A DNA stretch of 64,000 nt from Elsinoe ampelina (GCA_010093995.1 ML992512.1:343736-407735); one strand, 5' to 3'. Positions 1 to 64,000 are shown, counted from the stretch's first letter. Numbers and translations: made by a program. Notes: generated by a model from the sequence alone, not told the origin.

Positions 1-201
1 GCTGGTGGCCGGCTGCTACACTTGCTCCAGCTAATGGAGGCATGGAACGTGATGGTCGTGGTGACGAGATGGTATGGTGGCGTGCACTTGGGTCCGGATA
101 GATTCCGGATCATCAACCAAGTGGCAAGGGAAGCGGTTGTCGCCGGCGATTGGGGAAAAGATGCTGCGGCGGGTAAAGGAAAGACTGGAAAGAAGAAATG
201 A
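1..201 (+). CDS. YIH1: IMPACT/Yih1 family protein, 3' end only
   Basis: Frame 1 reads AGGRLLHLLQLMEAWNVMVVVTRWYGGVHLGPDRFRIIN...KKK*, matching the UPF0029/IMPACT signature VVTRWYGG-x-LGPDRF. Confidence 0.9.
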   Translation, partial: AGGRLLHLLQLMEAWNVMVVVTRWYGGVHLGPDRFRIINQVAREAVVAGDWGKDAAAGKGKTGKKK

Positions 202-757
202 TACGCAGGATCTGCATCAAACCGAGCAGAGCTAGAAGAGCAAGCGATTCTTGCGACATCTCTCTGATCCTTTTCTGGCACCTTTCTTGCACTCTACGGG
301 GCAACATTATGACACCTGGACCCAGCATGTGCTCGTAGTACTGTCCCAGTGCCAGAAGCGGCGGCAAAGCGTGGACCAGGCTACCGCCCTAACCGAGTCG
401 ACACTCCGAAAGATATGTCAATACTGGACAGCTCCATGAGGGGTATCCTCGGAACAGAGTGACTGAGCCAGGGTAGCTCAACGAGTACGCCTTCATATTA
501 TACCGAGATAGACTCAATCTTCTATGAAACAGAACCCCGTCGCAGTCCTTGGTCGGACTGACTGGCTCTTGGAAGCACGCTGAGAGGGGACTTTAGTACG
601 GATGCACGATCTGCCTACCAAAACATGACTATGCCCAAGCCATCTGCAACATATGCACTTGACTTGGAAGTTGCTCTATACACGATCTATCGTAGTCTAG
701 GCTTGCTGGTGAATCTTCTGTTACTCTGGTGCTTGATCAATGCATCAAAGCAACACT

Positions 758-3134
758 TCACAGCTTGCTCTTGGGCGCCTCTAATTTCTCTACTTCCGCG
801 AACTGATAGTAAAACTCCAGGCTCTCCGGGTTAAGCAACGTTCCAGAAGGCTTTATCTTCTCTCCCGAAACGATACGCTTGACTGGCAACTCAACCTTCT
901 TCAGATTCACAGTAGTCTGTTTCCCGTCAGTACACCTCTCAGTCATGTTCATCTTCTCAACCTACTGGTATCTCCCACGTCTGGAAAACGTATCTCGGCA
1001 CATGCCTCCTACTCAATTCTCTCCCAATCACCTCCTTCACCCTCCCTACCAACTCCCCATCAAACCTCTTCCCCGCCCTCATCTTCAAAAACAACATGAC
1101 CCTCTCATCCGCATCCCCCTTCCTCCTCTGCCCCACGCAAATCCCATCCTCCACCTCCTCCGCGAACCACGTCTCCAACACCCCATAAATATCCGCCGAC
1201 CCAAACCTCACCCCACTAGGATTCAACACCCCATCCGCCCTCCCCAGAAAATACAACCCCCCGGTCCCAGGATGCCGATATATAAAATCCCCATGCGTCC
1301 ACACCCCCTTATACCTCCCAAAATACGCTTTACGATACTTTTCCCCGCTCTCATCCGCAAAGAAACCCGGCGGCTGATTCGGGAATCCCCTCGTGCACAC
1401 CAACTCCCCCGGCTCCCCATCCCTCACCGCCACCCCCACCACCTCCTCCCCCTCAATCGTCTGGTCATACACCTCCACCTTCAACCCCAGCCCCGGCCCC
1501 GGGCAACCCCCTAGGTACACCGGCGTAAGCGGGTTCTCCAACGCAAACGCAGCCGCCAGATCCGTGCCGCCTGCGATGTTGGCCAACTGGACACCCGGCG
1601 GGAACGAGGCGTAGAACCAAGTGAAGAGCGACTCGGGGAGGACCATGCCCGTGGACGTGACGCGGCGGAGGGAGGAGAGGTCGTAGAGGTGGTTCGGGAC
1701 GAGGGAAGCGGTGGCGAGGGTCTGCAGGTAGCGAGGGGAGATGCCGAGGTCTGTGATGCGCAGGAGGGGGACGAGGGAGAGGAAGGAGTGGGTGGTGGGC
1801 AGGAAGGGGGAGCCGTCGTAGAGGATGGCCGTGCAGCCGTGTTGGAGCGTCAGCAGGGAGGAGAGGTACATGATCCAGCCTGTCGTGGTGTATTGCAGGT
1901 TGATGCTCGAGGGCCCCAGGTCCCGGTGGAGACGCCCTTCTTTGGTGCTGCTGAGGAGCACGCCGCCGGTGGAGTGCATGATGCATTTGGGGACGCCGGT
2001 GGTGCCGCTGGAGTAGACGATGAGGAAGGGGGCGCTGAAGTCGAGGCGGGTGAAGTGGAGGGTGGAGTCGTTGTTGGCGGCGTGGAGGAAGGTGGCGAGG
2101 GTGGTGGAGCGGGGGATGTCGGTGATGGATGCTGGGGAGGAGGGGAAGCGTGGCATGAAGACGAGGCCTGAGAGTTCTTTGATGGGTTTGGCGCCGGTTT
2201 CGAGTTCTCGCATCTTGGAGCGGAGGTCGATTGTTTTGCCGTTGTAGATGGCCCAGTCGTCTACGAAGACGAATTTCGGCTTGATTTGGAGAAGGCGATC
2301 GAGTACTCCTTTGGTACCCATGTCGGTTGAGGAAGAGCTGAACATGCCGCCGAGGGCTGTGACGGCCATGAAGACGCAGAAGGTATCAACGCTGTTGGAT
2401 GAGACGACTGCAACACGATCACCAACTCCGACGCCGTGCTCGCGCATAGCATTGGTGAGTAGACCGACTTGCTTCCTCAGCTCGCCCCAAGTGACGTTCC
2501 TGATCTCGGTGCATCCTTCTCGGACTTCTGTCAAAGCGATCTTGCTGTCCTCCTTACCTTGCTTCGATCGCTTGGATGGATCCTTGGGGTCTGCTGCGAA
2601 GAGCACGTTCTCCGCAAAGTTCACGTTGACTCCCTCGAACCATTTCGGGATGGTCTCCATTGGAGCATCAGGATCGACGACTCGCTGGTATGAGCCATGA
2701 TGGATCATAGGCATGAGATGAAAGAGATCTTCCCAAAAGTCGATGCGGGAGTCTACAGACCATTTGTGAAGGTCATTGAAAGTCTGACTTACCGTCAGAT
2801 ACTGTCTGAAGAGACATTTTGTAATAGCAGGGAATGATGGGAGCAGCTAAGGAGAGAAGGCTGCTCGAGATTACAACCCGTCATGTTGGCTGTTCGAGTA
2901 TGGATTGACGTCTCGCAAACCTGCAAGACTACAAGAGCGAAGTGAAGTAGAAAATGCATGCAGAATGGGACGGGCGAGGTGGCCAAAGTCCATGATCGAG
3001 ACAGGGCATCAACCACTCACCTCCAACTTGACACCTCTCTTCTTCTCAACCTCCTTCATGAACCACCATATTTGGGTGCTCTTCGGATTGGGATGCTCCC
3101 AGAGCTTCTTGGGCATCTCTGTGATCGTCGTCAT
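758..3134 (-). CDS. Acetoacetyl-CoA synthetase (AMP-binding family), 3 exons
   Basis: Motifs WFEGVNVNFAEN, YSSGTTGVPKCI, WTHGDF and GRADGVLNPSGVRFGSADIY. Exon 1 is MTTITEMPKKLWEHPNPKST (3134-3021), followed by a long first intron. The last exon reads KKVELPVKRIVSG...NPESLEFY. Confidence 0.92.
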
Positions 3135-4720
3135 GGTGACTTGTCCTTGCCCTCGCTACCGATAGACTGGAATGCCGCCGGTATACTTGGCCAGCCCTAC
3201 TCAAGTCTCCAAGCGTCAAAGATGTCGTGATGCCTAAGAATGGTGAAACGTCGAGTTACCAGACTCCAGAAATGCCGGACCCTGTATGATGGCTACGTCA
3301 CTCTGCTTAGGTCTTGTGTTTCATATGTTCTTGGAGTCATGCAGAAGTGACCGTCGAGTCTGAATCACGATACCGAATGACCGGAAGTCGGGAATACCTT
3401 AGGTCGTCAACTGCAGCTCGTCACTTGGCCAAGTCGAATGACGGTATGGCTGCTTCAGATGTAGGTTGTCAAGTGTCAGACCAACAGTGGAGGATGGCGG
3501 GGAATGGAATGGCTGAGGTGCAACTCAGATGCGGGGCAGCCATCGAGATCCTCGGCGATTGGCATTCATCGCGGCTGCTTTCGGGTGCATGTTCGGCTTC
3601 AATAATTCTTGCATCAAAATTATCTTGAGTCTTGAGTGTCAGGTCAAGCTCAGAATGCCAGTCGAATGCGAGGTCTTCCTGGAGCCTACTTGTTTCACGT
3701 CTGTCTCTCTAGCCGAGTTCGTACACTACGATGATCTCGTTCTTGCATTTGCTGTTGTTGGGAGACCGGCGATATTCTCAACAGCCTCGCCATTGATCCT
3801 TCTGCGACTCTCATTCTGGATACGTCACGATGGCAGGTCTGGAGTATATCCATTCCGATCGGATACTGAAGGTCGCTTTCCAGGATGCTGGAATCCAGGC
3901 TCCAGCAGACGACTTTGCCTGAAGCTTGCAAGCCCAACAACTCCATCTCATTTGTTGTGATACCATTAAGCACCGCATGGACTTGATGATCATATCTCAT
4001 TCGCCATTAGTCTCGTCTACAGGCGACTTGGCGCATCAGCTGGCGAGAAGATCCTCCCGTCTATGCGGCTCTGCAGGGGCTCAGCGGGTCCTTGTAGATC
4101 ATTACGGATATCAAGTCCGACTTTCATGTCTAAAGCTTCACGTGGGCAAGCGACCTTTGTTGATTGCAGTCCCAGCCTTGCGAAGCATCTGGTAGGTTTT
4201 TCCTACATGCAGAACGACGCTTGAACGCGTCATATCTGTTACAGCAGCTGGTAAGATCTTCGCACAGGTTTCGAAGCTCTCGGCGAGCACCCTTGAACAT
4301 GGAAGTATATGCTCCGATCACTTCGCTTTTTTACCTCCTGGAAACATGATAGACGCGAGTGCAACATTGAGTGCATAGATCCAACTGAAGATGCTCCATG
4401 ATCCTTGTCGAAGGAGCGAAACTCTCGCCAAAGACTGCGAAATGTGGCAAGATATGTCCATGATCTTTCCAATTCGACTGCTTCGGACGATGAGATGGAA
4501 GCGAATGCAACAGCGAGAGAAGAAGATCTCCAAGCACAGGCATGACATCGCTATCTTCAGCTCGAGGAGCGAAGACTGCTCGACCAGAGGCATAACGGTA
4601 TAAGTATCTCCATGTCGTCCACACTTGTTTGGAATCATCAAGCACCATCTCATCTCCAAACAACACAAAGAAACAACACACCTTTCAGACTTCTTCAGTC
4701 TTCAGTCCAACATCGCAAAC

Positions 4721-5009
4721 ATGCAGTTCACCACTTCCATCATCTCCCTCATTGCCTTCGTCGGCGCCACCGCCTACGCCGCTCCGTCTCCTCAAGTCGA
4801 CGCAGGCTGCACCGCCTCCTGCGCTGTCTGGAACGGCTGCCGCGTCGTCAACGCCTTCCCAGGTGGCAATATCAACAACTGGTGAGTGCCAGACTCCCAC
4901 AGACAAGCAGTCTTACAAGAGAGAAAGCTAATATCATTCCAGTGGTCCCGAGCCAAGCCGTTGCAACTGCCAGCAATTCGCCGATACCGCCAGGGCTGCC
5001 ATTGCTTGA
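4721..5009 (+). CDS. Small secreted cysteine-rich protein (75 aa, 6 Cys), effector-like
   Basis: Signal peptide MQFTTSIISLIAFVGATAYA. Intron 4882-4942 (GTGAGT...GCTAAT...CAG) joins the frame to CGPEPSRCNCQQFADTARAAIA*. Confidence 0.8.
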
Positions 5010-6427
5010 AGCCAGTAGGAGGTTCTTTCGAGAGACACTGTGGAGACTTTTTCTTCTTGAGGATGATTGTTGAGATGCCATGGCAGGGAAAAGACGGAGA
5101 AGGACATGTACACTAAGATGTAACACTTACGCTCGCTGAATGATCAAACCTCGTGCACCACCATCTTCTCCGTGATCATGGCTAGATATCATCTCCGAGA
5201 CAGATCCAACGAGTAGGTGCCTAAGTCGTCAGACGGCCGAGGCTTGAAGCTGCCATCCCTAATATCTGCTCGCTGGGACTCGTTATACCCTTGTCAGGCC
5301 AAAGTACAAAGATGCTATTCTGCCTGAGTACCGGCCATTCTGCCAGTGATTAGCGTTGCCCAAGTCCAGTGGAACATCCGCTCAGCAATCACAACCACCT
5401 CGGCAGACCCTTCTCCCCCATCGAGTATCTCCCAGCGTCCATCAAACACCTCCTCTACCTGAACGAACACCAGTGTCACAGCAAAGTGGCAAACAGGGAT
5501 ACCTCAAACCTCAACCCCAACCTCGGCAAAGCCCCCCTTCCCCCCATCATCCAAGGCACGCACGTATCCGACTGACCCAACACTGTCTCCATCTCAAATG
5601 TTCAGTCCACTCCCATCTCGCAATGACGTATCCCTCCCAACCTCTCGTCCCCAGCTACTCAACGACATCATCATCGCCATCGCCCCCAGGATGAAGAGTA
5701 GAGATCGAAAACCCGGTCCCCGAGCCCACCTCTAATTCTCCAACCCCGAGAATCCCACGGTTCCACCTTCTGAGCTCGTCCCGTCGCATCCGTGCGGCAA
5801 CCAAGCAACGCGGGGAAAAGCCCACTCATTTAGCCTTGGCCTTAGTCCCGTCCCAGAAACGGTCCCGGTGTGCATCGCGCCCAATCGGAGCACGCGACGC
5901 GGTTCGCTCATGTCTGGGCTTCTTTTCGTGCCGGGATCAGAGGACTGGGATGGGGATCGGCGCTGGGAGAGTGATGGGACGGAGGGAGATCGGGCGGGAT
6001 GGGAGGGGATCGGCAGGGGGATGGGGCCACATTAATATACGGGAAGGTGAGGGTGGGATGATGGGTTTGGGCAGAGTGGTACGGGGGGCTGGTGGATACT
6101 TGATCATGGAGGCGGAGAGAGAGGGGAATGGAGCATAGTACATGGTAATGCATTGTGTTGCATCGACTACTAGACTAAGATCTGCGGCAAAGGGCAGTGG
6201 AGCGAGTGGTGCTAGTTGGGGTATCTTCGTGTTTCGTACAGGTTCGTAAAAGAAAGAATAGTGGTTGGTTGGTTGATTTGAGGGCGAGGATGAAATGTTG
6301 CGGCCGCCGGTGAATGGTTTGTTGAAAAATGCCTGCGCGGTTGGGTAAAGATAGCGACAGAAATGTACTGGGTATCATAGTTTGGTTTGTCGACTTTGGG
6401 GCCGTGTGGTGATCATATTATCCCCGT

Positions 6428-7399
6428 TTAGTGGACATTGAGGCCGACACGGCTGTCAACTCGTCGAAGCTTGTGGCTGAGAAACTTGGACTTGCCAGCG
6501 TCCCTCCAGATCGAACGTGGTGGGATAGGCCTTGCTGTCAATGGTGCGTCGTCGATAGGTGTGGAGGTCAGATTGGTTGAGGATCGCATGTGTTCCGAGA
6601 AGAGAGGAGGTAGTTGTGGTACATGCTTGAGATTCTCGTGCTCCGAGTCAACATTCATTGATGCTGAGCGTTTGGGGAAGAGTCGAAGCCTGGAGCTCAT
6701 CTTGGACTTGAAGCTGTTGTTCTGGCTCTCGCTATTGTCACGATAGTGGAAGCGGCGCTCTTGCTCGAAGGAAGACTTGGGTGTGTCTGGTGTCGAAGGA
6801 GATCCGTCAGAAGTAGGGGTGGAAGATCCATCCTCCTCGTCCAGGATAGGTGTCGATGGCTCAGATGACTTGCCAGAGCGCTTGTCATAGGATGATTCCT
6901 CGCTGTCACTGCTGGCCGAGGGAGAGAATGACCGCTTGTAGTTCTTTGGTGGTTGAATGGGAGAGATGAATGGCCTCTCTACGGGTCGTCGAACGATCAT
7001 CTGGCTGGCACGCTTGAAGACGGGCTTCTCCGCCCTCATGAGGTCGACAATGGAAGGTCGTCCAGGTTGGAGGTAGCGTACTGCTTGTGCCTGCTGGCAC
7101 TCTGCTTCGAAAATGCTCTCGACATCGGACTGGGCATCGGCATAGGTCGACTCCACATCCGAATCGCTGTAGTATGAATATATTGATTCTGCCATGTTGC
7201 TTGCAAGTGGCAATGTGTTTGCCAGGGTTTGCTCAATTGCAACACAGTCAGGTACTTCAGGTACGGCGGACGTATCTGAAGATAGAATGCAAGGTTGAGT
7301 AATTGCAGACGAGGACAGACCTGTATGGGAAGAGGCTGCTAGTTGTATTAAGTGTTCTTGCGGCGTTTCAGGAAGGGCGGTGCGCGAGTCGGAATCCAT
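6428..7399 (-). CDS. Hypothetical Ser/Pro-rich, probably disordered protein (start uncertain)
   Basis: Long open frame with its first plausible ATG at MDSDSRT. Low-complexity S/P/E content; no family recognised. Confidence 0.6.
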   Translation of the reverse strand: MDSDSRTALPETPQEHLIQLAASSHTGLSSSAITQPCILSSDTSAVPEVPDCVAIEQTLANTLPLASNMAESIYSYYSDSDVESTYADAQSDVESIFEAECQQAQAVRYLQPGRPSIVDLMRAEKPVFKRASQMIVRRPVERPFISPIQPPKNYKRSFSPSASSDSEESSYDKRSGKSSEPSTPILDEEDGSSTPTSDGSPSTPDTPKSSFEQERRFHYRDNSESQNNSFKSKMSSRLRLFPKRSASMNVDSEHENLKHVPQLPPLFSEHMRSSTNLTSTPIDDAPLTARPIPPRSIWRDAGKSKFLSHKLRRVDSRVGLNVH

Positions 7400-10327
7400 C
7401 TTGGAGGGACCCTTTATGATAGGTGTTCGGAAAGTGGGATGTGCCTCGGACCACGTCGCTGAATCTAGTGGAAAGTTTTCTCCAATGACGACCGTCGGTA
7501 CTGGACGAGGAGCTGAAGAAAAGCTACGTTGTATGTGAGACGAGGTGAGTTGAGAGGGCGAGGCGGGTTTCTCAGACCTCGAGAGGGCTGAAGGGGAAAC
7601 GCAACAGGCCAGATCGAAGAAAGGCGAGATGGATTGCGAGCCTGCCGATCCTTGAGAGAGAAAGACGACGTGACACCGGCGACAGTGCGACAGACCTTGC
7701 AGTCTTCCTCTCGCCTGGCGAGCTGTTTCAGGAACGGAGTCAGGGCGTCTCAAGACCTTGGGACGTGGAGAAAGCATCAAATATGAAGCAGCCAGGGCTC
7801 CAGATTGGCTTTTTTGTAGCGTCACTGCGTTTTGGGCACGTTCGCCAAAAAATGCAGACCGGATGCAAATGCAACGTGCAGGGTGGACGAGCAAACGGCT
7901 GCACAGCACTCCAGCCGCTTCCCACACAATCCACACCGGTGTAGTCACAGAAGGAATGGCGAGGCAAGGCGAAAGGTGTACACTTCCTCAAGGCCAGGCA
8001 TCGCAGGATTTCGAGGCTCCTTGCTGGGTCTCTCCATCACCACCCTCTCCCCCATGATCCATCCCTCCCGCCATCAGGCTATGTTGATATTGATGCCGCG
8101 TCTTGGTCTTTGGTCGCGAGGCACAACACAGTTCATCCCAATCTCTCGTTATCACTGCGAGATGATGCGTTTATCCAGCGACCACCTCTATTGGCCCCGC
8201 ACTCTGTTACTGTACCAAGATGCTAAACGACTCGGAGCTGCACTCCATCTGACCGATTTCCCATGCATGCCGCTGGAGCCACGGCCAAGCACGCTTTGCT
8301 CGCTCAGCTCTCTACTGTACAGTAGTAGCCGTGAGCCGCCTTTGGTGATCTGCGAGCAAACCGACTTTTGGTTCGTTTCATCAAATCCAGAGCTTCTTCT
8401 CTCGCCCGTTCCTGCCGATCGGTCCTACAGGGCTCCGCATCCACACCTGTCTGTTTCATCCAAACATCCAGTGGAAATTATTCCGTTCCCACTGGTCGTC
8501 CTTTATCGCCGCTCGTCATCTTCTCGATATCACCGGCCGAGCACTCATCAGTGGCTGTTAGACCACGACAGTCAGACTGCAGGACTGGTAGCACAAACGG
8601 TCTCCTTGACATCATATCTGCCATTCAAACTATTCTCGTCGTCCTCGTCCGTTTTTCGACCGTCTGTACCGATCCCAGGCAAGGCGCGTTTGCCCTCTGG
8701 AACCGTTTCTCACCCTTGCACGCGCAGTCGCGTCGCACCGCATTTTCACCATCACCAGAAAACTTACTCAGCTTCACCCCAAAACGGTGCGTCGACAGTC
8801 AGCCAGCGTGAGAAACTGTTCAGCATCACGCACTCTCACCGGCCCCTTTCGTTTCACCATCTCAGCGCGATGTGCTATTCCCATCCTGTCGTTTTGGGGC
8901 CAAGCTTGCCCTCGCCGCATCGCTGCGTATTCGAGCAATGCGCTGCGCCACGTCTCGGAACACAACGCGGTTCTCTCGATATCTCATTTTGTCAGGTCAT
9001 TGCCAGGGCAGTAGGTTTCTGTGTTCACATCCTATAATACTCGTAGGTCCACAAAAGGCATTGGGTTTGGAGCTGGGGGAAGGTGTATAGGCTGCTCGCG
9101 CCAAGCCGGCGAGATACAATAGTAGGCCCGTGTTATTCCCTTCGAAGCTCTTTGGCGCTGACAACTTTCCCCGCCTTCATGACTTTATCACCGCATGATC
9201 TTGTGTGTTGCACATCCTGCCATGTGCCGTAGAGACCCTCGCAACGCTAGCAAGGCCCAGATGTCGGATCCTAAACCAATGATACCTGTCAATTGTGGCG
9301 ATCCGGACGGGATACTGGAGATCCGAGATCCCTGTCAGATCTCAGCCGCACCCTGAGCGACGCCTGCCTCTTGCGGGGATATCACTGGACGCCATACACT
9401 ATCGCAGAATTGAGGAAAATGCCATTTGCCCGTCATCTTCTCTCCTTTCTCTCTTCCAAGCTTCTTTACGCTTTACCACGGGCCCGCATCACTCATAGCA
9501 TCTCCTTGGCGATTGGCTGGGCCGGGTTTCCGAACGCCACTGCATCGCTAAGAGACACGTAGGGATGGCAGATCCACCACTCGATCAACTTCAGTCTTGT
9601 CGTAAGGCAGATCATCCGTGCTGCCGTATTGTGCTTTCGTCGACGGCACCATGCCAGCTCGCTGGACGAGGGACTACTGACTTGGCTTGAATCGAAGCCA
9701 GGATGGGCTTCAAGGAACACCTTCCAGCAGAACTCGTCAGCTTGCAAGAAAGTCTTGTACATTGTACCCCTGTCTGTGACCGTAAGTGACGCAGGTATCT
9801 TATTATCTTCAACGGCAACACATTGTGAACCGCGGCCGCAGCATCCTTCTGGCGAGTGGACTAGACTGACTCTCAACCCACAGCTTTAATTGATGCTTCA
9901 TCCTTCTGCTTGCTTTCCCTTCTCATTAGCACCGTAAAAGAGCGCCCCTACTTGGCATTTGATCCTTCATCACACATGTTCCGGACGGAAGCATTTATCC
10001 CGTCCTATGACACTCCAGTTGGACACCAGAAAGATGCGGATAAGCAGATTCAGCGGACCAGACACCATCTCGGTCGCGCCAATGAAGCATGACAAGCGGG
10101 TTCCGGCTCGCGGATGCTTTAGACATCCGGCGACGAGGAGGGAGACAAGGCATCAGCGACGTCGAGGTTGCAGGACATTCAGCAAGACGAAGCAGAGGAC
10201 ACAGAGGATCAAGTCGTCTATAAAGATCCAGCCCCAACCCGAGGAAAACGACAGAACAACACCTTCGAAACCACCAACCTCAAGCACTCCAAGCACTCCA
10301 GCAAACCCCAACCACCCACCGGCAACA

Positions 10328-10639
10328 ATGCACTTCCCGACCCTCGCCACCGCAGCCCTCGGCCTCCTCGCCATCACTCCAGCCAGCGCAAAGTGCCTCA
10401 ACGGCCCCAAGCGAGCCGGCGACGTCTGTCTCGGTACCAACGAGGGCAACACTGTCTGCGGGCCCGGTGGAGACGGCAACATTGTACGTGCCAAGGTCAG
10501 GGGGGTTGGGACACTCGCTGATATTTCATAGCTCAAGTGTGTCCTCGCCGGCAGTCGTTTCATCTGGAGGATCGATGGGAATCGCTGTAACCCTGGGGGA
10601 TGCAGTAACTGCTCATGCAAAAAGGGTCGCGTTGCCTAG
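10328..10639 (+). CDS. Small secreted cysteine-rich protein (87 aa, 8 Cys), effector/antimicrobial-like
   Basis: Signal peptide MHFPTLATAALGLLAITPASA. Intron 10484-10531 (GTACGT...GCTGAT...TAG). Exon 2 reads LKCVLAGSRFIWRIDGNRCNPGGCSNCSCKKGRVA*. Confidence 0.82.
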
Positions 10640-11622
10640 GAAGTCCAGCGATGGGTAGGGAGGTTACCTTCACGAGGAGTAGACTGTTTAGGATATATAT
10701 CTATCCGTCCGCTCCTTAATCGATTTTGTGCCATGACCTACTTCGAACACCAAGGGTGGTGATCCTTGAAGTGACAGACCATCTCGATTCTATGGTGAGC
10801 GAGAACGCTGCCCATGAATGTTTGCTCCGACTACTGCTGATGTGGCAATCGAGTGACTGACACATTTTCCTCACCATCTCCGTTGCCGGAAGGAGCCGAT
10901 CGTGAATTCGGGGGGCTCAGTTTAACCATTTCCTTGGGGTCTCGCCGGCCAGTCCAATGATCGCTCCCCGCAAAAATTCACCACCACAATTCAGGCCTCT
11001 TTGCCCGCCCGGCATGCTCTCGTCGTGTGTCCGTCCCCTGGCTCGTCACGTTCGTGCTACTCCGCCCCATGCCGCAAGTCTCCTCCCCCCAGGCCTCCAG
11101 CTCGCGCTCCGTCCGCGGTATAAACACCCCTTCAGCCCCAGCTATCGAGGGCGCAGGTTTCAACTCTCTCTCCCCCCCTCTCGTCCTCACTATGAACCCT
11201 CTTCTCCTGAGCCCAAGCTCAAGCTCAAGCTCAAATCCAACATCCAGCCCGTCCAGACGCCGACCTGGAGTCGCCTATTCACCCTGCAGACGGCCCACCC
11301 CCGTCATGCGTGTCCGTTTCACACGGTGGAAATCCTGCTCACCTGCCGACTTGCATCTCCAGCGCGCGATGTGCGTGGCCAGATGTCATCGCCCCGTTGA
11401 GCTTTGTTTCTCCTTGGACCGGCATTGGCGTCGGGAGCGTGCGTGCATGCGTGGCCCGCGCGCGATCTGTCATGCAAGGTGTGGTGGTACGAGCGCGTGG
11501 GGCGTGCAGGGTGCAGGGGAGGACCCCCTCGCTTGTGAAGAAGTGGTCACTGGACGATGGGGAGGTTTGGGTACAGTAGGGCTATGTACAGGGTGGTGCA
11601 GAAAGGTAGCTATATTTTTGGA

Positions 11623-13287
11623 TCACGTTAATCCTGTGGCCCCTTTCAGAGCTTGCAGTACCGCCACTGCTTGCTCGGGTGAGTACCCTATGAAGACTGG
11701 TCCGGTAAAGGTCATGCCTGGGGTAGCGGGCACCTTGCTGCTATCCTCTGTTTTGATGAAGACAGGTGGCGCGTCCTTTGTTTGCTCCTTCGTTTCTTGC
11801 ACTGGCCGTTGTTCTTCGTGAGGATTTGGCATGCCTGGCGGGGCGCCTCGACTGAAGGGACACTTGGCTGCTGGCTTGACCGTTGTGTCCTTCGCTTTTC
11901 CTTCTGCACGCTCGATTGCCTCCAGCGGGACCGGTATACCCCAAGGGCGACTTGGACTTTCACCAACTCGGACATCCTTGAGCGGACGGTCGAAACGCCC
12001 TTCCCTCTCCTCTGTGTCTGCTTCAACTTCCGCTTCTGGCTCGTCTGACGGCTGGCCCTGCACTTTAACGTTGCTGACGTCGCTAGCCCATCGTCGTACT
12101 CGCTCTGCTGATTCTGCATCTTGCTCCCCCTCGACATCTATTTCATCGTCGCCCTTGTTCTCCGGTAGCATTGGTGCGTGCTTCTGCCCGAGGCCTTGTA
12201 TCATGCTTACCAAATTTCCATACTTGGCGTCGAGTTGTCGAATGCTCTCTTCATTACTCTGATATCGTTTCACGCATACTTCGTGACTGCGTGGCAATTC
12301 GTGCTTGTGCTTTTCAAAGTACTCTGCAACCTCTTCAGGTGATGACTTTTCAAGGAAACGTATCGGGCAGGTAGGTCCAGAACCCTGTATCGAGGCTTCG
12401 ATTTCATTTGTATCCTTCCGGGGTCGTGGTAATGCACACTGTTCTTGCTCCTGCTCCTGCTCATCGCCCCGCTCTTTCGGAGATGATGAAGGCTGGGTGG
12501 TCACTGGAGTCGAGCTGCGTGCTATTGCTTGCGAGTTGGAGCTTCGAGGCGTATGTGTGCCTGGCTGGCGATATCGTGACACGACGGATCGAGCATGGGC
12601 AGAAAGACGGCGATTGGCCATGCTGGCAAAGGGACAATCCAGGCGACTAGGTGTACCAGGGACGGTAAAGTCTTGCTCTAATGGAGACTCGGAGATAGAG
12701 GGCATGGCTGAGCTATTGTTGACCAGCATATCAGAAGATATCTTCGAATTTGCGTCATCCCCCGTCTGCTTGTCGAGCCCAAGCTGGTGTACTGAATCGA
12801 CGGCGTAGCGTGTCCGTAGGAGATTGCGCTTGTTCATGGGAAGATCACTCCTCATCCACCATTTGTCCTTGCTTGTTTGTCGTCGTAAAGGATCTTCAAT
12901 GTCTCTCGTGACGGGCGCGAACTTGAAAATTTGTACATCTTGTTTGGTGACTGTCCCTTTGTCGGTGACGAATCGTTCAAACTGTATAGCTTCAGTGCTT
13001 GCCCCCACTTGTCGGTCATGCTTGATTTGTAAGAGATGCAACAAGAACAATCAGAAATGTGTAAAGAGTCTTCCACGGCTGCGTATTGCAACTACAGATC
13101 TAGAGCTAAGGTGTATCATCACAGAGATGGAGGTGACAGAAGATGTGTGACTGACCTGGCTCTTCGCATCCTGAAGACTGCGTTCAAAGGCTCTGCTGCG
13201 CGCCAGTAAAGTGTTGTACTCGTCCATAAGAGAATGAAAGCCTTCGGCCAGTCGCTGCACTCGGGCATCGGCTCCGTCAGTAGCCAT
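11623..13287 (-). CDS. Fungal hypothetical protein with an N-terminal coiled coil and three Cys-Pro motifs
   Basis: Exon 1 MATDGADARVQRLAEGF...DAKSQ, donor GTCAGT at 13155, probable acceptor near 12982. Exon 2 contains CPF, CPIRF, HKHELPRSHEVCVKRYQ and FTGPVFIGY. Confidence 0.75.
13047..13126 (-). ncRNA. Probable intronic box C/D snoRNA with an 18S rRNA guide
   Basis: On the minus strand: box C GTGATGA (13122-13116), terminal box D CTGA (13054-13051), and an 11-nt TTAGCTCTAGA antisense to conserved 18S UCUAGAGCUAA. It lies in an unusually long intron (~174 nt). Confidence 0.7.
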
Positions 13288-13730
13288 ACTGATTGCAGTG
13301 AGCTGGTAGTCGCTCAGCGTGAAGTGTCGAAATGTTGCATACGTCCTCACGACGTCAATGCCAGTCTCGCTTGACGCCGGAACGATGTCGCGCCAAGGTT
13401 GAAAGGCTGCAGAATTGCAAAGGTTGCTCGGTGTAGAGTCGGGGCGGAAGTGGCCGCACAAAGAGGGTCACGCCTCGTGGTTCGCAGGCGGGATCGCCAA
13501 GTGTGGCTGAATGACGCAGGATTCAGGGTGCGAGGAAGAAGTCAAAGTGAGAGCTGCGGCTCGGATTTCGCAGACGCGTATTATGCTGAGGCTGGGCTGG
13601 CAGCGGTAGGCAACTTTGTTGGCAATTTACGCAATCCCTACAGTATTCCAAGATGCTTTGCTTATAAGCGACTGTGCGACATTCACAAATGTCTGATCAA
13701 TAATCTCCGTATCACACCATCACAATCGAC

Positions 13731-14884
13731 ATGTCTTCAGCTCAATTACTCGGCGTCCGCAAATGGTTGATCAACTCACCTCCAGGAGAATGGTGTATTC
13801 ACAGACTGCGAGAGCTACTTATTGGGGCTTTGAGGCAAGGTCCAGTGCCTCAGCATGTCGCCTTCGTCATGGATGGAAACAGGAGGTACGCGAGAGAACG
13901 ACGAATGGAGACAGTAGAGGGACATCATCTAGGCTTCGAAGCTTTGGCTAGAGTAAGCAGAAGAAACACACTTTCGCCAGAAACAGCTACTGACCAGCCT
14001 AGATCCTCGAAGTATGCTACAAGTCTGGTGTCAAGGTGGTCACTATCTACGCGTTCAGCATCGAGAACTTCAAACGCTCCAAATTTGAAGTTGACGCATT
14101 GATGGACATGGCCAAGTTCAAGCTTACACAAATGGCTCAACACGGGGAGCTACTTGAAAGATACGGTGCGCGGATACAGATCCTAGGTCAGAAAGATCTC
14201 GTCAGGCCAGACGTACTGGACTCGATAGACAAGGCTGTGGAGATGACCAAGGACAATGGAGATGCTGTCTTGAACGTCTGCTTCCCCTATACTTCACGGA
14301 ATGAGATGACTACAGCGATTCGGGAGACAGTTCGGGAATACTCGCAACCCCTACGACCTACGCCCAAGCGGCCTTTCTCGGAGACTCGCATCTCTCGGAC
14401 TATCCAGTCAAAACACCTGAGTGACATTGTTGAAGAGCAACAGTCTGGTACCTCCACACCTAGGACCGACAGCGTCTTCACTGATGGTGAAGAAACGGAG
14501 ACTTCGAACTACAGCTCTTCGATCGCCGACAGGCCACCATCGTCACACACCTCCGCATCGACATCTCCCATCAGACTACCACCAAAGGACAGCAAAGTTC
14601 AGTGTCCTGATCCTGAAACCATCACGACTGACACCATCGACGCGCATACATTCACTGCCGACGCGCCGCCACTGGACCTTCTAATCAGGACATCTGGCGT
14701 GCAAAGGCTGAGCGACTTCATGCTCTGGCAATGTCACGAGAAAACTGACATCGTTTTTCTCGACTGCTTATGGCCTGAGTTCGACCTTTGGCAGTTTCTA
14801 CCCGTCATTGTCGAATGGCAGTGGAAGCAGAGAAGACAAGAGGAACTTCAGACGCCGCAACAGCTATCGATCAAAGCGGCATGA
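13731..14884 (+). CDS. RER2: cis-prenyltransferase (dehydrodolichyl diphosphate synthase catalytic subunit)
   Basis: Motifs PQHVAFVMDGNRRYA, YAFSIENFKR and LLIRTSGVQRLSDFMLWQ; intron 13953-14002. Confidence 0.93.
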
Positions 14885-15977
14885 TTCAGCGCGCAGTCGA
14901 GAGTGAAGGATCGACGACGAGATTCATGATACCCGAGACATCATCCTCTTTTTCGGACCTGAGTAATAGATCCGTCCCCTTTCTATCATTCCACGCTCTG
15001 GCATACGAGCGTCCTCTACTACAAAGTGGAACATTCCTCCCGACAAATCCTACGGACAGTGTTGATGCAACGTACAGAGTGACGATTCTTCCGTGCCACA
15101 TGTTGATGCATCGGCTCGAACAGTATCTGGCTGTTTGTGAACTGGTCAGGATTTCCGAAGGAGCCACTGCGGCTCGGGCGCTTCATGACTCGGACATGTT
15201 CTGAGCGATGTAGGATGCTGGACGCCAAATGAATGCGCTCATGGTTGTGTTAGCTAGGTTCAGCCATTCGACGAAAGTGATGGTGGGACAACGCTAGATT
15301 ATCTTTGTACCCTCGCCACGCGTGAACGTGGTCTCGAAACGGCATAGCAATGCAGTCAATTAGACAGTCCCAAACCAGGAAGTCATCAATATCTGGCTGT
15401 AGCTGACTGCGGTTCTGGTGACTATTACTTGACGATTGTCCGGCTATGGTATACAGCAAATCACATACTGATACGCCGGAGGGTTGGTGTGTTTGTAATA
15501 TGGTACATACGGGTCATGAGAAGAGTAAATACACCGACCTAAAGGTACAATAGATCGGAGATACCTCGGATCAGGTGCGCGCCTTGGCTGTCATCAAAAG
15601 ATAATTTCCCATTTCTTTCGTTACACTCCTTTCACTTTCCACATGACCATAAGGGTCGTCGACACCGCTATCTACATCTACAGTACTTGGTCGACCATGC
15701 AAACCAAACAATATAGTCTCTCGTCGTCTGATTGGTAATGTGCCGCCACATTCGAGCACTTGCCGGGAGTGGAACAGGAGTGGGCGCTTAATTGCAGCTC
15801 GTCACGCCAATCAGGAGTCGCAAACCATCACTTCCTCTGCAGACCCTCGGAACCATGTGCGACGTGACTTGATCTTCATGAATAATAGCTAAGTCGTCTC
15901 GATGTTATCTATTCTCTATTCTTGTTCAATCGTGTCCTCCATCACCACCGTCAGAGCCTCCAAGGCTAGAGGCAGCA

Positions 15978-17651
15978 ATGCGCGAAGCCCGTATACCGCT
16001 GCTCGCTACTTGGATTGCCATCACCCCTGCGACACTGGCGATTGATCTATGGCATATTGACATTGACAACGGACCCGCGCCAGCTCCAGAACTAGGTCCT
16101 CCTCTGTCAGCTGATGCGATAAGGGACCTCAGCCTACTACCGATCCAAATCTCTTGCATCGTAGCTGCCTACGTCTTTACAAGTCTGCTCATCGGATTTT
16201 TACTTCTGACCGTAGGACGTCGTCTGCGCCGCCGGAAACTCGCTGGAAAGCCTGATCTATCTATCGAAATGGTGAAACCTGCCAATCGCACGTTTGACCC
16301 GTCTCCGGTCAGTCCGCCTTCGGATCAGAAGGCGTGGTATAGTCCAAAGCGGCTGAAGAAGCGCTCGAGCACACAACACAGCACTCGCTCAGCCAGTGAT
16401 CCTGCCAGCCCCGGTCTTGAGAGCATCACCTCTTTTGACTCTAGGGTCATCGACAAGGACCGAAAGAAAAGACAGGACGAGCTGGAGCAACTGTATGCTG
16501 CTGTCCTGGCCCACGACGAGGCAAAGCAGAGCGCAAATGTGTCTCAAGTCGAACTACAGGATGACAGCTCTGGGCACACTGAGACACAGACGATGCAAAG
16601 GGCTCGGTCACCGCCTCGACTGATTACCACAGCACCTACATTGCGACACTTGCGCGACCATGAGAGCGTTCAACAAAGCCCAACGAGTCCAGTCAGCCCA
16701 CGCAGCCCGATTCGTGCGATTTACCCTCCAGACTATGACATTCCTCCTGTTCCGGTCTCATCGACATCGCCCATTCGAGCAGAGTATCCGCGACCAAGCC
16801 GTCATCCCGAAACACACGTGGGAGGTCGCGAGTATACGGGAGAAGCAGTCGTTGCCCGGAGTGCTCGAGCATCGCAAGTGTCGGCAAGCAGTATGCATGA
16901 TGGTGAGCCTAGGCGATTGCGGCGATCTCTCAAGAAGATCAACATCAAAGCTGCATCTCAGCGGTATTCTGACGAAGATGAGTCTGATAGCGCCCGGACT
17001 CCATTGACACCTCGCTACTTCTCCGGACCGAAAACGCCAGTCTCACCACCAAAGAGTGAGGGCCCTTCTACGCCAGGTACTTACGAGTCGCCTCGCCAAC
17101 GTGCGAGTGGTAGGATGGGCGATCTCAGTCCAGATTCTGACAATTTCCCTTCACCTCCGCCAGACAGTCGATTCCATCCGAACAACCCGTATCGCCAATC
17201 TTCCCCAACCTACCTGCCACAACAACATCACCCAATCGCGCAGATTTCGTCGCCGAAAATGTTACTCGAAGGGAAAGCTTTATCGCCCGCACTACCTCCA
17301 TCCCCTCGACCTCCAAGGACGACTGCCTCACCACAAAATCCCTCGAATGGAACACTCGGACCTTTGCCATTTAGAGCAATGGCTCAGAGCAACAACAATG
17401 GTCTCATGTCACCGGGCCTAAATACCAGGACAACATTCCTCGAGCGGCGAAGAGACCTTCTTTCCGCACCAAGGACAGGCATGGCAACACCATACTCGCC
17501 ATACATGCCCTTCACACCACTGACGCCCGTGACACCGAGGCTCGTGACTCGACAGGAAAGACGAATGCGAGAGCGAGAGCAACGACAGCGACCGATCGCG
17601 GAGGAAGATCAAGTCAAGGATGAGGATGATATCTGGGGTGATGGTATGTAG
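15978..17651 (+). CDS. Hypothetical single-pass membrane protein with a long Ser/Pro-rich tail
   Basis: 557-aa intronless ORF with an N-terminal hydrophobic leader and TM segment IVAAYVFTSLLIGFLLLTVG followed by RRLRRRK. C-terminal motif PYSPYMPFTPLTPVTP. Confidence 0.75.
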   Translation: MREARIPLLATWIAITPATLAIDLWHIDIDNGPAPAPELGPPLSADAIRDLSLLPIQISCIVAAYVFTSLLIGFLLLTVGRRLRRRKLAGKPDLSIEMVKPANRTFDPSPVSPPSDQKAWYSPKRLKKRSSTQHSTRSASDPASPGLESITSFDSRVIDKDRKKRQDELEQLYAAVLAHDEAKQSANVSQVELQDDSSGHTETQTMQRARSPPRLITTAPTLRHLRDHESVQQSPTSPVSPRSPIRAIYPPDYDIPPVPVSSTSPIRAEYPRPSRHPETHVGGREYTGEAVVARSARASQVSASSMHDGEPRRLRRSLKKINIKAASQRYSDEDESDSARTPLTPRYFSGPKTPVSPPKSEGPSTPGTYESPRQRASGRMGDLSPDSDNFPSPPPDSRFHPNNPYRQSSPTYLPQQHHPIAQISSPKMLLEGKALSPALPPSPRPPRTTASPQNPSNGTLGPLPFRAMAQSNNNGLMSPGLNTRTTFLERRRDLLSAPRTGMATPYSPYMPFTPLTPVTPRLVTRQERRMREREQRQRPIAEEDQVKDEDDIWGDGM

Positions 17652-17939
17652 ATATATTTCATAAAAAGACGTCTCGTTAAGCAGATGATTTACATTAACC
17701 CCAGCCTGCTGTCAGTCAATGCGGCTCTGCGGAACATGTGCGTGTTTTCGGGGCTGCTTCTGACGTCGCCCGCACGCTTCTGAAAAATTTCCCCCCCCCA
17801 ACACACAGCAAACTTGTGTACAGTCCACGTCTGCTATATTTCACTCTGCTGCCACCAGCATTTCCTCAAAATTGCCTCTCTCATTCGCCATCCACGCTTT
17901 CGCTTCTTTCCAGCCACATCAGCGAAGGCACAATTTCCC

Positions 17940-17948
17940 ATGACTTGA
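17940..17948 (+). promoter_or_regulatory. Tiny uORF (ATG ACT TGA) in the SPE2 leader
   Basis: The only ATG seen between ~17830 and the SPE2 start. Whether it lies within the transcript is unknown. Confidence 0.35.
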
Positions 17949-18171
17949 ACGTCTGCACTTCCCGAACACTTACGACCCGTGACACACTCCCACTCCAGCT
18001 TTGGAAACGACTGCGGTCTGTTAGACCCGATACTGATCAGGTATCGGAATCTGCCAGGCCTAGGTCGCACACGACTGGTCACAATTCCGCCGCAAAAGGA
18101 CTTCTTCATCCCTCTGTCCGCCCGACCTCCGTAACGAGAGCTACTTGCTCAGCTGCTGATTGTCGACTGCT

Positions 18172-18198
18172 GCTGGCGAAAGCCAGCCTCTGAAAGAG
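18172..18198 (+). promoter_or_regulatory. GNRA-tetraloop hairpin in the SPE2 5' leader
   Basis: Perfect stem GCTGGC-GAAA-GCCAGC, directly followed by the mini-hairpin CTC-TGAAA-GAG, about 70-90 nt upstream of the ATG. Confidence 0.55.
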
Positions 18199-18264
18199 AA
18201 AGGAACTACACCTTGACACACCCTGACCCGACACCCACACCCTGCCAGTCAGGACTGCTTGGAG

Positions 18265-19806
18265 ATGGTCAACGCCGATATCCCTCCTCACTACACAGGA
18301 TCACCATCCTCCTTGTCGGGAACACCGTTTCTGACCATCAATAAAGATGCGACTGAGGGTCTAGACTCTAGTAGCGCCTTTGAAGGGCCGGAAAAGTTGC
18401 TCGAGGTCTGGTTCAGTCCTTCTGCCCAAGGACTACCCGCAACCACTAAGCCCAATGGATTGAAAGCAGTCTCGGCGGAGACTTGGAAGGGCATGTTGGA
18501 CCTGGTCAATTGTCAAGTGCTGTCGATCATCGAGTCCGAGCACGTGGATGCCTATCTGCTTTCCGAATCGAGCATGTTTGTCTTTCCTCACAAGCTTGTG
18601 CTCAAGACATGCGGCACCACGACTCTTTTGCTCGGCTTGCCTCGGATGCTGGAAATCGCTGCTATCGAAGCTGGCTTTCCGCCAAAGACTGGATCCCCCG
18701 GCAAGGCTGCTTACCCTCACCGTGTGTTCTACAGTCGGAAGAACTTTCTCTATCCCGACAAGCAGCAAGGACCACACAGGAGCTGGCGTGATGAGGTACA
18801 CTATCTCGACAAGCAATTCCCTGGTGGCAGCGCCTACATGATTGGCAAGATGAACGGCGAGCACTGGTATCTTTACATCACGGCCCCCAGCCAGGAGATC
18901 ACACCGCCTCTGACTCCGGAAGCTGAGAAGAGTGCCTCAGCAGCTGGCGATGTCCTTGATCTGGACAAGCTGAAACGGCTAGAGATCGATGCTGCCAGCG
19001 ACGAGACGCTGGAGATTCTCATGACTGATCTGGACCAAGAGAATGCGAAGCAGTTCTACCAGGAAGATGCTGTCAATATCGCTCAGAGGGACAACCAACG
19101 TGCGGCTTACGAAGATCGTGTGAATGCGGTCAAGCACTTGGACGCCATCCCTGAGCAAGCCAGCGTGAACCACAGCAAGGTGAATGGTCATTCAGGATCC
19201 GAGGGAACTTCCACGTTCGACGTCTTTGAGAAGCAGTCTCTTGAGCTGGACGAGACCGACGCGCCAGCAAGCACCGGAAACGGGACTGCAGATAGCGACT
19301 TGGAGCATTCCGAAGGTCATGTCCTAGGTAGAGCTGTGGCGAACAATTGTGGGCTGGCCGACGTCTATCCTACCTCCAAGTACCCGGACGCACGGATCGA
19401 TTCCTACCTCTTCACGCCATGTGGCTTCAGCGCGAACGGAGTGGTACCAAATCCCAAGGATGCTGGTCTGACCCACTACTTTACCGTCCATGTCACACCC
19501 GAGCCAGTTTGCAGCTACGCTAGCTTCGAGACCAACGTACCAGCGAAGCAGACTGGCCGTGAGACTGCCGATATTGTGGCCCAAGTGGTGGACATTTTCA
19601 AGCCTGGTCGTTTCAGCGTCACGTTATTCGAGGCAAAGGGTGAGGAGGAAGGGTCCACCAAGATGAAGAAGGCACATCGAATGGACACCATCCCTGGCTA
19701 CCGGAGGGTTGATCGAGTGCTGCACGATCTCGAGGGATATGAACTGGTGTTTCGGCACTTTGAAAAGGACGGATTCAAGGGAGGCTCACCAAGGATTGGA
19801 GAATAG
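18265..19806 (+). CDS. SPE2: S-adenosylmethionine decarboxylase proenzyme
   Basis: Motifs AFEGPEKLLEVWF, AYLLSESSMFV (pyruvoyl cleavage site), KTCGTT, FTPCGFSANG and TVHVTPEPVCSYASFETN. Confidence 0.96.
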   Translation: MVNADIPPHYTGSPSSLSGTPFLTINKDATEGLDSSSAFEGPEKLLEVWFSPSAQGLPATTKPNGLKAVSAETWKGMLDLVNCQVLSIIESEHVDAYLLSESSMFVFPHKLVLKTCGTTTLLLGLPRMLEIAAIEAGFPPKTGSPGKAAYPHRVFYSRKNFLYPDKQQGPHRSWRDEVHYLDKQFPGGSAYMIGKMNGEHWYLYITAPSQEITPPLTPEAEKSASAAGDVLDLDKLKRLEIDAASDETLEILMTDLDQENAKQFYQEDAVNIAQRDNQRAAYEDRVNAVKHLDAIPEQASVNHSKVNGHSGSEGTSTFDVFEKQSLELDETDAPASTGNGTADSDLEHSEGHVLGRAVANNCGLADVYPTSKYPDARIDSYLFTPCGFSANGVVPNPKDAGLTHYFTVHVTPEPVCSYASFETNVPAKQTGRETADIVAQVVDIFKPGRFSVTLFEAKGEEEGSTKMKKAHRMDTIPGYRRVDRVLHDLEGYELVFRHFEKDGFKGGSPRIGE

Positions 19807-20111
19807 GGAGCCACAGTGATTATTATGCATAAGCGTCTCTGTCAATTACGGTCTTCAGTAATCTAGTAGTTGTAAATTTCCAATATCAAACATTGCATTT
19901 ATAAAATCATCATGGTCGTTGGTCCAGTAGACTGAAATCTACCAATCGCCCCCATCAAAAATGCGATTATTCCCCGGAACCACCCTCCCAGTACGCACAG
20001 ACCACCTCTTCTGAAGTTTCCATCCAACCTTTCGCTTCCTACCCATCACCAGCATCTCAAATCACCCTCCAAAACACCTTCCCACCCATCAATCCCATCC
20101 CTACCGTCACA

Positions 20112-20878
20112 ATGGGTTGGTTCGACTACATCACCGACGTGGTTTCGTCCATCACGATCCAAGATGCCGCGGCCGAAGTGCAAGACGACATGCACAACGC
20201 CTCTGGCGAATTCGGCAGCTCCAAGGACCAAAAAGGCGGCGTGGGCACAGCGCAGCACGACCGGGGCTCGGCTGTCAAGGGAGGCGCGAGTACCAGCACG
20301 CCTCACTCGGGCACTAACGAGGAGAGCGACTCGGAGAAGGAAGTGAACAAGGCCGACGCCGCGAAGCAGGGGGGTGGAGAGCCTGAGGCGGGACACAAGC
20401 CCGGTTCGGAGAGCGGTAAGGAGGCCGCGGGGCAGGTTGGGGCGGATAAGGCTGGGCCTCATGGGGGGCCGGTGAACGCTGCGGAGGATGATGGGGAGGA
20501 GGAGGAGGGCGGCGAGGAGGAGGAGGAAGAAGAGGAGGAAGAGGAGGAGCCCGAGGACCCGATGCCGAAGATTCAGGAGCGTAGGTGGCAGAGCATGTGT
20601 AGACGAGGGACGAGACACTGATGATATTCCAGAGTGCGAGAAGACTTCTCAGTGTGCGCCTCTGAAGCACCACTACGATGAGTGCGCTGAGCGTGTCACT
20701 GGACAGATTGAGGAGAATGGCAAGGCTGATGAGGACTGTGTTGAGGAGTGTAAGTACAGCCATATAGGCTATACCCTTCGGCGGTAAGGGACAACAGCTA
20801 ATGGGCCATTCAGTCTTCCACCTCATGCACTGCACCTCCCAGTGTGCCGCACCCAAGCTGTTCAAGGCTCTCCGATAG
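20112..20878 (+). CDS. QCR6: Cytochrome b-c1 complex subunit 6 (hinge protein), 216 aa
   Basis: Poly-Glu tract, then EDPMPKIQEQCEKTSQCAPLKHHYDECAERV...DCVEEFFHLMHCTSQCAAPKLF; introns 20581-20632 and 20750-20813. Confidence 0.92.
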
Positions 20879-21481
20879 ACCACCACATCAAACACATGCC
20901 ATTGGGGACGCTGGAAGAGTCGGTCCATGTCGATAGAGACAGCTGTACCTTTCACCTCGATGGCACAGCATCGCCAACCAGGACCCGTCTGTAATCACGG
21001 CCAGACGGATCATATCAATTCTCTTACCCAGTAGTGTTCCTTAGCTGCTGCGTCTAGCGAGTGGGAGGACTTGTAGTATAGCATCCCAGGAAAAATGTAC
21101 TCGATGCATAGATTATATACTGTTGTTTTCGCTTTTGAAAGAGCTTCGTCGTCATCCAACAGCGACGCCCAGGCTAGAACAGGTTCATGTGAAACATCAT
21201 CGAGGATTCAGCATTGACTCGGCCGAGTTGGCTGCCAGATCTGGAAGTCGTCCTGGTCTCAATCCGAGCGAGCAGAGCATTATGGACGTTCGCTGAGCAA
21301 TCTTCCTTGCGACCTCGGCCATTTCGGGTCTGAACCAAATCCGAATGGAGATGACGTCTGTTTGGGGATGGAAGCTTCGGCAGCTTTCAAGAGCTTCATC
21401 TTTTCGCCAAACATCTTCGTTTTCTTTAATACAGCGAAGTTCCTCAACACATCAGACATTGTATTGCCAATTATATCCACC

Positions 21482-22287
21482 ATGTCCTCAACATTGATGC
21501 GCAACACTGCGCTCCGCTCCGCCCTGCGAGCCGGCGGAGCTTCCACAAGCAAAAGAGCAGCTCTCGCAAGCACATCGTTCGTGCGTGGCAAGGCGACACT
21601 GCCAGACCTCAAGTGTAGGAATCAAACCTCACGTCAGCATACCCTGCAAGCTGACTACTAGTTTCAGACGACTACGGCGCCCTCGAGCCCGCCATCTCAG
21701 GCAAGATCATGGAACTGCACCACAGCAAACACCACCAAACGTACGTCAACTCCCTCAACGCCGCCGAAGAAAAAGTCGCCGAAGCCCAAACCAAAGGCGA
21801 CGTCGGCGCCCTCGTCGCCCTCACCCCGCTGATCAACTTCCACGGCGGAGGCCACATCAACCACTCCCTCTTCTGGGAGAACCTGGCCCCGAAGAACGCA
21901 GGAGGAGGCGAGCCCCCTTCGGGCGCATTGGCAAAGTCAATCGACGAACACTTTGGTAGTCTGGAGGGGATGAAGGAGAAGTTCAACGCTGCCTTGGCCG
22001 GGATTCAGGGCAGTGGGTGGGCGTGGCTGGTGCAGGATACGCAGACGGGCAAGGTGTCGGTGAGGACGTACGCGAATCAGGATCCGGTGGTGGGGCAGTA
22101 TAGGCCGTTGTTGGGGATTGATGCTTGGGAGCATGCTTATTAGTGAGTCATAAATGACACCCAGGGGGGGAAGGCAACATGGTGCTGACAATGTGGCAGT
22201 TTGCAGTATGAGAATAGAAAGGCGGAGTATTTCAAGGCGATCTGGGATGTGGTCAACTGGAAGGCGGCCGAGGGCAGGTTCAAGTGA
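21482..22287 (+). CDS. SOD2: Mitochondrial Mn superoxide dismutase
   Basis: Arg-rich presequence; motifs MELHHSKHHQTYV, GGGHINHSLFW, GIQGSGWAWL and DAWEHAYYLQY; introns 21615-21667 and 22143-22199. Confidence 0.96.
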
Positions 22288-23269
22288 GGCATCAAAATGC
22301 TCTGTGGATGCAAGTGACGTGGCCTAAGTACAGTATGTATGTGGCATGGCAGGCAGCAGGGAAAGTATGAGTGTCAGACCGAGTAGCTAGCAATCGGCAG
22401 ATGTAGGAGTACGCGTAAACACCAAGTCTCGACAGCCTTTTCTTCATCTGGATATACGCTGCGACAATATGCTAGGTAAGCATAGACTCTAGCTCGTAAG
22501 GTACCTGCAGGATTAAGGTTATTACGCGTATAAAACTTGTCCGGAGCCGCATGGTAGCTGTCAGGACTCGATCATCTCCGTCGACATACTCAGGCGAGTA
22601 TGACTCCTCCACCATCCTGCACCTGACCATTCATACCACACTGACATTTTGAGGGACATTATCTGACATGCAGAAGTGGTGGTGGTGATGGATGACTCCG
22701 ACTTTCATCCTTCGGGGCAACCTCGTGGTGACAGTTCGGAAAGACTAGGCGAGGACCCGGGGAGCACAGAGTGTGTCTTCTCGAAGAGCTGTCACAGTTT
22801 CCACAGTGAGATTGCATAACGTGCCAAGCAACCGGATGCGACTGTACCCGATGAATTGCAGGTTCCGTCATGTTGCGAGTCTTGACCTCATGGAGCAATC
22901 CACTTCCATCGTTCTCGGTGTAATAATACATTGTTCCTGCCGTCCCTCGTATTGTTGCTTCGTCCTTTCTTGTACATACTGCCCTTGCTACCTGTTCACA
23001 TTGTATACAGTATAATCCAAAACATCAGGCATACACGAAGAATAATAGACGGTACGATCTATCGTCCGACCTCGCTTGTCTCAATCCTTCGCTTGCCGTC
23101 ACCAATTTCACGGCCGCAAGTCGAACCGCGTCGACTCCAGGCATCCAGGATACTCGTTAGGCAGCGCATTATTGTATCTTTTGTATATACATTTAGAACC
23201 TCACTTGCGGTTTATGATCAGTCATGAATTAGCCTTCGCACCGGATCTTCAACATCAAACCACAACATC

Positions 23270-26200
23270 ATGAGGGGCACGGACGAAAAACAACATTCCC
23301 TAGATGTCAATCAAGCGCCACAAACAGATGCGGTCAAGGCAGTCAACGACGTCGAAAAGGCTGCTGTGGCGTCCTCTGGAGTGCCCATGAATGATGCAAC
23401 TGCTCCAGTCGACCTCAAGCGCGTCGATTCCACACCGCCGCCCAAAAGCAGTGACGGCAAAGAGGACGAGAAAGATGTCTTTGCCCACCTGCCCGAACAC
23501 GAAGCTGCTGTCCTCCGACGCCAACTCGACACTCCCGAGAACAAGGTCGGGTATTTCACGCTTTACCGCTATGCCGACAAGATGGACCTCATCATGGTCA
23601 TCGGCGGTGCTGCTTGTGCCATCATCGCCGGAGCCCTCTTGCCACTCATGACACTCGTCTTTGGCAGCTTGACAGGAACATTCCAAGGATACTTCCAAGG
23701 CACTGTCACTGGTTCTGTCTTCAGCGATGAGCTCAGTAGTTTCACGCTGTACTTTGTCTATCTCGGCATCGGCAGTTTCGCCATGACCTTCATCGCTACT
23801 GCGGGTTTCATCTACGCGGGTGAACGTATTGCAGGCAAGATCCGGCAAAACTACCTAGCTGCAGTCCTCAGACAGAACATTGGCTATTTCGATAAGCTGG
23901 GAGCAGGAGAGATCACTACCAGAATCACCTCGGACACGAACTTGATTCAGGACGGGATATCCGAGAAAGTGCCTTTGACCTTGCAAGCCCTGGCGACTTT
24001 CTTTTCCGCCTTCATCATCGCCTATGCTCGTTTCTGGAAGCTGGCGTTGATCCTCACCAGTACCATTTTGGCTATTGGTGTCACCATGGGTGCCGCAGGC
24101 GTCTTCATCATGAAGTGGAATAAGAACACCCTTGAGCAATACGGAAAGGGTGGCTCGCTTGCTGAGGAAGTACTCAGCTCAATCCGCAATGCTACAGCTT
24201 TCAATGCTCAAGACAAGCTTGCGAAGCAGTACGACAAGTTCCTGGCAAATGCTGAAAAGTCTGGTTTCAGGACAAAGGGTTTCACTGGTTGCCTGATCGG
24301 TGTGCTGTTCTGCTTCATCTACCTCAACTATGCTCTGTCGTTCTGGATGGGTTCGCGATTCCTGGTTGGCGGAGAAATGACGCTTTCCCAAGTCGTCACT
24401 GTCCAGTTGGTCATCATCATTGGTGCTTTTTCGCTTGGAAACGTGGCACCGTCCGCTCAAGCAATGACGACTGCGGTCGCTGCTGCCAGCAAGATCTATG
24501 CCACTATCGATCGAGTGTCTCCACTCGATCCCGACACGGATGCTGGCGAGACATTGAAAGAGGTTGAAGGTGTTCTCGAGCTCGTCAATATCCGACACAT
24601 CTATCCTTCTCGCCCGGAAGTGGTTGTCATGGAGGATGTATCTCTCAAGGTCGAAGCTGGTAAGACGACTGCTCTGGTCGGTGCTTCTGGATCTGGCAAG
24701 AGTACTATCGTCGGACTGGTGGAGCGTTTCTACGACCCCGTTGGCGGTAAAGTCTTGCTTGATGGCCACGACATCAGCACTCTCAATCTCCGCTGGCTTC
24801 GTCAACAGGTTGCACTGGTACAGCAGGAGCCGGTACTGTTCGCAACGACCATCTTTGACAACATTGCTCACGGTTTGATCGGTACGCCACATGAAGGTCA
24901 GCCTCGAGAAGAGATCAAGAAGCTTGTGGAGTCAGCAGCAATGACCGCCAATGCGCACGACTTTATCACCAAGCTGCCGGAAGGGTATGAGACCAATGTG
25001 GGTGACCGAGGCTTTCTTCTGTCTGGAGGTCAGAAGCAACGTGTGGCTATCGCCCGAGCTGTCGTCAGTGACCCGAAGATCCTGCTTCTTGATGAAGCCA
25101 CTTCTGCCCTGGATACCAAGAGTGAAGGTGTCGTCCAAGCAGCGCTCGACAAGGCAGCCCAAGGCCGCACCACCATCACCATCGCCCATCGTCTCTCGAC
25201 CATCAAGAACGCCGACAAGATCGTAGTCATGAACCGTGGTGCTATCGTCGAGGAAGGAAAACACTCTGAATTATTGCAAAAGAAGGGGACATATTGGGAT
25301 CTTGTCGAGGCTCAACGCATCGCTGCTCAGCAAGAGGCCAGACAGGAGACGACCGAGGACACCAGCGATAGCGATGAGACTCCTGCTCTCTCACCTCAGC
25401 TCACTCGTGTCTCTACTGGCCGACCAGAGAGCTTGCGCATGAAGGCCACAAGGACCATGTCTGCATCAAGCAAGGTGCTCAAGGACAAGAAGCCCGAGGA
25501 GAAGTCACAGTATAGCATCTTCACGCTGATCAAGCTCATCGCCAGCTTCAACCGCAAAGAATGGTACCTAATGATGCTCGGCCTGATTTTCTGTGTCGTC
25601 ACTGGTGGAGCCGAACCGACAGCCGCAGTCTTCTTTGCCAAATCTATCGAGGCATTGTCGCTTCCAGAAAGTCGGTATGCGGAACTCCGAAGCGATGCAA
25701 ACTTCTGGTGCTGGATGTATCTCATGCTGGCTTTGGTCTTGCTATGCGCACACATCATATCAGGTGTCTCGTTCGCGTACGCATCGGAGAAGCTGATCCA
25801 TCGTTCCAGAGATGCTTCGTTCCGATATATGCTACGTCAGGATATGGCATACTTTGATCAGGAGAAAAACAGTGCTGGTAGTCTCTCATCATTCTTGTCA
25901 ACCGAGACGACGCACTTGGCTGGTATCTCTGGTGTGACGCTTGGAAATATCTTGACGACGTTGACCACACTCATCTCATCGTGTGTCGTCGCTCTTGCGA
26001 TTGGCTGGAAGCTGGCGTTGGTGTGCATCTCGCTGATTCCTGTCTTAATTGGATGTGGTTTCCTGAGATTCTTCCTCCTCGCCAGATTTGCGGCAAGATC
26101 GAAAGAATCGTATGAGCGGTCCGCTGGGTATGCTTGCGAAGCTGCGTCAGCTATCAGAACTGTCGCATCTCTTACTCGCGAAAAGGACGTTTGGTCTCAC

Positions 26201-27280
26201 TACTCTGCACAGATCAATGCGCAGAGCAAAGCTGGTATTCACTCCATCTTAAGGTCATCTGCACTTTTCGCCGCCTCGCAGTCATTATCCTTCCCATGCA
26301 TTGCGCTTGGATTCTGGTACGGCGGTACACTGATCAGCCGCGGCGAGTATACCATGTTCCAATTCTTCTTGGTCTTCACTGCTGTCATCTTCGGTGCACA
26401 GTCAGCTGGTACCATCTTTGCCTTCGCCCCTGACATGGGCAAGGCCAAGCAAGCAGCATCGAGCATGAAGACCCTGTTCGACCGCGTTCCCGCCATCGAC
26501 AGCTGGTCAGAAAGCGGCAGCCCAATCACCACCACGACTGGCGAAATTGAGTTCCGTGATGTCCACTTCCGATACCCCACACGCCCCGAGACCGCCGTCC
26601 TTCGCGGACTCAACCTCACCGTCAAGCCAGGCCAGTATGTCGCTCTCGTCGGCGCATCAGGCTGCGGTAAGTCGACCACCATCGCACTGCTCGAGCGCTT
26701 CTACGATCCCTTGACCGGAGCCGTCATGCTTGACGGCCAAGACATCACCACCGTCAACCTCACCGACTACCGCTCCCGCATCGCTCTCGTCAGCCAAGAA
26801 CCCACCCTCTACCAGGGCACAGTGAGGGAGAACATCCTCCTCGGCGCACCCGACGAGTCCGTCGTCTCCGACGCGGACATCGAACGCGCCTGCCGCCAAG
26901 CCAATATTTACGACTTTGTCATCTCCCTCCCCAATGGCTTCAATACCATTGTCGGCAGCAAGGGCTCTATGCTGTCAGGCGGACAGAAGCAGCGCATCGC
27001 CATTGCGCGTGCACTCCTCCGCGACCCGACCGTGCTGCTCCTAGATGAAGCCACGAGCGCATTGGATAGCGAGTCCGAGAAGGTCGTGCAGGAGGCATTG
27101 GACAAGGCGGCCAAGGGAAGGACGACGATCGCCGTGGCGCACAGGCTGAGCACGATCCAGAGGGCGGATGTGATTTACGTGTTTGATCAGGGGGTGATTG
27201 CGGAGAAGGGGACGCACGCGGAGTTGATGAGGAGGAAGGGGAGGTACTGCGAGTTGGTGAATCTGCAGAATTTGGGGTAG
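23270..27280 (+). CDS. ABCB/MDR1-type multidrug ABC transporter (TMD-NBD-TMD-NBD), intronless
   Basis: 1336 aa with two Walker A motifs (GASGSGKST, GASGCGKST), two LSGGQKQR signatures and two LLLDEATSALD. Confidence 0.96.
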   Translation: MRGTDEKQHSLDVNQAPQTDAVKAVNDVEKAAVASSGVPMNDATAPVDLKRVDSTPPPKSSDGKEDEKDVFAHLPEHEAAVLRRQLDTPENKVGYFTLYRYADKMDLIMVIGGAACAIIAGALLPLMTLVFGSLTGTFQGYFQGTVTGSVFSDELSSFTLYFVYLGIGSFAMTFIATAGFIYAGERIAGKIRQNYLAAVLRQNIGYFDKLGAGEITTRITSDTNLIQDGISEKVPLTLQALATFFSAFIIAYARFWKLALILTSTILAIGVTMGAAGVFIMKWNKNTLEQYGKGGSLAEEVLSSIRNATAFNAQDKLAKQYDKFLANAEKSGFRTKGFTGCLIGVLFCFIYLNYALSFWMGSRFLVGGEMTLSQVVTVQLVIIIGAFSLGNVAPSAQAMTTAVAAASKIYATIDRVSPLDPDTDAGETLKEVEGVLELVNIRHIYPSRPEVVVMEDVSLKVEAGKTTALVGASGSGKSTIVGLVERFYDPVGGKVLLDGHDISTLNLRWLRQQVALVQQEPVLFATTIFDNIAHGLIGTPHEGQPREEIKKLVESAAMTANAHDFITKLPEGYETNVGDRGFLLSGGQKQRVAIARAVVSDPKILLLDEATSALDTKSEGVVQAALDKAAQGRTTITIAHRLSTIKNADKIVVMNRGAIVEEGKHSELLQKKGTYWDLVEAQRIAAQQEARQETTEDTSDSDETPALSPQLTRVSTGRPESLRMKATRTMSASSKVLKDKKPEEKSQYSIFTLIKLIASFNRKEWYLMMLGLIFCVVTGGAEPTAAVFFAKSIEALSLPESRYAELRSDANFWCWMYLMLALVLLCAHIISGVSFAYASEKLIHRSRDASFRYMLRQDMAYFDQEKNSAGSLSSFLSTETTHLAGISGVTLGNILTTLTTLISSCVVALAIGWKLALVCISLIPVLIGCGFLRFFLLARFAARSKESYERSAGYACEAASAIRTVASLTREKDVWSHYSAQINAQSKAGIHSILRSSALFAASQSLSFPCIALGFWYGGTLISRGEYTMFQFFLVFTAVIFGAQSAGTIFAFAPDMGKAKQAASSMKTLFDRVPAIDSWSESGSPITTTTGEIEFRDVHFRYPTRPETAVLRGLNLTVKPGQYVALVGASGCGKSTTIALLERFYDPLTGAVMLDGQDITTVNLTDYRSRIALVSQEPTLYQGTVRENILLGAPDESVVSDADIERACRQANIYDFVISLPNGFNTIVGSKGSMLSGGQKQRIAIARALLRDPTVLLLDEATSALDSESEKVVQEALDKAAKGRTTIAVAHRLSTIQRADVIYVFDQGVIAEKGTHAELMRRKGRYCELVNLQNLG

Positions 27281-27768
27281 ATGAGGGATGGAGGTGGGAG
27301 GTAGATGAGACGAAGGGGCAAGGTAGATGAGAAGGGGAAGGGGAAGGTATGAGAGGTTGACGCCACTCTTTCGTTGGCATGAGCGTGGCGTTTGGGTTCG
27401 GATGGGCGCATAGAGGTAGACGGGACTCTCCTCGGGATGGAGAATTTGCATGGCATGTAAGACACTTCTCAATCATCATTTCTTGACCAAGGAAGTTATT
27501 TGGCATTCATGCGTGGAACCATTGATCGCAGGTAGCAGCAAGTCTCGGGAATGGCAGACGCAGGTAAGCCAGAGTGGCCAGACTGCAATTCTTCTTTCCT
27601 CCCTTGGCTGGGTGGAATGGACTCGACGTTTGGCTGTGATTCCTCATCTGTCATGTGACCCGTGGATTTTCACACACCGCCAATGCCTGGACAACTACAC
27701 ATCCGCGCCACCGGCACAACTATATTGCTGTGTCTCACTTCTACTGTCAGAATCTCAGAGCAGATCTT

Positions 27769-28739
27769 ATGGCAGCCACCAGCGACAAAGCTCGTGCGAA
27801 GCTATACGCAAGGTATGTTCGGCTTCCAGCAGCTGTGTGTGATTCAAGGGCTGCACACTTCACATCAAACCTTCCAACGAACCACGGCTAATACACTATA
27901 GCTTCGCCAACAGTCCGAAGCTTTCCGATGTCACATTCCATTACGGCAACACAACCTTCTTCGGCCACAAGATCATCCTCGCCACCGGCTCCAACTACTT
28001 CATGAAACTCTTCACCCAGAACCCAGTACGTCTCCTTCTCCCTCCCGTCGGTACCCTATGCCTCTCCCCTACTCTTTCTCCTTCGTTTCCCGTCGAAATC
28101 CTCACTAACCACCCCCCCTCCAGAACCGCACAACCTTCCCCCTCCCCCCCTCCCCCTCCAACCCCACCACCACCTCCTCCACCCTCACCACAACCCTCAC
28201 CTACCTCTACGACCGCGACACCCTCTCCCTCCCCCTCACCCCCCCACCTCTCCCCCACAACCCACATCCGCACCCTCGTCTCCCTGCTCCGCTGCTCCGA
28301 GACCCTCTCCATCCCGAAACTGCAATCCGACGCACTCTCCAAAATCGCAAAACTCCTCGCCGACTTCCTGGCTCCGCATCGGCCTTTCGACCGTCATGGG
28401 GTGGGGGAGATTCTTGCTTCGCTGGCGGGTTTGTCGGGGGGGAGTATGAAGAAGGGGGTGAAGGGGGTTGTGGAGGCTATGGGGGCGAGGTGGTGGGCGG
28501 TGCTGAACGTGAAGGAGGTGGGGAAGGTGTTGAGGGTGCATGAGGCGTTGAGGGGGGTGGTGGGGGAGAGGTGTAAGAGGGAGAGAAGCAGGGTGGAGAG
28601 GGAGGGGAGGGAGGTGTGGGGGTGTCTGGGGCAGGAGGGGTGTGGGTGGTTTGTGGAGGTTGAGGAGGGGAGGGTGGAGGGGTGGAGGTGTGAGAGCTGT
28701 GGTGGGGGGATGGGGAGCGGGTATGAGGGGCTGAGGTAG
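27769..28739 (+). CDS. BTB/POZ plus Zn-ribbon protein, copy 1 (apparent +1 frameshift in the C7 run at 28239-28245)
   Basis: Introns 27813-27901 and 28026-28123. FANSPKLSDVTFHYGNTTFFGHKIILATGSNYF...TLTYLYD then continues in another frame to GCLGQEGC...RCESC. Confidence 0.7.
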
Positions 28740-29179
28740 GGAGAAGAGGAGGTGATGATAGGTGAAGGTAGGTGATGGCAGGAGATGGTAGGAGATCGTG
28801 GGGGACGGTAGAAGGGACTGGGTCGTGGTGGTCTGGTAAGATGCAATCATGGGCGGCAGCAATGGAGAGATGGGACAGGAGAGGGAGACAGTCAAGCCGA
28901 GATGCAGATATAGTGAATGATCGCTTTGATGTGGTATGCAGGATGCTGTAGCTCCGGAGAAGGTTTGTTGTCTCAAATTGGCTCTTGCATGCTTGCCGTT
29001 TGCATGTTTCTTGTTGGTCCGATGTGAAACAGCAACAAGCAGAGCGTCGAAGCACGTGATGGGTCGTCTCCTGTATATAAAACTTTTTCCTGGACGAAGA
29101 CCTCTTTCACCACCCGCCACTATAGCTTTCACACTACTTTGCGACAGATTATTGTAGACAACGGAAGTCCACTTCCAGC

Positions 29180-30018
29180 ATGGCCGATCAAGCAGAGTCA
29201 CGATCAACTTCTGGATCTAGTGTTACCGTAGGGACCAGCCCTCGCGACTCGTAAGTATTTGTGGTAGTTATCGTACTCATTGGCTCCAAGCTAACGTGTG
29301 TAGATGCTCCGATTCTCCATGCAATCACACTGTCACGATCCGCTTCGGCGACAACACCTTCATTGGCAACAGGGACCGCCTCATCAAGTTATCGGACTAC
29401 TTCAAAGCCATGCTAGGTGGGAACTTCGCCGAAGCGCAGACTAAAGAGATCCAGCTTCACGATGACGATCCAAAGTACCTGCGCAGAATGCTGCAATCGT
29501 CCGAACGAGATGTCACGTTTTGGATCAAGATGGACGATGCCAAACAGATGACGCGCACCCACGAACTGTACAAGGTGGCGGACAAGTACCAATTCACAGA
29601 TCTGCAGCAACAACTCATCCGGACTACAATAAGTCGATTCGGCCACGGCGAAGAATGGAACCACGATCAGATCAAAGACGCAGTGATGTTCCTGCGTAAA
29701 TTGCCCATCCGTGTTCTGGAGCCGCACTATCACAGATTCATCACTACACTCGAGGCGGGCAGATTCTTGCTCTCGGTGGTGTACACAGATTTCTTCGAGC
29801 GGTTTCTCGAAGACCACCCCAAAATAACTGTTCACCTCCTTCGAAACATGCTGTGGAGGGAGAGTCTTGACAGCGAGCATCTGATATGCAACAATTGCGG
29901 TTTTGGTTTCACCAGCGAGGAGCTTGATGACGCTTGGGAGCGGTGTCCACAGTGTGGCGAGTCTGATGATATCAATTCCCCATCGACCGGGGACTTTGGG
30001 CTTGAGATATTTTTTTGA
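29180..30018 (+). CDS. BTB/POZ plus Zn-ribbon protein, copy 2
   Basis: Intron 29251-29303; SDYFKAMLGGNFAEAQTKEIQLHDDDP, VADKYQ, C-terminal CNNC...CPQC. Confidence 0.88.
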
Positions 30019-30455
30019 GTCCTTCATCTATGTCGCATTTCGAGGGGAAATTCCAATCCTAGACTACCACACACGTCGTCATGAGCAGTGGCCTGAATGG
30101 CTCCGGTGTTGTTCTGGCGTATGCTGCGTCATGATTGGACGGCTTCGACACACGTGAGTATTGGGCTTGCAACCATACTTTCACGTTGAAGCGATTTTCG
30201 TGAGAGTGAGGTTGATAGTCCGGGCTGGCTTGAGGATCATTCACTTTGCTACTGGACCGGGAGGGCCAGGGTTCCATGGACGAGGTCGAATGGTGGGGAC
30301 GGCGTGACCACCTAGGACAAGATTGACTCGTTGCGAACATTCTATCATGGATTTTGAAAGCTGGGGCAGGTAGTCTAGATTGCATCTACTACCAGCAACT
30401 CGCTGTGACTACTCGCCGTCACTACATGGGAGAAATCCCCAACCTTCCCAGGCCA

Positions 30456-31303
30456 TCACTCCCACTCCTTGAATTCGACCTTTTTGGCGCACACAGAACA
30501 GAAATGAATCGTGCCCCAACCCTTGATCTGATATTGGGGTGTCCAAACATAATCACAAACTGAACACTGTCCACAACCGTTGAACAGCTTCCTGTTCTGC
30601 CAGATCAGATAAGTCACCTTGACCGCAAGCTGAGGATGGGCTTCCATCAGGTTGTCGAACTTGGGTAGGCGGAAGATAGACAGAAAGTACTTGTCGCCCA
30701 AGTGCTTGCACACGACATCGTAGTACGGCGCCAGTATGCCAGGATCAATTGTCTGTAGCGCGTCGATGGTGGCGTTGACCTTGGTTTTGCTCCAACCCTT
30801 GGATAGGTTCATGGCGATGCCGTTGATGATGGACTCCTTGAGGGCGTGCACCTGGTACTTATCCGCGACGGTGAGAAGCTTCAGTGCTCTGGCTCTGTGA
30901 TTTTGGTCGTCGATTTCCAGCTCGTCGGTCACGCCGTCATGGTAGATATACAGAAGCATCGTCTCCAGGCTGTCGGCATCATCCTCGTGAAGTTCGATCT
31001 CTTTCTGATTCTTGTCCTAATCGATCAGACTCAAGATTAACATACTCAGATCAGGACATGTTTACCTGGAATGCGCTCTTGAACATGGTGTCAAAGTAAT
31101 CTGACTTTGCAGCAAGCATCAAGCGATGAGCATGAAACTTGCGACCACTGAAGTGTAAAGTGATATCGGAGAAGGAAACCTCGTTCGCGAATCTGTGTTG
31201 TCAGTCTAAGAATACACGCAACTAGGACACATGCATACCGCGCGAACTGCCCCTGTGGTTTGATAGCTTTCGCCTCCTCAGGTTCTGGTTGACTGTCCGC
31301 CAT
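30456..31303 (-). CDS. BTB/POZ plus Zn-ribbon protein, copy 3
   Basis: Introns 31193-31238 and 31017-31065; FSDITLHFSGRKFHAHRLMLAAKSDYF, IELHEDD, VADKYQV, C-terminal CSVC...CSVC. Confidence 0.9.
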
Positions 31304-31578
31304 CGTGAGCTATGGCTTGAGAGACGAGGTGACAGGAAGTGTAAAAAGTGAATTCTCTTCGTGGATGCGATCCAAGTGAAAATTGAGATTGTGGTGAACT
31401 CACCGCGGTCAAACATGTGAATCACGTGAAAAGCGGGTCACGTCATGCTCCTCCGTCCTACATTGTCCAGATGCCGCATCGACTTTCCTACACGTTACTT
31501 CAAGACTTCACATCAACACATGAGCGAGCTTGGTAGTTCATCGCAGCGTCCGAGCCACTGCCCATATAGCGTCATCAA

Positions 31579-32429
31579 ATGGCACTTCGCCGTTCATCAT
31601 CAAGCATCAATGTCTACGCCCGGTCAGAATAATCAAAACATGACGAAATGTATGTCCGACTGACCAGCTCAGCTTCGCCGATAATGAAGAACTATCAGAC
31701 ATCACTATCTGCTACGGCGGCAAAGAGTTTCGCGCCCACAAATTCGTCCTGATCGCTCACTCCGACTACTTCAAAGCATTTCTCACCGGACACTTCCAGG
31801 AAGCTGGAAAGAGCAAAGTCCGCCTGGAGTCAATCAACAACGATGAAGGGCACACTTGGACTGGTCAAGAGGAGGAATTTCTGACCTTGATGCTCAGGTC
31901 GCTCTACGACAAAGACATGCTCGATCAGCACATTGACGCCATCTTCACTCCGGTCGATAAAGCTGAGTCCGCCGTCGGATTATATCTTGTCGCAGACATG
32001 TACCAAGTCAGCGTCTTGAAGCTAGCCATGGTAGAGAAGCTTGTGGACATTGTTACCATCATGCCCTGGGACAAGAATGGAATCGACAAAGTGGTGCACG
32101 AATTCTCGACTGTTGCAGCCTCAGATCTACGCCCCTTCAACGATAAGCTTGTCAAAGAGATGAGGAGTGGTATGTTTCTGGTCGTCATAGGTCTTGAGAG
32201 CTTCCGTGCACTGTTGAAGCGGGACGCAGATCTGGCAATCATGTGTATGGAGAGGGTCGTCAAGAATGCCCACATGTTCGGGACCGGGTATGATCATCCG
32301 AGGATGTGCGCGATATGTGGATACGTTATTACGTGCAGGGAGAATGGTTTCAACGCTGCCAAGTGCAACGGCTGCGGAAAATCTAATTCGTATGGGAGAT
32401 GGACTTACGAACTTCCGTCGAGCATCTGA
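31579..32429 (+). CDS. BTB/POZ plus Zn-ribbon protein, copy 4
   Basis: Intron 31623-31672; LSDITICYGGKEFRAHKFVLIAHSDYFKAF, VADMYQV, C-terminal CAIC...CNGC. Confidence 0.88.
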
Positions 32430-32747
32430 CGACAGAACGGCACTTTAACCATGATGGGCAGTCTGTGGCCTGAAGGCTAGACCAGACGTGTCAGAACAGC
32501 TGAACGGTGGCCAGTCCTCATTAGTCCTTCAGGGATGTCCTTCCAAATAGCAGTGAAGCCAGTTCCGGGCTCTGAAAGTCGTCCAATTCCTTGCAGCGAG
32601 GCGACCATTTAGTATGTTTAGTAGTGTGCATGAGCGGATGTCTGGCATTCCACTGCTTTAGCATTGAGCTAGCGTTGTCGTCAGTCCCACAGTGACTGTT
32701 CCTTCGCCATCAACCACTTTCGGACTCTGCATTTGTGTCTCTCAGTC

Positions 32748-33351
32748 TCAACCAAAATTTTCTTCTACACATCCATTCTCAGTATCTCCATAAGCCCGCA
32801 AGTCGTCCTCGACGGCCGTGGCTTCCATGATACGGACGTCGTCGAATCGCATCATGTCCCCATCAGAAGGATGAACAAGCCCAGTGATTTCTCGACGACA
32901 AGAGGGCATGAATTGGAATGGGAAATACCAAATCCAGTTGAGACAAACAGGATGAAGCTCTTCGATAGTCGAGAACTTTGCCAGCTCGCGATGCTCGGTC
33001 CGAGTATTCCACGTGCAAGCCGATATCGCTTTATGCGGGCGGCGTACGGTACCAATTACTTGAGATAGGCGTTGCCCCCGGAGAGCATGTCGACGCCCAG
33101 ATTGATCCAAACGTAGCGTCCAGTGAGCGAGAAGTCCGCGAACTCTTGCTGGTAGAGACCAAGGCTGCGGGCCTCGCTACATGCCTAAGTCGTTGCTGGG
33201 ATCGAAGTCGCCGAGTATAGATCGTCGTACTTGGGAATGCAAGATACGCTTGATGGAGGTCATACCTCGACATGCGAGGCTCTAATGTCAAGTGCCATAT
33301 CCCAGCACGGACCTCGAAGGGAAGTCAGGGAAAGAGACGGAAGGAGGCCAT
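32748..33351 (-). pseudogene. 2EXR-domain protein pseudogene
   Basis: Reads MASFRLFP*LPFEVRAGIWHLTLEPR, then *ACSEARSLGLYQQEF...RYVWINLGVDML...K*, the F-x-x-F-P-x-LP-x-E-x-R-x-x-IW and C-x-EAR signature of fungal 2EXR proteins. Stops at 33327-33325, 33187-33185 and 33058-33056, plus frameshifts. Confidence 0.75.
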
Positions 33352-33829
33352 GGAGCTGATCGACTCGATGACACCGAAAGGAGCCCTCTTGCCGACCTAC
33401 GATTGTATCATTCCTAGGCTCTGAGCTTCTGAATGTCGTCAATTTGAGGACGGGCACGCGATTGCGGCTCTACGCTGGTCACGTGAAGGGAACCTCGGCA
33501 AAGTTGCGCGGGATTTACTTCTCACAATGTACCTACTATGCTCGCCATAATTGCATCAACCATCCGAATCACAACGTTCAGCAGACTTGGGACTGACAGG
33601 GAGATTGCATGAATTCGCCACGCTACAACGAGTCGACCAACAACACCATGAAGGGACGAGACGTTTCAAACCACGACAGCGCGGCTTGCTGCTTTCTTGC
33701 TATCCAACAAATCCAGAGCCTTGATTGAGCCCAAGCCATGGCCATGACACTCATTCGTCCACGGAACACCAGAGGTAGAGCGACTGAATCTCATTATTTG
33801 GTCCAGATCGTCGTCGATGTCACATCGTC

Positions 33830-34714
33830 TTAATTGTCTACTCCAACGACAACGACAGTCTCGACAACCCTACCATAAGACCCGCAATGCTGCCGACACT
33901 TTGGCAATGGGCGGACTGGTGTATCGCACTCGAACTTGCCGTTACTATAGACTGCATGTAGGCAATTTTGACACATGTACCTGAAGTGGAATTTCGGCTG
34001 CTTCGGTGCAGTCAAGAATTCATGGAGCAGCTTCCTTGACAGGACTCCGTGCGCATCGAGCATCGAATGGAAAGATGTCAGCAGCATATGGCTATCAATG
34101 TTGCCCCTCAGTACCTGAGCCAAGCCATCCGCACGTGCTTCGAGTAGATGAGGGGGGAGCGGCACCAAAGCGGCGAAGACGGTATCGGGTGAATCGTTCT
34201 TCTCGAGAATCTGGATCAAGCGGTTCGACACGAGGTCGCTCAGACCCGCCACTTGGTATTTGTCGGCGACGACAATAAGATTGATCAGAAGGGTGGCACT
34301 GTCCTCCTCCAGCTTCTCCAGCGGGATAGCGAGTCCGCCGGTGTACATGTACTCAAGCATGGCATAGACAGCGTCAACGTCGTCCTCTTCGAGCTTGAGC
34401 TCGGATGCGTTACTGTCCTGGTAAATGTCAGTCTATCTCCTACCACCTGTTGACCACCTCACCGGTGGATGATGATGAAGTGGATGATGGACCCACCTTG
34501 AATTCGCCGCAGAACAACGTCTTGAAGTACATCGACTGACTGAGAAGCAGGATTTTGTGCGCGCGGATCCTTTTGTCCCCGAAGACGATTGTGATATCCG
34601 ACATGATCTCGCTATTGAAGAACCTGGAAGAGTGTTAGTCTTCCCTCGTGAGTCTCCGCGATGTCAGACACACTGGCTATCAACCTGACGGGGGGTCTTG
34701 CTTGCGATACTCAT
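33830..34714 (-). CDS. BTB/POZ plus Zn-ribbon protein, copy 5
   Basis: Introns 34624-34673 and 34418-34496; MSDITIVFGDKRIRAHKILLLSQSMYF, LEEDD, MLEYMYT, VADKYQV, C-terminal CQNC...CRQHC. Confidence 0.9.
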
Positions 34715-35038
34715 GCTGACTTTGGATGATGAGTGACTCGGCTGCTTTCGGTTGTGTCGCTTCCTTGCTGTGGTAGGATGTGGTGAAAAGAAAGGACGAA
34801 AGAAAGTGAAAACAACTGCAAACATGGGCTTTGTGATTTCTCTCATCAGGATCACATTTCAGGTAGATCACATTGTGATTCGGGGATCGAGAGAAATTTC
34901 TTCACCCCCCTTTTGTCTCACCTGCCTCACTTCACAGATCATACCTGGAGATCTGACATACCGTTGTTGTAGGTCTTCTATCGTAAAGAGGACTGTAGGG
35001 GTCTCCGTCGGACTAGCCTGAAGGAGCAAAACTTCAAC

Positions 35039-35873
35039 ATGGCGGAAGGCGAGGCCATCCCGAAGTAAGGGTGCCGGAGTCAATCTGGAACATCACAGGC
35101 TGACATGCCACAGATACTTCAAAAACCAGAGCTTCTCCGACGTCACCATCATCCTTCAAGGTCGCAAAATCCCAGCCCACCGTGTTGTGCTTGCTGCCGA
35201 ATCTTCTTTCTTCGACAAGCTCTTCACCGGTTCTTTCAAAGTGAGAAGCCATGTACATACGGATGCTGATGCCACTAACGCCACATAGGATAGCTCTGCT
35301 TCAGAGCTGTCCCTCGAGCACGATGATCCCGACGCAATGGAAGAATTGATCCGCTTCATGTACACTCAGAACAGCGACGGTATCGACACGCACTTCGGAT
35401 CCTTCGCCATCGACAAGCTGTGCAAGCTTATCACTGTCGCCGATAAATACGGTGTTGCACGCCTCAGGAACGTCGCATTGCGGGAGCTCCTCAACATCTT
35501 GCGCGGACGCTACACTCGAGCAGGCACAAGGGACGTCCTCACGGCTCTGGCTGAATTACCGACACACATGCTCGAACCCAGCTTCGACCAAATGCTTCTG
35601 GTATTCCGGGAAGAGGCACCGCAGCTTGTCCGTCACGCCACCTTCGACGCCCTACTGGACGCTCACCCGAAGCTAGAACGCTACATCGTGTATTGCGGGC
35701 TCAGTAGCGTGAGTACACAGCGGACCGCATATGTGTGCCTGAGCTGCGACTACTGCTTCCACACCAACCAGTGGGATGTACAGCTGGACCAGTTGGCTTG
35801 TGCGTCATGCCAGTTGGTCGGCCTCTGCGAACATAGTGGCCCTTTGGACATGTCGAAGCTGGAGGACGACTGA
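35039..35873 (+). CDS. BTB/POZ plus Zn-ribbon protein, copy 6
   Basis: Two introns, the first at 35065-35113; FSDVTIILQGRKIPAHRVVLAAESSFF, LEHDDP, VADKYGV, C-terminal CLSC...CASC. Confidence 0.9.
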
Positions 35874-36105
35874 GGTCACAGGATGGTAAAGAGGCCTGGC
35901 ATGACAGCCATATCTCGGCGCAGGACAACGTATGGTTGAGGCCGTCTGAGGGTCTGCGGATTTCTTACACATCAGATAGAAGGGTTCGAAGTCTCTATCG
36001 CAAGTAAGTCGAATTCGATACAGCTATCCGAGTCTATTCTGGTACTCGTCCACTCATCGTAGATTCCCCGTCAAACTTCCCATTAACCAACCCTTTTCAT
36101 GATCA

Positions 36106-37042
36106 CTACTCAAACCAAAACGGCCTATGAACAGCCGGGACAGGCGCAGTCTCTGGCTCCTCCCAGTCCTCCACCATCTCCTTCTGACTCAGCACCCTTG
36201 TCTTGCTTCCACACTCAATACACTCCCCATCATCCGGCCCAATCCACACCACAGGACACAGAGTGCAACCCAGACGAACCGCAGTATCATGCTCATGCCC
36301 CTTCTTGATCAGCTGATAAAACAACATCTTCCCCAGCTCAGGCTTCTCATCAAGCAGCCTACTGAACGAGGGCTTCTTAGTGTAAAGCAGCAGTCTCGGC
36401 TGCATAGCCCAGAAGATCTGCGCGATGTACCTCTCCAAGACGTGGTCCGGCAACCTGCCAAGAGCCTCAAACACGGAGGCTGGAGGATCTTCGTCTTGGC
36501 AGACGAGGAGCGTGTAGTTGATGACCTGGAGGCAATGCTGGACCACAGAGGATAGACCGTATTTGTCGGCTGTGTGGACGAGGTCGACAATGCCGTCGAT
36601 GTCGTGTTGGTTGTCCCACCAGGTGCCATCGAATGGTTGGGCGTCGTCGTAGACGTGCTTCAGCATACGGAATACTGCGTCCGGGGAGTCGTCTTTGAGC
36701 TCGATCTCGGTGCTGTGGAATTTCTAGGGCGGAGTCAGTGCTGGATACTGGTGATTTGGTCATCCTGTGGTAGCTTGATAATACTATCATGGTAGCCCGA
36801 CGACGACTTAGTCGAGCCGGTGACGAGATGGTGGTGGTACGGACCTTGGAAGAGCCCGAGAGCATGGTCTTGAAGTATGGCGATGCTTTCTCTAGGACCT
36901 CACGATGGACGTGAATCTTGCGGTCGCGTGAAACGATCACCAGGATCGCCGACGAGGCATCATTAAAGGACCTGTCGAACGTCAATATCCATGCGGCTAA
37001 AGGGTGCATTTGCACTGACTTCTTTGGCGGCGACATGCTCAT
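36106..37042 (-). CDS. BTB/POZ plus Zn-ribbon protein, copy 7
   Basis: Introns 36972-37019 and 36724-36844; IHVHREVLEKASPYFKTML, IELKDDSP, TADKYGL, C-terminal CTLC...CIEC. Confidence 0.87.
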
Positions 37043-37243
37043 GATGAAAGACGTGGTAGCGAAAGAGATATGTGGAAGGCAAGCAGAGAGATTTGGAGAA
37101 GAGAAATGTTTGAAGAGTCTTGATCACGCTGTGGTTGTAAAACTTCGGCAAACATGTGACAAATGTATCAATGCATGTGCTTTCTTTGATCAGCCAGCAC
37201 CTACTAGGCAATGCTTTACGATATCCGTCATCGACGAAGTGGC

Positions 37244-38536
37244 TCAGTGACCCATGATATTCCTCGGTACGTACAGCTCCTCCAGGTATTTCTCCTCCTC
37301 ATCTGTCAAGACCTTGCCCTTGACATCACAGTTCTCGTCCATGCGGTCGACCGAGCTGAAGCCGATGATAGCACTTGCAACCCGCTTATTGAGCCAGGCA
37401 AGGGCGACATGCGACATCTTCCAATCCCTCTTCTTTGCAATCTCCTCAACCCTGTCGATGATCTGTCGATCCACATCGGCGGTACCGAGGCCGGCAAGCA
37501 GGCTGAATGGGTTCTTGGTATTCTCTTCTGAGCGAGGGGTGGTGCCGTGAAGGGCATTCGGGCGGACGAGGTAGCCACAGGCGAAGGGCGACCACTATGA
37601 GCTATTAGCACATTGCCGGACGTACGAGAGTGAAGGCGACCATACCGCCAACAATCCAACACCGGTCTCTTTGCAGAATTTGTTCATCTCGCGCTCCTCC
37701 TCGCGGTAGAGCAGAGAGTAGTGGTTCTGCATCGAGACAAACTTGGTCCAACCATTTTTCTCCGCCCTGGTCAGATTAGCGAAGAGTTCCGTCGGATCGA
37801 AGTAAGGTCTCTGCGTACACAAACTGCATGGTGATGAATTGGTAGGCGTCCATGGAGCTTGCGCCGATGTACCGAGCCTTCCCGGACTTGACCACATCGT
37901 GGAGAGCCTCCATAGTCTCCTCGATGGGAGTGTTTGGGTCGAAGCGGTGGATCTGAAGGACATCGATATAGTCCGTTTGCAGACGCTTCAGGCAGGCGTC
38001 GACTGCGGTGAAGATAGCACTTCGAGAAAGACCTACAGAACTCGTCAATGGTACAGAGTAGTAGTCGTCCCGGTCACCTCACCTCCCCTGTTGACGAAGT
38101 CTTTGCTCTCCGCAATCTTCTCTCCGTACATCATTGTAGATGTGCTCGGTGTGTCTCCCACGTATGACCAGATCTTTGTCAAGAGCACCACCTTCTCGCG
38201 CGGGATCTCATACTTCTTGATAGCTCTTCCGATGATCTCCTCCGACAGCCCGTTGCTGTAGACATTTGCGGTATCCCAAGTGTTGAGACCCTTGTCGTAT
38301 GCTGCCTTGAGGAGAGGTAGCGCCTGGGATCTGGTCAGAATGAGTGATCAATCCAAACATGACCTTCCTACCTCTTCTTCTGGAGTTGCCCACGGAAGCC
38401 ATCCTTTATCACCGAAGCCTAGAGTCCCCAAGATTGGAAAGGAAACCTTCAAGCCTGATTTACCAACTCGCTTGTATTCTGGCTTCGTTGCCGCAATAGA
38501 AGCGAAGATAGGGTCATTGGCGAAGTTGAACGCCAT
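37244..38536 (-). CDS. Aldo-keto reductase (aryl-alcohol dehydrogenase-like), multi-exon
   Basis: Motifs [67 protein letters not shown] and VALAW. Confidence 0.92.
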
Positions 38537-39054
38537 CTTGTTTCGTGAGTACTTCGCCGGATTGGACGGCTCGAAGGTAATGGAGTGAAATTGGAATTCC
38601 CTAGAGAGGCATATATCATGGCACATATGAGCTGACCTACCGTCTCGTCTTCGGTGACCGACGCATAGCCATCAGTCGGACAGTCACCGACCAGCGCGCG
38701 GCTGACGACTGTCTCTTGGGTGGATGTTGACAATATGGAGGGATCGTGCATAAAGGGAGCTCGAATCCCTGATGAAGTGCATGCAGATCACACACGGCGG
38801 AACGGCGGATGCACCCGGCGAACCTCTCATCACTGGCCGCCTTGATTGCTTCTCATCATTATTGTCATTCCTTACCCTTTCAAGCACATCTAAGGACGAT
38901 GAACTGTTTCGGGCCATGCTTTAGCACCGGCAACCCAGCGTGGAGGATGCTTGTTTCATTTCAGGTTATGGACTGCCGCCCAATGACGATGGCCCTGTCG
39001 CACACGTCTTGCATTTCGTGAAATGTGCGACTGTGTTTCCCTCACATTCCTGCA

Positions 39055-39420
39055 TCACCTCCCCTTCATTAGCGCATCGTTGTAGATGACATTCAGAAGC
39101 CACTCGAAGATGGATTTGTTCTGCTCTTCGATCGTAATCTTTGTCCGAGCCCCTCCCTGACTGTCTGAACCGGTAGTTTCCTACCTTGAAACCGGCAGAA
39201 ACCATGACTTTGAAATAGTCCGACTTGCCCGCCAGAATCGCCTTGTGTGCTTTGAAGGTCTTCGTACCGAAAACAAGCTCGACATCCGAGAACAGCGCAT
39301 TGTCGGCATAGCTGCTTGTAGTGAGCACGCCATCCCGTAACTATGGTGGGCAAACATACATCTCATATTGCCACTCAGCTGAGCTGCTTAAATCAGTCGG
39401 TATAATCTCTGATGCAAGGT
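39055..39420 (-). pseudogene. Truncated BTB/POZ pseudogene, copy 8
   Basis: YADNALFSDVELVFGTKTFKAHKAILAGKSDYFKVM...GFK, then ITIEEQNKSIFEWLLNVIYNDALMKGR*. No in-frame ATG is visible in exon 1, intron 2 is eroded to under 30 nt, and the ADKY helix and C-terminus are missing. Confidence 0.75.
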
Positions 39421-39992
39421 AATTGTGGGGGGGTGCGATGGTGATAATTCAACAATAGTAAAGTCTTCTGCAGAGGCAGTTCTTATCGACTGAGGTAAAG
39501 GAAGTGTCCGGTCTGTCGACTAGTGGAAGTGATGCACTGCTACAGTATCGTGCCTGGGGTGCTGGCGGTTGTTTCTCACTGAGCTGCAGATAAGTCAGTC
39601 CAGCAGAGTGCGAAGGCAGAGCATATTCTTAAGCGAACGTCGAAGCTCCAGGTCCATCGGACGACTGTTGTGCGCCTGCAAGAAGACATGTGGAAGCACA
39701 TGTGAAAGTAAAGCACATGAGGGGACTCGAAGAAGATTTGGACAAACAGTCTTTATTCACCTTCCCCCGCAATCAACTTCCAACCTTCTACCAGAAGGGT
39801 ATCCGCACCTGTCACGACACAACAAAAGGCCAAACGAGTGGACGCGTCGCACGACGCTACGCCGCCGCACCTCATGCCACCACATTCGCATGAGCGCAGA
39901 CGAGACGAATCTGGTGTATGAAACTATTACATGAAGCTGACCGACCACCCCTCACCTCCTCCCTCATCCTCCCCCCTTTCACCACCACCCAT

Positions 39993-41186
39993 CTACTCGT
40001 AATCCCCAGTAGGTCTCGGCGACCCCGGCACAACACCAGTAGGACGCACAGGCCTTCCCGGACGGCCAGGTCGAGGACGACCAGGACGACCAGTAGCCAG
40101 CGCAACACCAGCAACCGACTCCTCCCCGTCAGCAGCACCAGTTGGAGTCGGGCGACCTGGCCTCGGGAAGCCACCAGTTGGGAAAGGGAAGCCAGGGAAG
40201 CTACCTGTCGGACGAGGACGAGACGGACGACCAGTAGGACGGGCAGCGCCTTCGACGATCTCTACTTCCTCGTCGAGCTCGAAGGTACGCTTGGTCAGGT
40301 CCTCGGATGGCTCCTCGCCGGCGTCAGGGGTGCCAGTGGGACGAGGGAAACCGCCTGTTGGACGGGGAAAGCCGGAGAAGCCGCCTGTGGGACGAGGACG
40401 GCGGGTAGGACGGCCAGGGCGAGGACGGGAGGGACGACCAGTAGGACGGGCAGCGCCCTCGACGACCTCTTCTTCCTCGTCGAGCTCGAAGGTGCGCTTG
40501 GTCAGGTCCTCGGATGGCTCCTCGCCGGCGTCAGGGGTGCCAGTGGGACGAGGGAAACCGCCTGTTGGACGGGGAAAGCCGGAGAAGCCGCCTGTAGGAC
40601 GGGGGCGGCGGGTAGGACGACCTGGACGGGGTCCAGAGGGGCGGCCGGTGGGACGAGCGGCGCCGAGGACGGGCTCTTCTTCTTCGCTGGCGCCGGCCAC
40701 GGTTGAGTCGCCGGCGTCTGGGGCCTCGGGCTCCTCAGGGACGGCGCCGGTTGGGCGAGGACGGGGGAAGCTACCGGTCGGACGGGGGCGGCGGGTTGGG
40801 CGGCCGGGACGACCAGTGGGGCGGGCGACGCCCTCGAAGTCTGCCTCATCGGCGGGAGCGCGCTCGGTCAGTCCGCTGCCGAGATCACCCAGGCTGGGGA
40901 AGCCGGAGAGACCGGTGGGGACTGGGAGACTTGGACGACCGGAGCGGGTTGGGCGAGGACGACGGGTGGGGCGGGGAAAGGGAGCGCCGCCAGTGGCACC
41001 GGGACGACCGGAGCGGAACTGGTCGATGAGAGACTTGATGCGGTCCGCACTGTCGCTATCACCGCTGCCGGCACCGGGGAGCTCAGGAGCAGTAGTAGGG
41101 GCGGGAGCGAGACCCTCGTCCTGGGCGGCCGGCGTGGCCAGGGCAAAGGTCGCCAGGGAAAGGGTAGCGAGAGAGATAAACTTCAT
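39993..41186 (-). CDS. Secreted Arg/Pro/Thr/Gly-rich repeat protein with Kex2-type KR sites
   Basis: Signal peptide MKFISLATLSLATFALA; RPTG/RPTRRPRPT blocks alternate with acidic spacers; EDLTKRTFELDEE occurs twice. Confidence 0.85.
   Translation of the reverse strand: MKFISLATLSLATFALATPAAQDEGLAPAPTTAPELPGAGSGDSDSADRIKSLIDQFRSGRPGATGGAPFPRPTRRPRPTRSGRPSLPVPTGLSGFPSLGDLGSGLTERAPADEADFEGVARPTGRPGRPTRRPRPTGSFPRPRPTGAVPEEPEAPDAGDSTVAGASEEEEPVLGAARPTGRPSGPRPGRPTRRPRPTGGFSGFPRPTGGFPRPTGTPDAGEEPSEDLTKRTFELDEEEEVVEGAARPTGRPSRPRPGRPTRRPRPTGGFSGFPRPTGGFPRPTGTPDAGEEPSEDLTKRTFELDEEVEIVEGAARPTGRPSRPRPTGSFPGFPFPTGGFPRPGRPTPTGAADGEESVAGVALATGRPGRPRPGRPGRPVRPTGVVPGSPRPTGDYE
40230..40640. repeat. Near-identical 207-bp (69-codon) tandem duplication inside the repeat protein
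   Basis: GTCAGGTCCTCGGATGGCTCCTCGCCGGCG starts at both 40294 and 40501; boundaries are approximate. Confidence 0.85.
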
Positions 41187-42436
41187 CTTGCCAGAAGATG
41201 CAAAAGTCTAACTGAAAAAGAGGGTATAGGGTTCGGAAAAGACTGGAAGGGAGGGCTGAGGAAGAAACTGAGAGCACTGCTGAGACAACGAAAGGGAGTG
41301 CTGAGAGATACTTGCCTATATACCTGCAAAGGCATGGCGCTTGGAGATGCAACTGATACGCGATGTGGAGACTGGTGGATAAGCACGTATTTCCACAGAA
41401 GCAGGGGGAAATGGGAAAAGTCCGACAGACGGGATGGGATACTGAGCATGGGTCCCTGTGGCAGGTAGAGTAGTGCGTGGCAGGATTGTGTCGGGACGCA
41501 GAATAGCGTTCGACCATGTGTGATGGTACCTGTCGTGGTCGTGGAAAATGTGTTGGGACGAGAGTCGAGAAGGCGATGCATTGACCTGTCGCAAAAGCTT
41601 GCTGGGATCAAGCCAGAGCACCTCAGGGTCGTGGGCATCGGGGCGGCAAAACAACGGTGCTGATGCAGTCATGCAGCAAACATGGCCAGAAGGTCGGGAG
41701 GCTGCAGGGGGAGAAAAGTGGAAGAGAAAAGATGAAACGTGAAGAGACGCGTAGTCACGTTTCATTTTTGTGGGGAGTGGCCCGCCTGTACCTGGATCCG
41801 TGGCGCCACAGTAGCATTGACTTTTCGGCCTTTCCTTTCAACGACTCATGTCAGCAGTCAGCTTTGCTGTTCCAAGGATCAGACTGTGTGATGATCATGC
41901 ACGTCGTTGCTTATGGTCGTGCTAATGCAAGGTACAGGCATCTCGATGGCGTCAGTTGTGGTCGTTATGGAGTCAACAAAATCAGCATCTCGACATAGTA
42001 GACTTGGTCGATGATCGATCACTTCACAGCAGAGGCGATGTCGGTCGTTCTATTTGATCAGATACCTTCTGTCTATGGCTGTCACGTTCACAGCGTCTTC
42101 AGTGCCTCATGTCGTGCGCCGAACCAAGCGCTCGCTTTCAGACGATATCGAGCTCAAACCCGTCTGTGCTCCAGCTTATGACTGGGTAAATAGTCGATAG
42201 TGATAACGCCTCTTCCACCTCCAGAGTCTACAGAGGACATCCGTGATTCCCAACCGACCAAGCCACAAACAGGATGCTTGGACCCTCGGTCCCGGGGGCG
42301 TTTTTAAGCTTATATCCTTGACCACTGTCCGTTTCATCCCAACCACGTCCGGTCGCGGACTCGTCCACGTCGCTGCCTCCGATTCGGACGACGAGGTGGT
42401 GAATTGTGATCGCTGATCAAGAGCTCAGCAAGCTGC

Positions 42437-44866
42437 TCACTCTCCACTGATACCTTTTTTGGCTCTCAGAGTCAGGTCCTTCACCCCTGCGACAAGCGAT
42501 TCTCCCACGGCATCTACCGCTCCTTTTGGACTCCACAGGCTTGGCCCTTGAATGTGACCAGCTTTTATCCTGAACAGCTTGATGTCAGTCCCTGCCCAGA
42601 TACCAGTCCCTGTACCCGACACGCGTTGCGCATCATGAGACACTACCAGACCCCAGTAGTAGGAAGCATACAGGGCTGCTATGGATGGTTGAAAGCTGAA
42701 CTTCTCCGGCTTGTACTCCCGAGATTCAAGGCCTGGTACTCCACCAAGCTCCCGGACAAGTCGTAATACATCAGACTTGTCTGTTGATGTTCTGGTCTCT
42801 GTCAGGGATGGTCTGCCACTGTGGTATACGGAAGGCGTGCTGATCCCGTCATCTCCGTCTGGGGTAGTCGTTAGATTGCTTTCTAGTAGCGAAATGAGGG
42901 TAAGAGGCGTATGTAATGGAAGATCGGCGAGTTTATTCATGAATTCGGCCGAAGAAGTTTTGTGTTCAGACGGACGTTTACCCCTCGACTTTTCTGTCTC
43001 CACGCGGTCCGGCGCCTCAAGTGATGACCGACTCGAAGGTGGAAATTCAAGTTCCGAGATTGCATCCTCGTCCATCAAGGACAGATCACGAAGAGCGCGG
43101 AACTTATCGCGTGCTCGCCACGTCGCATACAAGAGATGCCCATTCTCATGGCCAATTTCATGGTGCTCAATTATCGTGTCGATGGCGTGTAACAAGCTTG
43201 CCAAGGTATTGATATTGCTTTCGTTCGCGTAAAGGACCGAGGGTTTTGCCAGACGAACGAAGGTTTGCATTAGCTTTGAGCTTGTTGCCCGACCCAGTCC
43301 TACAACATGTGGTGCAACATTGCTTATGATGGTCGTCAGGGAAGTGGACCAGAAAGTTGCCTCGGATGGTGTATGCTCCAACAATGTTAACATCGACTGT
43401 TCCATATCAGTGGAGATTATGTTGAAAGCTGCGTGGTTAGCTTACCGTGATGAAGTAATCAGAGTACTTTCCATGAAAGTTCTTGATCTGAATACTGAGC
43501 GGCAGTGTGTCATGTGCTTCAAATGGTCGATTGAGGAGCTCCCCAAAATGGGTTTCTGCACTCAAGGTCTGCAAGCAGAAGATGCAAACTCGACCAACAC
43601 CATCCATGTGCGATTCTTTCGCATAGAAGACGAGTAGTACCATCAGGTCCAGCGCTCTCCCACTTTCTACCACATAATGTAAGTACTTGCGATTCGTGTA
43701 AAGAGCTTCCCAGAGCAGAATAATCATTTCTGGAGTCCACGGTATTGATCTTTGCGCCATTGACAACACGTTACCAGATGATTCCAATGGTCGGCGTAGG
43801 ATCTTGAATACTCCATCGGCAAGGAATTGGAGATGCTTTGGCTTATGTAGATAGCTGAACTGCAGTCGAAACTCGTTCCGATCCTTTCCTTCATCCCAAG
43901 GAGCTCGATTGAGCATGTTGACGAGGAGGAAGTGCAGGCACACTCTGACGTGCGTCTCCCGAATGTTGTCGCCTTGTGGGTTTCGAGGATCGAAGGGAAG
44001 CCACGTATCAGGGTGATATTTGATGACAGTGTTCAGGAGAGAGCATAGTAAGGATTGTGTCCGTCTCTTGTCCGGATTTCTTGTGATACATTGCACGGCA
44101 TCGACCTCGTAGTCGGCATACTCAGGTGCAGAGACGTAGATTGACTTGCTCTCAAGTGTAAGGAGTAACCGCATGATCTCTGTGCGTTTCGACTCGTATT
44201 CCTTGCTGGACAGTACTGTGGTGTCGCATGCTATTCCGCTCTGCCATAAGGTATAGGTAACCTGGCCATGCCGCGTGTCAGCATCCGCTTCTGGCCATGG
44301 TAGCGTAAAGCCAGTGTAGAAGAGAAGATCCAAGAGCGTTCGCACGAGCTGTGAGGTCAAGGATTCCTCCACAGAAACATAGTCTTCCGCGTCCTCAACA
44401 TAGGTCTTGTAGTATTCCAAATCATGCATAGAGGAGAAGGTGGACTCTTCCCATCTTCGTGTTTCGTCCAACTCATAGATATATGGAAGTATTCGTGTCA
44501 GGATACGGATACAGTTGAGGGCCACCAAGCCATGTCGAGAATTGTCCTCGGACAGAGAGGCGGACTGATGTCGGATCTTGGACAGTTGTAGAACAGTCCT
44601 TAGTATCAGTGTTTTCAGATTCTCGATTGCTGTAGTGTTGTCTCGCATGCCCCGGATGTCCGTGGTCGTGATGGTCTCGAAGACATGTTCGGCTGTCTCA
44701 GGTCGAAGCCAGTACTGAAGCGTGTAGAATTAGTAGTCGACTCAGAAAGGGATACTCGGTCAAGACCCACGATCTGCCAAAAGTCATCCTGCTTGGGCGG
44801 AATTACACGTCCTCCAGAGGTTGCCTGGACTATGCTCGCTTTGAGGTCGCTCTGGACCGCGCCCAT
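42437..44866 (-). CDS. HID1/Ecm30 family (dymeclin-like) Golgi-associated protein
   Basis: MGA N-terminus (possible myristoylation), ALNCIRILTRILPYIYE, FYTGFT, WQSGI, C-terminal IWAGTDIKLF and PKGAVDAVG; three exons. Confidence 0.8.
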
Positions 44867-45196
44867 GGTTGGTTATGCTTGGTCGGATCGGTCGAATATG
44901 ATCATGGTAGGCGCATGCTGCCCTCAGAATAGTAAAGGCGTCCTTCCTGGCAGACCGTGAGCGGAAAAGACAATGAGGAGCCGTGGTCTTTCAGCTTAAG
45001 TTCCGGTTGTGTAGATCATCGTTTACCTGTGACCTCATGCGCTGCGCGGAGAGTGATTTAGACAACCGTTGTCGTGCACGGAGTTTCAGCTCACCTTAAT
45101 CTCTTCACGTGAGGCCAAAGACCTGAACATTTCGTACATTACACACACGCCGAACCATGGCAGCGGAATTACCGTAAGGCGATCTATTTCTCAGAG

Positions 45197-46827
45197 ATGG
45201 ATCTGGCACGAGGCATTCTTCGCGGAGCATTTACGAAACAAGATGGCGATCTCGCCCCGGTCGACAAAGATACTTTGAACACTTTCTGTCAAAATCTTGA
45301 TCAAGTTATACAACAGCAACTTCCGGAATCGTCATCAGAGGTCTAATACCATTTCGCCTGTATCTTCGATGAGCTCCTTCACTAAGTCTATAGCAGTCAA
45401 CAGAAAGCTTGGTGTGGATCCTGGCCAATGTAGCTCCCTCGTCGACCAGAACCGCCGCTCTTGGGAAGTATCTCATAAAACTGGTTGAGGCCCAAGGTCG
45501 GAGAGGCTCGACATCACATGTTACGTATTCGGAGACTGGAGACCCTCGAAGACAGCGCAATCTGCAGAGCAACGGGACCGCTGAGAAGTCATGGTACTCG
45601 TTAGCTGACGCCAAAGCCGAAGCAGGTGCTGCTGGCACAGCCATCACCGCATTGGTTTTCCTGGCTGTCATCTTTGATGCAATATGCTACCGCGTAGCGA
45701 ACGACCGCCGCCTCGACGGCTTCACATCTGGGATCAAGGTCGCCACACTCCAACTGCTCCAACATGCGTCCTTGGAAGAAGGCAAGCTGGCTCTGGACAT
45801 TTACCATGTTTTACACAAGCTACTCAGCTGCTTCTCGAAAGATGGTACATTCGATGACTTTGATGTTATGGAGCTACGAAAGACTGTACGCGGCAATTAT
45901 GACGCTTGGTTGTCATGGCTCAAGGCTTCCGATCTACCCGCGCATCGTCGACTGCTTCGAAAGAACGATGTTCTTACCTCTTTGCACGACCTGCCAAGAT
46001 ACCATGGTAATAAGGACGACCCGTGGTACCAACAACCTGCTGGTACAATACTCGATCTCATCCAGGGTCAGAATCCGATCAATACGGAAAAGATCAGACC
46101 TATCTCAATGGCGGGCGTGACAATCGATCCTGAACTTGCTGACGTTGTGAACGAGCATGTCCGAGCAGGCGATCGCATATATGCTCTTACGAAGATCAGC
46201 CCCTACCTCGACGACAGCGATGTACGGCTGAACAGCCTTGGATTTAGGGTGCAGAAGGATGCTGAGAGTGGTAGGAAGCGAGTAATAGAAACCTACTACG
46301 GGCATCAGACGGGTCATTTCGAGCGGCTGAAGCGTAGAAAGACTACAGTTCAGAGCCGGCCTCAAACTGATGTATCTGCTCAGCAACAACGACAAGTCAA
46401 GCAGATCCCCATACCCACAACTGTAGGTCCAAAATCGGGCCCGCCTGAGCCGATGCGATCCCAGGGAATAGCGCCGCCGCCGCAAGCAGCCTATTCGTCT
46501 TTCCATGAGCGGCCCCCGCCTCCTCCACCTCCATCTGGTGGAACGGCTGGATCACCGCCGTTCCCTTTCCAGATTCCCCCTCGGCCTTCTGACTGGAATG
46601 GGCCGTGGCCACCTCCACCGCCGCTTGCAGCCATAGGAAACCCTCCTGCCCCACCTCCGCCTCCTCCGGCCTACTCACCACCGAACGGTTCATTTGGATA
46701 CAATGGCGATGCTGGTCGAGGTATGCATGACAATTATGGTCGAGGATTCGGTGGCGGGAGAGGCAGCTACCAAGATGGTCATTCACGCGGAAGGGGAGCT
46801 CATGGCCGAGGAAGGGGTCGGTGGTGA
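45197..46827 (+). CDS. Putative CID (Pol II CTD-interacting)-like protein with Pro-rich and RGG C-terminus (start uncertain)
   Basis: Helical N-terminus (WILANVAPSSTRTAALGKYL), LPRYHG...PWY motif, poly-Pro tracts and an RGG tail. Family assigned from recalled resemblance only. Confidence 0.6.
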
Positions 46828-48038
46828 AGCGGAATGAGTTTTTGAATTTAACAGCGATGCGACCTACGCAGGATGGAGCGTTGAACAGGAGGCATTGGCA
46901 ATGATACCCACAGCTATACAAAATCCATTTGGCTACACGAGATAGGAATAAAGCACTCGCAAGTCCATGGAAAGGAATCACCCACTTCAAGATGAGAGGA
47001 GTGACGTCATCAATCGCTTTCGGAGCAGGCCGATTGCTTCGTGAAGCGGATTAGAGGTCTGCCCACACAGAGTGGGAAACATCTTCCCGAAACGAGTCGG
47101 AATGGTCTTACATGGTCATACGACACTCTGATATTGACATCATTTTGCTGCTCAAGCCGTATTATATATTCCCGTAATCCAGTCCGATATACACGGCAGA
47201 CAGTACCGGGTGAATGCCTTGCCGTAGATGAAGCCGCAACGACAAAAAGCGGAACAGGCGGTTGTCGAGAGCTTACGAGACTCTGGTGAAAGGCAGATGG
47301 GTTCGGGACTGTTCCGACGTGGGGTCGGTTGTGTGCTTTGAACAAAACTCTAGGTCTGTGTTTTGGAGCTTCCACCTCTCACTCGACGTTTCCACGATCT
47401 GTCTTAGAGTCTAGAGTCGATAAGTTAGGAGACACTGTAGCGGACTGTCCAGATATTGTATGCTGAATAATGTGATCTCGAGTCAGCAGGCGATAGCTCG
47501 GGACAAATTCGCGTGCCGCGTGGAGAGGGGCCACGCAGCGGCGGAGTTGCTGGCGGCGTTGGGTCTCATAAGTTAAGCGTGCGTGTTTGCGTACCTGGAA
47601 TCGTTTCCGACACACCTGCCCTTGTGCCCTTCCCCAATTTTGGGGGGGCCACGCCGCTCGTGCGCAGAACAACAGGCCGCACGCAATGCCGTGAAGCACC
47701 ACAAGGCGTCAGATGGCACCATACAAATATCCGCCGTGCCCAGCTACTGTTGTCCCCGTGTGACGCAGGACGGTTCATAAGCAAATCAAATCCATTATAT
47801 TCCCCATCACTCGCCGTTGACCAAATTCTCATCAATCTACTCGCTCCCTTGCCCGCTATACAGTCACAACTCGGGGTACTTGCTGAATCCGAATCGTTTC
47901 CGAGCGAGACAGTGTACGACGACCACGACGCACGATCCCATATATTCAAATTGCTGCCAACTATCAATACTACTGGATTCTCTCTGTTCATAGTCAAGCA
48001 CTTCTGCAGTCTTCAGAGAGTCAACACCTTTTCCAACC

Positions 48039-48342
48039 ATGTCGCCAGTATCAGCCTACCTTCTCCACACTGTCCGTCAATACTCCAACACCGCCAGACA
48101 AGTCTCAGGTGGGGGCCGACTCCGCGCCAACGCAATCATCCTCTACTGCTGTCTAGCATTCTCCGCACCATTCGCAGGAGCAGCAGAAATGAGCAGGAGA
48201 ACGGGTAAAGACGGCAGCTATGCTAAAATGTACATAATCTCACATCCTCGCAAATGCAGAGCCCCACTAACAATCTCCAGGCGCCCTCTCTCCTTCCGCG
48301 ACTGCCTCCGATCGTCACCACTCGAAGACTACGCTGGTCTAA
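48039..48342 (+). CDS. Possible small single-TM protein (~75 aa)
   Basis: ATG follows a pyrimidine-rich leader; hydrophobic stretch AIILYCCLAFSAPFAGA; clean branch and acceptor CACTAAC...CTCCAG (48280); the donor at 48205 or ~48230 is ambiguous. Confidence 0.4.
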
Positions 48343-48565
48343 GAGTATAATCCACCGCCAGACAGCGCAAACCCATAATAACGAGCTCAATGACCACAAC
48401 CAGCATACCCATATTTCCTTCTTCATTGCATGCACAGCGGACCGGAGGGGCAGCATGGAGGTGACGGCGCAACAACCCCCAGGGACAGAGGGGAGATGTC
48501 TGCTTTTCCTGCCTTTTCTTCCCATCTCATCAATCGTCCCATAGCCCACCCAATCTCAACAAATG

Positions 48566-48990
48566 TTAACTAAACCTATCCCCCTTCGGACTCCTATAAG
48601 CCACCGCACTCTCATACTTCCCCTTCGGCACCTCCCTCGTCGCCGCCGGCGCCACGTCCTGCTCATGTGCATCTTTTCCCGGACTCGCGTGCCCTCCCGT
48701 CTCTTTCGGTGGCGGCGGCGTGCCATACTGCATCCTGTTCATCGTTTGGCGGCGTCGTTCGTCTGCGGCGGCGCGTTCGGCCCGGTCGTTGTTGATGCTG
48801 CGTTTCGCGAAGAAGTATGCTCCTCCGCCGGCGGCGATGAGGACGCCCCAGCCGTAGCTGGGTAAGGTTAGGAGCTGACAGGGGAGGGGGAGGTGGGGGG
48901 GAGGTGTACGCTACTGAAGCTCGCTGGGACGGGTCAGTGAACTTTCAATGGACTGCTTCCCCGCAATGAGTGCGGACTTACTGTGTTCAT
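48566..48990 (-). CDS. Small conserved fungal membrane protein (DUF4748-like)
   Basis: Spliced product MNT|RASVA|YGWGVLIAAGGGAYFFAKRSINNDR...KYESAVAYRSPKGDRFS*, with two micro-exons. Confidence 0.8.
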
Positions 48991-49296
48991 GTTGCTTGCC
49001 TGGTGTGCTGCCTCACTTGACTATCAGTCTGCGCAAAGCAAGGCTGAATGGTCCTTGTTCGCGGGGAATGCTGGGAGGTTGCAAAAAAAAGTTGATGGGT
49101 GAACACGGAATCTCAGGAACGGATCTCTTGATGAAAGCCCAGTCCTCGCTCGAAGCTCGGCGACGTTCGGATCTTCACAAGCTCGAGCTTTACCGAGTCA
49201 GAACCACGACATCGAGTCTTAGTCATCGGCGGGTACTTTGCCTCCCTCAGCTCATCATTCGTTCTGCTCAGTGTGACTACACAGCATCGTGCCATC

Positions 49297-51860
49297 ATGG
49301 CACCGAAACGCAAGGGAGTCGGTCTTGGTGGTGAACGAGCAGCGAAGAGGGCTGCTTCTGGAGTCAGCACACCCATTAGTTTGGGCAGCGACAGCGACGA
49401 CGACTACTCGGATGCTGGCGACGGGGATGATGTTCCCGCGCATCGTCTTGACAGTCAGTCACCCTGATGGGCTAGATAGAGTCGCGCTGACAGTAGCTAG
49501 ATGTCGTCAAGAAATTCCAGGCGTCTTCGTACATGAAGTCGAACAAGTCTAAGAAAGAGCGAGACTCGGCTAGCCATTTGTTTGGCTCGACCCGCGACCT
49601 CTCAGCGCTGGAGCTGAAGAACGACCACTCTGTACGACCACTATGGCTGGATCCAGACAAGGGACGTGTCGTGCTCGAGACCTTTTCGCCGTCCTTCAAG
49701 CAGGCGCAGAACTTCTTGATCAACATCGCAGAACCGCAGTCGAGGACAACGAATGTGCACGAGTACACCATTACGGCACATAGCTTGTTCGCAGCAGTAT
49801 CGGTAGGTCTAACTACGGACGACATCATACGACAGCTGGAGACATTCTCGAAAACGAGGCTGCCGGAAGGGTTGAAAGAGTTCATCACGGCGTCTACACA
49901 GTCGTTCGGCAAGGTGCGATTGGTCTTGAAACATAACAAGTACTTCATCGAAAGCTCGGATGCTTCAGTACTGCAAATGCTGCTGCAGGACCCGGTGATC
50001 GGACCATGCAGAATAGAAGATGCGGAGGAGATACACGCGGAAGCGGCGCCGCAGATGGGTGGACTAGTCATTCCGGGAACAAGAGATGCTGCTGGTGTGA
50101 AACAGGCACAGCAAGGCCAGCAGCAACAGGCGGCCCGGAAGGAGGATGAGGAGTCAGACGACGATGAGGAGGAGGGAGCAAAAAGGCCGGAACAGGACAT
50201 GACAGCGGTCTTGCGAGAAGAGGACGATGATGATGAGGTCGACCAAGTCCATACGTTCCAGATCGATGGAGAGAAGATTCAGGTGGTGCAAGAACAATGC
50301 AATGTCAAGCTGGAGCTACCACTTACAGAAGAGTACGATTTCCGGAACGACGAAGTCAACGCTACACTGGATATCGATTTGAAGCCTTTTGCGTCCATTC
50401 GATACTACCAGGAACAAGCTCTGTCCAAGATGTTTGGCAACGGTCGTGCAAGGTCCGGTATTATCGTCCTACCTTGTGGTGCCGGGAAGACTCTGGTCGG
50501 TATCACGGCCGCATGTACGGTCAAGAAGTCAGCGATTGTTCTCTGCACCTCGGCCATGAGTGTTATCCAATGGCGAAACGAATTCCTCAAGTGGTCGAAC
50601 ATATCTCCCGACGACATTGCCATCTTCACATCCGGCGAGAAGGAACGACTAAATCAGCGGGCTGGTATAATCATCTGTACATATTCCATGGTCACTCAGA
50701 ACACAAGGCGCGCGCACGACTCGCAACAGGTCATGGACTTCATCACGTCTCGAGAATGGGGCCTGATGGTGTTAGACGAGGTGCACGTCGTACCTGCTGA
50801 GATGTTCAGGCGGGTCACGTCGCGAATCAAGACACACTCAAAGCTTGGGCTAACAGCCACGCTACTTCGTGAGGACGACAAGATCAAAGATCTCAACTTC
50901 CTCATTGGTCCAAAGCTGTACGAAGCTAATTGGCTGCAACTATCAGAGGAAGGCCACATCGCCCGTGTGCAGTGCGCGGAAGTGTGGTGTCCTATGACCA
51001 CGGAATTCTATACCGAATACCTTAAGCCCACAATCAGCAACAACAAACGCTCTCTCCTCTCAACCATGAACCCTCGCAAGTTCCAAGCTTGCCAATTCCT
51101 CATCGACTTCCACGAGAAGCGTGGCGACAAAGTCATCGTCTTCTCCGATAACGTCTACGCCCTCAAATCCTACGCCACAAAACTCCAAAAGCCCTGCATT
51201 TACGGCGAGACACCCCAGCGCGAGCGCGAAATGGTCCTCGCCAACTTCCAACAAAACGAGTCCGTCTCCACCGTCCTCCTCAGCAAGATCGGCGACACCT
51301 CCCTTGACCTCCCCGAAGCCACCTGTCTGATCCAAATCTCTTCCCACTACGGTTCTCGCCGTCAAGAAGCACAACGCCTCGGCCGCATCCTCCGAGCCAA
51401 ACGCCGAAACGACGAAGGCTTCAACGCCTTCTTCTACTCCCTCGTCAGCAAGGACACCAACGAAATGTACTACTCCAGCAAACGCCAAGCCTTCCTCGTC
51501 GACCAAGGCTACGCTTTCAAAGTCATCACCCACCTCAACGGCATCGACCGCATGCCTGGGCTATGCTACACCTCGCAGCAAGAACGCATGGAAGTGCTCC
51601 AGGATGTTCTGCTGCAGGGTGAGGAGGCTGGTGGCGTGGAGGATATCAAGGATGATTTGTTCAGTCGGGCGGGCGGGAAGAAGAAGGGTGGGGTGAGGAG
51701 GATGGCGGGGGCGTTGAGTGAGTTCAGTGGTGGGAATGATATGGCGTATATGGAGAGGAGTAAGGGGGTGAATAAGACGCTGAAGGCCCCGGGGAGTAAG
51801 TTCTTCAAGGATGTGAAGAGGACGAATGAGAGGAGGAAGAAGGCGGCCGGTGGTGGGTGA
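49297..51860 (+). CDS. SSL2: TFIIH helicase/translocase XPB
   Basis: Motifs SGIIVLPCGAGKTLVG, LDEVHVVPA, LGLTATLLRED and SRRQEAQRLGRILRAK; intron 49451-49500. Confidence 0.97.
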
Positions 51861-52111
51861 TTGGGGTCAAGGTGAGGGGATTGGGTAGTGGTAATGAAGT
51901 TATGGCTTGGTGAGGTTCACCTTCCGTCAACACCGTGAGTTGGCGTGATTTACAGCCGCCCCCAGCATGGCTTGGGAAACTTCCTTCGACTCGAACATCA
52001 CTTTCGACCAATTTCACATGCATTTTCATTTCTTTTTGCACGGGTCACCGCACCACTCACGGACAGCGGACAGAAATCCTTTGCACCGGATTTTCACAGC
52101 GCTCCAAAGGA

Positions 52112-52959
52112 ATGGCTACAAATCAAGAAGGTTCGGGTGAAGGGGGCTCCGCTGAGTTGGGTACACAGGAAACAGGGAAAACTGAACAGAGTGAGCATAC
52201 CGAGAAGAATTGGCTGGGATGGGCTGGTGATCTGGCAGCGTTCGCCTTCCACCCATCACCGCGAGTGATCCTTACTGATCGGCCCGCAGGTACTCTAAAG
52301 ATGCTACCTTCTCCGACGTCACCATATGTTTTGGTGACCGGCAGTTCTATGCCCACAAAGTCATACTGGCCTCTCGCTCCGAATACTTCAAGAGTATGTT
52401 CACAAATGCGTTCAAAGAATCCAATCAGCGCACAATCACACTCGAAGATGACGATCCTGAAGCTCTCGAGATCATGCTGAACTGGATGTACAATGTAGAC
52501 GCCTTACCAAAGCTTCGGCAAGGAGAAGACGGCAACAGCGAAGCCATCCAAGAGCTCTATATAGTCGCCGACAAGTACCGGTGTCCTGGTCTGGCTGGAG
52601 CGGCGATACGAGAAATTCTCAAGACGTTTTCTTCGAAATGGGACAAAGACGATGTCGCTGGTGTCCTGGTGTTTATCACAAAGATAGATCCCGCAGCCCT
52701 TAAGACCTATCACGACGACATTGTCAAGAGCATCGAAGGAGAATTCCTGATCAGTATCTTCAACAGGGAAGAATATGACGATCTGCTCGAACAGCACCCC
52801 GGACTTGTCAAACCCATGAACCTAGCGATCTACAATGCGAGACACGAGTTCGGCCGTGGCAGATTCTGCCACGATTGCAGCCATCATTTTAAAGTCGGCA
52901 ACGATGCCAGCAGCTCGGGAAATTGTCCGCTGTGCGATCGTCGTGCGACCAATTGGTAA
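52112..52959 (+). CDS. BTB/POZ plus Zn-ribbon protein, copy 9 (exon 1 donor uncertain)
   Basis: FSDVTICFGDRQFYAHKVILASRSEYFKSMFTNAFKES, LEDDDPEALEIMLNWMY, VADKY, C-terminal CHDC...CPLC. Confidence 0.88.
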
Positions 52960-53358
52960 TCAGGATCTACACCATGGTTAGCAGTGGTATAGACGGGTAG
53001 CATGGGTCTATAGCATGAGACAGGTATGTCAAATCTCGCTGTCTTAGAAGTTTAGTGAAGCTGTAGGCAAGACCCATCAAAGCCCGGAAGAACATCATGG
53101 ACGGCATATGCGGGTTTCTTCAATCAAGCTTCTTCTTGCAGCAAAAGCCATTCAGCCATGTGCTATCACATGTGATTTATCCCCATCCCAACCCACATGT
53201 CACATGCTTGGGCCTCTGACCTTTTATAGGTGGATGGTCCATCTCGTCTCTTTAATTTCATCTTCACCTCATCTTCATCTTTCCCAGCATTGATTTTGCA
53301 TCTGCCATTGCACTTATCCTCATATCCTGTGTCGTGCACGAGCGATCAACCAGCAGCC

Positions 53359-54111
53359 ATGAACCGATCCGACAGCAATGACTTTACCCGGTGAGTGAAA
53401 CGGTGGCGCAGTGGCGTACTCACACTGACAAGTGACAGCAACTTCGACAACAGCATCCTCCCGACTGTGACAATTGTCGGCCGGGGAAGGACGTTCAAAG
53501 CACACAAAGCCGTCCTCGCAGACAACGCAGCCATGTTTCGCAACGTCGGTGACTCAAGGATCAACAGTTCCGCCTTCCCGGACGACGTGACAGAAGCCCT
53601 CTTGCTCTTCTTTTACTCTCGGGCGGACATCGAGACCATCGTCCATGACCAGACAGACGCATGGGTTTGCGAACTCTACAGGAGTGCAGCTGGTTGCATG
53701 GCAGACAAGATGTCCACTGCCCTCCTCGAACACCTAGTGCACCGTTTCCACACTGGTAAATGGTTGGCCACTGACTTCTCGACTCTTTTAACATGCTTCC
53801 GGGTCATCGATGTCGATAGCCTGCGTCCTCATTACGAAGAGATGGCGCGATTTGTCGTCCAACGGGAGCACTTGCCCGTCAAGAACATGGAGGAATTCGA
53901 CGACTTGATTGAGGCGCATCCTCGTTTCGCCGTCGCGATCCTGCGCGCAGAGAGGCAGGAGAAGGAGGCGAGAGCGAGGTATAATGCGCTGGAGTGCAGC
54001 GAGTGCCATTTTGTGGCGTCCAGGGGAGATCACAGGAAGTGTTGGGCATTAGATGTTCCGCCGAAGATCTGTCCGGCTTGTCAGGAAAAGAACAAGCTAC
54101 AGACATGGTAG
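53359..54111 (+). CDS. BTB/POZ plus Zn-ribbon protein, copy 10 (divergent)
   Basis: Intron 53391-53438; VTIVGRGRTFKAHKAVLA, LLLFFY, LIEAHP, C-terminal CSEC...CPAC. Confidence 0.85.
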
Positions 54112-54338
54112 GGATGGAAACTCCACGGATGGTCTTGTCAGCTGGATAGGAATGATGAAAGTGAGACTTGAGTGAGCCTGGAGTGCTGCATCCGTTCATC
54201 ATCATCAGATCCGAGCACTTTCAAGATTGCATGAAGTGGCCTTACTTTGACCTCACTTGATCTGCCGGTCTCCTCCATATATATCTCTATTCTTCCCCCT
54301 TACCTGTTTTCCGTTCTTCCCAACACACACCGTCTATC

Positions 54339-55180
54339 ATGCCTGGTTTACCCTCAGGCGCATGGCTTGATACCCTTCACAGGTAAGTATGAAGCCTTGG
54401 GGCTGGCACTGAGTCCCTGACAACGACCAGCTTCTACAACAACACCACCTTCTCCGACGTCACCATCGCATATGGAAAGCAGCGATTCAGCGCCCACAAG
54501 GTCGTCCTCGCCTCCAACTCTCAGGAGCTCAACGATCTTCTGGTCCAAGTAAGCCCTCCCTCACCAAAAACCACCAACCTCAACTGACCGCACAGCTCAC
54601 ACCGGGACATGACCTCAGACTTCAGCTCCACGGCTGCAACGAAAGCGCCCTGACCACCATGCTCAACTTCTTCTACAACGACCACGAGTTCTACAACGAC
54701 TACACCAACGACAGTGACTGTGATGTCCCCGAGCTCATTGAGTTCCACACCCTTGCCGTCAAGTACAGAGCCGACAAGTTCGCCGCCGCCGTCATCGCCG
54801 TGATGGCGACCGTGTTCGTGCAAGGCGGCTGGATCGCCACCGATCGCGAAGCGCTTCACGAGTATCTCTGCGACATTCCTGTGGAGCAGCTCGGGCCGCA
54901 CTACGGGGAGATGGCGACCTTGGTGGCAGACGACTATTGGTTGTCTGTCCTCAACATGCCGAGCTTGCATGAGATGCTGAAGAAGCATCCTGAGCTGGCA
55001 CTGGCGATGATGGTGGGCATGAAGGACTTGGAGAATGGAAGGGCACAATTTGATGCTAGGGTGTGTGAGCACTGTGGAGGTGTGTATCCGGAGGGGTTGC
55101 AGTCTTTCAAGCAACCCGTTGATGAGCCGACCTACGTGTGTGGGATCTGTGGGGATGAAGGGAGCATGGTGAAGTGGTAG
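54339..55180 (+). CDS. BTB/POZ plus Zn-ribbon protein, copy 11
   Basis: Introns 54383-54430 and 54548-54595; FSDVTIAYGKQRFSAHKVVLASNS, MLNFFY, LAVKY, C-terminal CEHC...CGIC. Confidence 0.88.
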
Positions 55181-55412
55181 AAATTGAGCGACAGACGTGA
55201 CGCAGATGGAGAGCGTAGAATGCGCGACGTGAGAAGCGACGATGGGAACGGAAACTTACAAGGCGAATCGGTGCTGCTAGCTTTGGTTGGTACAATGGCG
55301 AATGATTACATCCTATCATATTGCGGTAAGCTATATACAATCTAGCAATACAAACCATCAAACCACTTCCCCCATGATGACATCACTCGTCGTCGACATC
55401 CATCTCCATCTC

Positions 55413-56386
55413 TCAACCGGCAACAACAGCTCTATGCTCATCATCAAAGCTCTTCGCCCCATATGATTTCCTCCCGGAAGGCCCACGAGAGGTACCATTA
55501 GCAGGCTTGACATACTCTCCGAACCAAGTGACAGCCTGGACGAAAGCCTGCTCCTTGGCGAAGACCTGACGAGGCAACGAATCGTTGGCACGAATACCGA
55601 AACCGTGAGGAACGTCCGAGTAGGTATCAAGCTGCCACGCCACGCTCGAGTTGCGGAGGATGTCCTCAGCGAGACGCGCCTGCGCGAGAGGCCAGGTGGT
55701 GTCCAGCTCAGCATTGGCGATGCTCAGTGGCGCATTGACGGCCGCCCATTCCGCAGCGGCGACGTTGGAGGGGTGAGCGGTGTAGCCGGCGTTGATGCCG
55801 GCGTTGCGGCCGAGGAAGCGAGCGACGTACTTCCCGCCGAAGCAGTAGCCGACTACACCGAGACGCTTGATGTTGGTGTTTGTCCTGATTTCGTTGAGGG
55901 CGAGCTCGATGACGGGGTCGATGTTGGCGGGCTGGTTGCGGGATTGCCATTCGGTGATGTTGAAGGAGGCGGGGCGGTCGACGGGGACGGGGTCGCCGCG
56001 GAAGAGGTCGGGCATGACGGTGTAGTAGCTGGGAGGGGTGTTAGGATTGGATGGTGGTGGGAGCGGAGGTGGCTCACCCTTGGGCGCCGAAGGAGTCGGC
56101 GACGAGCTGGGAGTTGATGAAGTTAATGCCGAAGATGTCGGTCAGGAAGAGCACGCCGGTCTCTGAATCGGCTGGACCGGAGAAGTAGACCTGGGCTATA
56201 AAGATGTCAGTTCCTGAAGCATATGAGGACATAGTAGAGCGACTCACTGTCGCCGGCAATGTTCCTAAGCTCTCCGCTGGCTTCTCCAGTCTTCAGCTTC
56301 ACGTCGCAAGAACGGCCCTTGCCTCCTCTCGCCGAAGCAACCGCTCCAAGCGAGCCGAGTAGAAGTAGGCTGGAAAAGATGTGCAT
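55413..56386 (-). CDS. Dienelactone hydrolase family (alpha/beta hydrolase) with signal peptide
   Basis: LFLTDIFG, PDLFRGD, GYCFGG nucleophile motif, AHPS and HGF; N-terminus MHIFSSLLLLGSLGAVASA; two introns. Confidence 0.88.
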
Positions 56387-56792
56387 ACTGGCGAAGGAGA
56401 AACTCAAAAGTGTTTCGCTATACAGCTACTTGTATGGAGATGCAGAGAAAAAAGTAGGGAGGGAGGCCCTACAATAAATATGTTTCACAAACAACGACAT
56501 CACCTCATCGCCATGGCGCCTGCCAAATGCAGGGCCCTTGCTGGGCGATCGTCCCCTTTGGTCGATTAGAAATTCATCTGTCAGGCACGAGGGTAGGTTT
56601 TCCACGAATACGCTTGGAGAAAAGTAGGACGCGGAACGATGAAGTGGACACTATAATTTGCTTGGCCTCCATCACCATCGGTCAGATGAATCTGGGCGCG
56701 GGCAAGCGGGGTCCATCATTTCCGACCTCGCTTGACGATAACTTCCTGTAGTTATCTACTTTCGTACTATGTGTCACTCTTGGCAATACGTG

Positions 56793-59064
56793 TCACTCCA
56801 TCTCAATGTCCCCGAATTTCTTTGCGAATAGTCCCAGCGCCTTGATCGGGAAGATGAACTTGTAGTTGGGGTACGAGATCATGCTGTAATCATTAGCGGC
56901 ATTCCTCACAAGGAACCCAGTATACGCACCAGCTCTTGTTAAACACCCCTTCGATCCCTTCCTGCAACCACTCTCCATTCTCCTGCTGTCTCTTCATCAA
57001 CAACCGCACCGCCCTCTCCAGCGGTGCTCTCTCCGGGAAGCCCGCCTCGATCATGGCAATCACTGTCCATGCAGTATTGACAACCTGGCTCTGCTCATGC
57101 TGCGTGTAGACTCCCACCTCGCAACTCTTATACGTCTCTCCCCATCCTCCATCTTCCATCTGCTTGTCAAGGAAGAACTTGCACCCTCTTCGTACCCTTT
57201 CACTGTTCTCATATGTCTCTCCCACAGATGCCAACGCCTCGAGAGCGAACATGCCTGCGTACGTAAAGCAGATGCCCCAAGCACCATACCACGAGCCATC
57301 CGGCCGCTGTGCTCGCCGAATGTACTCCACTGCACGCTGCTTGAAGCGCTTGATCTCCTCGGCTCGGTAGTCGGGGAAATATTTATTGAAGAGACTCAAC
57401 GCCGTGACGACAGCAGTGGTGCACTCGACGTAATCGTACTCGACCATGATCTTGCCAAAGACTTCGGCTGCGTTGAGCATCTCCATCCACTCACCGGCGC
57501 GGGCAGGCTCGTAGCTGGAGCAACCACCTGAACCTTCATTCTGCATAGTAAGCAAGATATCGATGGCCATCGTGATGCGCTCGTCTGGTACGAGGGCTGG
57601 GTAGTCGCCTGCATTCTGCAGGAGCATGACGGCGCGGACGCCCTCGGCTGTGCAGTCGGAGACGGTATAGGATTGGTTCTTGGTCGAGAAACCCCAGGCG
57701 CCTTTGTGGGCTTGTCGGTAGCATTGTTGAAGGTAAGGAAGTTCGTCAAGCATCTGCTGCGACTCAACGTACTCGAGAGCCTTCATGAGGACAGGACGGA
57801 ATTCTGGATCGAGATGTAGGTCGGCGGACATGGCGGCTTGGATAGCAAAGGCTGTATCCCAGGTTTGTACTCCATTTGTACCGTTCACAAGCATGCCTTC
57901 GTCCTTGACCCAGATGTAGTCATCCATGCGTGCTGCATGCATCTTGAAAGAATGTGAGTCTGGCCCCTCGCGGACATAGCATGCTAGCATATTCATTGGG
58001 GCATTGACAGGCGCGAGATCAGCGTAGTCGGTATTCTCATCTTCGCGCTGGATGAGCCACCACACCCAGTCTTCTGCTCTTTGAGTAAGAGATGCTGTGC
58101 GGAGGAAAGGTATCCAGATGAATACAAGCAAGAAGTTGATGAGGTTGAGCAGCCACGACTTGGGATGGTAGTTGTCTGCGGGAGATATCGAATTGCGATG
58201 GGATGCGAAGTTGATCGTCTCATGCGGTTGTGTGAATAGTTCTTGTCGTAGCTCCCGTACCAATTCTGTCTCCGGCATAACCCATCTCCGGCTCCAAACA
58301 AAGCTCATGCCCAGAAATACCATCCTCATGTGGATCCACCATCTCCACGGAGCAATTGGTACCCAGTCCGGCAGTAACCACAGCTCAGGAGGCACCGGGT
58401 TGACAATCTCCCATTGCATGACACCCATAACACTCAGCCAGTACTTCGCCCAGTGAGGACCATAGATAGCGCCACCGAACTTGTGAAGCGTCGCTCTCGC
58501 CCTCACCATCCTCGGATCGTCCTTGTCTGCCCCACAGATTCGAAGAACTACATAGTTCATAGCACAGCCAAAGACCGAGCTCTCGCCCTCGATATGCAGC
58601 CCCCACCCACCATCCTCAGGATTCTGCCGAGCAAATAGGTAATTCCGGATCTCGATCTTGTAATGGTCCGGAATAGGCGTCGAAGTAGCGTACCAGCATA
58701 TCACCACACCAGGGAGCAAGAACATCGGTCCACCGTACTCGCACGACCAGTTCCCGATATCCATCTGAAGATTTGAGAAGAATGAGAAGCCATTCCGAGC
58801 TGCCTGGAGAGGCGTCCGTGGGCGTGGGAGCTTGGGCAGTCCAGTGGCGAGACCTAGATGGTACTTTTCACCGAATGATTGAGATGTCGATTTGGCTTCT
58901 GATGGTGATACGTAATGCCAGATTTGCTGTCCTCGTTCTGATCGGAGGCGCCATCGCGTGTAGTCGGTCTTTTGGTCGCTGGTGGTGGACTTTGCTGTTC
59001 CGTTCAGATGACCATTGCCATTGATTGCATGGCCATTCGACTTGAGGGTGACCTGTTTACCCAT
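56793..59064 (-). CDS. ERG7: Oxidosqualene cyclase / lanosterol synthase
   Basis: Motifs YGGPMFL, VSDCTAE, QW repeats (QNPEDGGWG, QRPDGSW, QMEDGGWGE) and GVFNKSC|MISYPNYK after one late intron. Confidence 0.95.
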
Positions 59065-59576
59065 GATCAGGGTCGAAATGCGATGTCTGAATAATCAGGT
59101 CATTGGATCCAGAATCTGAAGTTTGGTGCAAAGCTGGTTATACTAGCATCCAGCTATATCGGCCGACCTGGAATTGGAGGAGTCGCCTAATCAAAGTGAA
59201 TCCAGATAAATCGTTGAGACGTCACATAAGTCGCGAGACAGCCCTGCGAGATGGTAGTAGTTGGTGCTGATATCGAAGCATTCATGTAGCACGGGCACCT
59301 ATGTCCCAAACAAAATCGTACGATGCACAACTTCACAAATTATGCATAACTGCACACCACCGCAGCACATTTAGTGGCACGATGAGGCACGATGGAATTC
59401 GCATCTATCGGGATAACATTTTTTGATCGATTCAAAGAGTTTGTTCTGCGAACGGATGACGATTTCCCACGAAATAGATGGAAACCTTCAACGAGGAGTC
59501 ATTGTGAGCATTTCGCTCCTCCACCAAAACGCCACGCTATGTCTGATACAGTCCTTTGCTGAACCTCAAATTGAGT

Positions 59577-60923
59577 CTAAAACTCCGGATCCTTTTCCAA
59601 GACGGCTGATATCAAAGCCGGCTTGTTCAAGTCGTAAACCCTTGTGCCCATAACCTCGCCGATTACGTCGATCAGACGAGCCTTCAATTCTTCGCCCTCT
59701 GGGTGTCCATTTGTGCTGTCAATCGCATCTCTCTCCAGCAATCCGAGAACCTTCGTCAGTAGAAGCGCCACCATTTCTGCCTGCGACTTCTTGCTCTCGT
59801 CCTCCAATCCTGACTTGAGCAAAACGTCGTAGGCTTTGAGATTGGGGAGCAGCAGGATGCGGACACCAGCAGGACCGGAAACGCCTTCCAGACCAAGGAT
59901 AGCGCCGTAATGAGATCCAAATGTCTTGTGCGAATCGAGGAATGTTTTCAGACAAGAACGCGCAATGCGTGGCTTGAGTGTCGAGGTAGTTGTGCCGTAC
60001 CTCTTTGCGATGCTGCGCAAGAGTGACGAAGCAAGGTCGCGTAGCTCGAAGTGGGCGTTAGGTCCACCCGATGCGCCATTCCCAAGATGCTTGCCGGTCA
60101 AGCATGTCAGTACTGGGGGTACCAACGAGGCTACATACGGTGTGATGTGGAGACTTGGGTTGTCGAGGAGCGCCGCAAGCAAGTGCATCATCTGTCCGAG
60201 GATAAAGAGGTTCTTCAGGCTATGTGTGACCTTCTCCGCCACGAACTGGACAAAGTAAGGGACCAGCTGGTGAAGGCCCGGATCTGATCTCAGACTGGCG
60301 AAAGCAGCTTCTCGGTATTCGCCATTGGTGTCGTCCAGCACTGCTTGCGATATCCGCTCAAAGTATAATTGCAGCTCTTTCGACAGTATATGCTTGACCA
60401 AAGGCTTCACGGTGACATTGTCGTTGCCGCTGACAGCTGCCAGATGTGGGTTTGCGCCAGGACCCTTGGGGAGCAATTCTTGTTGTCGCTGGTCTGCAGC
60501 TGTTGGATTTTGTGGTATCGATGGCTGAACTCCTTCCACGGCCAGCCAGTGTGCCGTCAAGGTCATCTCGCGCGGAACTTTGGGTAGTGGCGCATTGATG
60601 AGCTTCTCAAAGTCGATTTCCTCGTCCTCAATGTAAAAGAGGGATTGACCTGGTCCTATCGAGGCTTCGCCGAATCGGAGTGGTCGCGTCGAGTCATAGC
60701 CGTATAACGGCTCCACGTCAAGTAGCCGCAGTGCTTGTGATACATCTTGAGTCGTTAATGTCGTCCTTTTCCCATGGCGCATGAATTTGAGAGCTTCTTC
60801 AATGACCTGGCCAATCCTGTACTCTACGTCTCGTGCGAGCTGTTCCACGACATCTTTATTGAGAGAGCCAATCCCCACCGACTCGGCGACATCGACCACG
60901 TTGTCCGCGTTCCAGACAGACAT
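59577..60923 (-). CDS. TAF6: TFIID/SAGA subunit TAF6
   Basis: H4-like histone fold (VAESVGI...DVEYRI...ALKFMRH), VEPLYGY, AHWLAVEGVQPSIPQNP, KHILSKELQLYF and DPGLHQLVPYF. Confidence 0.96.
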   Translation of the reverse strand: MSVWNADNVVDVAESVGIGSLNKDVVEQLARDVEYRIGQVIEEALKFMRHGKRTTLTTQDVSQALRLLDVEPLYGYDSTRPLRFGEASIGPGQSLFYIEDEEIDFEKLINAPLPKVPREMTLTAHWLAVEGVQPSIPQNPTAADQRQQELLPKGPGANPHLAAVSGNDNVTVKPLVKHILSKELQLYFERISQAVLDDTNGEYREAAFASLRSDPGLHQLVPYFVQFVAEKVTHSLKNLFILGQMMHLLAALLDNPSLHITPYVASLVPPVLTCLTGKHLGNGASGGPNAHFELRDLASSLLRSIAKRYGTTTSTLKPRIARSCLKTFLDSHKTFGSHYGAILGLEGVSGPAGVRILLLPNLKAYDVLLKSGLEDESKKSQAEMVALLLTKVLGLLERDAIDSTNGHPEGEELKARLIDVIGEVMGTRVYDLNKPALISAVLEKDPEF

Positions 60924-61790
60924 GGTCGAGGTCGGTGTAGCTACGAGCTCGGATGTCTAGAGAGTGAACTAGAAGTGATTATGAGAGCGCAGCGCCGTCC
61001 ATGTCAGGATATAGGGTGAAAGCAAAGTAGTCTCAGTCCTTGATCCGAGTAGCGACCCTAGTCGCGCGAAGACGGTCGACACTTGTCAATGCGAGGTTGA
61101 ATACAATGTGGAGTTACCTCTACCCATTCTATGCAACAGACTTCCATCTCTGAACCAACATGAACCCTAACCCTATTCAAGCATCTGCGATTCGACAGAT
61201 CATCTGGCTCGTGTTAGGGCTTTGTGGATCACTTATATTTGGGAACGTGGTCTCATTCCTCCCACCATGGTTCGTCACGTTTGGGAATGAATGGCAGACA
61301 TCATTACTAGCTCAAAGGCTGTGCGCTGACATGAGGTAGCAGCTCATCCGCACTCATTCGACTGCGGCAGCCATGCTCGAGGTGTACTTGGAGGAATGCA
61401 CCAGGCCTCGGCCAGGCGACCGAGTATTTGACTCCATTAGGCTCTGCACAGCCCTTCATCAATTGCAGATCTGCTTTTAGGTATTCAGCATTTTCTCATG
61501 CTCGGCTTTCATTCTGGAATTGCGTTTGGCGCTCGTGCGAATCAAATTTCCTCCTGTTTCTAACCCATCAGCCTGGTCCGGTGTTTGAAATTACCAAGAT
61601 TCCTCCTGGCACTCGAGTGTCATTCATGGATCGGATGCATCATTTTTGGAATCTGTAAGATTGCTACCGAGAAAGGTAGCCCTTTTGTGAGGGCAATTGG
61701 CACGCGACTCCCTTCTTTATCCATCGTGCTTGACCAATCTAGCGGTGTGACTTTGGCTCCTCGCTTTTTGGCCCTTTGCAGCACTTCGAG

Positions 61791-63062
61791 ATGACCACAG
61801 ACGAGCGCACTGATACCACGCCCGGCAGCAATCCGTTCACGCCCGCCGATGCAGTGTCCGGCAGTACTTCACCAACGAAAGACCAATACTTTGATGCGCC
61901 AGGAGACACGACTGACCCGGAGAAGTCGGCGGTGCCAGAACCACCTCCGGATCCTCGACTCGGCGGTCACAACAAGGAATCTGTTGAGCTTGATGATGCC
62001 ATACGATACGACCTATCTCCAAGCGCATCATCCACGACATCTGGAGAGTATGTAGATGCGATTCGTCCTGCGCCGTCCGCAAATGCGAGCCGGACATCGG
62101 TAGCAAGACCTGGCACTAGTGGCGGCTTGCCAGCGCATACTCTGTCGACAAAGGCCAGCTCTCGAAGTCTACCATCCCTACGCAGACCAGAGACAAGACT
62201 AGCTCAGAAAGAAGCACATCCATGGCAACACCTCGGTATCACGCTTGGCTTACCCATGATCCTCTTATTCGATCTAGCAATACCCTGCATCGTCTACTAC
62301 ACATGGTACAATAGATCAGTCTCACGGTGGGAGGAAGACTGTCGGAACCAATTCCAAGACCGCCCATGTGAACTGCCGAAGCCTGAACTGGACAAGACGA
62401 TCATGGGGGCCGCCGTGGCCTGCTTCGGGTTCGGAGAAATCTGGATCTTGGGAGCCAGAGTTTGGCGGCTGTTCTTTCGACAAGAAGAATGTGCACCGTT
62501 ACTGTCGAGAAGCAGATGGGAATTGGACGCCACTAGCTGGGTCTACCTTGTAGCCGTGCTGATGGCTCTCATACCATTTGTCGTCGGATCCGAGCTTGTC
62601 ATTCCCAAGCTGTACCTCTACGGACCAAGCTTTATCATGGTCTTTCTCGGGATACTAATGATCATATCCTTCTTTCCCTTCAGATTGCCTGTAGGCATTA
62701 ATTCACAACCACGCGGGTCTCGCATGCGACCTTTCATCTACTACGCAGCCGAAGACTTTATCGCTGTAGACGGACTGCAAGACCGAGAGTTCAGAATACG
62801 GTATAATGAACGATACGAAGAGAACAAGTCCTTCCGGAGATTCTTCTACTTCCTCACCGTCTGGTGGATATTGGGCGTCATGTTATATGAAGGGGCGGTC
62901 TCGGCGATAATCTGGTTGTTACCCTTCCATTACGCATTTGGGGCGAGTCTCGGCGTTCTGTTTGGATGGATCGCCACATGGGCGTTATGCACTTATGGTT
63001 TTGTAGAATGGGAGATGAGGAGGGAAAATAAGGCGTACGAAGCAGCGGCTCTTGAGGCTTGA
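61791..63062 (+). CDS. Hypothetical multi-pass membrane protein
   Basis: Disordered N-terminus followed by about 6-7 hydrophobic segments and the motif PFIYYAAEDFIAVDG. Confidence 0.8.
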   Translation: MTTDERTDTTPGSNPFTPADAVSGSTSPTKDQYFDAPGDTTDPEKSAVPEPPPDPRLGGHNKESVELDDAIRYDLSPSASSTTSGEYVDAIRPAPSANASRTSVARPGTSGGLPAHTLSTKASSRSLPSLRRPETRLAQKEAHPWQHLGITLGLPMILLFDLAIPCIVYYTWYNRSVSRWEEDCRNQFQDRPCELPKPELDKTIMGAAVACFGFGEIWILGARVWRLFFRQEECAPLLSRSRWELDATSWVYLVAVLMALIPFVVGSELVIPKLYLYGPSFIMVFLGILMIISFFPFRLPVGINSQPRGSRMRPFIYYAAEDFIAVDGLQDREFRIRYNERYEENKSFRRFFYFLTVWWILGVMLYEGAVSAIIWLLPFHYAFGASLGVLFGWIATWALCTYGFVEWEMRRENKAYEAAALEA

Positions 63063-63633
63063 CCGACATTGAAGCTTGTAACATACATAGACTGCCTCGG
63101 TACATATGTATCATAGATCTATTTCCTCCAATCGCGCGTGCTTCGCGAGCTCCACTCCAGGGGCTGACACAAATCTTCTTCCGAGCCCTATAGTAGATCT
63201 TACTACTGAAAATGCCCATTTGGTGAAGAACCCACAACACGGACATGGTTCCCGACCACGTCAGGAAGGTAGAGGAAGTGGAGGAGATCTTGTCGGGTAA
63301 CATACTCCGCCCTTTGTACAATTCAGAGTATGATCCTCCGCCGCTGTGGCTGCTTGGTCGGTTTCAAGGCGTTCTCGAAACAGCTGGCGCCGGGATGCGG
63401 AGCTTGACAAGAAGCTTGAAATGAAAGGGTTCACCTTTCCACCTCCAACGCTCGCGATCACATTCGCTGGTTGGCATGAAAGATTGTTCCGCCCTGTGTC
63501 ATGTTTGTAACGAATGTAGCTCTGAAGCTGAGATGTTCTAGAGGTATGTATAAAGGTAGTATTCCCATCCTAACATCCTCAACCACGACACCACTACCAT
63601 ATCACCTCTACCGCTGCTTTGCACAATTTCACA

Positions 63634-64000
63634 ATGGGCCTCCTCAGTACCATTGGCGCCATTGCGTCTGCCGCGGCCTTTGCCTCTGCCAACTCGGACT
63701 TCGTCACGCTCGCCACTCGCGGCTCCGCTTGGATTCAGGAGGCGGATGCTACTGTGATTCTTCCAGCCCTACCCAACCCGGTCAATGGCCATACTTCGCT
63801 GTGGAGTGGTATCTATACCGACAACAACTTGTCATTCATGCAAGGTGTCAGCGCTGTTGGCCCTGGCGAGTACGTTGGCACTGAGAAGACAGTCGTACAT
63901 GGAACACTGATGGTCATGGTAGTAATTTCTGCGGTCGTGCTGGAATTACTGCCTGGTGCAACAATGCATACACACTCACTGGGCAAGCGCCGAGTAAGCT
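63634..64000 (+). CDS. Secreted protein, 5' partial (beta-rich, family uncertain)
   Basis: TATAAA near 63549; signal peptide MGLLSTIGAIASAAAFASA; SLWSGI...FMQGV; intron starting GTACGT near 63870, then NFCGRAGITAWCNNAY. Confidence 0.7.
   Translation, partial: MGLLSTIGAIASAAAFASANSDFVTLATRGSAWIQEADATVILPALPNPVNGHTSLWSGIYTDNNLSFMQGVSAVGPGEYVGTEKTVVHGTLMVMVVISAVVLELLPGATMHTHSLGKRRVS

Follow-up and report, generated by a model that had tools for sequence, protein, structure and literature searches.

An old tandem array of SPOP-type BTB-BACK genes with a C-terminal zinc ribbon, candidate Cul3 adaptors, in Elsinoe ampelina

The BTB genes clustered in a 64-kb stretch of Elsinoe ampelina DNA (hereafter the window, meaning the whole of the stretch analyzed) are best read as an old tandem expansion of a Pezizomycotina-wide family of SPOP-type Cul3 adaptors, comprising nine intact genes, one degenerate gene and one remnant, an explanation that we hold with somewhat better than even confidence. 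Profile comparisons and a structural model showed that each protein corresponds to a SPOP-type Cul3 adaptor reduced to its BTB, 3-box and BACK, without the N-terminal MATH domain and with a C4 zinc ribbon at the C-terminus instead.

A tblastn search located 11 family loci in the window and none beyond them; its queries were 31 members of the family, 21 of them from databases and 10 from the spliced window models. The loci fall into two groups (27769-39340 and 52112-55180), and the Pfam BTB model (PF00651) scored over its gathering cut-off of 20.5 bits at all 11 of them (24.4-79.5 bits), with the matches in c1 and c8 limited to the N-terminal third of the domain. The number of genes and their arrangement in two arrays were thus as stated in the original prediction; likewise, the ends it gave are the first ATG (27769) and the last stop (55180) of the gene models, which were assembled with GT..AG introns, and the mixed orientation was borne out by seven copies on the plus strand and four on the minus strand. 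Nine copies are apparently intact. The claim that a single copy had decayed needed correction, as two were aberrant: c8 is a truncated remnant, and c1, although its frame is open, has a Pro-rich insert that breaks the BTB core.

The first group starts with c1 (27769..28739, plus strand; 293 residues as modelled). Here the N-terminus of the BTB is followed by a Pro/Ser/Thr-rich insert of ~80 residues (31 Pro, 13 Ser and 11 Thr of 80) that replaces the middle of the domain, then by diverged helices and CxxC...CxxC; the Pfam BTB match (30.2 bits) covers profile positions 7-44 only, and the family profile gave c1 12.5 bits vs 182-226 bits for the other copies. Next come c2 (29180..30018, plus strand; 261 residues, two exons, intron 29251-29303; Pfam BTB 31 bits), c3 (30456..31303, minus strand; 250 residues, three exons, introns 31193-31238 and 31017-31065; 76.2 bits) and c4 (31579..32429, plus strand; 266 residues, two exons, intron 31623-31672; 50.5 bits), the last with an 11-residue insert after beta4. 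In c5 (33830..34846, minus strand; three exons, introns 34624-34673 and 34418-34496; 74.9 bits) three residues separate the third Cys from the fourth (CxxxC); the deposited c5 model (P0167, 283 residues) has an identical start, but its first CxxC is spliced out. A spliced contig lies antisense over this gene. The group continues with c6 (35039..35873, plus strand; 245 residues, three exons, introns 35065-35113 and 35241-35288) and c7 (36106..37042, minus strand; 253-271 residues, intron 36724-36844; 54.1 bits), to which the deposited model (P0016) adds an intron 1. It ends with c8 (39067..39340, minus strand), a pseudogene remnant in which the exon for the BTB N-terminus and a portion of the one after it are preserved: the E. 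batatas protein P0019 matched it in tblastn at residues 18-60 (65% identity) and 65-90 (46%) only, the frame closes in a stop, the remainder of the protein is absent, and the Pfam BTB match (36 bits) spans profile positions 6-44.

The second group is formed by c9 (52112..52959; 245 residues, two exons, intron 52191-52300), the top BTB match of all copies at 79.5 bits, c10 (53359..54111; 234 residues, two exons, intron 53391-53438; 24.4 bits) and c11 (54339..55180; 248 residues, three exons, introns 54383-54430 and 54549-54595; 42.7 bits), all on the plus strand. A second intron, 3' of the F-x-(D/E) codons, is found only in c3, c5, c6, c7, c8 and c11.

Three observations indicate that the genes are real. 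Four models (c2, c4, c6 and c11) match deposited E. ampelina proteins letter for letter (P0011/KAF2220514.1, P0014, P0013/KAF2220518.1 and P0012/KAF2220528.1, respectively). Two E. ampelina records of the same lengths as c3 (250 residues, P0160/KAF2220515.1) and c10 (234 residues, P0161/KAF2220527.1) share 90% clusters with E. batatas P0010 and P0015, respectively, and identity to these E. batatas proteins is 98% for c3, over 229 residues, and 95% for c10. Finally, one contig of an RNA-like run (X4) skips exactly intron 2 of c6 (35241-35288), with GT..AG ends. Transcript support overall consists of a few low-depth contigs. It could be argued that most copies are non-functional relics of an ancient expansion, given the remnant c8 and the degenerate c1, the very long branches of the family tree (the longest being that of c1, which is also deviant in composition) and the antisense contig over c5. 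However, nine copies have complete frames, canonical introns, the four Cys and a BTB over the Pfam threshold, c6 is spliced as predicted, and the conservation of c3 and c10 in E. batatas (95-98%) extends across all segments, so that we regard this explanation as highly improbable.

The proteins, of about 235-295 residues each, follow one order, namely a short N-terminus, BTB, helices and a predicted C-terminal C4 zinc ribbon. The motifs SDV..F.AHK, L..DD and ADKY are present in the consensus, and CxxC-x(n)-CxxC retains its four Cys without exception in the ten aligned copies, in agreement with the common architecture proposed earlier. An L..HP.L-like motif had been noted in most copies, and its HP was indeed found in six of ten (c2, c3, c6, c9, c10 and c11); c4 is among those in which it is missing. 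The alignment leaves only about 10-30 residues ahead of the BTB. A domain-swapped N-terminal helix is described as a conserved dimerization feature of BTB-Kelch adaptors (PMC6484134); as we read the alignment, this helix is at best a stub in the present copies.

The relation to SPOP was seen with both profiles and structures. A family profile built from 87 members matched SPOP residues 192-359, that is, from the BTB through the BACK including SHPHL, at E 4.6e-21, followed by KBTBD4 (E 1.8e-19) and KBTBD2 (E 7.8e-16). The AlphaFold2 model of c9, the one copy modelled, had a pLDDT of 91.7 and a pTM of 0.87, and its top Foldseek matches in the PDB were the SPOP BTB (E 1.4e-7), KBTBD4, KBTBD2, A55-Cul3 and KLHL3-Cul3. 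In VIA-align, the BTB-BACK superpositions spanned model residues 2-190 overall, with Z 14.9 for KBTBD2 (166 residues, model residues 4-188), Z 13.8 for the A55 BTB-BACK (168 residues) and Z 13.7 for full-length SPOP (162 residues, model residues 4-184 on SPOP 200-363). The BTB core of the model was superposed on KLHL26, BCL6, KEAP1 and SPOP BTB domains at Z 12.8-15.2 and rmsd 1.6-2.9 over 94-101 residues. The Pfam BACK_BPM_SPOP model matched no window copy at E<0.1. Thus, since the profile matches SPOP and the model is superposable on SPOP, KBTBD2 and A55, the copies are BTB-BACK proteins of the SPOP type that lack MATH and carry an extra zinc ribbon. The earlier suggestion of Cul3 adaptors therefore stands with respect to fold and sequence, and most likely these are small Cul3 adaptors. 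The helical segment is not a novel element: sequence and model identify it, including L..HP.L, as a 3-box/BACK module of the SPOP/BPM type.

The phi-X-(D/E) motif is described as a key contributor to the binding of SPOP to Cul3 (PMC6484134). This motif, in the alpha3-beta4 loop, was present in six of ten window copies (F-A-E in c2, F-Q-D in c3, F-Q-E in c4, F-K-D in c5 and c6, and F-K-E in c9), missing from c1 and lost from c7 (S-K-K instead), c10 and c11. That four of ten copies are devoid of it counts against the main reading, and is compatible with the possibility that these proteins are independent of Cul3 or act as modulators. MATH-less BTB-BACK proteins could use BTB/BACK contacts to co-assemble, either among themselves or with a bona fide MATH-BTB adaptor, and thereby cap, tune or poison oligomers, or they could occupy Cul3 without a substrate. 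Exactly the two SPOP modules of self-association and Cul3 docking are kept, MATH-BTB-BACK proteins are also among the matches of the family profile, and there is no recognizable substrate domain, as no Pfam family other than BTB scored over threshold in any copy scanned. On the other hand, 42 of the 46 family-alignment rows that cover the loop retain the motif, and the zinc ribbon is conserved family-wide over three fungal classes, which points to a separate function for the ribbon. We therefore consider a Cul3-independent or purely modulatory role unlikely.

The ribbon itself occupies ~35 residues directly C-terminal of the BACK 'HPxL' helix, and the proteins end about 35-70 residues beyond the BACK. 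Its inter-knuckle loop varies between 8 and 29 residues across the family, and in the c9 model residues 186-188 and 195-197 of the ribbon form short strands, with bridges at the C-terminus. The Pfam zinc-ribbon models gave 13-17 bits, below their cut-offs. A BTB followed by a C-terminal zinc-binding module raises the possibility that the proteins are nucleic-acid- or chromatin-directed regulators resembling BTB-zinc-finger factors, in which the C4 ribbon would bind DNA or RNA and the BTB would recruit partners; the weak sub-threshold likeness of the ribbon to Pfam rubredoxin-like and zinc-ribbon models is in line with this, as is one library match on the ribbon part of the profile, a protein of DUF4379 treble-clef fingers. 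Nevertheless, the BTB belongs with those of the SPOP/KLHL adaptors and is accompanied by a 3-box and BACK, there is one small ribbon and not an array, and C2H2 zinc fingers had no Pfam match in the copies scanned, the single CxxC-x(n)-CxxC being found instead. Such a role is, in our view, quite improbable.

The same architecture (310 residues or less, with the motif at the C-terminus) was displayed by 79 of the best 150 library representatives vs none of 150 shuffled controls. These representatives belong to three Pezizomycotina classes, and none has a name of its own, the database label being 'BTB domain-containing protein'. Genera with members of the family are Elsinoe, Saccharata, Septoria, Pseudocercospora, Cladosporium, Fusarium and Penicilliopsis. 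By sequence, the family is Pezizomycotina-wide, uncharacterized and not local to this locus; although the original prediction knew of no described fungal family with this exact architecture, such a family is already in the databases.

The copies proved to be as different from each other as had been claimed, and the view of one tandemly arrayed, deeply diverged BTB family was supported: the nearest paralogues of the nine well-aligned copies are 27-34% identical, and the copies share no DNA repeat of more than 51 nt. The mean identity between paralogues is 27% in the BTB, 20% in the ribbon and 19% in the helices. The ribbon, which the original prediction took to be the variable end, is thus no more variable than the helices, and nothing marks it as the specificity element. 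In the tree, the sequences from Elsinoe group in a single clade (support 99/97), within which there are cross-species subclades (98/90, 98/92 and 100/100), and on this sequence evidence the duplications are older than Elsinoe speciation, with no recent burst. Rapid evolution in the sense of such a burst is accordingly not what we see, as two copies are also 95-98% identical in E. batatas. It is partly shown, again from sequence comparison, that the array pre-dates the split of the Elsinoe species and then underwent strong divergence with uneven retention between species. Identity of c5 to E. batatas P0024 is 54%, and c9 had no identical or >50% relative among the library matches.

The original prediction went on to propose a fast-evolving set of Cul3 adaptors for non-self or stress surveillance, directed against viral, transposon or competitor proteins; our data lend no support to an immune or surveillance role. 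In favour of the proposal, the copies are clustered and strongly diverged adaptors, lineage-specific expansions of BTB adaptors have been described elsewhere (PMC1257465; PMC4091423), and the remnant c8 and degenerate c1 fit birth-and-death. For the ten relatives obtained from E. fawcettii and E. australis, identity to the best-matching window copy of each is 30-38%, vs 89% and 76%, respectively, for the neighbouring dienelactone hydrolase, a comparison in which closer orthologues may be hidden since the library merges relatives above 50% identity. Furthermore, c2, c6 and c11 are without a partner in 90% clusters while c3 and c10 have one, where unannotated genes would be missed. Against this, the duplications are old, c3 and c10 hardly differ from their E. 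batatas orthologues, and neither recent duplicates nor gene-conversion tracts were found at the DNA level among the copies. Nor is the locus connected with known fungal non-self genes: the neighbours of the array, judged from window ORFs of 140 residues or more, have housekeeping functions, and these ORFs contained no domain of the NLR, HET or transposon type. We consider surveillance improbable.

If the copies are small Cul3 adaptors, as we favour, the BTB/3-box face would dock on the N-terminal domain of fungal Cul3 via the phi-x-(D/E) loop, and the ribbon, with its inter-knuckle loop of variable length, together with a variable BACK surface would present a target to the ligase. Each paralogue would then direct a different protein to ubiquitylation. 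The copies without the motif (c1, c7, c10 and c11) might be independent of Cul3 or serve as modulators. Other points against this reading are that the swapped N-terminal helix is at best a stub, that a ribbon of ~35 residues is very small for a substrate receptor, that this ribbon does not exceed the helices in variability, that no Pfam zinc-ribbon model reached its threshold, and that the transcript contigs are few and of low depth. A bolder version, which we put forward as rather doubtful, holds that the family is an undescribed Pezizomycotina-wide class of minimal Cul3 receptors, in which a single zinc ribbon with a hypervariable inter-knuckle loop, set on a BTB-BACK stalk of the SPOP type, takes over substrate recognition from MATH or Kelch, and which was amplified in Elsinoe into a fast-diverging array. 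If so, this grapevine pathogen would gain a lineage-specific set of degradation specificities, whose targets might include stress, toxin-related or foreign proteins.

Among known systems, the family resembles SPOP and the plant BPM proteins in build. BTB, 3-box and BACK are homologous over their full length, the phi-x-(D/E) loop is common to both, the 'HPxL' helix corresponds to the SHPHL motif of the SPOP BACK, and both groups include clustered, lineage-specific expansions. Unlike SPOP and BPM, the Elsinoe copies are small proteins of about 250 residues with only the short N-terminus in front of the BTB, MATH had no Pfam match in any copy scanned, and a C4 zinc ribbon follows the BACK. The BTB-BACK fold is also shared with BTB-BACK-Kelch proteins (KLHL3, KLHL11, KBTBD2, KBTBD4 and poxvirus A55), and the ribbon occupies the place after the BACK where these, or PHR proteins, have their substrate module; however, Kelch had no Pfam match in the copies scanned, the BACK is of the short SPOP type and the swapped helix is a stub at most. 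BTB-ZF/POK factors likewise combine an N-terminal BTB with a C-terminal zinc-binding element, and the BCL6 and Miz1 BTB domains were superposed on the core at Z 14.0-14.1, but those proteins carry C2H2 arrays in place of a single C4 ribbon and are without the 3-box/BACK that the Elsinoe family has. Finally, the MATH-BTB genes of C. elegans and grasses resemble the present array in their tandem clusters, divergent paralogues and lineage-specific expansion of Cul3 adaptors (PMC1257465; PMC4091423), whereas the Elsinoe family has another putative recognition module, and its duplications are old, with some orthologues highly conserved.

Stop-to-stop open reading frames, combined with three-frame reading and frame-joining GT..AG introns, gave eleven related genes (c1–c11, numbered from left to right) in two blocks, with eight copies at 27769–39340 and three at 52112–55180, seven on the + strand and four on the − strand. 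When 31 family proteins were compared with the whole window by tblastn, 11 family loci were found and none besides. All 11 loci carried a Pfam BTB domain above the gathering score, and the four cysteines of the zinc ribbon (CxxC-x(n)-CxxC near the C-terminus) were invariant in all 10 alignable copies. The original prediction of 11 related short genes in two arrays, with mixed orientations and a common BTB domain and C-terminal cysteine motif, was thus borne out; the gene array is real and correctly described. The spliced models of c2, c11, c6, and c4 were letter-identical to the library proteins P0011, P0012, P0013, and P0014, respectively. These four and two more proteins bear E. ampelina accessions from KAF2220514 to KAF2220528 and are annotated as ‘BTB/POZ protein’ or ‘hypothetical protein’.

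The copies had also been described as highly diverged, and they are: the closest paralogue of each is 27–34% identical, the other alignable copies share 17–27% identity with c2 (the first row of the alignment), and divergence among the paralogues of the array is saturated. DNA likeness common to several copies was confined to 35100–35150, 52276–52326, 53425–53475, and 54417–54467 (61–75% over 51 nt). It covers the 3′ end of intron 1, with its CTGAC branch site and acceptor, together with the first BTB strand, and the position of intron 1 is therefore ancestral. The F-x-(D/E) codons are followed by intron 2 in c3, c5, c6, c7, c8, and c11, and c2, c4, c9, and c10 lack it.

Nine copies look intact. 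Decay of a single copy had been predicted; decay is indeed present, but two copies, c8 and c1, are aberrant. In tblastn, c8 matched its closest relative, P0019, at residues 18–90 only, and it is a remnant; a CxxC past its stop was considered as a surviving ribbon and rejected, as tblastn gave no homology there. The frame of c1 is open, with an 80-residue insert (31 Pro, 13 Ser, 11 Thr) in place of the middle of the BTB domain and a family-profile score of 12.5 bits versus 182–226 bits for the other copies; c1 is degenerate. As to c5, the deposited protein P0167 (283 aa) drops 12 residues of the last exon (33830–34417), including the first CxxC of the ribbon, which an uninterrupted reading of this exon retains; one of the two models is wrong, and the RNA-like contigs do not reach this place.

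The AlphaFold2 model of c9, built from an 87-row alignment (pLDDT 91.7, pTM 0.87), showed a BTB core, seven more helices, and a small beta-structure in which the four cysteines sit. Its best PDB matches by Foldseek were the SPOP BTB domain (E 1.4e-7), KBTBD4, KBTBD2, the poxvirus A55–Cul3 complex, and KLHL3–Cul3. With VIA-align, the model was superimposed on KBTBD2 with Z 14.9 over 166 residues (model 4–188), on the A55 BTB-BACK with Z 13.8 over 168 residues, and on full-length SPOP with Z 13.7 over 162 residues (model 4–184 on SPOP 200–363). From sequence alone, the family profile matched SPOP residues 192–359 at E 4.6e-21, and in this profile alignment the ‘L..HP.L’ motif singled out in the original prediction lay on ‘SHPHL’ of the SPOP BACK domain. 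Since the structure and profile matches to SPOP run through the helices, the ‘helical segment’ of that prediction is a 3-box followed by an SPOP-type BACK domain, and the family consists of a MATH-less SPOP-like BTB-BACK core with an appended C4 zinc ribbon. A co-fold of the c9 homodimer scored 0.00 in a run made without controls, which counts neither for nor against a dimer.

When the C-terminal 111 residues were modelled alone (pLDDT 86.1), the fold search returned generic helical domains with a best Z of 6.2, and Z 4.6 over 64 aa for the SPOP C-terminal domain (4hs2), in rows that cover model residues 1–78 only and thus barely sample the ribbon. A Pfam scan of the copies matched no family over the C-terminal part, and a protein atlas search with this part retrieved unnamed Ascomycota clusters, at 0.90 and 0.89, without a Pfam family. 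In 49 of 87 family rows, the last CxxC is followed within 16 residues by a tryptophan, which frequently ends the chain (TNW, QTW, VKW), and this set includes the C-termini of c3, c4, c7, c9, c10, and c11 as well as relatives. Because the final residues of the c9 model form a beta-bridge at high confidence, this tryptophan probably packs onto the ribbon.

A profile built from the region common to nine copies was run over 1.84 billion representatives and gave 1338 matches at E ≤ 1e-3, of which 71 reached E ≤ 1e-10 and 13 reached E ≤ 1e-30. Among the best 150 of the 1338 matches, 79 are 310 residues or shorter and end in CxxC-x(6–40)-CxxC, a motif found in none of 150 shuffled controls; the longer matches scanned in Pfam were mostly MATH-BTB-BACK (SPOP/BPM-type) or multi-BTB models. 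Word-index protein searches (9 matches for c9, at least 6 for the paralogue alignment) were too insensitive, and no count rests on them. Named examples, all with generic names, came from three classes: Dothideomycetes (Elsinoe, Saccharata, Septoria, Pseudocercospora, Cladosporium), Sordariomycetes (Fusarium oxysporum), and Eurotiomycetes (Penicilliopsis). Some entries hold two family units per protein, namely P0017 (E. fawcettii, 337 aa) and P0032 and P0036 (Cladosporium, 604 aa), which may be true tandem fusions or merged models of adjacent paralogues. The original prediction knew of no described fungal family with this architecture. The full texts searched gave no description of the BTB-BACK-zinc-ribbon architecture or the locus; the architecture itself is widespread in ascomycete protein entries. 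The sole Elsinoe mention of BTB in these texts treats it as a Pfam family with enrichment in the vicinity of known effectors and uses it as a scoring criterion (10.1101/2019.12.19.882142).

The 35 rows of a maximum-likelihood tree were 10 window models (without c8), 7 outgroups, a Paraphoma fragment, and 17 rows that belong to other Elsinoe species or to unnamed contigs; the fused model P0017 was entered as two rows. The Elsinoe sequences formed one clade (99/97), with the long-branched Paraphoma fragment inside. The clade contains subclades that mix species: c5, c6, and c7 joined members from E. australis and E. batatas (98/90), c10 and c11 joined members from E. fawcettii and E. batatas (98/92), and c3 paired with P0010 of E. 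batatas (100/100). These cross-species subclades imply that the duplications are older than the species splits. Recent duplication or gene conversion was rejected, since no long DNA repeats join the copies and their DNA contains neither recent duplicates nor conversion tracts. Conservation between Elsinoe species differs from copy to copy: E. batatas has proteins 98% identical to c3 and 95% identical to c10, the best partner of c5 reaches 54%, and c2, c6, and c11 are the sole members of their own 90% clusters. Ten retrieved E. fawcettii and E. australis relatives are only 30–38% identical to their best window copies, in a comparison that sees annotated genes only and in which closer orthologues may be hidden, because a single sequence stands for each 50% cluster of the library. 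The dienelactone hydrolase next to the arrays reaches 89% identity in E. fawcettii and 76% in E. australis. The numbering of the relatives (TKX26860–26870 in E. australis, D9617_3g021370–021460 in E. fawcettii) suggests that the family is clustered in these species as well. On one 2.5 Mb contig of E. batatas, P0010, P0019, P0024, and P0015, relatives of c3, c8, c5, and c10, respectively, bear the tags KVT40_003652, 003824, 004025, and 004184. If these tags are positional, the E. batatas array is dispersed over hundreds of genes; if not, the numbers are meaningless. Adaptive rapid evolution of the array is a hypothesis.

The arrays are surrounded by housekeeping genes, encoding an ABC transporter, an aldo-keto reductase, Hid1, DUF4748, XPB/SSL2, a dienelactone hydrolase, oxidosqualene cyclase, and TAF6, and further SOD and SAM decarboxylase. 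Membership in a secondary-metabolite cluster was rejected on account of such neighbours (Hid1, XPB/SSL2, TAF6, oxidosqualene cyclase, SOD, and SAM decarboxylase among them), and secreted effectors because the N-termini of the copies look hydrophilic by eye. Nothing among the window neighbours ties the arrays to transposons, to a metabolite cluster, or to any non-self system known from fungi; an immune or surveillance role of the array is a possibility. An ORF at 39996–41207 on the − strand (404 codons, Pro/Arg/Gly/Thr-rich, with a hydrophobic N-terminus) matched no Pfam family and holds a 207-nt tandem repeat (40210–40623, 94% identity).

Transcript evidence came from Logan contigs of four runs of one study, whose RNA nature was guessed, none being recorded as RNA; the contigs leave out introns in the genes for the aldo-keto reductase and Hid1 (CT..AC ends), and the runs thus behave as RNA. 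One contig (run X4) skipped the c6 intron 35241–35288 exactly, and low-depth contigs touched c3 and c7. No contig of the four runs covered c1, c2, or c8, which is no sign of silence. Over c5, contigs of two runs (X2 and X3) revealed a + strand GT..AG intron at 34427–34550, with its ends confirmed in the sequence, a GTCAGT donor, and a CTGAC branch site; X3 showed a further skip at 34634–34733. The spliced + strand transcript (34223–34734) runs antisense to c5 over its 5′ half; it may represent a long spliced 5′ leader belonging to c6, which is divergently oriented. In each of the four runs, the contigs of the ORF at 39996–41207 reached a higher word depth than any others of the stretch, and at 39950–39999 they differ from the window by many substitutions and small indels.

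According to PMC6484134, the phi-X-(D/E) motif of the alpha3–beta4 loop is a key contributor to the SPOP–Cul3 interaction and is conserved in A55. This motif is kept in 42 of the 46 family rows covering the loop and reads F-A-E in c2, F-Q-D in c3, F-Q-E in c4, F-K-D in c5 and c6, and F-K-E in c9. Because it occurs together with a 3-box/BACK, the putative function, as judged from sequence, is most likely that of a Cul3-docking adaptor, in which the copies would dock on Cul3 through BTB/3-box/BACK with phi-x-(D/E). Between its knuckles, the ribbon has a spacer of 8 to 29 residues, depending on the family member, and this range fits a candidate recognition loop. Other features point against the adaptor reading. 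The ribbon is tiny, and its variability does not exceed that of the helices (mean paralogue identity 20% and 19%, respectively, versus 27% for BTB), contrary to the variable Zn-ribbon end of the original prediction, and four copies (c1, c7, c10, and c11) have lost the Cul3 motif. The leading rival is that copies act as modulators or decoys. The N-terminal helix, which serves domain-swapped dimerisation in BTB-Kelch proteins according to the same paper, is reduced here to a stub at most, and this also counts against Cul3-docking adaptors.

If adaptor function is true, a BTB-BACK protein of ~250 residues with a 35-residue zinc ribbon would rank with the smallest known substrate receptors. Plant-pathogenic and other ascomycetes commonly carry the family, which is nonetheless labelled only ‘BTB domain-containing’ or ‘hypothetical’. 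To our knowledge, almost nothing is known about Cul3 ligase targets in filamentous fungi. With eleven natural variants of a single scaffold in 27 kb, the array is handy for probing the binding partners of the ribbon and whether modulators arise when the Cul3 motif is lost. If the proteins are ordinary, the chief gain is better annotation, as SPOP-like, MATH-less BTB-BACK-zinc-ribbon proteins. BTB-BACK-zinc ribbon is a new architectural variant within the known SPOP type of Cul3 adaptors, widespread in ascomycetes and expanded in Elsinoe; its ribbon occupies the position of the Kelch or PHR modules of other BTB-BACK proteins.
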